Positions 1 through 64,000 of a stretch of 64,000 nucleotides of DNA are shown one piece after another. Each line of letters opens with the position of its first letter. Positions within the stretch are counted from its first letter, which is position 1. The stretch is taken from assembly GCF_026571515.1 (NCBI RefSeq), contig NW_026854747.1, positions 124,001-188,000 on the forward strand, read 5' to 3'. Under the pieces are notes generated by a model. It worked only from the letters and a program-made list of their open reading frames with translations. It was not told where the DNA came from and made no database searches. Both the position numbers and the translations under genes were made by a program. Source of the stretch: Ruditapes philippinarum. Taxonomy: Eukaryota.

Positions 1-578
1 TGAAACGCAACTAATATAAATTTACATTTTGTGTAAGTCCAAAGTTACGTAAAAAGATACGCAAAACTTACTGAATGTTCGTGAAACGCTCGCCTGTACT
101 GTCTGACCAGGCTCTATTGTGCTTTTGTTTATTTTCTTTTTTACATACAATAACATCGTAATGATTTCAAAGTAATAAGATATACATTTTTACTTAATTT
201 TTATTCCTTGATAAGTCAATAACACATATATCTATATTTGTATATACTAAAACTATATCTTCAGATGAATACATATTAAATTTTAGTTGAAAGATTTCTC
301 GACCACTCCCCCCCCCCCCCCTCAAAAAAAAAATCTTCATCATTAAATTTCATTGAATCTTCATGCGAAATGAAAACACTTTTGATCAGCTGATAAAGTG
401 CTGCTGGAAGTTTGTTTATCATATTGTATCAGGATATAGTATATCCCCATGTTGTATTGCCATGTACCTGGGAAGGAAATAAAGAGATCTTTACAAGATT
501 TCAGCAATAACAGGATTATAACTTAAATTTTACCTTTTTGAAAACTGATAAACTGCAAATACTATGATAAAATCTAAC

Positions 579-674
579 CTGTATCATTTTCGTGTGAAGA
601 CCTTGCCCCATCTCTACACCACCATGTGTTAGTAATACTGATCCATCCTGGTATATATGTACCAATGCACCAGC
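579..674 (-). CDS. XDH: XDH exon 26
   Basis: [32 protein letters not shown]. Confidence 0.95.
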
Positions 675-3600
675 CTATAAGTATTATACCAAAAAAACAT
701 TATTACAAAATATTACAATGAAATATGCATGTCTAAAATTTCAAAAGAGATGTTTGTGAACCATGTATGCCTCCCATGTATTAATTAATGAGACATGTTA
801 CATTGTGAAACATGTATGCTTTTATACATGTACCTACTAATATAGAGTCATGTTATATTGTAAATCATTTAAAGATCAGGACATGGTCACTGTGACCTTG
901 TCCTAACTGTAATTGGCTGGTTACTGCAAAGATTTTCTTAATTTCTATAACTAAAACATATTTTATATGAAACATGAATTTGTTTTGATAAGGTCACTGA
1001 GGCCTTTGACTGTATGACTGACTAACCTTAAAATCTATTGGGGTCATCTACTAGTCATGACAAATCTCCACACAAAGTCTTAGGGCTGTTAGCTCAGTCT
1101 CAAGTTATTGGTTGGACTAACATTTATTGGTCAAGGCCACTGTGACCTTTGACCGACTACTTAAAATAAATAGGAATTATCAACTTGTGATGACCAACCT
1201 CCACACAAAGTCTTAGGATTGTTAGGCTATAGTATTATTAAGTTATTGGTGAGACAAGTGTGCTTTACAGATTGACCGACTGATTGATGGATTGGCAGGC
1301 GCAGTAAAAGCAATTAACCCCCTCTCTTTCAAAGGGGTCATCATTAAATAAAATTCAAATTAAGAAATTAATAGAATAGCTTGTTTTTATATCAGAGAAA
1401 ACAGACTGACTGTTGTACCTTTCATGTTTTTAAAATTACTAGTTCTAAACCTCAGCCTAAAATAGTATGCAGCATAGCCATTTAGAAATAAAGTATAGCT
1501 TGTCTCTAAACTGAGGACATTAGTCAACAACTGTTATACACAAAATTTAAACACCACTGAGGTCCAAATGCTTAGAAACATAAATTTTCAAAATCATAAA
1601 TGTAACGAATATCAAGTGAAGCAGTTAAAATGGAACAATCTGCAAAGGACAACAAAAAAATATACACAGAATTAAATGAGACATTTTAAACAACTTTTAG
1701 CCAGTTTTGAGCGAAACTCTTTTTATTTGCACTATAAAAATGATCATTCTAGAAAAAGGGAGAGAGGGACTGACCTGAAAATGTACTCACAAATAACTGG
1801 TCTAGACCTACATCAGTAGGTACAAAAATCTCGAAAAAATATTTGCAGTCCTGTCATGTCAATAAATCTCAGTGGAGTGCCTTTAATATGTCAGAAAAAA
1901 ATTGTACCTGATTTAAGAACTGAGCAGTATAGGAAATTCCAAACTTTGTTGCCACCATTGTGATACCTCTTTTCTTCCAACGATTTTCACTGTGGATATA
2001 ATAAATCAATCTTTTAGAATCAAATTTTCATAAAAGTTAACACAATAGACAAACTGATAACGGAAATTCTTATTGCTGGAAAATTCTAGAATTTTTTTAA
2101 AAAAACATAATGAAGCCTTTTGGGTTTTTTTTTTGTAATAACATTCTTTTTATGCTGCAAGGAAAACAATGTTGTGAAAAACTGAATATTTTAATAAAAT
2201 AGATTAACCCATTACTTCATATACACGCCTTTTAACGCCTTTTTCACCCCCCCCCCTTTTTTGTTGTCTCAAATGATGAAAAAATGCCTTATTTAGGCCC
2301 CAAACACTTGTTTTTGTTTGAGAAATGTTGTTAAAAAAAGTGACCTCTTTTTCGGCGCGGCCCCCCAACCAAAAGATACATCAGGGGGTTGCCAGAAGGG
2401 GGATGTGCCCCCTTCTGTTTGGGGGGTTTGAAGGGGAGCGGAGTCCCCGCTCATCGCCAAGAAAATTTTGGACTTGTGAGAGGCTGTAAATGACCCCAGA
2501 TTGATCATAAGGTAACGTGTAACCAACGCTGAAAAGCATTTGACTCTATCTCAATCCATTGAGAAGTTGCAGCAACTTGAAATCAATTTTGATGGAAAAA
2601 ATCAACGCAAAATAGTGATTTTTGGCAATTTTGAGATGTCCCCTCGTTGCCATGGTAACAGAAAATTTAAGCCTGAGCATGTTGTTGCAAGGGCAATGGT
2701 CCAGTCAACATTTGTGCCAAGTTTGATTAGTGTTGAAGCAGTTTTTATAGTATTATAGCAATTTGAACTTGTAACGGGAGACTTTTCAATGAAAACAGCC
2801 ATTTTTCACAAAATGCTCATGAAGTAATGGGTTAAGTTTAAAACTGAATGTTAATACTGACGGTCTGATGTCATGCTGTGTTACAATTGTATTGTTCTAA
2901 AGACACATTATGCCTCAGAAACAAACAAATATTTTACTTCTTTAGAAGGGGCAAACATGAATTTCATAATGTTGGAAAAATGGTTTCAGAGAAATGTTTA
3001 GTGCTCATTACCTAAAAATTTGTCATTAAAGTAGCAAAATGTAAACAAAGTTGTATTTTGACTTCCATACTATATACTAATTCACTATAACTGTACTTAC
3101 AGTGATGAAAAAGTTGGTTCTGGTAATTGGCCAATGAATAACTTTTTGGATACTATAAAGTACAGCAAAATTAAAAAGCTTTGGAGAAATAAAAATAAAA
3201 GCATTTTTGAGGCATAATGGGTCTTTAAAGAAACAATTTAATTTGAAGTTTTCTTCTCTAAAATATTTATTCTATAAAATAAAGATGGAGCTCAATTCAC
3301 AACGGTGAACTAACCTATTAAATATATCCACTTCCTTTTTACGTCTGAAATATTCACTCTGGGTCTTGCATTCGTTCCAACATTTCTGGATAGTACAGTT
3401 TACAAGTTCCTGCCCATAATGAGTTATGTCCCCTTCTTGATATAGATTTAGCTCCCTTATCTGAAGTATATGTCAAGGTCAATTAAATGAAATATGACTA
3501 ATAAATAAGGTATTGTAAGTAAATCCAAGCAACATATCACATATTATTTTCTAAAATAATAATTCTTCATGCTTGTAAATTTGAAACAAGAACAGGTCAA

Positions 3601-6600
3601 ATCTTTCTTATACTCAGGCTTGAAATTATACTTCCATTTTACATTTGAAATTAAATGAGATAAAAAAAGGTTACCCAACACAGTAAAATACTTGGATGAA
3701 GTTTACCTCGATCAAGTCTGACTTTGATGGTAGCAACTTCACAAGATACAGATGTTACAAGGAACTCTGCAAATATGGGTTTTTCCCATCTAATCCAAAG
3801 GTACAAACAAACTTTTACAGTTATGATGTAACAGTGAGCTACCGTTCACAAAAGAATGGTCAACATGTTGTGCTTATTGTAGATATTTTTACCAAATTAT
3901 TACTGTAAAATGTTGTTTGTACCTCAGTACTTAAGATGGGTAGGACAATTACAGAGTTTCTGGAATATCTCTGTTATAAACAACAATCAGTATGACATTA
4001 ATACTTCTACCTTTACAGATGATACCGCCAGGGTGTACGCTACATCTGTAAAACACTGTTCAACTACCATCATGCCCTGCGGTCCACCAAATCCTCTGAA
4101 CGCTGTGTTGGATGGTATATTTGTCTTACATACATGGCCTGTTGTACGAACATTAGGAATCTTGTATGCATTGTCTATATGAAACATTGCACGCTGTGTT
4201 ACCTATAACAGACATAATATAATTATGTTCAAAATTAAATGGATTATAAACTCATAATAATTTAAAAAGTTTGAGTTATGTATTTGAATAATTCCTAGAG
4301 GAATCGGAGAACAAGACTGGGACAGAAATACAATAAAATCCTTCCATTATCAAAGATAGAGATAACTACAACATTACTGGTGGTGGTACCAGTACAAGTT
4401 GCCTTCACTTTCGCAAGAAACTGAAACTTCTGTACATACCAGAGTAGAGGTACAGTCCAAATGACTATAGAAAAGATTTGATAATCTATGACAACCGAAG
4501 TGACCTGCACCTTCCCGGTTTCAAGCCTGGGTCATCAAATTCACAGTCCATTGCTCTACTTACTGAGCTTACCGGATGGTTTCCACAGAATCACGAACAT
4601 TAGAATTGATATAATGTAGGATACTTACAGCCCATGATAGGTCCAGTGACATACCAGCATTACTATAAAGGTCAACCTCTAATGCTGTTATCTTTCCTCC
4701 ATCCATAAATCCTATCTATAAATAGAGTAGGTTCAAAGATTAATCTATAAATAGAGTAGGTTCAAAGGTTTTTAACAATGCAAGAGCTATTTAATGGCAG
4801 AAAGGGGCGTCCATGGCCGAGTGGTTATTGTCGTTGACTTCAAACCACTTGCCCCTCACTGCTGTGGGTTCCAATCCCGACAGGGACTTTGGATTCTTTC
4901 ATGTGAGGAAGCTATCCAGCTAGCTTACGGAACGTCAGTGGTTCTACTCAGGTGCCCGTTTGTGCCTGATATCATGCACGGAAAGGCACCTAAGGTCTTT
5001 CTCCACCTGTAAAGCTGGAACGTCGCCATATGACCTATACTGTGTCGGTGTGACGTAAAACCCAAACAAACAATAATGGCAGAAGGCATTCAAAAAATAC
5101 TATTATTATGCAATTAAAGTAAAACCTTTCCTTATGCAGATATTTTATTTTGAAAAATACAGTAATAAAGTATTACAATGTAATACATTTATGTATTCTA
5201 AGCTCAGCAATGCATAATTTCTAATGTTTTTTTCTATGTACATGTATGCTACTGCCTTTCTAACATAGTTTTACAAAAAAGTTTACAAACATATCCATGT
5301 TAAATGGGCTCCAGCAATCAATATCTTTGTTAAAGCATATCATTTTATCATTTAAAAATAAGACTTCATTCATTAATAAAATATAAGGGTGTAATAAACA
5401 CTCATAGATTAAGAGAAATGTTACTTTATATTTTGCATAGAAAGGATGTCTAGTCCCTGTCATCAACATATCCTCATCACGATCTAACATCACACGTACT
5501 GGACGTCCTAGTCTAAAAAATATATATTATATACCTATATCATCATAGCAATACTGTGAATTTTGAACAATGAAAAGGACCATGGCTTAGTGGTTAAGGT
5601 CTTGGCCTCTAAATCAAGGGATCAAGAGTATGCACAACTAGGCTTGGTAACAAACAATCCTGTGAAGTTTCACTGAAAAACCCCAGCAGTTTTGGTGATA
5701 AAGTGTGGACAAGCTTATTTTACTTGAAAATTGACCATTAAGGGGCCATTACTGTGCAAAAAAATATCATACAAAAAATCACGATACTATGTACAACTAA
5801 GCATGGTGACAAAAAATCCTGTGAAGTTTTACTGTAATCCCCTCAGCGGTTTTTGAGATGAAGCGCAGTCAAGATTACCAGATGGACAGACAGACAGGAC
5901 TGATGGACAGTGCAATTACTATATGCTACCCTTTGTGGGCATATAGATGAAGAAGTTTAACAAGATTCCTATGTTTGTTTGTTTGTTTGTTTCATTTTAC
6001 ACCTTTTTTCAACAGTATTTCAGTCATATAGGCGAGTAGTTTCCTAACCATCGTTCCTGGAGAGTTACACCAGTACTAGACTACCTTCCTCCGCGCTAAA
6101 CTACCAAAGCATCTCCCGGGGATCAAACCCACGCCAGAGAGGTAACTGGATTAGAAGTCATTGACTCTAACCCCTCAACCACGGAGGCGGACAAGATTCC
6201 TATGTACATATAAATGATATACTTAAACAGCAACCATTTGATTTTAAATAAATATTTAATACAAATACATGTATGATATAAACAATAACTGTTATTTACT
6301 TGTTGGCTGCTACAGCAACAGGTGTAGAAATGATAATGGATCTGGTTTCCTTCCCTCCAAACCCACCACCTAGCCGTTTCACTCGGACAACAATTCTGTT
6401 GGCAGGAACATTTAATGCCTCTGCTGTAACACTCTGTAATTATACACGGCATTAATTAATGCTTACCCTACATGCTTAAACCAACGCTAGTCTTTCCGTT
6501 AGATTTACCCATGCTTAGGATGATGTAATTTTACTGTTATGAATGAAGTTGTGATTGATTTCATATGCTGTTGTAAGAAAATAGTTATGGGTGAAATGAC

Positions 6601-9600
6601 TTAAATTTCCATGGAAAATTGTTTTATTAAGGGAAAGTATTTGAAGTATAATGGAATATGGTAGAATATGCAAGAAAATCTGACACATGTTTGTGGTTTG
6701 GATGGGAATATCCGTCCCTCGGGAACCCACCCATATACCGATCTGAATCATAACATATGACAGATATTATTAGTATTTGTCAACAATATAGACATCTATG
6801 CAGTCAGACAATGGCTCTCCCCTGTTAGTAGATCAATTTTTTGTATTTTAATTGATATTGGTATACCCTTAACTTGAACAGACTATTTGAAATTCAAAGC
6901 AGGGAAAAGTCATTACAAAAAAGCCTGCAGGGTCAGTGTAAATTTCTACTTATCCTTATCTATTTGTGTAATGCAGAAGCCCAGTGCTTTGAATTAAGAT
7001 CAGTCTACAAGTACTCACCCTTTACATAGTCAATTAGTGATATGTATTTCTCTAAAATGTCACTTGTATCTGGTACAGTGCATGCCAACAGTATAGAGTC
7101 AAATTGCACTAATCACTTATGGTGGCAGAAGATACAGGGTTAAAATTTAAGGTATTCAAATTAAAAGTAGGAATTGATGCTAAAGACAATGAAAGGTATG
7201 TTGTTATAGTTTTAAAAGAAAAATATTCAAACAAGTTATATTTCCAATTTGTACTGAAATAACAACAAATACATCTGACAGATTTTTGATTCCTGCAGAT
7301 AAAATGAAAGTAGAAAATAAGGTAGACCATATTTTTCAGTTGAATTTAACCAAATGCCTTTTCCCTTATTTCCTTATAAACAATAATTCCTTAGCTTTAA
7401 CTTATTCTTTTCATTCATTAAAGAAGGGAAATTTATTGTTCTTTATAACCGAAAATTTGCTATTACAATGTTTGCTATAAGAAGAGTTTACTGTATTGTT
7501 TATTTGTTTTATTTGGACATTTAAGAGGAAACATTTTACCTGTGTTTCAGTAGGATTTTGTGTGGACACAAACATTTCCATTTCACCATCTTCTAATTTA
7601 GGCACAGCAATGACAGCTTGTGTTTCCAGATAGAAATGTTCCTGACCACCCACATGACATTCACCTTCTATCACATGATCAGCTTGCTGGAATGCTGCAT
7701 TCACATCACCACAATTAATTGACAGTGGTTTACCATAGAATGATCCCGCCTCAATAGCCTCCTATAATTATTACAATATAGTAAATTGACAGAGGTTAAA
7801 TGTAATATGATCCCCCCAGATACTTTCTTTATTACAGTATAATAGTTAATTGACAAAGGTTTACAAAAGAATAATTCAGCCCTATATTACAGTACCTTTA
7901 ATTGGCATGGTTTACCATAGAATGATCCTGTCTTATGGCTTCCCCTTTTAAATACAGTTAATTGACATAGGTTTACAGTAAAATGATCCAGCCTCAATAG
8001 CTTACTAGGTAACTACATTAAAATATGGTCAACTGACAGATGGTTTACTGTAGAATGGTCCGGTTTTAATAATTTACAGTACATTTTTTATATGATCAGG
8101 CCTTGAAGGTACCCTATTATACAGTACAGTTAACTGACAGTTGTTTTCTATAGAATGATCCAACCTTAATATCTTTCTATATAACAGTACAGCTAGTTCA
8201 TGCGTTTTTTTGTTTTTTTTGTTGTTGTTTTTTTAGTAAGGAAATAGATGAGCTTATGGTCCAGGTGTATTCCTCTCAAACTAGATATTATGGGTTTGAG
8301 CCTAATTTGAGCTATGTTAATGCTCCCTCATATGACACATATGATATATTCTGTGGTAAAACTCTGTTACTCAACTACATTGTATTATAGGGAACTGTCA
8401 ATGTAAATGGATTAATAGTGTTCAATTATTTTCAGATTCTGACAGAATAATCCTCGGATCATATTATCAGCTGCAGGTCTGCTGTTATACATTCTGTAAG
8501 ACAAAACCACAATAACTGACTATTATTATTTACAAGCAAAGGGAGCAAACTCAAACAAAAATACATGAATTAATATTTACCTTTATAGTGATGATTGGTT
8601 TTAACTCTTCATATTCCACTTTAACACATTTAGCTGCTCTCTGTGCTTGTATTTGAGTTTCTGCAACTATTCCAGCTATAATCTGTCCTTCACATAGTAC
8701 CTATAACATATTGTACAAAATTATGAACATATTTTCTACAATATAAACACATTATTTATCACAATGTACTTACAACATTACCAATATACACACAATATCT
8801 ATCCTTGAAAACAAGTATATGCCAATGTGTCAAACATTAATCAAAAACTATGGTGGAAAAGCAGGACTGACCCAATATTGGTGACTACACAAGTTAATAT
8901 CATAGAAAGCATTCAAAAAGTTCAGTTATGTGTTCTATGGAAAACAATAGCCACACAGGATTGAATCAAAAGATTGACTGGTACGGGGATTAGTTTTAAA
9001 TGTCCCATATGGAGTTTTGGGACATATACTGTTTGTATACCTGAGATGAAGCAAAGATTTCCTCATCATCTGGAATAGTAGCTCCCCATTTGTTGTGACC
9101 GGGGACGTCCTTGTGAGAGATAAAGTCCACAACCCCAGGCATTGTCAGCGCTTCTGATGCATCAACATTGACAATGTTAGCATAGGCTTTCTTGCTGGTT
9201 ACAAATGCCATATACAACTCATCTGTTGACATAAAAAATAATAATAAAGCTAAGGTGTTTAACAGACCAGTGCGTAGGTCTAGGTACATATATAAATCTT
9301 TTTTTTTTTTGCAGGTTACAAATGCCATATACAGCTCTTTTGTAGACATCATAAAAAAGTAATAAAACTAAGGTGTTTAACAGGCCAAAGGGTAGGAATG
9401 GATATAAATATAATTCATTATTTTCCTAGCTAGTAAAATATTATGACCAGTGAGATATAATCTGGATCACTCACAGTCACTGTATATCTTTCACTTCAAC
9501 ACACATTGTTACACAAATAATCAACTGTAACATATCACTAATTCAGACAGTATATCAAGTTTATCATATGGGTGCATGTTCAAATATCAAAAAAATAATA

Positions 9601-12600
9601 AAGAAAACCCTGAATTTAATATTTGGCTTTAAAAATAGAAAAAGAGTCCTATCATGAGTATAAAAACCTGATCTTAGACAAATGCCTGAAACAGCAAAAT
9701 AAATGACATTCAGCTAGTTTTTTTTCTTTTAACAAGGATTTTAATGTGATTACATCAATTCTTAAACTATTTATGAATTAAGGATTTAACTCACTACAGT
9801 GTCGAAGAAGCATAGCTAGACACTTGACAAAATCATGATCACAAAGTAGAAAAATATCACTTTTTACGTTGATTTTAGCATTTTCAATTATTATAGTTTA
9901 TAAATCGGCATGAAAAGATGAATAAAATGTCTTAAAGTCCAGTTCAGCGGATGAAAAGTTGAGTTTTTAGCATTTAATCATTCAAGTCTGATATATACTG
10001 GAATATGGTATTTAGAGTGGTGCTCCTACACTTTTTATTAGTCTCACTCTGAATTTAATATATTGTTCATGTAGACAAAAATTGACTGGAAATAACAGGA
10101 TATATTGTCAGTTTTATATGTAATCTACATTAACTTACTGTGAAGTTTAGGCATATTGTCAATATAAATCATTTTGACAACACTTACTGTGAAGTTTAGG
10201 CATATCATCAATATAAATGGCTTCTCCAGTAGTTTGTTTCATTCCTGACATATGTTTGATATTACGACCGACGGGGTCATCTTCTAACTGCCCTGGGGCT
10301 ACTTCCTGGTACATCTGAATACTCTTTGACGAGTCACGGTGAAATGGGGGCGTGGCACTATGGAAGTATGAAGGTACTTTGGTTTTTGATAGGTGCTGAA
10401 AAAAATAAAGTGAAACAAAATAATATTACTGATAATAATATCATTCTAACTTAGTTTGTTTGGCATCTTGAACACGGCTAATAATTCTTAATATAAATCA
10501 TGGATAGAAATCAGGTCTGATTGACAACAAATATTCAATATAAATATATATCCATCTATGTCTGGATACTGCCAACCCCTCTCGTGAGTGTTAAAGGCAG
10601 GAATTAAGTGAAAGTCAGATTGTTAGTAAAAACTGAAAGAAAAGCAAAATAGTCCAAGCATTATGAACATAGAAAGGAAGTCCAAAAGCATAGCTTAATT
10701 GAAAGCAATTTCAGAATAAAATGACTATTTTAGTGCAAATTACCATAGACTGTAGTTGCATTTGTACTGTGAGGTAGAATTTGAAGAAAAAACTGATTGT
10801 AAGGGTTCGCCTGTACTCAACCATCCCTCCCGGTGCTCCAGCTTGTAACGGGAGATCATCGGCTAGCTGCTTGCATACATCTGTGACTAGACTTTCATCC
10901 CACTTCCTGTAACATACAAATACACCACAAAATATAGACTCATGATTTAATAATAAACATGATGCAACCTATATTTAGCATTTACCTTTTTTCTTTTTGG
11001 TTGTGATTTATGCTGCACCAAAACTGTAAAGGTCATATGGCAACTTTTCAGCTTTAATGGTTGTGGAGGATCTCAGTAAAGCTGGAAAGTTGACATATGA
11101 CCTATACAGTGTTGTTGCCAATGACCAGTATGTAATTATAAAACATAAATGATAAATTTTTTACCAGTGAGATATAAGTCATATCACATTGTTTAAAACT
11201 GACCGAGAAATAGATTTCTTGTCCCTGTTTTATATAATCAGGGATATTACAAATAAGAACACATAACAGGTTAAGATTTTCATGATGACATGGATAGTGT
11301 CATATAAGTTAGCATCATTAGGTGCAAATTCTGATAATCTTTTAATAATTTAATAGAACTAGAACTCCGCGAGTCGGATGTGTCGCCTTGTGAACAATAT
11401 AGTTTAGGAGAAATGGCAGGGACAAAAATGATATTTGAAAATCAACAAAGGGCAATAGCTCAAAAAATAAGAAATGCAGAGCAGCAGTTTCTATGCATTG
11501 CACTTCTCAGTATCAATAAGATCTATCATCCTACTAAGTTTCAAGTCAAAAGCTTTTATAATTTATGAGAAATGGCCTGGACAATAATAAAGTTTGAAAA
11601 TTAACAAGGGCAATAACTAAAAAAATAAGAAATGCAGAGTACCAGTTCTTGGGCACTGCACTTCTTCTTAATGAGATCTATCATCCTATGAAGTTTCATG
11701 TCCATAGCTTTTATACTTAAGGAGAAATGGCCTGGACAAAAATAAAGTATGAAAATAAACAAAGGGCAATAACTCAAAAAATAAGAAATGCAGAGTACCA
11801 GTTCTTGTGCACTGCACTTCTCCTTAATGAGATCTATCATCCTATGAAGTTTCAAGTCCATAGCTTTTATACTTGAGGAGAAATGGCCCGGACAAAAATA
11901 AAGTATGAAAATTAACAAAGGGCAATAACTCAAAAAATAAGAAATGCAGAGTACCAGTTCTTGTGCACTGCACTTCTCCTTAATGAGATCTATCATCCTA
12001 TGAAGTTTCAAGTCCATAGCTTTTATACTTGAGGAGAAATGGCCCGGACAAAAATAAAGTATGAAAATTAACAAAGGGTAATTACTTCAAAAAATAAGAA
12101 GTGCAGAGTACCCGTTCTTGTGCACTACACTTCAGGTCATTATAAGAAGCATGCATACCAAATTTGAAGTCAATTCGACTTATAATGACTGACTTATGCT
12201 CCGGACAAGCTTAAGGGGACGCCGACGCCGACGCCGACAACGACACCGCCGACAAAAGTAACACCTATATGTCGCCTTTTTCAAGGCGACACAAAAACTG
12301 TAAAATGCTGAATAAGATTAAAAGAATTTTTTTTAGGTGATTTAAAAACTATAACTTATCCTAGCCTTACCTTCCTACAGCAGCTGACATAGTTTTTGTG
12401 GGCATTACAGTTATAACAGACATGCCTCCATATGCCAGGGATAACTTCTTTATAACATTACTGTTATCTTCAAACTGTACATAAATCCCTGCATTAACTG
12501 TGGCAATATCATCTTCTCTTCTATATGCTTGCTTGTAACCACCAAAATACTCATTCTGTATCACAAAAGTACAATATTGTAACTATCAAAATACTCATTC

Positions 12601-15600
12601 TGTATCACAAAAATAAAATTTTGCAACCACCAAAATACTCATTCATAAAAATAGAATATTATTCCCACCAAATGCTGTATCACAATAATAACATCTTGTA
12701 ACCAACTAAATACCCATTCTGTATCACAAAAATATAGATTGTCTAATTAACATAGGAGAAATGAATCATTTCACTTTGTCTAGATATGCCTATTTAAAGT
12801 GACCACAGAAAACTGACATAAGCAACTGCTTTAGACAACTTTTACTCATTTTATGCTGTACATGGAATCAAACTTGCAACACTTGATTTTGTAATGGGCA
12901 ATGTTCCCATAAAACAATGCATTTTCTTTTAGTTAATAATCAGTGGTCAGTGTCATCTATTACAAGGAATCAAGATTTAAACCTCACTATTATTTTCTCT
13001 ATTTTGGGTGAGATTTTAAAACAAAACTCTTGCAGCTATGTTCTACACCTACATGTATACATGTTTTGAATAGTAAATTTCTCCATTTTGCACCATCTTT
13101 GCAAAATATTAGGACTATAGTATTTCTAGAGAGTCAATAATATGGGTTTCAAAGAAAGCTATAAATATTTGCATGACTCATCAATTTCTAGCCAGACCAG
13201 CTAGCATTTGATCAGATTCTATAACTATAATCATTTTCATGTTTTTTTTTAATGTTTTAATCTGAATGATATTGTAGATTTTATCCCCATGGCAACATGT
13301 TTTTAAATGTAGTATTTACCTTCGATGTAAAAGGAAGCAGTATATTTATCACAACCTCTGTGGACTTTAAAGCAGTCTTTCTGTAACCAAGGAAAAACTT
13401 CTCATCCATAACAACCTGTCTTTTACCCTCCTCTGAAATACATCATATCCTTGCTATATCAAATGTTCTTACACAAACAAAGTCTATAACTTAATGTTAA
13501 TAATTTTAAACACCCAAGATAAGTTTACTAGAAACGTAATGTAGTCTGTCATTTGCAGAGAAATGTAATCACTTGTTAGTTATCCAGGTAAGCCACTTAG
13601 GTGGACTGGCCACCTAGATATGACCAAAAATGTATTGAAATTTGGCATAAAAACAAATAATCAAAGAAACTAACAAGGTTGTGCATTTATTTGCATAGAA
13701 CAATTTATAAATGTTCTTACATTATTAAAATAATTAAAACAGATTAAGAAATCTTACCTTTACTTTGTACTTCCAATATGGCACCCGATGCCAGGAATAA
13801 AGGGTTCAAGTCTGAGATAGGACTAGCAGTTATAATATTACCTGCAACAGCCTGTAAACACATCAACAATATACATGTAAAGAATAATATTGTAAAAGAA
13901 ATATATTCTCCATTTCCAATATGTACATCCACTTCTCTCCAAATCCTTCATTTGAACCATAGCATGAAAGATATCACTGTAAAATATATGCCTATGTGGC
14001 AGTATGGCCGAGTGGTTTACGTGTCAGACTAGTAATCTAAGGACCTCTAGCCATGTGGATTCCATCCCTGTCAGGGGCAAGTTGTTGTTTCCTTAAGCAA
14101 GTAACTTTACACACAATGCTTAGTACTGGTTGGTTAAAGGAATGAATTTGAGAGTGTGTTTATGCCTATGTAGCTTCCTACACAATCAAACCATCCTAAA
14201 TCTGAACTAAACAAATGCTTCTACTACAATACAAGCCAACAAATCAGAGGTCCTTAGACCTTATGTTGCTTCTCATGTGAGCTAATCAACAGGGTTCATC
14301 CATTATAAGATTATGCAATATTTATTTATTTCAACATATAATTAATTTACTTACAGCAACATTTCTAATCTGGTATCCTGCAAACCATCGTAACATCTCT
14401 ACAAAAGCTGTAAATACTCTTGTCTTTGGTTCTGAAAGTACAAGAAACCAGTAGAGATTTACAGGTCATATATCTAACAAAGAAACTATGTTATGTCAAA
14501 ATATTACATGAAAATATTTCATGTCATAAATAGTGAATACAACTATTTTTTCTTCTGCATATAATTAGGAAACGCATTGCCATTTCTTGTTTAATAAAAT
14601 ATTAGCATCACCAAAAGAAGTGAGGAACAAACAAATAATTGCTACATTCATTTATATTATATGAGATATATAGAGTTTAAGTTATACTGTGTGTGAGATA
14701 TATTGTGGTATATAGAATCAACATGAAAATTCATACCTGGATATTTGCCTATAGCTTGTTTAAGTTCCTGATGCAATCCTGGAGAGTGTAACTGAGGCCC
14801 CAAATCTTATGCCTAGATCTGTGTGGGTAATATCAACAAGCTCCGGTATATGTGTTGGTGCTATCATCACAGGGTACTTCATGTTCTTAAACTTCATCTC
14901 AACACCTGAAACACAAGTAGTGGTGGCATGGCGGAGTGATTAACGTGTCGGACTAATAATCTAATGATCACAAGCCCCATTGGTTCAAACCCCGTCCATG
15001 CCGTCAGGGGCAAGTTGTTGTTTCCTTGAGCAAGAAACTTTACACTCACTGTTCATGATCAGTACTGGTTGGTTCCAGGAACGGATTCCAGAGTGTGTCT
15101 ATAAGCTTATAGCTTCCTACACAATCAAACTAAAATAAATTCTGTATAAACCAAGTATGGTACTGCTAATGTACACTTTATCTTTCTCTATCAAACTGAA
15201 GCAGTCATTTACATGGAAGGTCTAAAAATTAGAACTATCAAGTATATGATTATATAAAATATTTGTTCTCACATGTATATCTATTTGCCACCTGAGTATA
15301 GAGACAGTATGACCTGAACATCTATGATGTCTGACCAGGCTCTATACTGTTGGCTAATTTAGTGTAATTCTTCATCTTGGTATACCCATCAATGATAATG
15401 GACAGTTCCATAAATGGAAACTGGACAAGTCCATTTAAGAAATTTAGCAGGTTAAGGGTTAAATGTCAAAGATGTATTTATATCATGAAATCTTTCACTG
15501 ACCTATTTCCGTGTTGCCAACCACAAGTCGAGCATCTTGGTGGGTTGATTTGAGATCTAACAATTCCTGTAATTTAGTTGGTCTATACCAGATCACTCTT

Positions 15601-18600
15601 TCACCTTCATACACCAGATAATCTGTGTCATATTTGGAAGATGTCTGAAAACATATAAACATATGAGAATATCAGTAACACTGAATGCTGATGCTGCTTG
15701 ATGTGGCTTTAACAATGCTTAAACATTGTTCTACTAGGGGAAATAGTAGGAAAATCTACTTTTATCCTCAGTGACCTTGACCTTGACCCAATAACCTGAA
15801 ATTCTATCTGAGTGTAGATATCAACATATCAAATATTTAACATATCAGTCAGTTAATAATGCTATGAGAAATGGTGACATATATAAGACCATGGAAATTA
15901 CAAGATGGTCTACTGTAAGATGTTATACTAAATAGAGTATCACTGATACAATTAACTTTATTAACTGTGGTAAATTATGTGTGATTAACTGAAAAACTGT
16001 GGTAAAATACTTGTGATTAACTTATAAATTGTGGTAAATGACATGCCATTTACTTATAAACTGTGGTAAATATTTGTGATTAACTAATAAATAATATTGT
16101 AATCTTTTTAAACATGTGGTAAAACATTTTATACATATGTATTTTTTATATATAGATTCTGGTAAAAGTATTATCAATTTTGACTGTAGTAGGTGACAGG
16201 TGACATGTTTTGTCACTTATAAAATGTAGTTTAATACATGTACATGTGATAAACATAATGGTAAATTACCTGTAATTCAGGTGGGAATATTGGATCTTGT
16301 GTTGCATCTAGTGGCAAGAATTCTTTGGCATTAACAAGTGATGTTCCAACCTGTAAAAAATATACCAAAAATTGTAAAACTAATTAACATCTACATCATC
16401 TGTTATATAATCAGAAGTGTTCTAAATTTTGTGTATTATTTTCTATTTGACATGCTAGTGAGTACATAAATACTTATTATGTAAATGGTGGATGTAAAAA
16501 ATAGGACTTATGACAGACAAGAACTAGAAACAGACGAGAGTTGTAAACAATTAACCGATAAAACTGAGGTATTCAGGCGTGAAGTAGTTGCAATAATAAA
16601 TCTTTCTATGTATCTCAACAAATTAGCCAGTTTGTAAGCTACACTTAATTAAATCATTATTATCTTTCTCTCACTACTTTACATTGAATTCACAGACATT
16701 TACTTTACATTAATTTATGATGTAATTAAGCTTTTGTTAATCTCACAGCATGTGTTGCACTAACATGTCATAGTTTTCTCGTATGTGATATAGTATTTTA
16801 TAATGCTCATTATTTTATCCTATGTTATATTGTCAACTATGTATATGCTTCCTTTGCCGAAATAAATCTATCTATTTGGCAATTATAATATTTGTGTTAT
16901 ACTTATATAAAGATGACAGTAATATATATATTGCTGTATCTGGTGTAAAACTAAAGTACACATACATTAAAAAAGATATTTTAAGAAATTTTTCATAGCA
17001 ATTATCTATAGGCATATATTTTTTTATCCTAACCAGTTGTAAATGGAGTAAAGTTATAATTTTACCTTTATTATTCTCTACAAAATATGTAGATTTGATA
17101 AAGTGAGGGTGCAATTCTAAAAATTTTGCCCCTATAGTTATGGGAAACTCAGGGGATGAGAAAATCTTAACACACCTTATTGTAGGTCTATACCCCTGAA
17201 TTTATTTTTATACTTTTATTTATATACACATATATAAACATATTAAAATATGTTAATCAGTATAATCTATTGTTGCACTCTTCATTATAAGTCACCCAAG
17301 AAGGGTTTTCATTTTTATCTGAAGCAACAGATGTGGCTATTAAAACAACCAATTTAGCCAGGGGTCTAGGGGAGTATTTTAATCTACAGGCTAAAAATAC
17401 ACCCGATTTTAACAGTATTTTAACTGATGATATGGATTACCAATCTATTAATAATGAAAACCCTCGGACTAGGTCAGTTAACTCCTTTTATAAAAACATA
17501 TTCATGTACATCAAGTTACAAAATGTTTTCAAGGTTATTCAATTATCATAGAAATCACAAACCTTACAGCTGCAAATGTTTCATTTTATAACATAATAAA
17601 AACTATTACCAAAATATAATATTAACTTTTCTCAACAATCTGTCACACATGACCATAAATATCTAATAAGATTTTATGGTTTAAACATTAAACATCATTA
17701 AACATTTAATACATAAAATCAATATTGAAATGGTTACGATGTATTCAGCAAGTATAAACATACCCCATCCTGTGACTGGATATTGTTGTTACCATTTTTA
17801 TTCCTACAGCAGTTTTCACCCATACCACAGTACTCCTGTATATATACAATATATGAGCCGCATCATGACAAAACCAACATAGTGTGTTTGCGACCAGCAT
17901 GGATCCAGACCAGCCTGCGCATCCGCGCAGTCTGATCAGGATCCATGCTGTTCGCTTACCAACTATTTTACAAGTAGAGAAACTGATAGCGAAAAGCATG
18001 GATCCTGATCAGACTGTGCAGATGCGCAGGCTGGTCTGGATCCATGCTGGTCGCAAACGCATAACGTATGTATATATACAGTATTTCAATTATTCTACAA
18101 TTACAACATAAAATATACAACATCACATTTTAAATGCATATATGGTTATTTATATTTTTTTGATAGCTTTGAAAATCCTGCTGAGGATCTATTGTCCATC
18201 TAAAATGGGGTGGGTTGGGGGAGGCCAGGGTTTTTTGTTTGACTTACTCCAGAATTCATGAGTATTTGGGTTTTATCCAGCTAATCCGTCGGTACAAAAA
18301 AACTGTTACAGTTACAGCTTCAAAAATAAGCACAACAGGTTGACTAATCATTATCTATTGTGACAGGTAGTGTACCTTGAAAGTTTGTTTGAACCTCTGG
18401 ATTAGCTGGGAAAACCCCACTTTTGCTGAGTTCTGGATAATGTTCTATTTAATAATCAAAAGGGCTTTTGGGTCAAGTGGCTTTTGTCCAGATGGCAATG
18501 CATTAATAAAACAGTACACTGCATGTCAAGATTTGGTGTTGTAAGTGAATCAATTTCATTAGCTTGGTATTACTGTCCCTAGAAACTATATAATTATGTA

Positions 18601-21600
18601 ATTGCTAAAAATTTAAAACCAGTGAGGGTTACTAAGCATAAGAAATGTACATTTAATATACAAGAAAACAAAGTTACTGATATAACTGACCTCAAAGTTG
18701 ACAATTCTATAAAATAAATTCTCAAAGTAGAGTGGGCCATAATTCTGACATAGTATGCATCAGAGTTAAAGTTCCAGTATATTCTTGGAAAAGAATTTCA
18801 TGGAAAGGTGACATGCCAGACATCAATCTTTACCAACAGTTAAACAAGCAAACCATAATTTGCCATCCAGTATTTCTTTTAAATGAATGCATGTGTATGT
18901 TTATTTTCAGGCAATTTGAAGGGAAACCATAAAACTTATAATAACTTGAACATTCTGCATGCTATCAATAAAGTACTTGTGTTTGCTAAACACAGTGTTA
19001 CTTTACTACATACTCAATTCAACATTTTAAAGTACTTTATGATAACATTGGACAATTACAAATTTAAAGCTGAATAAGTTAATTTTCACTATTTTAGTAA
19101 GGTAATAAAGATAGTGTACCATATTTACCTTAGTAAATGTTCTGAAACCATCTAAGATAGGTCTATAACCGGTACATCTACACAAGTTACCTACAAATAC
19201 AAAATATAAAACTTGAAATATGTTTTTATCATAAGTAGCAAGAAATGTAAAAGACATAAGAATAAATATACATGCATAAAATTATCTGATATACATATTA
19301 AAGATATGATGCCTGCAGATAAAGACCAGCTTAACAAATCTTAAACAACAATATATGATTATCAACCTTTAAATACGTACAAAATCTGATATCTGTATCT
19401 GACTAGTATAAAGTCAAACAAACCTGCATGTTGGTGCAAGCTGGCCAGAATTCCAGAATTAATACATTTGGCTGATCAATTTTAGCATTTTGTTTTAAAA
19501 CTTCCTTAAACTTCCAAATCCACAGCAGGATAAGTGCATTGGGTCAAAAAGAAAAGGACAACCAACAAAAGAATAGAACTGCTTCTTCAAAAAAATAGAG
19601 AAAAACAGAATACCTAAAGTTGGCCCAAAACAACAAAATTGAAAATGTTGCAGGAGTCTGTTTATGGATGGTAATGGTAATACAGAAATGTAAGTCTATC
19701 TTATTAATGATAATTACTCGTTTGTTACCTTCAAAAGCTTTTTCCATGTGTTGAACGGTAGGTTGAGGATCATTTCGTAGCAGTGTATACATTGACATAA
19801 TAATTCCTGGTGTACAAAATCCACACTGAGATCCATGTGACTTGGCAAGCCTTTCCTGAAATAAAATATAATAATTGAGCCGCGTCATGACAAAACCAAC
19901 ATAGTGGGTTTGTGACCAGCATGGATCCAGACCAGCCTGCACATCCGCGCAGTCTTATCAGGATCCATGCTGTTCGCTATTAGTTTCTCTACTTGTTATA
20001 GGGTTTGTAAGCGAACAGCATGGATCCTGATCAGACTGCACGGATGTGCAGGCTGGTCTGGATCCATGCTGGTCGCAAACCCACTATGTTGGTTTTGTCA
20101 TGGCGCGGCTCATATCATGAACAATACTAAACTGGACAACATTAAGATTAAATCATCTCAAAGCTATCAGTTTATATAAAGTTATAAAGTATTTTTCAAA
20201 AGAAGAATGTCACAGAGACTCAGAATAGGATTTTGTGACACAATGAGGCAAAACAAGCCATGTATTTAACCCTTACTGCACTGAATATCTTAAACTTGAC
20301 TTATCCATCTTTTAATCTATATTATGCATAAATAACTGTAAACAAATATGTTGATGTTTTTCAGAACCATTTTATGTGGGAGAATAGCTTTTAGAAAGAA
20401 GGATCATTATTCAAAGACAGACACTTTTCTATGAACTCACAATTTCACTGGGATATGGATCATAGCTAAGCATGACTCAATTTCTTTTTTTTTATGCTTG
20501 GTACAAAAATGCGATTCTTTCAGTTAATTAAAAAAGTTATATGAACATTTAGTTAGAAGAATATATTAATATTTGCATGCATTATTAAGTACATTAAAAA
20601 AAATATAACAAAATGAATTTTTTTAAGTTCTAATAATTATATGAATGTACATGTATAAAAATTGGAGAGAGTAAGTTTTCATTACAGTGTTAATTTTTCT
20701 GGGTATTTTTTATGTACTATATACGTGTATAATTATTTTTTCATCTAATAAAAGTTTTGGCAGATCACATTTTTAAAAAGCAAGGAAATTTTCCTTTGTT
20801 AAAAAAAAAATCCTCCAGAAAAGTAAAAATCACAGACTAATTTTTTTGAGTCTGTTAATGAGAGATAATGGAAAGTGCAAATTCCCCCACCCCATCCTCC
20901 TTAGTATCCACACAGGTCATGATGATCTTCACTTATTTCATATACACTTGTGCATGTTGCTAAGAGCTGGCTCAACTACTTGTGCAACTGTGACTATAGT
21001 AATGAACTGGCGATTGAATGAAATGTATCATCTGAAAACTAAGATTGTCAACTTTCAGAATGTCAGCCTTCAGAACAAATGTAAAATTCTGCAATCGAAC
21101 ATAGTTAACGTGGCATAATGCGCCATTTCAATACAGTATTTGTCAAAATCAACCTGTGATATATTTAAAGAAAACTAAAAGAAACGTGATGGTTAACATC
21201 ATTTTAAGCATTTACTTTAACCAAGGGTAAGTAAGAGCATTTATTTATTTACTTGCATGAGGATAGAGATGGCCTAGAGGAAAAGGTCTGGAGTCTATTT
21301 TACAAAATTATATCAAGAGTTTGAGACATTCGAAAACCTGACCTAGAAATCATAAAAACAAACTTTCAGACCAATGATAAAAACTTAAGCAACTAGAGAA
21401 TTAACAAGTGTGACCACTACAGTGTTAACAAGTTTTTTTCATATTTGGGAGGTGTGACCTACTTTTCGACCCCCAGGTGACCCATATTCAACCTTGACCT
21501 AGATTTTATCTAAATAATCTTTCAGACCAATTTCCAGGATATTTGGACCAAAACAGTAGTCACTAGAGTGTTAACAAGATTTTTCTATTTTAAGCTCCTG

Positions 21601-24600
21601 TCACCTAGATTTTCATCAGAGATGACCCATGTTTAAACTCATCCGACAAGCATCCTAACAAATTTTGATGATGATTGAGGCAAAATCGTGACCACTAGAA
21701 TGTAAATGAACAAATGTGGATGGACAACGGACGAAAGACATTCAACGATCCTAAAAGCTCACCGTGAGCTAGCTCAGGTGAGCTAAAAGTCACTGTATGA
21801 TCTTAGATTAGCCTTTGTCACCAAGGCCAGTCTGCACATCTGTATGTATCACAAATGACAGGAATAATAATTCTGAATATATTGACATGTTTACAATGCA
21901 AGGTACCCATCAATGTAATATAATCAGACATTACAATGCATAAATTAAATAAAAATTCATGCCTAAATTGTTACAATGTACTTGTTTGCCCGAAATTATG
22001 TATGACAAGTACCAAAAACTGGCTATATGAAACAGACATCATTTGATCTTAATTTCAGTCTATAAATAACAGGAGGACAAATATAATTTAATAAGAGATT
22101 AATACACGGCAGAGTAGGGCCGGAAGGTGATAATTGGCCCGCAAAATAAATAATGGCCCCGAGGGCTGATAACTAGTTTTCGGCCCCGGGCTGCAAACTC
22201 ATAATAGGTCACGTGACACTCATAATCAGTTGAACTCATAGGCAATTTTGTTACTATATATAGTAACAAGTGTATTAATATCAGCTTTTTATTGAAAGAA
22301 ATGTATTATAAATATATTAATTGTGCTGCAGAATCATTACATTTAATAAATTAATTTCATTCTTATTGAAAGAAGAAAATAAAAACAAACAAATAGATGG
22401 TTAATCTATTTTTATATATTGTGACTCACAGTTCTCTGTAAATGACTTGCCATGTAGGTACTGCTGTTGTTTTTACAAATATTCACTGTTTATATATTTT
22501 AATGCTCATGTTTGTATCATGTATGATGCACTGAGAGAAAAGTAAAGAATTTGAATCTATACTTGGTATAATATGATGGTGTTTAAACACAGCACTTTGA
22601 TATATAATTGAGTGTTGGAAACGCCTGTAATTAGATACTGAAGGGATTCAGTAATTATAAGTATTAATACAATATTGTTTAACCATTCTTTTAAAGCTAG
22701 TAGTGTAATATAACAAACACATGTCATCAGATCAGAGTAAATCTATCATTATTATCATTATTACTAATTTATTATTGTTTGCATTAAACCATTGTTGTTC
22801 ACTCTCCATCTCTACATGGAACTTAATGCTATATAACAAATTCTATATCATTTGTTGAATATAAGCGTGACATCTTACAGTTTACGTATTTATATTGTAG
22901 TGATACTGTAATAAGGATGATAAAATAAAATATATCTTATGAAAAATTGAAGCAAATAATCATTAACATCACTTAAAATAAATTGAAACTTTAATATATT
23001 TTCATAATTTTGCTAATTTTCGCATTTGTAAAAAGTATCTTTAAGTGAACAATTCTGCAGCATGGAATAAGCAGCATGGAATAAAATTTAAGTGTTTTTA
23101 GAGCTGTATCAATTTCTTCCCTTGTTACACCCAACATACCCGAGGCATTCTTGTTTTGAAACAGTTTACACTCTTTCCACTTTCCAGTAATGATGTGTAT
23201 ATGAGTACAAAATATTATACTAGAATAAGAATTAGCATGTTAGAATATCAAACAAAACAAAAGACGAACTAAAGAATATTCCCTTCGTACAATCCTGGCA
23301 AGTTCGGTTAAAACAAGACTTTTGATTTTTAAGAAGAAAGTTTTATAACTTTACTATATAATCTATCTAACAGATGCGGGTATTACAGCACATGCACTTG
23401 TGCAGACACACAGGTGAATTGCTATATGCCACTGCACTGTAAATGCAGAGGTGAAATAAAAATGCAGCATGTTACACAATGACAAACAGATACCTTTACA
23501 AAGACAATGTACACAGAAAGCTTGAAATGCAATATCAATGCTTCATATTTATTCCCATGTCAATTACCTGAACTGGATGAAGACCTTTCTTAATACTGCC
23601 TATACCTTCTACAGTTGTTACTGCCAGTCCATGCATGGAACATAGTGGTGCTAGACAGGCATTCACAGAGGAATGACTGAAAATATCATATACCATGTAA
23701 ATATACTTAAATTATATATCTCACGGGGTAAATCAAGTCATGATGAAACATAACAATGCGGCATAAATCTAACTGCACTGGATGATGAAGACCAAAATTG
23801 CCCCTAAATACTTTATTTTATGTCTCCACGGTTTGATGATACGTGATGAATTATAACTCCAAAAGTATCATTAATGTATATGTATGTGAATATGACTTAT
23901 TATCTTAAAATTTAAAGTATGATATGGTGAGGGTCCCTGGTTTGAGTCTCGGTCTGATAGCACATTTTCCTCACTATGAAATATTATTATCATATATGCA
24001 CCTGTAATGATATCTGTAGATACAACATAACGAAATGAACTTAATTTTAACTTCTACATCATCTAACATTTTCCTGTTTTCTGGTATCACAAAATACATT
24101 CTACTTTCATTATAAAGCAAAAACATTTTCCAGATTATGCACTATCCATATTAATTTCTTTTCTTGTGTTTTTGTTACCTAGCAACCAGTGTTAATGGTA
24201 ATCTCTCCACTAAATATGACAAAATTAACAAATTTATGTTACATAAAGGATATTATTATTGTCTAAAACATTTCAAGTTTGTAACACAATACAAATCAGT
24301 GATTTTCCCTGCATACTATACAGCCTTTTACAAGCTATTTCCCTAAGCCAAATTTAAAGGACTTTTTCCCCTAGCCAAATGGCTGTTACCCCTAGCTAAA
24401 AAGATATATTTTTTCCTCAAAAATGCAGTCGTTATTGGTTTAAAAAAAAAGAAAAGTTCTGTTACTTTAGCCTTTAACTTTAAACCCCCCTCCCCCCCAA
24501 GAAAGTACATTGTTTCACGTATATATGTGGTAAAGGGTTAATGAACTTCACAGGACAATTCACTATAAAAGAAGAACAAAGAATAAAAAAATATTAAAGT

Positions 24601-27600
24601 GTTAAAAAAAATAAGAATTATCTATTCTACTTGCTAGAGTTAAGGACCAGTCTGGAGTTTGCTAGTGTTGTGGACCAGTCTGGATTTTGCTAGTGTTGTG
24701 GACCAGTCTGGGCTTTTGCTAGTGTGGCAGGCCAGTCTGGGATTTTGCTAGTGTTGCTGACCAGTCTGGGATTTTGCTAGTGTTGTGGACCAGTCTGGGA
24801 TTTTGCTAGTGTTGCAGACCAGTCTTGGATTTTGCTAGTGTTGTGGACCAGTCTGGTATTTTGCTAGTGCTGCATACCTGTCTGGGATTTTGCTAGTGTT
24901 GCAGGCCAGTCTGGTATTTTGCTAGTGTTGCAGATCAGTCTGGGATTTTGATTGTGTTGTGGACCAGTCTGGGATTTTGCTAGTGTTGCGGACCAGTCTG
25001 GGATTTTGCTAGTGTTGCAGACCAGTCTGGGATTTTGCTAGTGTTGCGGACCAGTCTGGGATTTTGCTAGTGTTGCAGACCAGTCTGGGATTTTGCTAGT
25101 TGTTGTGGACCAGTCTGGTATTTTGCTAGTGTTGCAGACCAGTCTGTGATTTGGCTAGTGTTGCGGGCCATTCTGGTATTTTGCTAGTGTTTCAAGGCCA
25201 GTCTGGGATTTTGCTAGAGTGGCAGGCCAGTCTAGGATTTTGCTATTGTTGCGTGCCAGTCTAGGATTTTGCTAGTGTTGTGGACCAGTCTAGTATTTTG
25301 CTAGTGTTGTGGACCAGTCTGGCATTTTGCCAATCTCCTACGCAGTGATCTCCCCTTATCAGTACAGAGATCTCTGCCATCACAAACATTGAAATATCAA
25401 TATTTGGATATTTATATTTTTTAGCTTTTTAATTAATTTTTCATTATTTTATATACTTTTGATAATTTTTTGATAAAATATAACGGACGTAGGTACAAAA
25501 AGTTAAAAATAAAACAGAAAGAGAAAAATGACGTTAGATTTTCTATGTAACGGTCGATATTTACATTTGAATTTCGACGTTACGTCATGTGACTTTCATC
25601 ATCATGTGACGTCTGTGAAGGCAGTGATTACAATTCTGCCAAGGGAGGTAATCAGTGTGAGGAGTTTGGCATTTTGCTAGTGTTGCAGACCAGTCTGTGA
25701 TTTGGCTAGTGTTGCATGCCATTCTGGTATTTTGCTAGTGTTGCAGACCAGTCCGGGATTTTTCTACTGTTGCTGACCAGTCTGAAATTTTGCTAGTGCT
25801 GCAGACCAGTCTGGGATTTTGCTAGTGCTGCGGACTACTCTGGATTTTGCTAGTGTTGTGGACCAATCTGGAATTCTGCTAGTGTTGCAAACCAGTCTGG
25901 TATTTTGCTAGTGTTGCGGACCAGTCTGTGATTTTGCTAGTCTTGGGGACCAGTCTGGGATATAGTAAGCTTTCAGTCAAATTCATAGGTTGGATTTTAA
26001 TTCCCAAAAACAATGCAATGGTCATGTGGTGATTTTTCAGTCATATTAAGATTTGTACTTAACAAGTGATTCTAGATTGTTATACAAAAATTAGTGTGTA
26101 CCCTTTAAAATGAATTTGTCTATAATGGGCAAATTTTCATTTAATTAAGTATTTCAAATATCCTTCAAGGATTATACAGTCAGTATGAATCAGCATTGAA
26201 ATTATTCTTAAAATCTCAATGTAATTGGTATATTTAATGATTTAGGATAAATTAATTCCTTATTGAAATTTTTGTGGTAAGAAACAAGTAAATGAATGTG
26301 TCTAAAAGAATTTTTGCATGTAAAAAGTTTCCAAGAAAATAACAATAATGATACTAATTTCTTTTAGATAAATTATCTGTCTTATATTATAGTTTCAAGG
26401 TAAACATAGGAATATATCACTGATATAAATAACTTAGGCTGACAGAAAGTTGGTAATTTTCTAGACTTATCTTTTGAGAGAAAAGTAACATTTAAAGTAC
26501 AACATTTATATACACACCATATTTTCTTGTTGGAGTGGTCAAACTTGGATACCATCACAGTACATGCACCACAACCTCCTTCTCCACATCCTAGCTTTGT
26601 ACCTGTCAAACCCACTATAACAATGTGTCAAGGAAAACGTAAATGCAAAATTAGATTTATTTTGGATGCATTAATTTAAATGTAACACAAGTTTTATGGC
26701 AAGTATGGTGATAAATTTAGAGAAAAAATGCACCATTCTGTACAATATTTATACTTGAGAAGGTTAGCAAACAGAGCCTTGGCCAAGGTTGCAGTACACT
26801 CAGCTGCCTTGTGATTACATACCAAAATACAGACTTGTATACAAGATCAGTGAGGAACCCCCCACAACATAAAGTAACAAGTAAAGACTCCTATTATACC
26901 TATTATGTGAAATAACTTCTACTCCATTTCAACATGTGTTACATTTATTTTTATTATTATTATATTAATACATATATACATACAAGTCATTGTATGTATA
27001 ATGAACATAAAATATATTTCAAGAAACAACATGTGTTCCAAAATATTGTAAACTTGACCATTGTCATCATACTAAAGATTACACCAATAAATGAAGCTAT
27101 CACAGTATACCAAGAAAATTGTTGTTTCCGTGTATGAAAACATGGCTCTTAGGATGAAAAAAGGTTTACAGCCAACTCCAGACTTTTAAACCATATTCTC
27201 CCACATCAATCAATGAGTGACCACAGATATATCATATACATGTATTATGGGAAACATACATTAATTTCTAAAGTACAAATGTTAAGTAAAATATTCAATT
27301 TGCATAATAACATCTTATACTCAAGTTACATGAAAATTTCAAGTTATTTCCTGACAAAACCATCTGGTATGACATTTGTGTATTATACTCATGAAATTAT
27401 GAAGCATGAATCTTTATAACAATGTTATTTTGAGACATAGCTTTCCATATTTGTACTAATCATCATACTAAGGGTTGAAAAATTTGAATGCTTGCAAAAT
27501 TTTCCAAATAAAATATGTTTAAACTAATATGGCAATAATCCCGGTTTTGCATGAAATAAAATATAACATCAAGGTTTTGATATTAATTTTTTTTATGGTG

Positions 27601-30600
27601 GTGTGAGTGTGTGTGAGGGGGGTGGGGGGAGGCAAGAATGAGTAATATTCCTAACATTCTCTGGAATATGCAGTAACCCTTGTCAACATTTTCCTGGATC
27701 CGCGCCAGCATTATCACAGTATCATAATATTAATATGTAAGTTCAAAAATATCTCTTTCTATAAATAGAAATAATAATGTAAAGAATGAAGACTGTATAT
27801 TTAGCAAATTTCATATAATTATGTCATCCTAAGCTGTATAATAATGTATGTTCTGTTTTTGCATGTAGGTCATTTAAGACAAAAAGAAATGCTAGATTTT
27901 TTTAAATAAAAACGAAAGTGCTCATTTGTAACAAATGCGTTTCACCAATGCCCAAACCATTGAAAGAGAAAATTTACATTAAAATTCATGATGACTAAAC
28001 ATCAATGCTTTCATTTTATTTTCTTATCTGACCTTGAACCTCTGCATGTGATCTTGAGACCTGAATTTTGCCCACATTATAACACTACATTTTACAATGT
28101 TACACATTTGTGCAAAAAACATGTTAAAGTTTTGCTTTGCAATAGAATTTTCCTCTGACCTCTAAGTGTGACCTTGATCTTTGACCTATAGAGACTTTGA
28201 TCAATATGTTTCATGGTCAGAACAAATTATATCAAGTGAAACAATGAAAAATTCCATCCATGCAAGTAGACGATAAGCTCTGTCAAAATCTGAACATTTC
28301 ATCATCTCTGGTGACCTTGATCTTGCATATATTGACCTAAATTATGTTGAAAAGAAGTTTTATTCCAGACAAGCATTTTTCTTAAACCTCTCATGTGACC
28401 TTGACCTATGACCTAGAAACCTGGTTCATATGATTTAAAAAAGGTCTTATGGTGCTCAATGAAGTCTGGAGTTGCCCACGTTTAAGTTACAGAACATTGT
28501 AGGTGGTATTAAGTGACTATGAACTTATAATGAAAAATAAAAGTCATCTCTTCTACAAGGACATTTCACTCAATTATTTGGCTAATATGTTTTATCATTA
28601 AAGGACACAGTGACCTTAACCTTTTATCATTACAATGCTCTTCTACAAAAAAGGTAGATATCCTATGAAGTCTGAATTAGGCTGTTCGTCAGACAGTATA
28701 TTAAATGAAAGAGAAACAGAGCAGAAGCAGTATTTTTATAAATAAAATAAATAAATCAAAATCTTTTCATTAATGAAACTGATATCAAGTCTTAAATCTT
28801 TGTAAAAGATATGGCAAATTAAACTTAACTCACAATGAACTAACGCAAGTCATAAACTATTTACATGTATGCTATACCAGACAATCATGTCATATGATAA
28901 AAATGAACACCATGAAATCTAAGTACATATTTTATGATTGAAGAACCAGATCAGGTTATTGTGTGTTTGTTAATGTGTTTTATGCGAATAACAATATATC
29001 AAATTTATGACAAGAAATATGGAGGTATGTAAAAGTTTCGAAATTGACTGTCATACTACTACAATATACTGTAATCTGTGGCGTAGCTGCCTATATGTCG
29101 TATAAACCATGGTCCATAGTTTTTTACAGGAATATGAAAAAGATAAAAATCATTTACTTGTTGATCTGCATTCATTATTAAATTATTCCTTAAAAATTTA
29201 TCTTGTACTAAATATATGTTAAAATACTTTTCCAACACTCCATGCAGAGCAAAAAATATTATACCACTAGAACCCCCAAAAATTTGGCCTACACATAACT
29301 TTGAACCAAGCCTTGCCCTTGTTAATACCCACAGTATATAAAATCAAAGATAAATGTTACAAGTATATTATTAATATAATTATTATAGAAACTTGTTTAG
29401 AAAAGTAAATTTTATTTTTCTATGAGCATAAACTTGAGGACATAACCGCACAAAACCACTTCAATTTTCACCTACGTAATGTTAGGGCCCAGTTACACAG
29501 ACGGTCGGTACCCAATCAGTCATTTAATTTTAAATTTACTCGCTGTTATGATCGGTTGTCATGCGTGATTTTATTTCTGGTTTTCTGTGTAAACGGCCAT
29601 CGGTGACAAAAAGCAAATTCAAACATGTGGGGTCGATGATTAAATGCTGAAATACTTTTGGTTTTTATCGTTTGTAAATCGGAGCTAAATCGGGCGTAAC
29701 GCTGATTAATCGGTGTTTGATAGCTAGTCATCAGTGGTTAAACACTTTCCGTCAGATATGGCCGGTGATTCATATTTGGTTATCTTTGTCCGATCGGCGA
29801 TATCGGTGATTAAGAGCTTGCACATCTCGTGGTAAAGGTTGCCGTCGGTTATTTTTAAAATATTTTCACTGATCGAGAATTTTAAACGTGTTTGAAAATC
29901 CCAATCGGTAATTTTTAACCGATGAAACTTATCTTTCCCCAATATCAGTTGATAGGTGGAAAACAGGTGACCAATAGGTGATATCGGTGATAAATACGTT
30001 GTCATCGGTTCACTCCATAATTTGACTAAAAAAACTACCGATCAATCACCGATGGCTCTGTGTAACTGGGGTGTTACTTCTTCAGAAAAAGGTATCTTTG
30101 ATAGACATACAGTCCATGTAAAGACAGAAGTTGTTGGTTTAACCTAACAATTAATTACTGTGAAGCAGAATATAAAACAAATAAAATAAAAAAAAAATTA
30201 TTGGTGTAATTAAAAATTATGAATATAAACTACAAGTTTGTAAATCTACAAGTTAAGGATACAATTCTGTCTGAGATATTGCAGTAAAGTTGTTTCAGGC
30301 TCAGCATTCTTCTCCACAATCTGCCAAAAAAAATAAAGTCAACATTATAAGTTATGATCCACAACAAGTTTCATAAAACTTAAATCAACTGTAAATAAAG
30401 TAGTTCACTCTATAGCATAATTTTGTTCCTGCAACATAATTTGACTGTGACACAGTATTAGCTCATATAACATTGAATAACCATGACAAGGCATGTCCAT
30501 ACAACATTAATTGACTATGACACAGTATTATTTCATATAACATTGAATAACCATGACATAGCATGTCCATACAACATAAATTGACTATGACACAGTATTA

Positions 30601-33376
30601 TTTCATATAACATTGAAAACCATGACATAGCATGTACATGCAACATAAATTTGACTGTGACACAGTATTATTTCATATAACATTGAATAACCATGACATA
30701 GCATGTACATGCAACATAAATTGACTGTGACACAGTTTTATTTCATATAACATTGAATAACCATGACAATATTAGCATATTCATTCAACATAAATTGACT
30801 GTGACACAGTATTTTTTCATATAACATTGAATAACAATGACATAGCATGTCCATACAACATTAATTGACTATGACACAGTATTATTTCATATAACATTGA
30901 ATAACCATGACATAGCATGTCCATACAACATAAATTTGACTGTGACACAGTATTAGCTCATATAACATTGAATGACCATGACATAGCATGTACATGCAAC
31001 ATAAATTGACTGTCACACAGTTTTATTTCATATAACATTGAATGACCATGACATAGCATGTACATGCAACATAAATTGACTGTCACACAGTTTTATTTCA
31101 TATAACATTGAATGACCATGACATAGCATGTACATGCAACATAAATTGACTGTCACACAGTTTTATTTCATATAACATTGAATGACCATGACATAGCATG
31201 TTCATACAACATTAATTGACTATGACACAGTATTATTTCATATAATATAACATAAATATTGTAAAATGCTTAATATCTTATATGTTAATTCTTTTTATTT
31301 CCCTTCTCTGAAGACAAATAAAGTTAAATCATAATGGTTGGGCAATCAAATCTGCTCTGTCTAACAAGTATATCAGTGTCAACAAACTGCAAGTCTTGCC
31401 ATGCATATTAATTCATGACTACTGATGATAATTTATATTCAGGTAGGATATATTATAGAAATACAAGAATATGAGTACTAATTTATGTCTACATTAGTTA
31501 TAATGCATATACTCTTCTCTTATTTAATTTCAAACGCTTTAAATTTAACCTACTTAATTCTAAATTACAGCAAGATTATGTCTGTTAAATACAGGTTAAA
31601 ACAAACATTGGATTATAAGCTTGAATAATCTTAGTATTGCTAAAGAAATCACCAAAAATATATTTATATGTACCCTATATCTACTTTTTTGATATGGTTA
31701 TTAAAGTTTGTTCCTGGGGAAAAAAACTGTTTGTAATGTTATAAGTATATAATATGAAAACAGTTTTATATTATCATGTTATTTTTAACTAACTACACGT
31801 ATATTTTACCTGGGCAAAATTAATAAAGCATTGGCCTGTCCGATATATGGCCTTTTTTTGACCTATATTATGTATACAGCCAGGTAAATATTAACTTTCA
31901 ATGACAAAAGTATCAACCTTTATAGAAGTAGTAAATGCCCTAATCTTAAATTATGCAGGTTCATACAGGCATATGAAAAGAACCTAAAAAATAACTCCAC
32001 TCCATGTCTGAAACAGGGTGTTTTATTTACAGAGGCAAAGAGAAATTGAAAAAAGAGTAAAAGAATGTGCATGACTGTGGCAGTTGTAAAGTACTCAGTA
32101 AAAAAAGGTGTAAGTAGATATAAACTTGACAGGCACATTCCTTGGTATAATTAACTGCTAATAAATGGAAAATAGAAGAAAGTAGATGCTGCAATCTGCG
32201 GTGTATTAATTATAAACACAATACAATGTCATAGTAATATATTCAGGTCATAGCAAAAACATTGACTTGTAAAAAAAACAAAATGCACATTACACTGCTC
32301 CTATAATGAACACATAATGTGAACCATTAAAGTTTTGTTATTTTGTTAATGTGGGATAATGTTTTCCATTGACAATTTTATGCAGGGTTATAACCTTTAA
32401 GAGACAAGCATGACCTAGTTTTACCACCTATAAAATATTTCTTTATCTCCGATATCATGTTTGCAGATATCTGGTCAGTTATTTACCTGACTATTTGCAT
32501 AATCAATCATTATTGAATATTTACCAGTTCAGTCTTAGCTCAGTACAAGTCTGGTTACTTTCTCTAAATCTAATGCCTGTTATTTAATAGAGTTAATATT
32601 GAAGTCAGAACAAATAAGTGTATGCTTTAAATTTTTAATGTCTGTCTATTTCAAAGTGCATTTGTATTAATCTACAGTATATACAGAGGTATCTCTAAAC
32701 AATTCCTTATTTGAATGATGTATTAATGCTTTTTCAGTTCTCACAGGTTTTAAATCTATTACTATTTTGTTTGTAGTCAACTTATGTAAACAATGTTTAT
32801 ATATAGAAGGGATTTATTATATTACATAATTTATGTCTGGCATCTAGAACAACAGATTTAAAAGACATTTTGTTTAACTTTAATGTTTCAAAGAGCTTGT
32901 AATTCAAAACATATAATTTAAATAGAATATATTTGACGAAGTATTTGACGAAGTTCCAAACAAATTCAAACAAATTTGATACAATTTTCATGCTAATAAC
33001 TTTTTTGTGTGTGTTGTTTTTTTATCAATATATATTATTTAATCTGTAATATTCAGATTTACTTCATTATGATACTTCAGTCTCTAGTACATAAAATGTA
33101 ACGTGTAATATAATATACATGTATATAATTATCTATTGACAGTCACATGAATGTTTTCCTTGAATATTTCATATAAATCTAGACCAGTAAATCTGATTGA
33201 CATGCTAAGATGCTTGCTTCATTTAAAATAAAATTGGATTTATATAAGAAATATAACAAGTGCAAAACACATTTTAGTGCACGTGCCAATTTCAATAGAG
33301 GATAAAGGAGTCAAATACTACGCACCTTCTTTCCATTCACATAAAATACAAGTTCACTTTTCTTCTCCTCTGACAT
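579..33376 (-). CDS. XDH: Xanthine dehydrogenase/oxidase (molybdo-flavoenzyme), 26 coding exons in window, 3' end beyond left edge
   Basis: Spliced exons with GT-AG borders give the 2Fe-2S motifs ([36 protein letters not shown]), the FAD domain ([34 protein letters not shown]) and the Moco domain ([50 protein letters not shown]). Glu802- and Arg880-equivalents are present, which favours XDH over aldehyde oxidase. Exon lengths sum to 3157 nt (3n+1) because exon 10 has one extra base. Confidence 0.96.
740..1345 (-). mobile_element. Degenerate Helentron-associated (HINE/pearl-like) non-autonomous element
   Basis: Repeated GGTCACTGTGACCTT...CCACACAAAGTCTTAGG cores, decayed GACC/GATT microsatellite, terminal CCCC..GGGG hairpin. 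Confidence 0.55.
1908..1989 (-). CDS. XDH: XDH exon 25
   Basis: [27 protein letters not shown]. Confidence 0.95.
2208..2831. mobile_element. piggyBac-like non-autonomous DNA transposon
   Basis: Perfect TIR CCCATTACTTCAT / ATGAAGTAATGGG flanked by TTAA at 2204-2207 and 2832-2835; GC-richer interior; no transposase. Confidence 0.85.
2901..3224. mobile_element. Kolobok-like MITE
   Basis: TIR AGACACATTATGCCTCA / TGAGGCATAATGGGTCT, flanks CTAA/TTAA; related copies at ~44797-46075 and ~49295-49621. Confidence 0.7.
3315..3460 (-). CDS. XDH: XDH exon 24
   Basis: [48 protein letters not shown]. Confidence 0.95.
4011..4202 (-). CDS. XDH: XDH exon 23
   Basis: [18 protein letters not shown]...[18 protein letters not shown]...SSVK. 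Confidence 0.95.
4300..4578 (-). mobile_element. Degenerate tRNA-derived SINE
   Basis: Minus-strand head with A-box-like AGCTCAGTAAGTAGAGC and a decayed B box. Confidence 0.45.
4629..4715 (-). CDS. XDH: XDH exon 22
   Basis: [29 protein letters not shown]. Confidence 0.95.
4803..5073 (+). mobile_element. tRNA-derived SINE (central domain resembles Meta-type SINEs)
   Basis: A box TGGCCGAGTGG, B box GGTTCCAATCC, (CAAA)n tail, 11-bp TSD TAATGGCAGAA (4792-4802 / 5074-5084). Confidence 0.88.
5425..5512 (-). CDS. XDH: XDH exon 21
   Basis: [29 protein letters not shown]. Confidence 0.95.
5625..5945 (-). mobile_element. Degenerate HINE-like fragment
   Basis: Two copies of ACAACTA.GC.TGGT.ACAAA.AATCCTGTGAAGTTT followed by a (GACA/GGAC)n microsatellite. 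Confidence 0.5.
5975..6190 (-). mobile_element. tRNA-derived SINE
   Basis: tRNA-like head, (CAAA)n tail, 15-bp TSD ACAAGATTCCTATGT (5960-5974 / 6191-6205). Confidence 0.85.
6300..6433 (-). CDS. XDH: XDH exon 20
   Basis: [44 protein letters not shown]. Confidence 0.95.
6465..6772 (-). mobile_element. Crypton-like non-autonomous element (partial; reverse copy of the 41872 element)
   Basis: Shares GGAATATCCGTCCCTCGG, TATGACAGATATTATTA and TATGCAAGAAAA with 41872-42281 in inverted orientation. Confidence 0.6.
7540..7761 (-). CDS. XDH: XDH exon 19
   Basis: [20 protein letters not shown]...[11 protein letters not shown]...STQNPTETQ. Confidence 0.95.
7714..8190. repeat. Degenerate ~50-70-bp tandem repeat spanning the XDH exon 19 acceptor
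   Basis: About 8 units of TTAATTGACAG.GGTTTACCATAGAATGATCC; the first unit is exonic. Confidence 0.8.
8581..8700 (-). CDS. XDH: XDH exon 18
   Basis: [40 protein letters not shown]. Confidence 0.95.
9041..9222 (-). CDS. XDH: XDH exon 17
   Basis: [31 protein letters not shown]...EEIFASSQ. Confidence 0.95.
10188..10395 (-). CDS. XDH: XDH exon 16
   Basis: [20 protein letters not shown]...[31 protein letters not shown]. Confidence 0.94.
10744..10906 (-). CDS. XDH: XDH exon 15
   Basis: [54 protein letters not shown]. Confidence 0.95.
11357..12297 (-). mobile_element. HINE/pearl-like element with ~5 x 156-bp core repeats
   Basis: Sub-terminal IR TGTCGCC..GGCGACACA, (GACGCC)n microsatellite, 154-157-bp tandem cores, 3' hairpin plus AGTTCTAGTT. 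Confidence 0.85.
12371..12555 (-). CDS. XDH: XDH exon 14
   Basis: [23 protein letters not shown]...SAAVGR. Confidence 0.95.
13320..13432 (-). CDS. XDH: XDH exon 13
   Basis: [38 protein letters not shown]. Confidence 0.94.
13758..13851 (-). CDS. XDH: XDH exon 12
   Basis: [31 protein letters not shown]. Confidence 0.95.
13996..14215 (+). mobile_element. CORE-like tRNA SINE
   Basis: A box TGGCCGAGTGG, CORE-like GTTTCCTTAAGCAAGTAACTTTAC; homologous to the 14920 copy. Confidence 0.75.
14355..14431 (-). CDS. XDH: XDH exon 11
   Basis: [26 protein letters not shown]. Confidence 0.95.
14737..14905 (-). CDS. XDH: XDH exon 10 (contains apparent +1 frameshift)
   Basis: [42 protein letters not shown], then [11 protein letters not shown] in a shifted frame; 169 nt where a multiple of 3 is needed. 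Confidence 0.9.
14920..15155 (+). mobile_element. CORE-like tRNA SINE
   Basis: A box TGGCGGAGTGA, B box GGTTCAAACCC, CORE-like GTTTCCTTGAGCAAGAAACTTTAC. Confidence 0.78.
15503..15644 (-). CDS. XDH: XDH exon 9
   Basis: [47 protein letters not shown]. Confidence 0.94.
16270..16350 (-). CDS. XDH: XDH exon 8
   Basis: [27 protein letters not shown]. Confidence 0.93.
17764..17835 (-). CDS. XDH: XDH exon 7
   Basis: [24 protein letters not shown], linker with the CC motif, phase-compatible. Confidence 0.88.
17854..18062. mobile_element. Palindromic MITE family A, copy 1 (one end truncated)
   Basis: TGAGCCGCATCATGACAAAACCAAC...GGATCCAGACCAGCCTGCGCATCCGCGCAGTCTGATCAGGATCC plus its inverted arm. Confidence 0.9.
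19129..19190 (-). CDS. XDH: XDH exon 6
   Basis: [21 protein letters not shown]. Confidence 0.95.
19729..19855 (-). CDS. XDH: XDH exon 5
   Basis: [42 protein letters not shown]. Confidence 0.95.
19876..20112. mobile_element. Palindromic MITE family A, copy 2 (full length, 237 bp)
   Basis: ~103-bp inverted arms TGAGCCGCG...CGCGGCTCA around a ~30-nt spacer. Confidence 0.92.
21250..21787 (-). mobile_element. HINE-like element
   Basis: Terminal AAAAGCTCACC.TGAGC..GCTCAGGTGAGCTAAAA hairpin, GGAC-type microsatellite, repeated CACTAGAGTGTTAACAAG cores. Confidence 0.7.
23568..23676 (-). CDS. XDH: XDH exon 4
   Basis: [36 protein letters not shown]. Confidence 0.95.
24632..25960. repeat. 29-bp minisatellite (~34 units) interrupted by a TIR element
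   Basis: Unit GCTAGTGTTGCAGACCAGTCTGGGATTTT; ~24 units left and ~10 units right of the insertion. Confidence 0.95.
25331..25668. mobile_element. Non-autonomous TIR element with 9-bp TSD (Mutator-like)
   Basis: Imperfect ~55-bp TIR starting CAA(T/A)CTCCT; TSD GCATTTTGC at 25322-25330 and 25669-25677. Confidence 0.75.
26518..26614 (-). CDS. XDH: XDH exon 3
   Basis: [32 protein letters not shown]. Confidence 0.95.
26615..30262 (-). other. U12-type (minor spliceosome) GT-AG intron, XDH intron 2
   Basis: 5' site GTATCCTT (30262-30255); branch box TTTTCCTTGAC (26637-26627) 14 nt from the AG; no polypyrimidine tract. Confidence 0.92.
29485..30073. mobile_element. PIF/Harbinger-like non-autonomous element
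   Basis: TIR core CCCAGTTACACAGA / TCTGTGTAACTGGG, TTA TSD at 29482-29484 and 30074-30076, ATCGGT-rich interior. Confidence 0.8.
30263..30320 (-). CDS. XDH: XDH exon 2
   Basis: [19 protein letters not shown]; donor GTATCCTT (U12 type). Confidence 0.93.
30430..31248. repeat. 70-bp minisatellite (~11.5 units) in XDH intron 1
   Basis: Unit TATAACATTGAATGACCATGACATAGCATGTACATGCAACATAAATTGACTGTCACACAGTTTTATTTCA recurs at 30961, 31031 and 31101. Confidence 0.95.
33326..33376 (-). CDS. XDH: XDH exon 1
   Basis: [17 protein letters not shown] followed by a GT donor. Confidence 0.92.
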
Positions 33377-33824
33377 TATTGTGTTTTGTAAATATACAAC
33401 AATTATTTACGTTATTTTCCTAATCCATGCTCTTTCTAGCTTTGCACAATAAATGAGGTATGACACTCCGTGCAATGCTATAAAGTAGATAACTTCAGCA
33501 AAGTGTGACAACAAGTAAAATTAAACCTTGGGACTGTTTGTCCAACTGATAACAACTTCTTTATAGAGGCGATATTTTTGAGATAGTATGGTAATAAAAG
33601 TAGGTCAATGCCGGTGACAGATTTTCCCTATTCTAAAAATAAGCTTAATCGCATTGGTCAATCCCCCTACAAATTTTTCTACCTTCGTTTGAAGAGTTTA
33701 TGTCAAAAACGTTTCTATTGGACAAATTAATTCGGTCGTCCAATGAAAATCATTGTTTTATAAATGTAGTTTTACAACACGGCAAAGATTTTTTTTTAAC
33801 AAAAATAATAATCTTTCATTTTAG
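33377..33824. promoter_or_regulatory. Putative bidirectional promoter between XDH and ZnT6
   Basis: 448 bp between divergent ATGs; CCAAT/ATTGG boxes at 33653, 33717 and 33740. Confidence 0.55.
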
Positions 33825-33888
33825 ATGGCAAATTATGGCTCTGTTCCAGACCTTATAAGCAGTAGTGTTTCAGTAGATATTGGAAAAG
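33825..33888 (+). CDS. SLC30A6: ZnT6 putative first coding exon
   Basis: MANYGSVPDLISSSVSVDIGK+G|gtaatc, phase 1, matches the next exon; no homology support recognised. Confidence 0.6.
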
Positions 33889-36800
33889 GTAATCTAACAC
33901 GTATTTCATTTCAAAATTAATCAGTTTGCGTTTTACATTTAACCAAAGTGTAAACATTTCGGATAACCATGTTTTTGGACAAACATGGTGTAATATCGTG
34001 ATTTATAAGTTTATGTACCCTCGTCCCCCCCCCCCCACTCCCTAGCAAAAAAAAATAATAAAGGTTAATGAAAATAAATGAATAAAGTAAAAATATGTTA
34101 TAAATAATATGTAATTAGGCAAAGCCAATGAACGGGGAAGTCAGTTTAATAAAATAACAGTTCATTTTACATTTTCCCCTTTAGAAGTGTTATTGGTATT
34201 TCATGCTCTGCTTCCATTGGCAATCTCCTGGATTAGACCCCTACGTATTTTTCAGGTCTAAAACTTGTATATAATACACTTACTAGGAACACTTGAAGAA
34301 TTATTAATGAGCTGAAAAGTTGTGATTGTTCCGTTATCATTTAGTTTCATTTGCCCAACAACACATAAGTCATTAATAATATGAAATTAGGTGCTACCTA
34401 TAGCGCGGAAAGCTCTTATGATTCATGATTTAAGCATAACATGTTTAGTGTACATGTTAACCAGATCTATCATGCAATTTGTTAGCTGCGAACAGGTTTT
34501 ATAGTACTGCTAGACCTGTTTACTGTCACACAACGTCAAAATAAAAGCGACATATAAAGTTATGGAAGCCAGAACTAGCAATTCGTTAATAAGTAAATGC
34601 AGGTATTTTGTAACGAATAAATTGGTGGTGTTCAACCTATCATCGGAAGAGGGACCACTGCGCATGCGTCAACGTTTGGAAAATCCCGTCCACCATTTTC
34701 TGTTAATCTCTAATTACATATGTTGTTTTTACATTATTTTTAATGTGCTAATTTAATCAAAAAAATTTAAAAGTAACTTTTTACATTTATCATCGTGACT
34801 ATAGTTCTTATGAATGAAATGAATGTTTATTTTCTGATTTTGTACATTATTCTTTCACCGGAAGCGCTATTAAGCATGCGTCTGCTAGCAATAGTCTGAA
34901 TTATGTAGACGCTCATTTAAAGCGCTGTGATATCTATATTTAGCTCAAAAGGATTTCAAAATGGAGGCGCCCAATTAACTAAGGATTTTTTCACAGCTAT
35001 TAGGTATACTAGGATATAAATTTTTTGAAATTTTCATTTACTTTTAATTTGATTTCATTTGAATTGATGCGCGTCGTACATGTTATCTAAGAGAGCTACA
35101 GCCCTCCCCGGGCCTTTGGCCCCTCTCGGACTTTCCTCGTATAACCAGTCTGCGTATAACACTGAAAATTTTGCTGATAGGCATAGAAATCTATATATTT
35201 TTAGCTCAACTATTTGTTAAGAATATGTATAGCTATCCTAGTCACCTGAGCGTCGGGTCGGCAGCCACTTACAGTGACTTATTTTAAAGTTTGCATACCA
35301 CCTCAAATATCAAGCAGTTTTTTTTTTCACCAAAATATTCGGCAAAATTCGGCCCTATTCTCCCCTCAAAATAGTATGTTTTTTCCGCCCCTCAAAGCCT
35401 AAAATTCCCCCTACATGGCAGGCCGAATTTGCCTGCAGTAGATATCATTTTTTTTTGCAACTAACTGCCGAAAAATGTTTTATTTAATGCCTGTAAGAGT
35501 TACTGTTAAGCAAGGTTGTTTACAAATCGTTCTCTGGTAGGTAAATGGAGCTAGTCCCGGCGTCCCAACAAGTTTATCATGCGGCGCAATGCAACGCGAT
35601 ATTTGAGATCCTTATGTTAAGAAAAAGAGACATATTTTGAACTTGTGTTGCAAGAGTTGCTCCCCTTTTCCACCGCAAAGAAAACAATATAAAATAAGTA
35701 AACAAATAAAATTCCCCCTCCTATTACATTTTTCCCCCTCCAAAGGGCACCGAACCCCTTCCCCAAAAGTGAAAAAAAACACTGTCAAGGCTCTTTTACT
35801 ATCAAGCACTAAGAATAGTCGAGCATGCTGTCCTACTGACAGCTCTTGTTTAAATTGGTTTCCTTTTAAACATACATGTGTAGCTGGGCAAGCCAATTTC
35901 CGGGCTTGCTTCTAAAACTTTGACTGTCTTGTATTAATTAATGTGTTGAAAGTCATGATGATAATATATGAATTTTGTCATAAAAATGCCCTGATGATCA
36001 TGTCTGGTCTACAATTCCATTCTAAAACTACAGAAATGTGTTAGACATGGTGATAACATGTTGTAAGTGTCAGATCTTCTGCTCAAAGGTCAAGGTTACA
36101 CTTATGAAAAAATTAACAAAGTAAAACACACGTTAGTTAGTAGTATTATATAAATTACCAAAATTTATCAGGTTTTAGTAACCTTTTATAAGATAAATTT
36201 ACATTTACAGAAATTATTGTGTAAAAGATACACTTTAACAATTCATAATTGCCTCTTATGCATTTTTTTGAAAACACCTATATGGCATAAATATAAGTAT
36301 ATATGATAGAATTGCTGTACATGAACTTTGGGCAAGTAGTATATGTATGTACCGATGTGGTAAGCCTCTTCCTAAGTTCCTTTATGTTATCAGTCATTAT
36401 AGAATAATTCCTGTTTCAGGTTATGTCTCAAAAGATGGCACAAAACAGACATCTACATCGGTGAGTTTATATTTATAATTATTTCATATATACAGTGAAA
36501 TGCGACTTGCAGCCACATCAAAATTAATTAAGAAGACACCATTATTCTGGGCTGTTTTGGGTTTTTTTTAAAGAAACAAAAAACAATTTTCTTCATAAAT
36601 AATTTAGAAAAATGACTTCTTTTAAGTCCACAACCATAATCTTTGTGACTTTATTGGTAAGACCATTCTATTAATATTTAAGTGAATTAAGACCACATTT
36701 ACCTGGGATTCAATCAACAATATACCAGGAGTGAACAGTTCCTTTTTTTACAACATACATGTAGTTAATTATAACAAATAAACTTCATGGACAGATAACA

Positions 36801-39800
36801 GTTTACCAAAACACCTGTGCTGTGCAAAATTTAATATGCCCATCATGTAACAACGGCATAGTTTTAAATTAAGCATACACGGTTATGCATTGATTGATTA
36901 AAAATATTGAAGATAATTTTATTTCACTTCTATTAATGACAGCTCTAAGCATGGTATAATTATGGTAGACTGATTACATTCTACATTATATCTGAGACAG
37001 TATGTCTTTGTCCCAGCAACAGGTTGAATATCATTAGGAGATAAATGTTAGTTATTAGTTTCTCACATTGAATATTAACCTTAGAAAGGGATAAATGTCT
37101 AAGAGGTCAAGGTTAAATAAGTGTTTCCAATTTTAACTTTTAGTCAGATTCTTAGCCCTTAAGTTAACCTGTTGCATTTGTATATTAGATTTGACTAGCT
37201 TTAAATTTGGAGAATCCATTATAATTTAAAAGGATTAGAATATCAAAATACAATATAATTGTGCTAGCAGCAGCCTGGATCCAGGTGAGATTACTCAGAT
37301 ATGTAGACTGGCCTCTAGCCTTGCTCTATACTGGTGGCACAGGTTAATTAAGTTTGGTTTCAGCAGTCTAGGGGTTAGAACTTAGACATGTATATGTCAA
37401 TTATTTGATATGGTGCAACTTATCTTATTTTTGTGTTGAATTACATTATTTTTGTTTACATTTCAGGACACAATTTATCCATTTGTCAGTCCCCAGAAAT
37501 CATTCATCCGGTCATTTACTGCAGCCTTTCATTCTATACTACGCCTAAAAGAGGTAAAATCGAATGTCACGCTTTACTTTTGTTGATTTTTTTTTTACAT
37601 TATAGCTAAAGTAGTTTTCGACATGATTGAATTATGGGTTTTGATTCAAGATTTTTTTTTCTGGGAAATTGATTATGAGAAAACAAAAAAAATTCTGCTT
37701 GAGAGAAGATATAAATAGTATTGTTGTTTTTATTTAACCCTTTTGGGAAAGAGTAAGATGTGTCCACCAAAGAAAAATTTAGAATAAACAAATCTGTTTT
37801 TAATCGTCTTGATTTGTGAAAAGATCAAGTTGCAGTAACAGCCAAGTTTTTGAATTTCAACACAAATAAGTAAAATAGGATATAGAAATTGTAAGTGATT
37901 GGGTGATCTTTCTTTAGAAGAGAGAAGATAAACATATTTAATGATCATGATTATTTCAGACAAAGAAGATTCTGGTTTTCTTAGCCCTTAATGTGGTTGG
38001 CACGGCAACTTTGTTGATATGGTGTCATGACACCAACAGCATGGGTAATTGTTTATATTTTTATCACATACCTTTGTAGCTATTACGACTACCTAAAAAT
38101 GGTACGGGACAGCTGTATATGTGTTTTCATGTGACATAATTTGTGTTACATAAACATAGCATAAAAATGCACTTAGTTTTAGCATTACACTATTAAATGT
38201 CAACGAAAAAATGATTATTCTATCGACAAAAAATTGTTTTTTTTAATGTACTATGTAATATAAAGAATATTGTACTCTTGTTGTTCATTATTTAAGTTAT
38301 TGAACTTGTTAAATAAATTATATGCTTGTAATATTCAGTATTTAACCATAACTCATTCAATAGTGTGTATATGTAAAATTAACTCCCTTTTGCAGCTCAC
38401 AAGACAATATGAAATTAATATACATTATATATAAGAAGAATATACTGCAGGAAATATTTATACTGTACAACAGATATAGAGCCTTTTGTAAGGCAAAGAC
38501 TTAAGACTATCTGATGTCATTAAATTTCAAAAAAGGGCAGCAAGAATACTCCTTGACAAAAACTTTGATACACCATCAAGTGAATTATTCAAAGAATTAA
38601 ACTGGATGTCTTTTGACCAAAGAATCATATACAAAAAGTCAATTCTTATGTATAAATCAATTAATGAACCTGACTTTCCAACATATATGAAAAATAAATT
38701 CCAGACAGTAAACGAAAGGCACAACTTAAACCTCAGATCAGCACAAAATGCAAAGCTAATTATACCAAAACCTAAAACAGAATTCTTCAGAAAATCATTT
38801 GCATACTCTGGACCAAAAATATGGAATAACATACCAGTACATATAAGAAATTCCGATACTCTTCGGAAATTTCAATCAGCTTATATCAAATGGCAGTTTT
38901 CACCTTAAACTAGCTGTTGATTTATTCCTGTTGTATAAATTACTTATATGTACTTTTATTATTACTATATTACTATTGTTATCGTTTCTTTTACTTTTGC
39001 CCCATATTTTCCCAATAGGAAAATTTATGATTCAATGATGCCAAATGATGATTTCCTACTCCAATTGAACTTAAATTTATGTATATATATAGATATATTT
39101 TAGTTATATTTTAAAATAACTCATGAGCCAATATGTATTAGATAATAATATCACTTAAATTATCATCTGAATTTCCATGGTGTATTTTTAATTATAAATA
39201 TTGTTTTAAATGTGTACTAAATATTGTTTTAAACAGGTACTATGTTAGTTTTACCTATCTGTACATATTGCTCTTTTTCTCTGTATTATTGTACAATCAT
39301 TTCATTTTTTGCTTTATCAATCATTACTTCAATTTAATTGATCTGTTTTAATAATATTAAATTTTGTGTATATATGTTGTGTATATGTTGTGTACATGTA
39401 AACTGATTGTAATAATGTTATGCTGAGGCCCACATGGAAGATCGGGAAACTGAATGTGTAAGCCTCGTTAAATAAAGTCGTTACTTACTTACTTACTTAC
39501 TTACTTTAGTAGTTGCTGAAGAAATACTCTAGAAAGTTAAATTTATTCAACAGGGCCCCGATGTTACAATATTTCAGGTTGAAATCCTCTCTCATACATT
39601 GATAACAAGTTTTGTCATATCTGGAAAGAAAAAAATCCCTCTCCCAAGCCCAAAAAAAAAATAAAAATTAAAAAAAAAATCGATAGAATTTTGCTGTCTC
39701 CAAGATCTATTAAACATAACATAAAGTTTTTGCATATACACAAAGTTGCTTAATAATTATTTCAGTTAGTTTGTTAACCCTACAAGCTACAAATTAAACT

Positions 39801-42800
39801 GCTACATGGATACATGTTTTGTGTTTTACTTTTTAGCTTTGACAGCCTATACCTACCTGACTTTATTTGACATCTTTAGGTAAGTATGTTTTACATACCA
39901 TTTACTAGTATTCTTTATTGGTTTGTAAAATGTGGTTGTTCAGTACATGTTATTCACAACACAGCTTGAGTGCATCTGGTTATAGTACTTGGATTTCCAA
40001 ACATGTGATCATTTCAAAATAAGGCAACTTTCCACCAACATATTTACTTATTTGTCAGGCAAATCAGAGCCATATGGATATTGATATATGGAGAGAGAAC
40101 AGTATATTTCTGTTTTCTAATGATGAATGTAATTAACATTAGTGACATGTGTTGCAATAAAATACTGTTGAATAAAATATTTTGATAAATAATGGTTATA
40201 GCAAAGTAAATGTGATTTTCTGCAAAAACATCTTTTCAACTTGAGAACATTTCAATTTTATTTTTTTTGGACAGCTATAGTCACACTTCAGCTTAAACCT
40301 TTTATAAATTGTATATGCTAAATACCACTAAAACGACTAGTATGTAATTTGACTGTTTACTGCTGCATGTACTCACTGACATATCAGCATGCAAATGTGT
40401 TTATACTGTACTCCAGCTCTAATGTTTTACTGGTTACCATTGACTGTCATACTGACATGGCTGAAAACAATTGCTTTACTGGTTATCAGGACTTCAAGTG
40501 CCTTAAACTTTTATAATGATTTGATTAAAAGCAATTTATGAACATGTCTTATGCCATTCCATGTAAGTTTACCTCTGTTTATTCTATTGAATCATAGTAT
40601 GTGAAGAAGTTGTTATTAGCTTGCAGAGAAAATGTTAAAATAGATAAAAAAAATCCCAAGTGAAAGCCCAACACAGAGCAAAACTAAAAATGTTGCAGAC
40701 TCAATTTGAGTGAGCCTGTTCATGGATGGTAGTGGTATTTGCTTTGATTGAGGAACAAAAACTAGTAGATGTAATTTCAAACATAAAGATAATAAATATC
40801 TCTACAAGAAATTGGTGACAATAAAGATATTGTCACTTGTATCTTAAACAACTAATGCATGTTGATTTCAGACATTTTATCACATTGCCTCATCCAGTTA
40901 AATATGTTTAATTTTTTCCATGTTCCATGGTTCTGATTTCAGTTTGTTGACATGTCTACTGAGTATTTGGATTAGACTACAAAAACCATCACCGGCATAT
41001 TCGTTCGGGTAAGATTGGTCATGTAATTAAATTATTTTTTAAATTGTCAAGACTACAAACTTTTAGCTAGCCATCACACAGGCACACTTTTTTGTATGTT
41101 TCCAGTGTGATAGTTTGTGCTCTCTCTACATGACATTTATAAAGGGCATCCTCGTGGCAACTTGAGTTGTTCCCAACTAGATCATGCAGCGTCAATGGTG
41201 TTTCCATTGTGTCCCAGGTTGCCTTGGGAATGCTTTAAGGTTGCAATTCTTGTTTCATAGACAGGGTTATAACAGAACTACAAATTACATAACTTCTGCA
41301 TTAAACACTAGTCTTGCCTTGGTTACTCAGAAAATGTTCATCGACAATGTTTTTTTTTTTTTAAGTTTGTAAACATACCTGTAGATTATGTTTGTAATTA
41401 CTATAAGTTATGTAACTTTTATTTCATTTACAGGTATGAGAGATTTGAGGTTTTAGCAACATTTGCTAGTACAATGTTAGCACAATTAGGTGCTTTATTT
41501 ATCATCAAAGAAAGGTAATTATATCTGTTTTAATTAGTCAATTAAATCTTATAGTGATTGTAATAATTTTGACTAATCATATGATGTCAGGATACATCCA
41601 GTCAGCCGCTTCTTCAATGCAGATAACCAGAATCTGTACAATATATTTTTAGCTGCTTAAGTTTTTCTTTTCATGCCCCCATCTCTACCAGGCTGTGGGG
41701 GATGGGAGGGGCATTTAAATTTGCCCTTGTCTGTCCATGTGTTCTCCTGTTGTGTTGCATGTAGCTCTAAAAGTGCTTGAGCTAGAGTCAACAAACTTTA
41801 CAGTTATGTTGATCAGCATTTGAAGTTGTGCACCTGGGCTTTTGCATGTTGATTAATTCAGTTTTGTCAGAGTAATAATATCTGTCATATTTTGCAGTTC
41901 GGATCGGAATATCCGTCCCGAGGTGACCCGCCCATTGGGCGGTAACGAGGCTTGCCGAGTTACCGCCCATGGGCGGGTGACCGAGGGACGGATATTCCGA
42001 TCCGAACCGCAAACATATGTCAGATATTTTTTCTTGCATATTCTACCATATTCCATTATATTTTAAATTCTTTATCTTTATTTCAATGAAAAATTTATAT
42101 CATTACAACCGTAACTACTTTCATTCAACAGCGTATGAATTACAAAATCATTCATAACGGTAAAATGACGTCATCGTTATCGTGCCATTGTACAGCACGC
42201 GACTCATCTGGAACCCCCCATGCCAGATGACATTTCCGGCATGGGTAAAACTAACGGAAACGCCAGTCTGATATGCAAGAATTATTGCCCCTGACTTAGT
42301 AAAAATTGACAGTTTCCAATTTGTGTTGCAAAACGCTGAAAAAAAATTAACCTTGAGTCATGAAAGTTTAACGAATGTTGGTCAGCATGTGTAGTTGTGC
42401 ACCAGGGGGTTTGCTTGTCGATTTATCAGTATTTGTAGAGTTTTTGCCCTTGACTTAGTAAAAAATGCAATTTTTGATTTGTGTCCCGCATAGCTGAAAA
42501 AGTAATTGACCTGGAATCATGAAACTTTACAGACATGTTGGTCAGCATGTTAAAGTGTGCATCTGGGAGTTGTTTGTGTATTTATTCATTAATTTGTACA
42601 GTTATTGCCCTCTACAGGAATAATGTGTATTTCTATTTTATTGTTTATATGTTATCATATAGGAATTATATATATTTCATATTATTTACAGCATAGAGAG
42701 ACTTATACAGCAACCAGAGATACACACGTAAGTTAAAAAAAAACACAAAAAAAACGTTTTGTCATTTGTTATTTTATAAACGTCAATTTTTTCTGAAGAA

Positions 42801-45800
42801 GACTAAACGTCGAAAGCTTAAGAAAAGCGTTTGTTATACCCCCAAAAACGAAGTTTGGGGGGGTATATAGGAGTCACCCGGTGGTCGGTTGGTCGGTCGG
42901 TCGGGCGGTCGGTCGGTCGGTCCAGACGTCCGTTGCATTTTCCTTGTCCGGACCATAACTTGAAGACTAATGGTTGGAATTCAATATAACAACATACAAT
43001 GGTCTAGCACATTGAGAGGAAGTGCAGTGCACAAGAACCATAACTCTATCTTGACTAATTACAGAGTTATTGCCCTTTGTTACTTTTCCTTGTCCGGGGC
43101 ATAACTTGAAAACTACTGGTTGGAATTCAAAACAATTTCATACAATTGTCAAACACAATAAGGGGAAGTGCAGTGCACAAGAACAATAACTCTATCTAAA
43201 GTAATTACAGAGTTATTGCCCTTTGTTACTTTTCCATTGCTTTCTTTTGTCCGGACCATAACTTGAAGACTAATAGTTGGAATTCAATATAACTACATAC
43301 AATGGTCAAGCACATTGAGAGGAAGTGCAGTGCACAAGAACCATAACTCTATCTTGACTAATTACAGAGTTATTGCCCTTTGTTACTTTTCCTTGTCCGG
43401 GGCATAACTTGAACACTACAGGTTGGAATTCAAAACAACTTCATACAATTGTCAAACACAATAAGGGGAAGTGCAGTGCACAAGAACCATAACTCTATCT
43501 AAAGTAATTACAGAGTTATTGCCCTTTGTTACTTTTCCATTGCTTTCTTTTGTCCGGACCATAACTTGAAGACTAATGGTTGGAATTCAATATAACTACA
43601 TACAATGGTCTAGCACATTGAGAGGAAGTGCAGTGCACAAGAACCATAACTCTGTCTTGACTAATTACAGAGTTATTGCCCTTTGTTACTTTTCCTTGTC
43701 CGGGGCATAACTTGAAAATTACTGGTTGGAATTCAAAAACAACTTCATACAATTGTCAAACACAGTAAGGGGAAGTGCAGTGCATAAGAACCATAACTCT
43801 ATCTAAAGTAATTACAGAGTTATTGCCCTTTGTTACTTTTCCATTGCTTTCTTTTGTCCGGAGTATAACTTGAAGACTAATTGTTGGAATTCATTATAAC
43901 TTCATACAATGGTCAAGCACATTGAGAGGAAGTGCAGTGCACAAGAACCATAACTCCATCTTGACTAATTACAGAGTTACTCCCCTTTGTTACTTTTCCA
44001 TTGCTTTTTTTGTCCGGAGTATAACTTGAAGACTAATGGTTGGAATTCAATATAACTTCATACAATGGTCAAGCACATTGAGAGAAAGTGCAGTGCACAA
44101 GAACCATAACTCCATCTTGACAAATTACAGAGTTATTGCCCTTTGTTACTTTTCCTTGTCCAGAGCATAACTTGAAAACTACTGTTTGGAATTCAATACA
44201 ACTTCATACAGTTGTCAAGGACATTAAAAGGAAGTGCAGTGCATAAGAGCCATAACTCCATTTTGACAAAATACAGAGTTACTGCCCTTTGATACTTTTC
44301 CTTGTCTGGAGCATAACTTAAAACGTATTGGTTGAAATTCAAAACAACTTCATACAATGGTCAAGCACAAAAAGAGGGAGGAAGTGCAGTGCACAAGAAC
44401 TATAACTCCATCTTCAGTATTTATAGTTATTGCCCTTTGTTCCTTTTCTTTGTATTTCTGGACTTATTACAGAGTAATTCGATAAAACTTCTTCAATGGT
44501 CAACCACATTGAAAGGAAATGCAATATACAAGAACCACAACTATCTTTAATTGCTCACAACCATAACTCTATATTTCAATTCTTTTACAAGGTATTCTGT
44601 TACTAGTAACATCCTCATTTCCGAAGCAGTCTTGTGGGGGTATTAATCACATTTAGTGATAGTTCTAGTTTTTATTGAACTGATTATACACGTAAGTTAA
44701 CAAATTACATTTCATTGATACATTTACATAATGTACATTGTCTATCGATAAGCTTTATTTTAAATTAGGTTGGTATTTTCACAAATTCATGCTTAAACAC
44801 ACATTATGTCTCAGAAACAAATAAATTTTTACTTCTTTAGAAAGGACAGACATTTTTAATGTTTTTAGCTCGACTTTTCTATGAAAAGGGGAGCTATCCT
44901 ACTCGCCCCGGCGTCGGCGTCGGCGTCACACCTTGGTTAAGTTTTTCGTACCACCCCACTTTATTTCAGAAGTATTACAAGTATGGCTTTGAAACTTACC
45001 ATACTTGTTCACCATCATAACCTCCATCTACAGACAAGAGTACATAACTCTGTCAAGGTTTTTGACAGAATTATGGCCCTTTTTTGACTTAGAAAGTGTA
45101 TTGAGCTTGGTTAAGTTTTTTGTACCACCTCACTTTATTTCAAAACCATTGGAGGTATTGCTTTGAAACTGACCATACTTGTTTACCATCACGACCTTCA
45201 TCAACAGACAAGAGGACATAACTCTGTCAAGGTTTTTGACAGAATTATGCCCCTTTTTGACTTAGAAAATACATTGAATATGGGGTAAAATCCACTTATT
45301 GCCTTAACCCTTTGAGATATTGCTTTGAAACTTTTAATGCTATTTCACATCATTACCCCCATCTGTACGCAAGAGAAGGTAACTCTGTCAAGGATTTGTT
45401 TTTAAAAATTAAGGCCTTTTATCGACTTAGAATCTTGGTTAAGTTTTTAGTACCAGTCCACTTTTTGACTGAACTGTTTGAGATATTAATTTGAAAGTTG
45501 GAATACTTGTTTACAATCATGATTCCCAAACATGTCCAGGAGAAGGTAATTCTGTCAAAGATTTTATTTGAATTATGGCCCTTAACTGTCAATGTTTTGT
45601 ATTATAGGCAAGCACTAAAAAACTTAAAAAATCTAAAAAAATTCATTCCTATCCACTTGTTCACTTTACCATAAATTATGTCATATAAACATTGCTGTAA
45701 TATTCAAGGGTATCAAACAACTAGTTCACTTTAAAAATACAGAGATTCTTGTATTGCCTTTTACTGCAAAAACTTTTTTTATTGGCAAGCAATAAAAAAG

Positions 45801-48800
45801 TCGAGCGCGCTGTCTTACGGACAGCTCTTGTTAGAGACTGTTAGATGCTTGTTAACCTGAAGAAAGTCATGAAAAATGTGAAATAGTTTGTCATAAAAGT
45901 AGGAAAATGTAAATAAAGTATTTTTTTGACTTCCATACAAAATACTAATTCATTATAAGTGTACTTGTTGCCAAAAAGCAACAGATAAAAAAGATTGTTC
46001 TCATTTGCCAATGGGAACATTTTTTATACTATAAAAGTATTACAAAATAAAAAAACTTTTGAGAAAATATTAATACAGTTTTGTCAAGGTGGATTTATTT
46101 GAAATATTTTGGGTTATCTAGAGGCATGCAAAATTAGCAAAATTAAGGTCACTCTCTGAGTCAATGTATATGAGCCGCGTCACGACAAAACCAACATAGT
46201 GCGTTTGCGACCAGCATGGATCCAGACCAGCCTGCGCATCCGCGCAGTCTGATCAGGATCCATGCTGTTCGCTTACAGCATGGTCGTTGGTTTTGTCGTG
46301 ACACGGCTCATACAGTTTTAATGTTGGATTTTATATTTCAGAGGTCGACTATTGGTAGGGGTTATGTTTGCTTTCATACTTCACATGTTTCTAGTATACA
46401 GTGTAGATAATAAAGCTTTAAATCATGTGATGAGAGCATCTAGTTCAAGTTGGTTACAGGAACATACAACAGATATCAGTGAAAGGTACTCAATTATATA
46501 CATGTATATATAAAAAAGTTTGATTCCTTGTGTGGATCTAATGTATAAAAAATAATTTTATGGGAAATGCAGAAAATAAATATTGTTCATTTTTTTGTAT
46601 GTTTAATTCTGTTAGAGATTTCAATGGTGTACACATATCTTCAGGCAGTAACATATGATAATTATTATATGTTACATATATCACATACCACAAATATCAG
46701 TGAAACTTAGTCATTTATAATTTATAAGACAAGCTGTGTCTTTGTTTATGAAATTATATATATCAGTGAAAGGTAGTCAGTAGAATGTTGTTTTTTCTCA
46801 CAAAAATGGACCTTGCTTAATGAGTTTATAGATTTACGTAAAAGACGTCAGTTTTATTATATATTGCATATCATAGATAAAATAATATAGATATATTTAA
46901 CAGATGGAATATATCACAAAACATTCTCCTTTGTTGGTTACTTTAAAGATATCATGAAAGGAAAGAAATAAATATATCTATAAATCTAAACCTTTGCAAC
47001 GGGTTATAAAAATTTCATTGGAAGACTTTACATAGTTAAATGTATGACATTCACGTGTTTGATTTGTTATTATTATCATTACTTTATACTATAATGATAG
47101 GAAAAAAAGCTAAATGTCAGTTTATGCCATTTAAATGTTGAGTAATATTATTTTATTGGCAACAATATTGTTTGGGGTTTTCCCTATTTGACATGGAGGA
47201 AAGGATATATTTGAGCCGCGTCATGACAAAATCAACGTAATGCGTTTGCGACCAGCATGGATCCAGACCAGCCTGCGCATCCGCGCAGTCTGATCAGGAT
47301 CCATGCTGTTCGCTATCAGTTTCTCTACTTGTAATAGGGTTTGTAAGCGAACAGCATGGATCCTGATCAGACTGCGCGGATGCGCAGGCTGGTCTGGATC
47401 CATGCTGGTCGCAAACCCATTATGTTGGTTTTGTCGTGACGCGGCTCATTTTATATTTTCAGTTTATGCTACCTAATACCAGGTTTAAGCAAGTTGTTAT
47501 TACCACGGATCAACCCACTGGCCCTGATAGCTTTTGCTGGAGGCTTTATGCTTACAATAACACATGTTCTTATTGATACAAAGTGAGTATATTAACATGT
47601 TATTTAGGTCATAACGTAATAACATGTCAATGTAGTAAAGTACCAGTGTGCTGTATAAACAATATTAATATGTCAATGCAGTTAAGAAGCAGGTCATGCT
47701 GTGCATCAATGCAGTTTGGCAAGGCTCTATAATGTTTGTTGGCCAATTTTCAAGTTGGAAAATGCAACAGGATAAATGTTACAGTAAAATAACAATATTT
47801 GTTTGCCTTTTCCTGAACCTCTATCAATAATTATAATGTTTGTTGAAAGCTTTAGTTTATATTCATCAATTTATTTATTAACAAAAGGGCCTGTATGCAC
47901 CTCACTGTGTAAAAGATTTACACGTACAACTAGCTGTCCAGATGTTACTGGACTGGTTGTAATTGAGTGCCTGTTTGCACCTGAAATAATGCATAAAGGA
48001 ACACCTGAGGTCTCCCTCCACCAGTCAAGCTGTAAAGTCACTATATGACCTGTACATTGTAACTTGAAACACTAAAGAACACTTGCTAAGAAAAACCAAA
48101 TTACTAGATAGTCTCATCACATTAAAAGATTTTCTGCTTTTTGCAAGATTTGAAAAGAGTTCAATAAATCTTAACATTTCCAATTATATTCAGATGTAAA
48201 AAAATCCCTTAACAAAGCAGCAGTAAAAACTGCTTACATTCTGTGCAAGACTGGTCCTATATACACGGTTGTTTGCATATATTACCCAGGCCACTAGGCG
48301 GGGGTTATATTTCACACAGTCTTTACATAAGTAAGGTCATACATTGTATAACCTGTCAAACAAATTTATGATACAGTATACTTCTTTTACTTGAGAAAAA
48401 ATTGAAATTACTTAATAAATTGAGAGTATCCATGTATCATTATATAGCTTATATAAATGTCAGGTTTATCCAACGAAAAGTGACGTTACAAACATGCAGT
48501 ATTATATTATTTACAGGAGTTATTTTTCATCTGACACATTGGCAGCCATGATGATAGCTGTGATGACATGTGGTACAATGTTTCCTATGGCTGTCTATAC
48601 TGGCAAAATACTTCTACAGGTAATATTTACTTCAAAATACTTCTACAGGTAATATTTACTTCGAAATACTTCTACAGGTAATATTTACTTCGAAATACTT
48701 CTACAGGTAATATTTACTTTATAATACTTCTACAGGTAATATTAACTTCGAAATACTTCAACAGGTAATATTTACTTTGAATTACTTCTACAGGTAATAT

Positions 48801-51702
48801 CTACTTCGAAATACTTCTACAGGTAAAATTTACTTCAAAATACTTCTACAGGTAATATTTACTTCAAAATACTTCTACAGGTAACATTTACTTCAAAATA
48901 CTTCTACAGGTAATATTTACTTCAAAATACTTCTACAGGTAATATTTACTTCAAAATACTTCTACAGGTAATATTTACTTCAAAATACTTCTACAGGTAA
49001 TATTTACTTCAAAATACTTCTACAGGTAACATTTACTTCAAAATACTTCTACAGGTAATATTTACTTCAAAATACTTCTACAGGTAATATTTTGCTTTGA
49101 TACTTCAAGACTTGACAGTTGGGAATTACTTATAGGGACTACATCGTATCTGTCAATATCATAGAATTTCTTAACGGTATATTCTTCTTGATGAATTTGT
49201 TATATTTTTGGTTTTAACTTTTAAGTAAACTGTTTTTTGTTGAATTTGTATGGATTATATTCAGTGGGACAAATACGCTAAATGTAAAAGATAAAGGCCC
49301 ATAATGCCCCACAATTTTTTTTTTTATTTTTCAAAGCTTTTTATTTTTGATGTCTGATTTTATTTTCCATGACCCTTGGTTTTCTTCCGTTGCTTTTTGT
49401 AAATAAGTACAGTTATAGTGATTCAGTATTTTGTATGGAAGTCAAAACACTACGTTGTTTACATATTGCTACTTCTGTGACCAATAATTTCACATTCAGC
49501 ACTACTTTCTTCAGGTGATATCCATCTAACATGCTCTTAAACCATTACCTAAATGTTATGACACATATTTTCTCTTTTTACAGAAGGAAATATTTATTTA
49601 TTTCTGGAGCATAGTGTGCCTTAAAGGTAGAACGCGACACTTTGCGAACTTTCAAGTAGCGTCTTGAAAATTGGCATGCAGAAAGTTGACCATATATCTG
49701 ATTAGATTCCGTTGATTTTTTTCCGATAGTTTTACCCAATTTATGTACATACGATGTCAAAGTGGACCATCAAAGCCGGTTTTTAAACATGACATCATTG
49801 CGTATCCTTGGCAACTGTTAGGGTATCACAACGCCATAGGCAGAAAAAAATATCTTAAATTCTACAGCATTCGACGGAAATTATTTTTACCTTTAAGCTG
49901 ATATAAAATTTATCGTTTTACGCGGAAAATTGTTTGAAAAATGGAAAGAAAACTGTCAATTTTGTTTAAAATTAGACGTTCAGTTTAGCCGCTTTTTTCG
50001 GCTTTTAAGCGGCTTTATAAAAAAATTCCTGAAATAAATTTTTGATTTTTTTCTTTAAACGTCCTTTAAAATGTATACTCAGTCTTAATGACTAAAAATA
50101 ATAGGGGGTTACCGACATAGTGACTGAGGCATAGTGTGCCTTTAAAGGTACTTGCAAATGATTTGTTATATTAATATTTCAGACAACTCCAGCCCATATG
50201 TTAGGACAGTTAGACAAAGTTCTGAGAGAAGCCTCTACACTAGATGGTGTTTTAGAATTCAGAGAAGAACATTTCTGGACTCTCTCATTTGGATCCCTGG
50301 TAAATTGATAGTTTTATTTTCAAATGAATTTGGAACACAAAGATTCTTTATGTCAAATATTTATATGTCCCTTTTTATCTGCAAGTGGGATATTTTGCCC
50401 TTAATTCAAGGTTTTCAGAGATGAGTAACTCATTGGAATAAAGTAGGTTATAATTTCTTGAATTATGCCCCTTACATGCACTCCAGTTAAAAAGAATATC
50501 ACTTAGATGTTATTTGTTTCATATTTATATATTGATTCTTTTAAAAAAAAGACATCAGTTGACCAATTAGTAATTATAGCATAGATGTAAAGGCAAGATA
50601 ATTGATATATGTGTAATGCAGAGTTTTACATTAATTAAAGGAAGTTAATCTATCAGTTCTTGACGGTTTATAAAGCTGTACAGTCAGTGATACTATGTTA
50701 TAATTTGTTAAATTAATATAGTATATTTATTCAAGCTCAAATGCAAATAAAAAATGATCTAGCAAGTTATAAATATCAATAATACTTGAGTCTGTTTTCT
50801 GGAGGTTAACACATTACCAGATCTGGTGTTACATGATAAAATATATTTCCATGTCCTAAGTAGGGCTTGGTTTTGTAGAGGCAGACCTCTTAACCATCAA
50901 GCTATCTCTGCCCTAGGTTGGATGACAGATTAACATAAATGGCTGATTCTACATAATCTGCTTTGAAGAAATAAAACTTTGAAGCACCTTGTTTTAATTA
51001 CATGATATTAATTATTTAATAAATGTGAGTCAATGTATTTTTGACTTTCATCAAAGTCTGTCCCAGCAATGCTTGAAATTTGTTTAATTACAATTTTCTC
51101 TAATGCTAAAAACAAGAAATAGATATTGGCATTTGCCAAACCTTTCTTCTATATTTATCAAACATTGTCTGTGATGTCCTTTGTTAGTTGTTTCCCAATG
51201 ATAAATAAATGTGTTTAAATTTGTACTCTGATGAGCATCAATACAGAACCATTATTGCTGTCTTGCAACAAACTAACATGAATATATATCTGAATTTCAG
51301 GCTGGTTCAGTACAAGTTAGAGTAAGACGAGATGCCAATGAACAGCTTGTTTTATCTCACGTTTATAACAGGTTGTCTAATCTAGTATCTAACCTTACTA
51401 TTCAAGTGTTTAAAGATGATTGGACAAGAGCTTCTACCTATAGTTTTATGGGTAGCGGGGCTAACCCCGCCTTCCAGTCATCGTACCATTATTCAGGGCC
51501 CCCGTTACTGCCGGCCAGGGGACCTTCACCTACACAGGACACTCCATTTACATCATCATTAATGAACCAGAACAAACAAACATTGATGACTCAGCAATAT
51601 GGAGGGTATGGGTCATCTCAAGGTCATTCACATGAAGGTCATGGTCATGGACATTCACATGAAGGTCATGGTCACTCACATGGCCACAAGTCTAATTGGT
51701 GA
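33825..51702 (+). CDS. SLC30A6: Zinc transporter 6 (ZnT6, CDF/SLC30 family), 13 coding exons, 462 aa
   Basis: The spliced frame (1389 nt including stop) contains ALTAYTYLTLFDIFSL, KPSPAYSFGYERFEVLATFASTMLAQLGALFIIKES, QPEIHTGRLLVG, SSWLQEH, GKILLQTTP, STLDGVLE, EHFWTLSFGSLAGSV, RRDANEQ and QVFKDDW, all recognisable ZnT6 motifs. The first two exons are assigned by phase compatibility only. Confidence 0.93.
34640..35003 (+). promoter_or_regulatory. Putative internal housekeeping-type promoter / alternative first exon
   Basis: NRF1-like TGCGCATGCG (34659), ETS-like CCGGAAG (34858), YY1-like CAAAATGGAGGCG (34957), donor-like TAG|GTATAC at 35003. Confidence 0.4.
35198..35851 (+). mobile_element. 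Short HINE-like element (same family as 44862) carrying a nested insertion
   Basis: 5' TTTTTAGCTCAACT..TAGCTATCCTA; 3' GTCGAGCATGCTGTCCTACTGACAGCTCTTGTT. Confidence 0.75.
35315..35784. mobile_element. Non-autonomous TIR element with 5-bp TSD
   Basis: TIR CAGT(T/G)TTTTTTTTCAC / GTGAAAAAAAACACTG; TCAAG duplicated at 35310-35314 and 35785-35789. Confidence 0.75.
36420..36460 (+). CDS. SLC30A6: ZnT6 putative exon 2
   Basis: tttcag|(G)YVSKDGTKQTSTS|gtgagt, phase-compatible on both sides. Confidence 0.7.
37467..37553 (+). CDS. SLC30A6: ZnT6 exon 3
   Basis: DTIYPFVSPQKSFIRSFTAAFHSILRLKE. Confidence 0.85.
37960..38044 (+). CDS. SLC30A6: ZnT6 exon 4 (TM1)
   Basis: TKKILVFLALNVVGTATLLIWCHDTNSM. Confidence 0.92.
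38520..39506 (+). mobile_element. 5'-truncated LINE (L2/CR1 group): ORF2 C-terminus, 3' UTR and (TTAC)n tail
   Basis: KFQKRAARILL...ELNWMSFDQRI...HNLNLRS...FRKSFAYSGPKIWNNIP is typical of L2/CR1-group RT C-termini; AATAAA then (TTAC)n at ~39481-39504. Confidence 0.88.
39837..39879 (+). CDS. SLC30A6: ZnT6 exon 5 (TM2)
   Basis: ALTAYTYLTLFDIFS. Confidence 0.93.
40943..41008 (+). CDS. SLC30A6: ZnT6 exon 6
   Basis: LLTCLLSIWIRLQKPSPAYSFG. Confidence 0.93.
41434..41514 (+). CDS. SLC30A6: ZnT6 exon 7 (TM3)
   Basis: YERFEVLATFASTMLAQLGALFIIKES. Confidence 0.95.
41668..42612 (+). mobile_element. Degenerate HINE-like element with nested insertion
   Basis: 5' TTTCATGCCCC..GGGGCAT IR; repeated GTTGGTCAGCATG...GTGCAC cores on both sides of the insertion. 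Confidence 0.6.
41872..42281 (+). mobile_element. Crypton-like non-autonomous element
   Basis: ~70-bp-arm palindrome centred on GAGGCTTGCCGAG; internal TTCTTGCATA inverted against terminal TATGCAAGAA. Superfamily assignment is tentative. Confidence 0.6.
42692..42727 (+). CDS. SLC30A6: ZnT6 exon 8
   Basis: IERLIQQPEIHT. Confidence 0.92.
42829..44670 (+). mobile_element. HINE/pearl-like element with ~10.5 core repeats (146/157-bp)
   Basis: Sub-terminal IR TATACCCCC..GGGGGTATA, (GGTC)n microsatellite, tandem cores, 3' GGGGGTATT + ATCAC..GTGAT hairpin + AGTTCTAGTT. Confidence 0.9.
44862..45832 (+). mobile_element. HINE-like element with ~175-bp cores, nested in a Kolobok-like MITE
   Basis: 5' TTTTTAGCTCGAC, (GGCGTC)3, cores CTTGGTTAAGTTTTT at 44932/45107, 3' GTCGAGCGCGCTGTCTTACGGACAGCTCTTGTT. 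Confidence 0.85.
46171..46310. mobile_element. Palindromic MITE family A, copy 3 (internally deleted)
   Basis: Both termini TGAGCCG / CGGCTCA retained. Confidence 0.9.
46342..46485 (+). CDS. SLC30A6: ZnT6 exon 9 (TM4 and Ser-rich loop)
   Basis: GRLLVGVMFAFILHMFLVYSVDNKALNHVMRASSSSWLQEHTTDISES. Confidence 0.94.
47212..47448. mobile_element. Palindromic MITE family A, copy 4 (full length)
   Basis: Same arms and spacer as the 19876 copy. Confidence 0.92.
47463..47582 (+). CDS. SLC30A6: ZnT6 exon 10 (TM5)
   Basis: LCYLIPGLSKLLLPRINPLALIAFAGGFMLTITHVLIDTK. Confidence 0.94.
48517..48619 (+). CDS. SLC30A6: ZnT6 exon 11 (TM6)
   Basis: SYFSSDTLAAMMIAVMTCGTMFPMAVYTGKILLQ. Confidence 0.94.
48604..49093 (+). 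repeat. 29-bp tandem array (17 units) of the ZnT6 exon 11 donor junction
   Basis: CAAAATACTTCTACAG|GTAATATTTACTT; CAGGTAA recurs every 29 nt from 48617 to 49081. Confidence 0.96.
49295..50141. mobile_element. Kolobok-like MITE (reverse of the 2901 family) plus adjoining second element
   Basis: Ends AGGCCCATAATGCCCCA and GCATAGTGTGCCT, the latter present twice (~49608 and ~50129), each followed by TAAAGGTA. Confidence 0.55.
50183..50299 (+). CDS. SLC30A6: ZnT6 exon 12
   Basis: TTPAHMLGQLDKVLREASTLDGVLEFREEHFWTLSFGSL. Confidence 0.95.
51301..51702 (+). CDS. SLC30A6: ZnT6 terminal exon with His-rich tail
   Basis: AGSVQVRVRRDANEQLVLSHVYNRLSNLVSNLTIQVFKDDW...GHSHEGHGHGHSHEGHGHSHGHKSNW*. Confidence 0.94.
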   Translation, partial: AGSVQVRVRRDANEQLVLSHVYNRLSNLVSNLTIQVFKDDWTRASTYSFMGSGANPAFQSSYHYSGPPLLPARGPSPTQDTPFTSSLMNQNKQTLMTQQYGGYGSSQGHSHEGHGHGHSHEGHGHSHGHKSNW

Positions 51703-54700
51703 TCTATAGAGTTTTACATGTTAAGTAGGAAAGAAAACAGTTTTGTTCAAATTAAAAGATTATTAATTTGTTGTGCAATAAGTACATTAAAAACATTTTG
51801 AATAACAAATTCAAATTAAGGAAATTATGTTAAGAAAGCACCCTCAGCAAGGTAATTTTTATTGCAAATAAAGTTATTTCTGGTTATGATAATTGGGTCT
51901 ACAAAGAATGGCATTATTTAAAGATTTTAGGGTTTTATGTTTTTTTACTTGTAAATCAATATATTTTTTCATTTGTGGTGTACCATGAATCTCAAAATAA
52001 CATTTTAGAAATTTTAAGGCTGTGTCTTATTCCTTCTAACTATTTAAAAAAAAGATTTTGTTTCACAAGAAGAAATAAATATTATAATTATTAATATTTT
52101 AGAATGTTTGAATGAATAAATAAATTCTGTGATACATAAGGCGAAAAGAGACTTTAGGAACAACATGTATGTATGTTTGAGTATTATTTATGTGAATGTG
52201 TATTTGTGAACATGTATATATGTACATGTATAAATGTAAACATGTTTTGTGATGAGTGAAGAGGTGCAAGTTTTGTTCTCATTAGTAACTTCTGGTGAAG
52301 TAGAGATATTCAACTGATGTAATTTGAGTGTGAGTCAAATCAACTATGACACATCTTAAACCTTAAAATATGTCAAAAAAGTCATATAAAATAGTCATAA
52401 CTCCTGTGTAAGGTGTCGGAGGTCGTCCAGCAGTTTTGAACATTTTGTTAATGCATTAAAGTTTATTAACTTTATATGAACTATATAAATTGTAAGTTTG
52501 AAACTGCAATACAAATTATAAGGATAATTTGTTCCCGATCCTGCTTTTGTTTTGATAATGCAGAACCATAGTCTGATGTCTGAACAGAATTGACACGAAG
52601 ATAGATTGTTACCTACATGTATTATGTTTGCTTTATTTACATGCGATGGTTGTGTAATGTGAAATTGTCAACAAAAAAAGAATGAAAGAAATTTATTGAT
52701 AACAAAATTGAAACTGGTTTTTTGTAAATTTTTATCTGATCACATGCACATGGTTTATGAAAAATAAAAGTCTTTATTATTATTTTCGTTCTTTATGTGT
52801 TTTTGTATTATTATTAAGAAAACTACCATTTGTCATCCTGTTTTAAGAGCATATTTTATACGTCATTAAAGATACAGTTTCCCTGTGGAAGTTTCTCATT
52901 ATTAACTTATAAACATGTAAAGTAAACTAACCTAAATGCAAAATAAGCTTAATTTAATATCCAGTAACATGTTCTTGTACATAGTAAAGTCAAGTCACCT
53001 ATATAATATAGGATGTTACTAAGAGTGATTACTGGAATCACGACCATATTTCCGCTATACTGGAAAGATGACCATATTTCCTCTTATAACACCATGGTAC
53101 TGCAGCTGATCTGACAGTCGTCTATATAGACATTAGAATTAATCTCGGTCATTTAAAGTAATATATACAAGCAGCTAGCATTCATTATAATAGATGTATC
53201 ACAATACTCTTGTAAATGGACATGTCCAACCAAAGACGTTTTCGCTACTTAAATGAATAGTTGTTATTGGAGAACCATATTATCTGTAAGTTTATATCAT
53301 CTTGGAATCTTGTGTTAAGAAAGAATAAGTTTTATCAAGCATGACCAGAAGTGTATACATGTAATTGGATTCTTCAAAAACGACATTAACTTGATATATG
53401 TAAAGTCAAACTAAAAACATGGACCTACAGAATAAAAAGTTCATTTTATCATCTTGTATTGTTATAGTACATGTCAACAGATTTATTATATACAGATGTT
53501 TGCACAGCAGTTATTGTATCACGAAATGTGGACGATTGTTGGACTTTTGTAACCAAACGGTGTTGTCCTCCTGTGAAACAAAGCGGTTGTTAAAATAATT
53601 GCGGCAGTTCACAGTTCTTTCAGACAGGAATATAATTTCACAGCCAACAGAACGCATGTGAAGACCTTGGATCATCCTACAATTAAGTCAACCCTGCAAT
53701 CTCTACTAAATTCATCAATACAGTTAACAGTATCACACTGTTTCTTCCCCAATACATTAATTCATTGCGCAAAACTCATTTGGATGTGCTATTGAGTGCA
53801 TCAGAAAAAAATCGATTTGTTGCGAATGCGGCGTTGTCAAACGACCATATATCATGAAAATCGGTGACCCTGCGTTCTAACACGCAATGCATAACAGTTC
53901 AAACTGGACAGAAATCAATAAGAAGATTACAAAATGCATGAATCACCACTGTGAGAGATGTTACAGAGACCGATTGTCAGGTTTGGTGGTATGGCATACA
54001 ATGCACGTCCAAATATGTTTAGTGCAGATTTAGGTGATAATGGTCCGTTAGGGGATTCTCTGGTAGAAACGCCTTACTATTTCTTCATTAGAACTTCTCT
54101 GATCTGTCCATTGGTGCTGTATAAATGACTCCCTTTTCTATCCCTTTTAAGATACATTTGAACAGTCAAGAAATTTTGAATCTGTACAAATGAAAGCAAT
54201 CATAGAAATTCTACGTTTAATTATGTCTCACTGGTAAAATATGTCGAATAATGTCACCTGGGACACTAACAATAACAAAAATTAAGTAATCATGATGTCA
54301 CGTTTTACAAAACGAGTGGTTTCATTTATCAATTTCACAAAAAATAATGTATACTTGATTGTACAATATATACATTTGAATGAAATATACGAGATGTAAC
54401 TTGCGTTTTTAAAGTTTAAAAAAAAACATATATGAAGCTAAATCAAAGATTGAGGCCTTGGGGTTTTTCAATCATTACACTTAAAAACGACCTCGACCTT
54501 CTGTTGCAAGCTAGATAACTATCCCTCTTGGAGTTATTCAACTACCCATGCTGGATTTCGAACCCTTAGTTGAGAAGTGTAATTGGATAGTTAACAAGTA
54601 AATGTTCCCATAATCATAATGAACATGTTAAACAGAATGTGGTTGCTATGGTAATCAAATCAGTGTTCGGTATTCCTCGAAATATTCAAACCTACAGCAA

Positions 54701-57700
54701 ACTTTAAGATAACGATAAATGGCCATAAAACATACAACAACATATTGAATGCTTGATACCTAGACGACATCTTACCGCAAGTCATTATAGGGTCTTAATG
54801 AACAAAGATTGTAATGTATGATAATTATAAGCATGGCAACTGTAAAAACACTTTATTCGCTTGATAGCAGTGTTCAATGATAAATGCTGTTCTACAGTTT
54901 TTTAATGATAAGAACATATGTCATCAAAATTTGTGGTCAGTGTAATTAATTCCTTAGTTAGCTAGTTGACCATTTCATTATTTCTTTTAATATATCTGTT
55001 CAAAATCTAATCAAACAACACGCTGTTGCAGAGCGTCAAATTGCACATTAATTAGATAAAATCATGTTTTACACGTTGACAGTACTGTTTAGCGTAAAAA
55101 TATATGTTTCTTAAGATAAATATAAGCGTTTTCTGTTCACCATTAAGTACAGTCAGTACAAAGCTATATAGTTGCGATTATTCTACCAGTACTATATCAG
55201 GTCACGCCAGACTAACGTTTAAAGTCTGCCAAATATATGTACTGTTCCTGCACCATATCATATTTTATATATTTATCCTAGGTTAAAGTAATCGAAGTTT
55301 TACTGTATTGAAAATCATTGAATATGATACGCACGATTTTCTCGTGCGTCAGTAATATATAATAAAGTCGGTTAGACGTGTATATCATTCGAGGTTTTCT
55401 GCATTGCTACACACGTTTATTGTACTATATCATACACTGAATCCCTCCCACCCTCCCGAAAAGTACACACACTTACACCTACAAAGTAGAATTAATCTGC
55501 AAAGTAACGATGATTTTCCTTGGTTCTACATATAATGGCCATTATTATTCTTGCTGGAAACGTTAACAAAAAACGACAAGAATATTCATATAGTCGGATA
55601 GTTATGGTATTTGAAAAATATATTATAAAGGTGCATTTTAGATTAATTTACGCAAGCCGTTGCGTTTTGGTTACGATTTTAATTTAACTGAAATATTGTA
55701 TATTTTACAGATTTTGCTCCAAGAATAAGATGTACTACTTTCTGGGATGTCCATTATATTGGAGAACGATTCTTTAGTGAAATGCTGACCCTTGAACTTT
55801 TCTGATTTCAAATTTAATTGCTTCAATTTTTATATTCTTTGTATTTGAAGATATTTTTTTGTAAAATGTTCTGAACTTATTCATGGAAGGCGTGCAGTTA
55901 TTGAGCGTACATATTCGGCCTTTAATTACATTTTATGTAGTAAGTGGATTATTTTTATGGGGTTTCTCATTAAATTATGTCAGAACACTTACGGAAGGTG
56001 GCTGGTCTTGAGTTTTGGTTTCCTACTACGCCCCCTCCCACGATGGAGTAGGGTTTGCGCAGCCGACTCGCCAGCATACTGACAGGGAAAGTATGTTCAT
56101 AACTGTGTGTTTTCCATGTTGATGTACGCCAATTAAGAAATGAGTTTATTGTCAAAAAAGACATTTTACATTATATACCGATTTAACGTTGAGATGTTAT
56201 TTTCATGTGTATTACGATTTTGGTGTTGTTTCTAAGAATATGTGTTAACACTCGATAAACGCAATGCAGATAACAAATCCTAAATGTGAATCTTAGTGTA
56301 ATTTGTTTTCTTTAATTCTTTTCGATTCCTTTACATTATGATAAAAGCTATTTCAATATCTACCAATATAATCGCAGCGAAACGTAGAAGACATGTAGAA
56401 CAAATAACTTATAAAAATATAACTATAATCAAATTTACGACACATACATGTACATTTTGTACATACACAAAAATATCGGAGAGCAAGTCTCTTTGTTTAA
56501 ACGCCATATTATTCATAATTTTGGTTTTTAAAACAAAGATATTGCAAATTATTACTATCTGGTATCCATCTAAATGAAAATTCATAACACCTAAGTGTTA
56601 TAAAAAGAAATAATTTGGCCAAAACCAGCGGTAAAACCGCAATTGTTACAACAATTTTATCGGTATCAGTGTTTAAAATTAATAAGTCTTTTTTCATCTG
56701 AACCATATTTCATTTAAAAGTACATTTTAGATTTGAATTTAGATTTCAGGAATGATTTACATAAAATACAAAACATCTGCAAAACATAAAAAAAAGAAAT
56801 AATCTTTACATCTGAAATAGATTTCTAAACCACAAATTTCGTAACACGGGTGTTTTATTGTTATGTCTTGGTGTGTGCTTTATTACCAAGTCAATAAAGA
56901 TTGGTACTATTTTCTAACCGCACGCTTTTAAATACATGGGTTATAATAATATTTTTCTGTTTGTGGTTAGTGGAATACTTCACAAAGTAATTTTGCCTCC
57001 ATATTTTAGCCTAGACTGGTACGCCATGTTACTGACATTAATGTTTTTATTAACTTTTAATTTCATTTTTCCTCCTTTTTATAGCTAATACCTTTTTATG
57101 ATAAATATCCTAATTTATCTTCATTGAATACATTATATTTGCATATTTCATCTTAAATACTATAATGTTCAAAGAAAATCAGGAAAGGAAAGTTACAGTA
57201 CAGTACATTTTTTTAGAAATATGTTTATTCATTAATATTTCTTTGTTTTAAACCAGAATTCTTCATGAGCTAACGAAGCGGGCCCGTTGTCTGGTTATTT
57301 TACAAAGGAAAGTCGTCACTAAGTTTTGTGGTAAACATTATTGTTATATTATTTTTACAATGTCGTAGATATTGATATACTGTGTTATAATTTTTAAAAT
57401 TATTATCAATAAAGTATAAACGATTAGTTACGCAGATCGTACTGAAATTCAGTTGACCTTAGTACTAGTATTGCAAATCTTTCACTAAGCTGCAAATATT
57501 AGAATTAAAAACTGAAATCTAAAATTAAAATACCCGTTCTTTTTCACATTACAATACAATTGGAATTAAGCTGTCAATATTTTGTGTTTTTTATCATTTT
57601 ATGAGCGATGTTTGGATGCAGGATAAGCGAACATCAAAGAGATCAGGGAATAATTAATCGCTAACAAATTGGTAGCAGCCAGGGTGTTCTAGCACCGGCT

Positions 57701-60700
57701 CCGTGCAACCTGATCGCTGTAAGAAGGGATAGCACGCCCATGAATAACTCATCGTCAGTAGTTTCATTTTTTTGATAAATTGATCTGTATTGTTATATTT
57801 GTTGAAAAAAATAAAACATTGTCATCCACTGGTCAAGATTTAATGAATGATTGTCATATTGAACTTTCATAAAATGTTTACAGGCGTATATTGCTTTTTT
57901 CACCTGTTTATAATTAGGGTAGGTGGTCAATAGCTGACCAGAGTGGACAATGAAATAAACTTGTATGAAAAAACATAAGAACGTCCGACGCTCATCAAAT
58001 GTAATTAATTTTTCACTTTAATTCTTCACTCTGAAAGTTTAAATGTTTGTAAGTGGTCGAGGGTCAGATGAGGTGACCAAAATTGCTAGCTTTCACTTCG
58101 CAATTATATTTTGCGGTCATCATTGGTCACTATGGCATACGGTTAGAGAAGCCACGATAAGGGGTCAGCCCTTGGCCAAAGGTCGACCCCTTACTGACAG
58201 CGGCCCTTAGCTGGACCCTAAAACAACCCGAGTGGCCTCTCAGAACAAAGCATATCATATTCATTATTCAAATTAAAAATGCAAGATTGATTCTCGCTTT
58301 TTGATTCCTTCGTCTTGAACTTTATGTTTCGGGGGCAGATATAATGGATACAATAAATATAATAATTTGAACTGATATTAAGACCTTTGTGCAAATTTTG
58401 AAAATCACTGTCAATGATTGAAAGTCATTGAATATAGCTTTTGATATTTTACGCAGCTGCATGATGGTTTGAAGGCTGAGACAATACATCTTGTTGTGCT
58501 GTCTCATCTAGTGTCACTACATCATTAGTGCCAATTATATTCATATTATAAACGTTTTGTTCGGATTCAAATTTTCAACGGATGAAATTAAATACCAACT
58601 TTGGCGTCAGTAGAATTCATTTAATATGCTAAAACAAATCTGATTCTTACTTATTAGAGATAATTTTTTGTAAAAAAAATAATTAAAAAAAATGAATAGA
58701 TAAAAAATAAATAAATAAACCAAATATCTAGTAAGATGAAAGGGGATTTCGATGAAGTTTAATCAAATGTTTTATCTGAAACAGGCCGCGTTCTTGACAT
58801 TGTTAAAACATCTCATTACGATTCATTTACCACACTGTTAAGACCAATTTAATTTGTTAAAACTCTTAAAGTAACAATTATAATATCTTTCATCTCCTTT
58901 TAACAGAGTCATATTAAACAAGTTATCTTTAGCCCAGCCTCCCGTTATCTATTGCGTATCAACAAAAGCTTGTTGACACAACATAACACGTCGTTTGTCA
59001 CTTTGAGCTCTTCGTTCGCGACCCCACCTGACACCAATATTGGAAAGAATACATTAATGAACGCCCAGTAATTTAGAAGTGAAGATTCACCATACCTGTA
59101 TCTATTCAAGGGACACGCGCCGACCCGTACGCTCGCCAATAAAACTGTATCAATTCCCTATTGATAGGGGACAATAAATGTCCTAATATTTCACCATATT
59201 TCTCTCATCCGTGGAACAGAGACGAGGGAAAATAACAAGTGTGTTCAGTTAAAAATGGCCATCAACATTACAAAAGGTTCAAAAACCGAAAGCTCGTGTT
59301 TGTACAATAAATATTGTCCAGTGACGCAAAATTAATTGACATTATATGAAGGGTAGTTGTCCGAGTCATTATTAAGGTGTGAGTTGAGGAGGACTACAAG
59401 GCGAAGTTTTTTGTCTTCTTCTTTTATAAATGTTCAATAGTCTGTTATAAGTCTTTCATCACACGACGGGTGAAAGTTGCCCCCAGCTGCCCCTTACGTT
59501 ACGGCCGTTACAGAAATTATTGCCGGTACAGATTATGTTACGGAATGATATGATGTCCATCATTATTTTAATATCGCTGTCCCTCCGGACAAAAGATCAA
59601 ATAAGGAGATTGTGATGTGTTTTCTCTGACGATGAATATTTTAGAATATTACTAAAATGTTAATCAGTGTTTTCAACTTCGACCCTCGACAAACAAAGAA
59701 CACATGATCCCGAACTGGACTGATGTAATTTTATACAATGGACGTCTGTCTTTACAGACAATAGCCGAAGATAACGTGTTTTGGTTCCATATTCAATGTT
59801 TCATTTATGAATTTTATCTGAAGGCGGCCGGCATTTGGTGGGAGATATGATGTCTTGACAAAAACCAGGTGGTCACCGCTAAAATGTTATAGTGTTCTAG
59901 ATCCGTTACTTTCAAATAGCGGATATTTTCTGTGTCCTTCCTCTTTTTTCATGGACTTGACAAGGAATTTTTAATGTCTTAACATTTTAACACTTAAGGC
60001 AACATTAGAAGAAGAACAGTCTGAATGGTCTAAGACATATATATGATCGACATAATGTGGTGATAATGCCGTACTCTGTATTTTTAAAAATCAGCAATGC
60101 CGAAATCAGTCAATGCTTCATCTTCGGAAAATAAAAACTTTAACAACTGCACATTTTGCCCATTTATTACGATCACCAACGTCACGGTATTTGAACATAT
60201 TCTTTCGGCTAAAAATGAACAATACAAAAACGAGTAAAATATTATGATATCTAATAAATGTGTTTAGAATAATACATAAAATCTCGGACAAAGTGATATT
60301 AGGGACCATAATATCTTACTCTAAAACATTTTCTTACAATGAATCATTACAATAAAGGTTGAATTCTTTAGATGTATAGGAGATGCTTCAGTCCTTCGCT
60401 TTGATGTGAAATATATTCTGTATTTTCTCCCATTTATACCGGTATTGTATTACAGTTTGCATGCTAACCCACTCCCCTGCCGTACTCCAAGGATTACTGT
60501 TCTACTCGAAATGTAAAGGCACCCTGCAGGTTCGGGCCTGAGGTAACGTTTTATTGCAGTTGGTTTACGAGAATTTCTCCGTGGCTCTACAATTTGTAAT
60601 TAAACATGATAATTGATTCCTGCTTTTCACCATTTCCTTCAATTATAATGATGACCACGACTGGACAATGGGAGTGAACAATAGAAATGCAATTTCTGAG

Positions 60701-62719
60701 AGCAGTTTTTAGGTGATAAAAACTGACCACTGCTATAGAAATGTCAGTTTCGCTTTTCTGTGTCCGTCAGTCTATAATGACTACCCTGTGTTGTAAATAT
60801 TTTCAGACAATTTGTACCATAATAAAAATATCGATGAGTTTGTTGATAGGCTGTATTTCAACAATGCACCAAACTCATGAAAAAGGTTTTTTTTTTATAT
60901 ATATAATCGTGTTTTTTATTCAACCTTTTTTATTTATATTTAATGAATAATTATTCTTGCATAAAGAATGAACACTTGCAAATGTTAATTTTAATTTTTA
61001 TATTACTTATATACTGAAACATTTTATTCCGTTATCTGCAGAACAGTTGTCTGAAACTACAAAAGATTCCGACCCCTTTACACAAATATATTAATTATAA
61101 GGCTGTACAGTAACATGTAGTAATGGATAAGAACAGAACAATACCTAGCATTAAAAACAAACCCCTTCATAGTGTTGTTATATTGTACAATTATTTAATT
61201 ATCATTAAATGGTCATCAAATCTTAACCATGTAGGCTTTTTGTCTAAAATGTGCATTATATAGAAAGTCAAACAATCCAAATATCAGTATTTATAAATCG
61301 TTTTTTACTGAAAGATAAGCTGATTTTTTCCTTTACCCAAAACGGTCAGTAATCACAGAATTGTATCATCGTTTTGTATCCCTAAGATGTCATTATAATA
61401 TCAGTTAATAAGGTAATTAGTAAAGTTCATACATGTATTTCTGGCAAGTCATGAACCCAGAAATTACAAATATTGATGATCGGGGTACATGCAGAGTTTA
61501 CATTATTAAAATAGATAATAAAACTTATCTTCTACAATATTAGATTCATTAACTTCCGCTCTTCATAATTCTGACACATAAATTCCATACAGAAGGACAA
61601 ATGTACCGGTTATTTCCTTATTGGAAATAATGAGAGCAAATTAAAACGTAGCGTTGGCTTTTGTATAAATAATACCTTAAGATAAAGAAAAAAAAACCTG
61701 AGACATATAGATCATGTGATAAGGAAATAACCTAGATTTAGCCTCATTTGCTCGGGTCAGGCACTTTTAGACTGGAAAATCCTAATGTTTAGACTAAACA
61801 GTTGTTTGGTTTAGTAGTCTGAATTTCAACGACCACAGACGTCTCTCTGTAAATACCTAGCACAGTTGCAAAACGAATAACTTGGATATTTGCTAAGCAT
61901 GGACATGCGCATTGAGTGATTACGTGGTGTGAGTTACTGGTAACCTTGAAATGACCCTATGATCTCGTGCCAGATATTTTTACAAAAGATGAGATATATC
62001 ACAGAAAATCATTAATGATATTTCACCACAAATGATCGGAACCGTGCCAAAGTAAGAATGCTGCCGTGTATTTTGTTTTAAAACATTGTCTTCCATGGTG
62101 CAAAAATAATTAAAAGCCTATACATTGTTTGTAAATGTATATACTAGTATATTACTTTTTATTATGCAACATTGCGAGATTAAATAGAAAGAGGGAAACG
62201 TTCCAGCAGGCATTCTATTGAGAGAAAAATATTGTTTTCAAGTATCCTTAAATTTGTAATAAAAAGTCAAAATATATGAAACACAACGAAATACATACTG
62301 TGTCCAAAAGAAAACCAAGCCAACACAATAAGTACGATGTTAAGTTCATTTCAGAACATTCGCTTAGTTTTTTATACACATTTAAAGATTTTAATTTTTT
62401 TGTTCTCGAAACCATTATTATTTGGATTACAGAAATAGATTCCGTGTTATCCTGCAATCTTCAATAATTTTTGTATTCTCTGTTATAATAATTTCTACTT
62501 CAAAGGACTGATTTTTAAAATTTATATTATTAAGAGTATTATATGCCGAGAGCTCAAAAAATATATCGCGTACTAATACAGCTAGTCAGTTTTAAGCAGA
62601 ACTGTCTTAAATTGTTAAAAAAAATACTAAAAGTAAATCAAAACAGACAAAGAGCGATTAGTGATCACATGTCGAATTGCATGTTGCGGCTACTGTGTAG
62701 CAGGAGACACAAAAAATAT

Positions 62720-63525
62720 TAACAGGGCAAAACGCGGGCCATAACAAGCCATACAAGGGTCATAACTCAGCCAAAAATCAGTCAAGCGAAAACCGTGTAC
62801 TATAGCTACCGATCAATCAAAGTAAAGTTTCAGTAACATTTCTTAAGTGGCATAAGACAGTAGTCCAGACATATGTTAAAAATAAAGTCATTTAAGGGCC
62901 AATAGACTTGGTATTGATCATTCCTGGTAAGTTTGAATGAAATTGCACCAGTAGTTTCTGAGGAGTAGTCCAGACAAACTTCTGTGTAACTTGCAACATA
63001 AAAAACACCTTTTATTCAAGGGTTATAACTCGGCCAAACATCATTCAAGCGGAAGACTTGTGTACTATGCTCAAGTACCTGAGCTACCGATCAATCCTGT
63101 AAAGTTGTATTAGCGGTATAAGAGGAGTAGTCCGTACAAACTTTATGAACACCTTTTATATTCAAGGTCAATAATTCAAGCAAAACCAAAAAATAAAACA
63201 AAACAAAAACCGTGTATTATGCGCAAGTCCTTAAGCTACCAACCACTCATGTAAATGTTCATAAGTGGTATGAGACAAACTTTAAAACTAAAAATCATTA
63301 ATGGGACATAACTCTTGACAAAAATCACTGAACCGGAAAATGCCCCATACTTTGCACAACTAGACTTAGTACTAATCATTCATTTAAAGTTTAGGAGAAG
63401 TTTCTGAAGAGTAGCCCAGACAAAATTCTGTGTAGCTGGAAACACACAAAAAAGTATTTTTTTAATTCAGTTCAAAATCAATCAACCGAGTAACCCGTGT
63501 AATATGGACACTTACTTGAGCTACA
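62720..63525. repeat. Degenerate HINE-core-like tandem repeats
   Basis: Recurring AAGGG.CATAACTC.GCCAAA, GAGCTACCGATCAATC and GGAGTAGTCCAGACAAA motifs. Confidence 0.55.
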
Positions 63526-63691
63526 GATATAAACAGTTTAAAAAAATGGATTATTGCCATAAGAATTGCTGATAAGAAATGCAAACACACTCTGTGGAAA
63601 AAGGTTATTTTGGGACTACCCTAAGCCCCACAGTTTGTAACATTTTGTTTCAGTAATATCTTCCTCTGAAAACCTATTGACACTATGCATA

Positions 63692-63890
63692 TGAGCCGTG
63701 CCACGACAAAACCAACATAATGGGTTTGCGACCAGCATGGATCCAGACCAGCCTGCGCATCCGCGCAGTCTGATCATGATCCATGCTGTTCGCTTACCAA
63801 CCCTGTTACAAGTAGAGAAACTGATAGCGAACAGCATGGATGCTGATCAGACTGCGCGGATGCATGTTGATTTTGTCGTGACGCGGCTCA
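63692..63890. mobile_element. Palindromic MITE family A, copy 5 (right arm partly deleted)
   Basis: TGAGCCGTGCCACGACAAAACCAAC ... GTCGTGACGCGGCTCA. Confidence 0.9.
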
Positions 63891-64000
63891 TATGGTAATA
63901 CCGCAGATGTTGCATTCTCTGGTGGTACTATAAGTGTAGATAAAGCTCACCATGTCTGCTTAAATGTCGCCGTAATAAATATCCATATAACACACACTGA

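Follow-up and report, generated by a model that had tools for sequence, protein, structure and literature searches.

A palindromic MITE just upstream of splice acceptors in two genes, and a modest bias of its family towards intron 3' ends

Stowaway-type MITEs, which are derived from Tc1/mariner transposons, are small, non-coding elements with terminal inverted repeats and very high copy numbers; they have AT-rich 2-bp target duplications and strong hairpin potential, and they are common in introns. The element described here is like them in these respects. Two other bodies of work concern the relation between transposons and splice sites. Introner elements are MITE-like transposons that create new introns and are tied to splice sites (review PMC11282704), and intronic TEs in mammals are depleted near exons, in underrepresentation zones (Zhang, Romanish & Mager 2011, PMC3088655). 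In this study, we analyzed a 64-kb stretch of DNA (the window) that contains the genes XDH and ZnT6, together with the genome-wide copies of a palindromic MITE found in both genes.

The motif CGGCTCA occurs nine times in the window (0.8 expected), and blastn resolved five copies of one palindromic MITE without further fragments (Table 1). The element is 237 bp long, has the termini TGAGCCGCG...CGCGGCTCA, and is nearly all one perfect palindrome; in full copies, inverted-repeat analysis gave 103-nt arms with 96% complementarity flanking a 31-nt loop. Exact 20-mer ends number 29,784 genome-wide, corresponding to at least 14,900 copies, and 40 full copies are 95–100% identical. The window also carries a SINE-like repeat (14917-15178), a possible control family whose exact 17-mer anchor has only 19 matches, too few for power.

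The target site was examined in 166 MITE ends (~83 copies), which were used for both the logo and the flank sample. Flank positions 1–2 are W, with a WW dinucleotide at 160 of the 166 ends (TA 61, AA 44, TT 43, and AT 12), and 95% of ends have T at position 3. Over ~15 nt outward the flanks are rich in T, which occurs in 40–61% of ends at positions 5–17. The left and right flanks of the first 30 full copies mostly give a matching direct repeat, pointing to a target-site duplication, and the insertion sites can be read as A/WW/T with either a 2-bp WW or a 4-bp AWWT duplication. Terminal inverted repeats, a target-site duplication, short length, lack of coding sequence, and high copy number were all found, and on these sequence features the element is classed as an ordinary MITE, a non-autonomous DNA transposon of the cut-and-paste type present in many copies.

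Table 1. MITE copies in the window and the host exons downstream of the intragenic copies. Distances run from the terminal A of the copy to the acceptor.
Feature	Position	Strand	Description	Basis
XDH exon 7	17764..17835	-	acceptor acag/GAGTAC; c1 terminal A (17854) at -19	frame continuity of exons 6-7-8 and consensus
XDH exon 5	19729..19855	-	acceptor tttcag/GAAAGG; c2 terminal A (19876) at -21	Pfam Fer2_2, E=2e-13
ZnT6 exon 9	46342..46485	+	acceptor tttcag/AGG; c3 terminal A (46310) at -32	RNA contig covers 46382-46485
ZnT6 exon 10	47463..47582	+	acceptor ttttcag/TTT; c4 terminal A (47448) at -15	spliced RNA contig
MITE copy c1	17854..18067		left end intact, right end truncated; 3' end of XDH intron 6	blastn, sequence, inverted repeat
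MITE copy c2	19876..20112		full length, 237 bp; 3' end of XDH intron 4	blastn, sequence, inverted repeat
MITE copy c3	46171..46310		internal deletion; 3' end of ZnT6 intron 8	blastn, sequence
MITE copy c4	47212..47448		full length; 3' end of ZnT6 intron 9 (977 nt)	blastn, sequence, inverted repeat
MITE copy c5	63692..63890		internal deletion; outside both genes; two acceptor-like flanks (predicted)	blastn, sequence

As the original prediction had it, all four intragenic copies end just before an acceptor, at the distances given in Table 1; this reading of the sequence held, and the distance of c3 would become -34 if the next AG of ZnT6 exon 9 were used instead. XDH exons 5-6-7-8 keep a single reading frame across canonical GT-AG junctions. 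An RNA-seq contig splices 46382-46485 to 47463-47582 and on to later ZnT6 exons, which shows in RNA that the acceptor of exon 10 is correctly used with c4 15 nt away. The acceptor of ZnT6 exon 9 and XDH exon 7 are predicted purely from frame and consensus; neither gave Pfam or PDB matches, the peptides being too short, and PDB searches with the 24-aa and 47-aa exon peptides returned no matches. The host introns are pre-existing and measure 0.98–1.3 kb or more. The estimate that acceptor zones make up ~3% of intron length was also confirmed (37 x 35 nt of ~40 kb), as was the improbability of four out of four under uniform insertion (p ~7e-7).

To place these copies in a family context, we counted outward-pointing acceptor hexamers near MITE ends against their reverse complements, far zones, and composition-matched controls. 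At 12–48 nt outward of MITE ends (gap 12–42), TTTCAG occurs 662 times vs 466 for its reverse complement CTGAAA, and TTACAG 548 times vs 435 for CTGTAA, which amounts to a strand-specific excess of 1.26–1.42x over the reverse complements in the same zone. TTTCAG falls to 468 and 479 in far zones (112–242 nt from MITE ends), and the controls are flat (TTTCAA, 1046 near vs 1152 far; GACTTT, 308 vs 314). Copy c2 is itself among the genome-wide TTTCAGG matches, at C3234:143855-143895. The excess is evenly spread from -19 to -49, wider than the branch-point window or the -15 to -35 interval, and it probably persists at -50 to -80. These counts imply that ~3–3.5% of copies would sit 19–49 nt upstream of an acceptor, vs 0.3–0.8% at random. 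The family bias towards the last ~50 nt of introns appears real but modest, about 4–10x random for an assumed 150,000–350,000 introns; the hexamer lists are over-dispersed through repeated flanks, so that Poisson z-scores are optimistic. Of the claim that the element is targeted to acceptors, a family-wide, strand-specific excess is supported, but neither the strength, given that the small share of copies falls well short of most intragenic ones, nor the tight position.

Signals at the level of single copies are sparse. In the 166-end sample, acceptor- or exon-like calls reached 8.4% vs 5.9% in matched controls, with no significant difference, and a plausible acceptor exon lies beside only one of the ~83 sampled copies. 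At L029, another copy precedes a cadherin-like exon by 14 nt, within a long intron. Across the population of flanks, GC content and open-frame profiles gave no exon signal, and this flatness rules out that most copies abut exons. The share of G following TTTCAG is not raised near the MITE (19.9% vs 22.6%), whereas a rise would be expected if the whole TTTCAG excess consisted of true acceptors. These null sample-level tests and the flat G(+1) share would fit coincidence and ascertainment, with no true acceptor preference and a hexamer excess produced spuriously by repeated flanks or sequence context. Repeated flanks do visibly inflate some counts, and the pattern was chosen after the fact among hundreds of windows. 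Nevertheless, the same strand-specific excess is present in two independent acceptor hexamers while four controls are flat, and the 100 readable TTTCAG flanks, many of which have long T tracts, are nearly all distinct, without a repeated-flank spike. Together with the window probability under uniform insertion, these observations make mere coincidence decidedly improbable.

Base composition as the sole explanation was rejected, because the TTTCAA and GACTTT controls are flat and PWM-weighted control sites fall short. With a two-sided 12-nt target PWM on ~31,000 control AWWT sites, TTTCAG was found at 0.014 per site vs 0.022 observed. A 20-nt PWM scored the window's acceptors at 3.3x, with a confidence interval of 1.0–6.4 and a median of 1.1, which is too noisy for a decision. 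Because the PWM fails on control sites and the interval in the window is wide, a sequence-preference mechanism is not demonstrated. That a simple target PWM does not predict the excess would suit filtering after insertion, in which insertion is nearly uniform and acceptor-side copies outlast others, either because deletions are purged there or through a mild benefit; the limitation of the enrichment to ~50–80 nt from the exon is also in line with it. However, the tested copies are young, as judged from their perfect 20-nt ends and ~95% identity, and copies have had little time to be lost at different rates. An insertion that separates branch point and acceptor should, if anything, do harm, and in mammals the surroundings of exons are poor in TEs (PMC3088655). 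We regard such filtering as rather unlikely.

If nucleosomes positioned on exons guided integration into the flanking linker DNA, copies would pile up at either end of introns, within ~50 nt of the 5' as well as the 3' splice site, and a donor-side excess would be predicted as well. The antisense donor hexamer ACTTAC does show one (397 near vs 282 far, with GTAAGT at 284 in the near zone), and it is at baseline again (276) at 43–73 nt. In addition, two sampled copies are located 36–38 nt downstream of Pfam-verified exons (DLIC, E=1e-15; TMEM219, E=1e-7). On the other hand, 12 of the 100 listed ACTTAC matches have one and the same gap of 19 nt, that is, a single repeated flank accounting for ~48 events. 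The second donor hexamer does not replicate the excess (ACTCAC 113 vs GTGAGT 128), the pooled donor side is 463 vs 412 (~1.1x, not significant), and the window's four intragenic copies are all on the acceptor side. A general preference for exon flanks thus appears improbable.

Under a functional reading taken from the original prediction, the branch-point window is the target of the element, and copies are tolerated or favored there because the terminal CTCAT serves as a branch point. All four copies do end at -15 to -32, each with CTCAT or CTCAA, and with only 14 nt between c4 and the AG, the branch point could conceivably lie within the element or at its end. The resemblance of these termini to YTNAY is accordingly present, but YTNAY occurs by chance in most 30-nt stretches and the match is nearly uninformative. 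CTCAT arises simply from the flank, which starts with T at 64% of element ends, and the terminal A may itself come from the target site through an AWWT duplication. The terminus is base-paired in the predicted hairpin, the genome-wide excess is even over -19 to -49 and beyond, and only ~3% of copies are involved. Supply of a branch point by the terminal A is thus without support, and we consider this function very improbable. Read depth is ~30,000x on the element, with reads from all genomic copies, vs 1–4x on exons; a search of the reads for empty-site alleles and for lariats or cryptic splicing was swamped by these other copies and gave no bridging DNA contig.

We tentatively prefer, with somewhat less than even confidence, another account: an ordinary MITE with a weak acceptor bias, for which the four out of four in the window is an extreme tail and branch-point donation is unneeded. 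Integration would favor AT- and T-rich DNA, probably poor in nucleosomes, where polypyrimidine tracts begin. Once transcribed, the element may be tolerated by folding on itself. The predicted RNA fold of c4 has -233 kcal/mol (z = -27) with a stem extending into the flanks, and the ~100-bp RNA stem that had been proposed comes out at ~110 bp, a few flank bases included. Such a stem would rejoin the acceptor with the intron sequence upstream, where the branch point may lie, and would hide the internal AGs of the element. Tolerance by looping out is plausible on this structural model. The four copies in two exon-dense genes are read as the extreme tail of a weak bias, noticed post hoc, and not as a family rule; the probability of four out of four is about 1e-4 to 1e-3, and even at 6–10x enrichment it is ~3e-4 to 1e-3. 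A stronger version, in which the family or its transposase truly prefers the final ~50 nt of introns several-fold over matched DNA and the perfect hairpin makes the insertions invisible to the spliceosome, is possible and on the whole unlikely.

Few insertions are normally as damaging to an intron as one that falls between branch point and acceptor. If a transposon with 15,000 copies shows several-fold enrichment at this position with host splicing intact, integration can favor acceptor-proximal DNA, and a long perfect RNA hairpin can neutralize a 237-nt insertion upstream of an acceptor. On the stronger version, this would be a DNA transposon targeted close to splice acceptors, with a safe harbor in the stretch of the intron where danger is greatest, the opposite of the exon-flank TE depletion in mammals. 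Should the bias reduce to sequence composition and chance, the window would be no more than an instructive outlier.

Compared with the described systems, the element departs from Stowaway-type MITEs in that TA is found at only 37% of ends (AA/TT 53% and AT 7%), contrary to a strict TA rule, and in that the entire element is one palindrome. It shares with introners the close link between short DNA-transposon-derived elements and splice sites, but it lies within pre-existing introns of 977 nt or longer. An introner model was rejected: the arrangement of donor hexamer, 237-bp element, and acceptor hexamer gave four matches, which is the chance level, and at L029 the 300 nt upstream contain no exon. 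The mammalian underrepresentation zones likewise concern the placement of intronic TEs relative to splice sites, whereas copies of the present family are modestly overrepresented directly before acceptors. In yeast introns, a hairpin between the branch point and the acceptor has been proposed to cut the effective distance between them, and the MITE is predicted to form a hairpin of this kind. The yeast stems are short and native, whereas the stem predicted here is ~110 bp long and transposon-borne, and would act on splicing only if it forms in pre-mRNA as modelled.

In the 64-kb window CGGCTCA occurs nine times (0.8 expected), at the termini of five copies (c1 to c5) of a single palindromic MITE, and blastn detected no further fragments of it there. 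The full-length element measures 237 bp, with two 103-nt arms (96% complementary) separated by a 31-nt loop, and a smaller palindrome is nested within each arm. The expected folding into a long RNA stem agrees with the predicted fold of c4 with its flanks, a single hairpin of -233 kcal/mol (shuffled, -90 ± 5; z = -27) whose stem extends 6–8 bp beyond the element into the flanking intron.

MITE copies and other repeats in the window
Feature	Position	Location	Remarks
MITE c1	17854-18067	XDH	right end missing; blastn
MITE c2	19876-20112	XDH	blastn
MITE c3	46171-46310	ZnT6	internal deletion; blastn
MITE c4	47212-47448	ZnT6	blastn
MITE c5	63692-63890	outside XDH and ZnT6	internal deletion; blastn
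SINE-like repeat	14917-15178	XDH intron, ~12 nt upstream of exon starting 14905	conserved 3' end ...AAATTCTGTATAAACCA; 6-7 relatives across the 300 kb sampled
Second palindromic MITE-like element, unrelated	~41880-42026	ZnT6 intron	48-nt arms, 90% complementary
Longer repeat	44860-45700		~170-bp tandem units inside; relatives in sampled loci L007 and L036, 94-97% identity

XDH is encoded on the minus strand, ZnT6 on the plus strand. In the host direction, c2 leads into XDH exon 5 (CGGCTCA + 20 nt + tttcag|GAAAGG), whose translation matches Pfam Fer2_2 (E = 2e-13), and c1 into exon 7 (CGGCTCA + 18 nt + acag|GAGTAC), whose peptide is too short and gave no match in Pfam or PDB. XDH exons 5, 6, 7 and 8 form one continuous frame via canonical GT-AG sites. 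Position 46485 is spliced to 47463 in an RNA contig that continues through 47582 into later ZnT6 exons; the exon 10 acceptor, 15 nt from c4, is therefore in use. Downstream of c3, RNA contig coverage of ZnT6 exon 9 begins at 46382, and its acceptor is probably 46342, or 46344, judging from the open frame and consensus. The distances originally given for the terminal A, -19 and -21 (XDH exons 7 and 5) and -32 and -15 (ZnT6 exons 9 and 10), are correct on the sequence, as is the estimate that acceptor zones make up ~3% of intron length. The flanks of c5 carry acceptor-like ...ccgcag 16 nt out on one side and ...ttttcag 26 nt out on the other; no coding exon was confirmed on either side. In RNA run X22, depth over c3 and c4 is ~10,000–30,000x, versus 1–4x over adjacent exons, with numerous "opposite strands" joints; these are reads of all genomic copies and hairpin template-switch artefacts. 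X22 reads on the MITE show no A>G excess over other changes.

In the 1.41-Gb mollusc assembly (32% GC), the 20-mer end pattern occurs 14,976 + 14,808 times, and these 29,784 ends therefore represent at least ~14,900 copies; the best genomic copies share 95–97% identity with c4. We sampled 166 distinct ends (~83 copies) with 1.5-kb flanks. Outward from the end, positions 1–2 are W (TA 37%, AA 27%, TT 26%, AT 7%), position 3 is T in 95%, position 4 is a purine, and positions 5–17 contain 40–61% T before baseline composition returns from ~18. The target is thus A|WW|T within an A-rich/T-rich, roughly palindromic site. It could equally be read as a 4-bp AWWT duplication around ends GAGCC...GGCTC, since the sequence fits both; the "terminal A" of the MITE would then belong to the host site.

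These target data bear on the suggestion that terminal CTCAT supplies a branch point, for which we found no evidence. The target preference produces CTCAT at the MITE end, T being the base next to the A at 64% of ends overall. Most 30-nt stretches should contain a YTNAY match by chance, and terminal GGCTCA pairs with TGAGCC in the predicted hairpin. Because of this pairing, an element that loops itself out and one that offers its terminal A are competing rather than joint readings. That the acceptor lying 15 nt from c4 is used correctly shows that the insertion is tolerated, and loop-out would be the more economical explanation.

Targeting to acceptors was assessed with exact genome-wide counts of hexamers at fixed distances beyond the 29,784 anchored ends.

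Hexamer counts by gap outward of the element end
Hexamer	12-42 nt	43-73 nt	112-142 nt	212-242 nt
TTTCAG (acceptor, exon outward)	662	625	468	479
CTGAAA (reverse complement of TTTCAG)	466
TTACAG (second acceptor hexamer)	548
CTGTAA (reverse complement of TTACAG)	435
TTTCAA (composition control)	1046		1152
GACTTT (composition control)	308		314
ACTTAC (antisense donor hexamer)	397	276	
GTAAGT	284
ACTCAC (second donor hexamer)	113
GTGAGT	128

At 12–42 nt, the pooled acceptor hexamers exceed their reverse complements (1210 versus 901; Poisson z = 6.7, the true value being lower because repeated flanks over-disperse the hit lists). Among the 100 TTTCAG matches listed for this zone, flanks are nearly all distinct, with no repeated-flank gap spike and many long T tracts. 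The pooled counts, the controls and the distinct flanks together make the excess motif- and strand-specific. At 43–73 nt, ~16% of the TTTCAG matches listed share an identical 72-nt gap, a repeated composite flank, so the corrected count is roughly 545. With both hexamers making up 13 of 21 window acceptors, we estimate from the excess that about 450–500 copies (3–3.4%) end 19–49 nt upstream of an acceptor. Uniform insertion would give 0.3–0.8% (150,000–350,000 introns assumed); the enrichment is therefore ~4–10-fold, a figure that hinges on the assumed intron number and the genic fraction of copies. G follows TTTCAG in 19.9% of near versus 22.6% of far matches, where a rise is expected if the whole excess were genuine acceptors, on a small calibration (3/9 in the window). 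TTTCAGG at gap 2–11 reaches twice the baseline, but this zone overlaps the T-rich target site, which makes the value uninformative on acceptors.

Many copies genome-wide have identical flanks at fixed distances, one with TTTCAG exactly 72 nt past the end and another (gap 19) reading TATCTTTTTGTAGAAAACCACTTAC...; such sharing shows that larger repeated units or segmental duplications carry the MITE as well, and this over-disperses the genome-wide counts. Identical outward flanks also occur in sampled pairs L002/L005 and L006/L007, the latter separated by 31 kb of contig C1919; the shared flanks mark these pairs as duplicated segments or nested repeats, not independent insertions.

Mean GC and open-frame fraction along the flanks of the 166 ends gave no exon signal. 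With a crude acceptor matrix (true window acceptors score 1.0–6.1), acceptor-like sites lie 8–45 nt outward of 17.5% of real ends versus 17.1% of PWM-matched AWWT controls, and calls combining acceptor, open frame and donor reach 8.4% versus 5.9%. The sole further real acceptor case among the sampled copies looks to be L029, where the element lies in a long intron and ends 14 nt upstream of a cadherin-like exon. The interpretation originally offered is partly supported: the hexamer counts reveal a weak family-wide acceptor-side bias, and the sample-level tests exclude a location at acceptors for most intragenic copies.

On the donor side, ACTTAC counts 397 near the element versus 282 far from it, but 12 of the 100 near-zone ACTTAC matches listed share gap 19, a repeated flank (~48 events); the second donor hexamer has no near-zone excess, and the pooled donor side gives 463 versus 412, a difference short of significance. 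Two sampled copies lie 36–38 nt downstream of Pfam-verified exons (DLIC, 1e-15; TMEM219, 1e-7). An introner was ruled out, donor and acceptor hexamers flanking only 4 copies in the genome-wide pattern, at chance level.

Under a 20-nt two-sided logo, window acceptor zones carry 3.3x the mean genic weight (bootstrap 1.0–6.4; median acceptor 1.1) and donor zones 0.9. Simple mononucleotide preference fails to explain the excess, because ~31,000 control AWWT sites in sampled DNA, weighted by a 12-nt logo (effective n ~3,260), give 0.014 TTTCAG and 0.017 CTGAAA per site, versus 0.022 TTTCAG observed. Chromatin may contribute to the excess, as may sequence features of longer range (T tracts, DNA shape, nucleosome exclusion). 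A/T-only hexamers are 20–25% rarer 12–74 nt from the element than at 100–700 nt, at equal composition (~160 ends); past its T-rich target, the MITE sits in locally more complex DNA.

Allowing for the exon density of XDH and ZnT6, the probability of four out of four at acceptors is 7e-7 under uniform insertion, as improbable as originally claimed, and 3.5e-5, 3e-4 and 1.2e-3 under 3-, 6- and 10-fold enrichment, for a pattern singled out after the fact among hundreds of annotated windows of the same genome. We take the four-out-of-four pattern to be the tail of a bias that is real, though modest; gene-to-gene or subfamily heterogeneity may also lie behind it.

Taken by itself, the element is an ordinary MITE. 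No description of an acceptor-upstream excess for MITEs was found in the literature searched. Tc1/mariner MITEs follow a strict TA target rule, which this MITE, with TA at 37% of ends, does not. Mammalian transposable elements are under-represented near exons (PMC3088655), whereas this MITE shows the opposite trend, an excess just upstream of acceptors.
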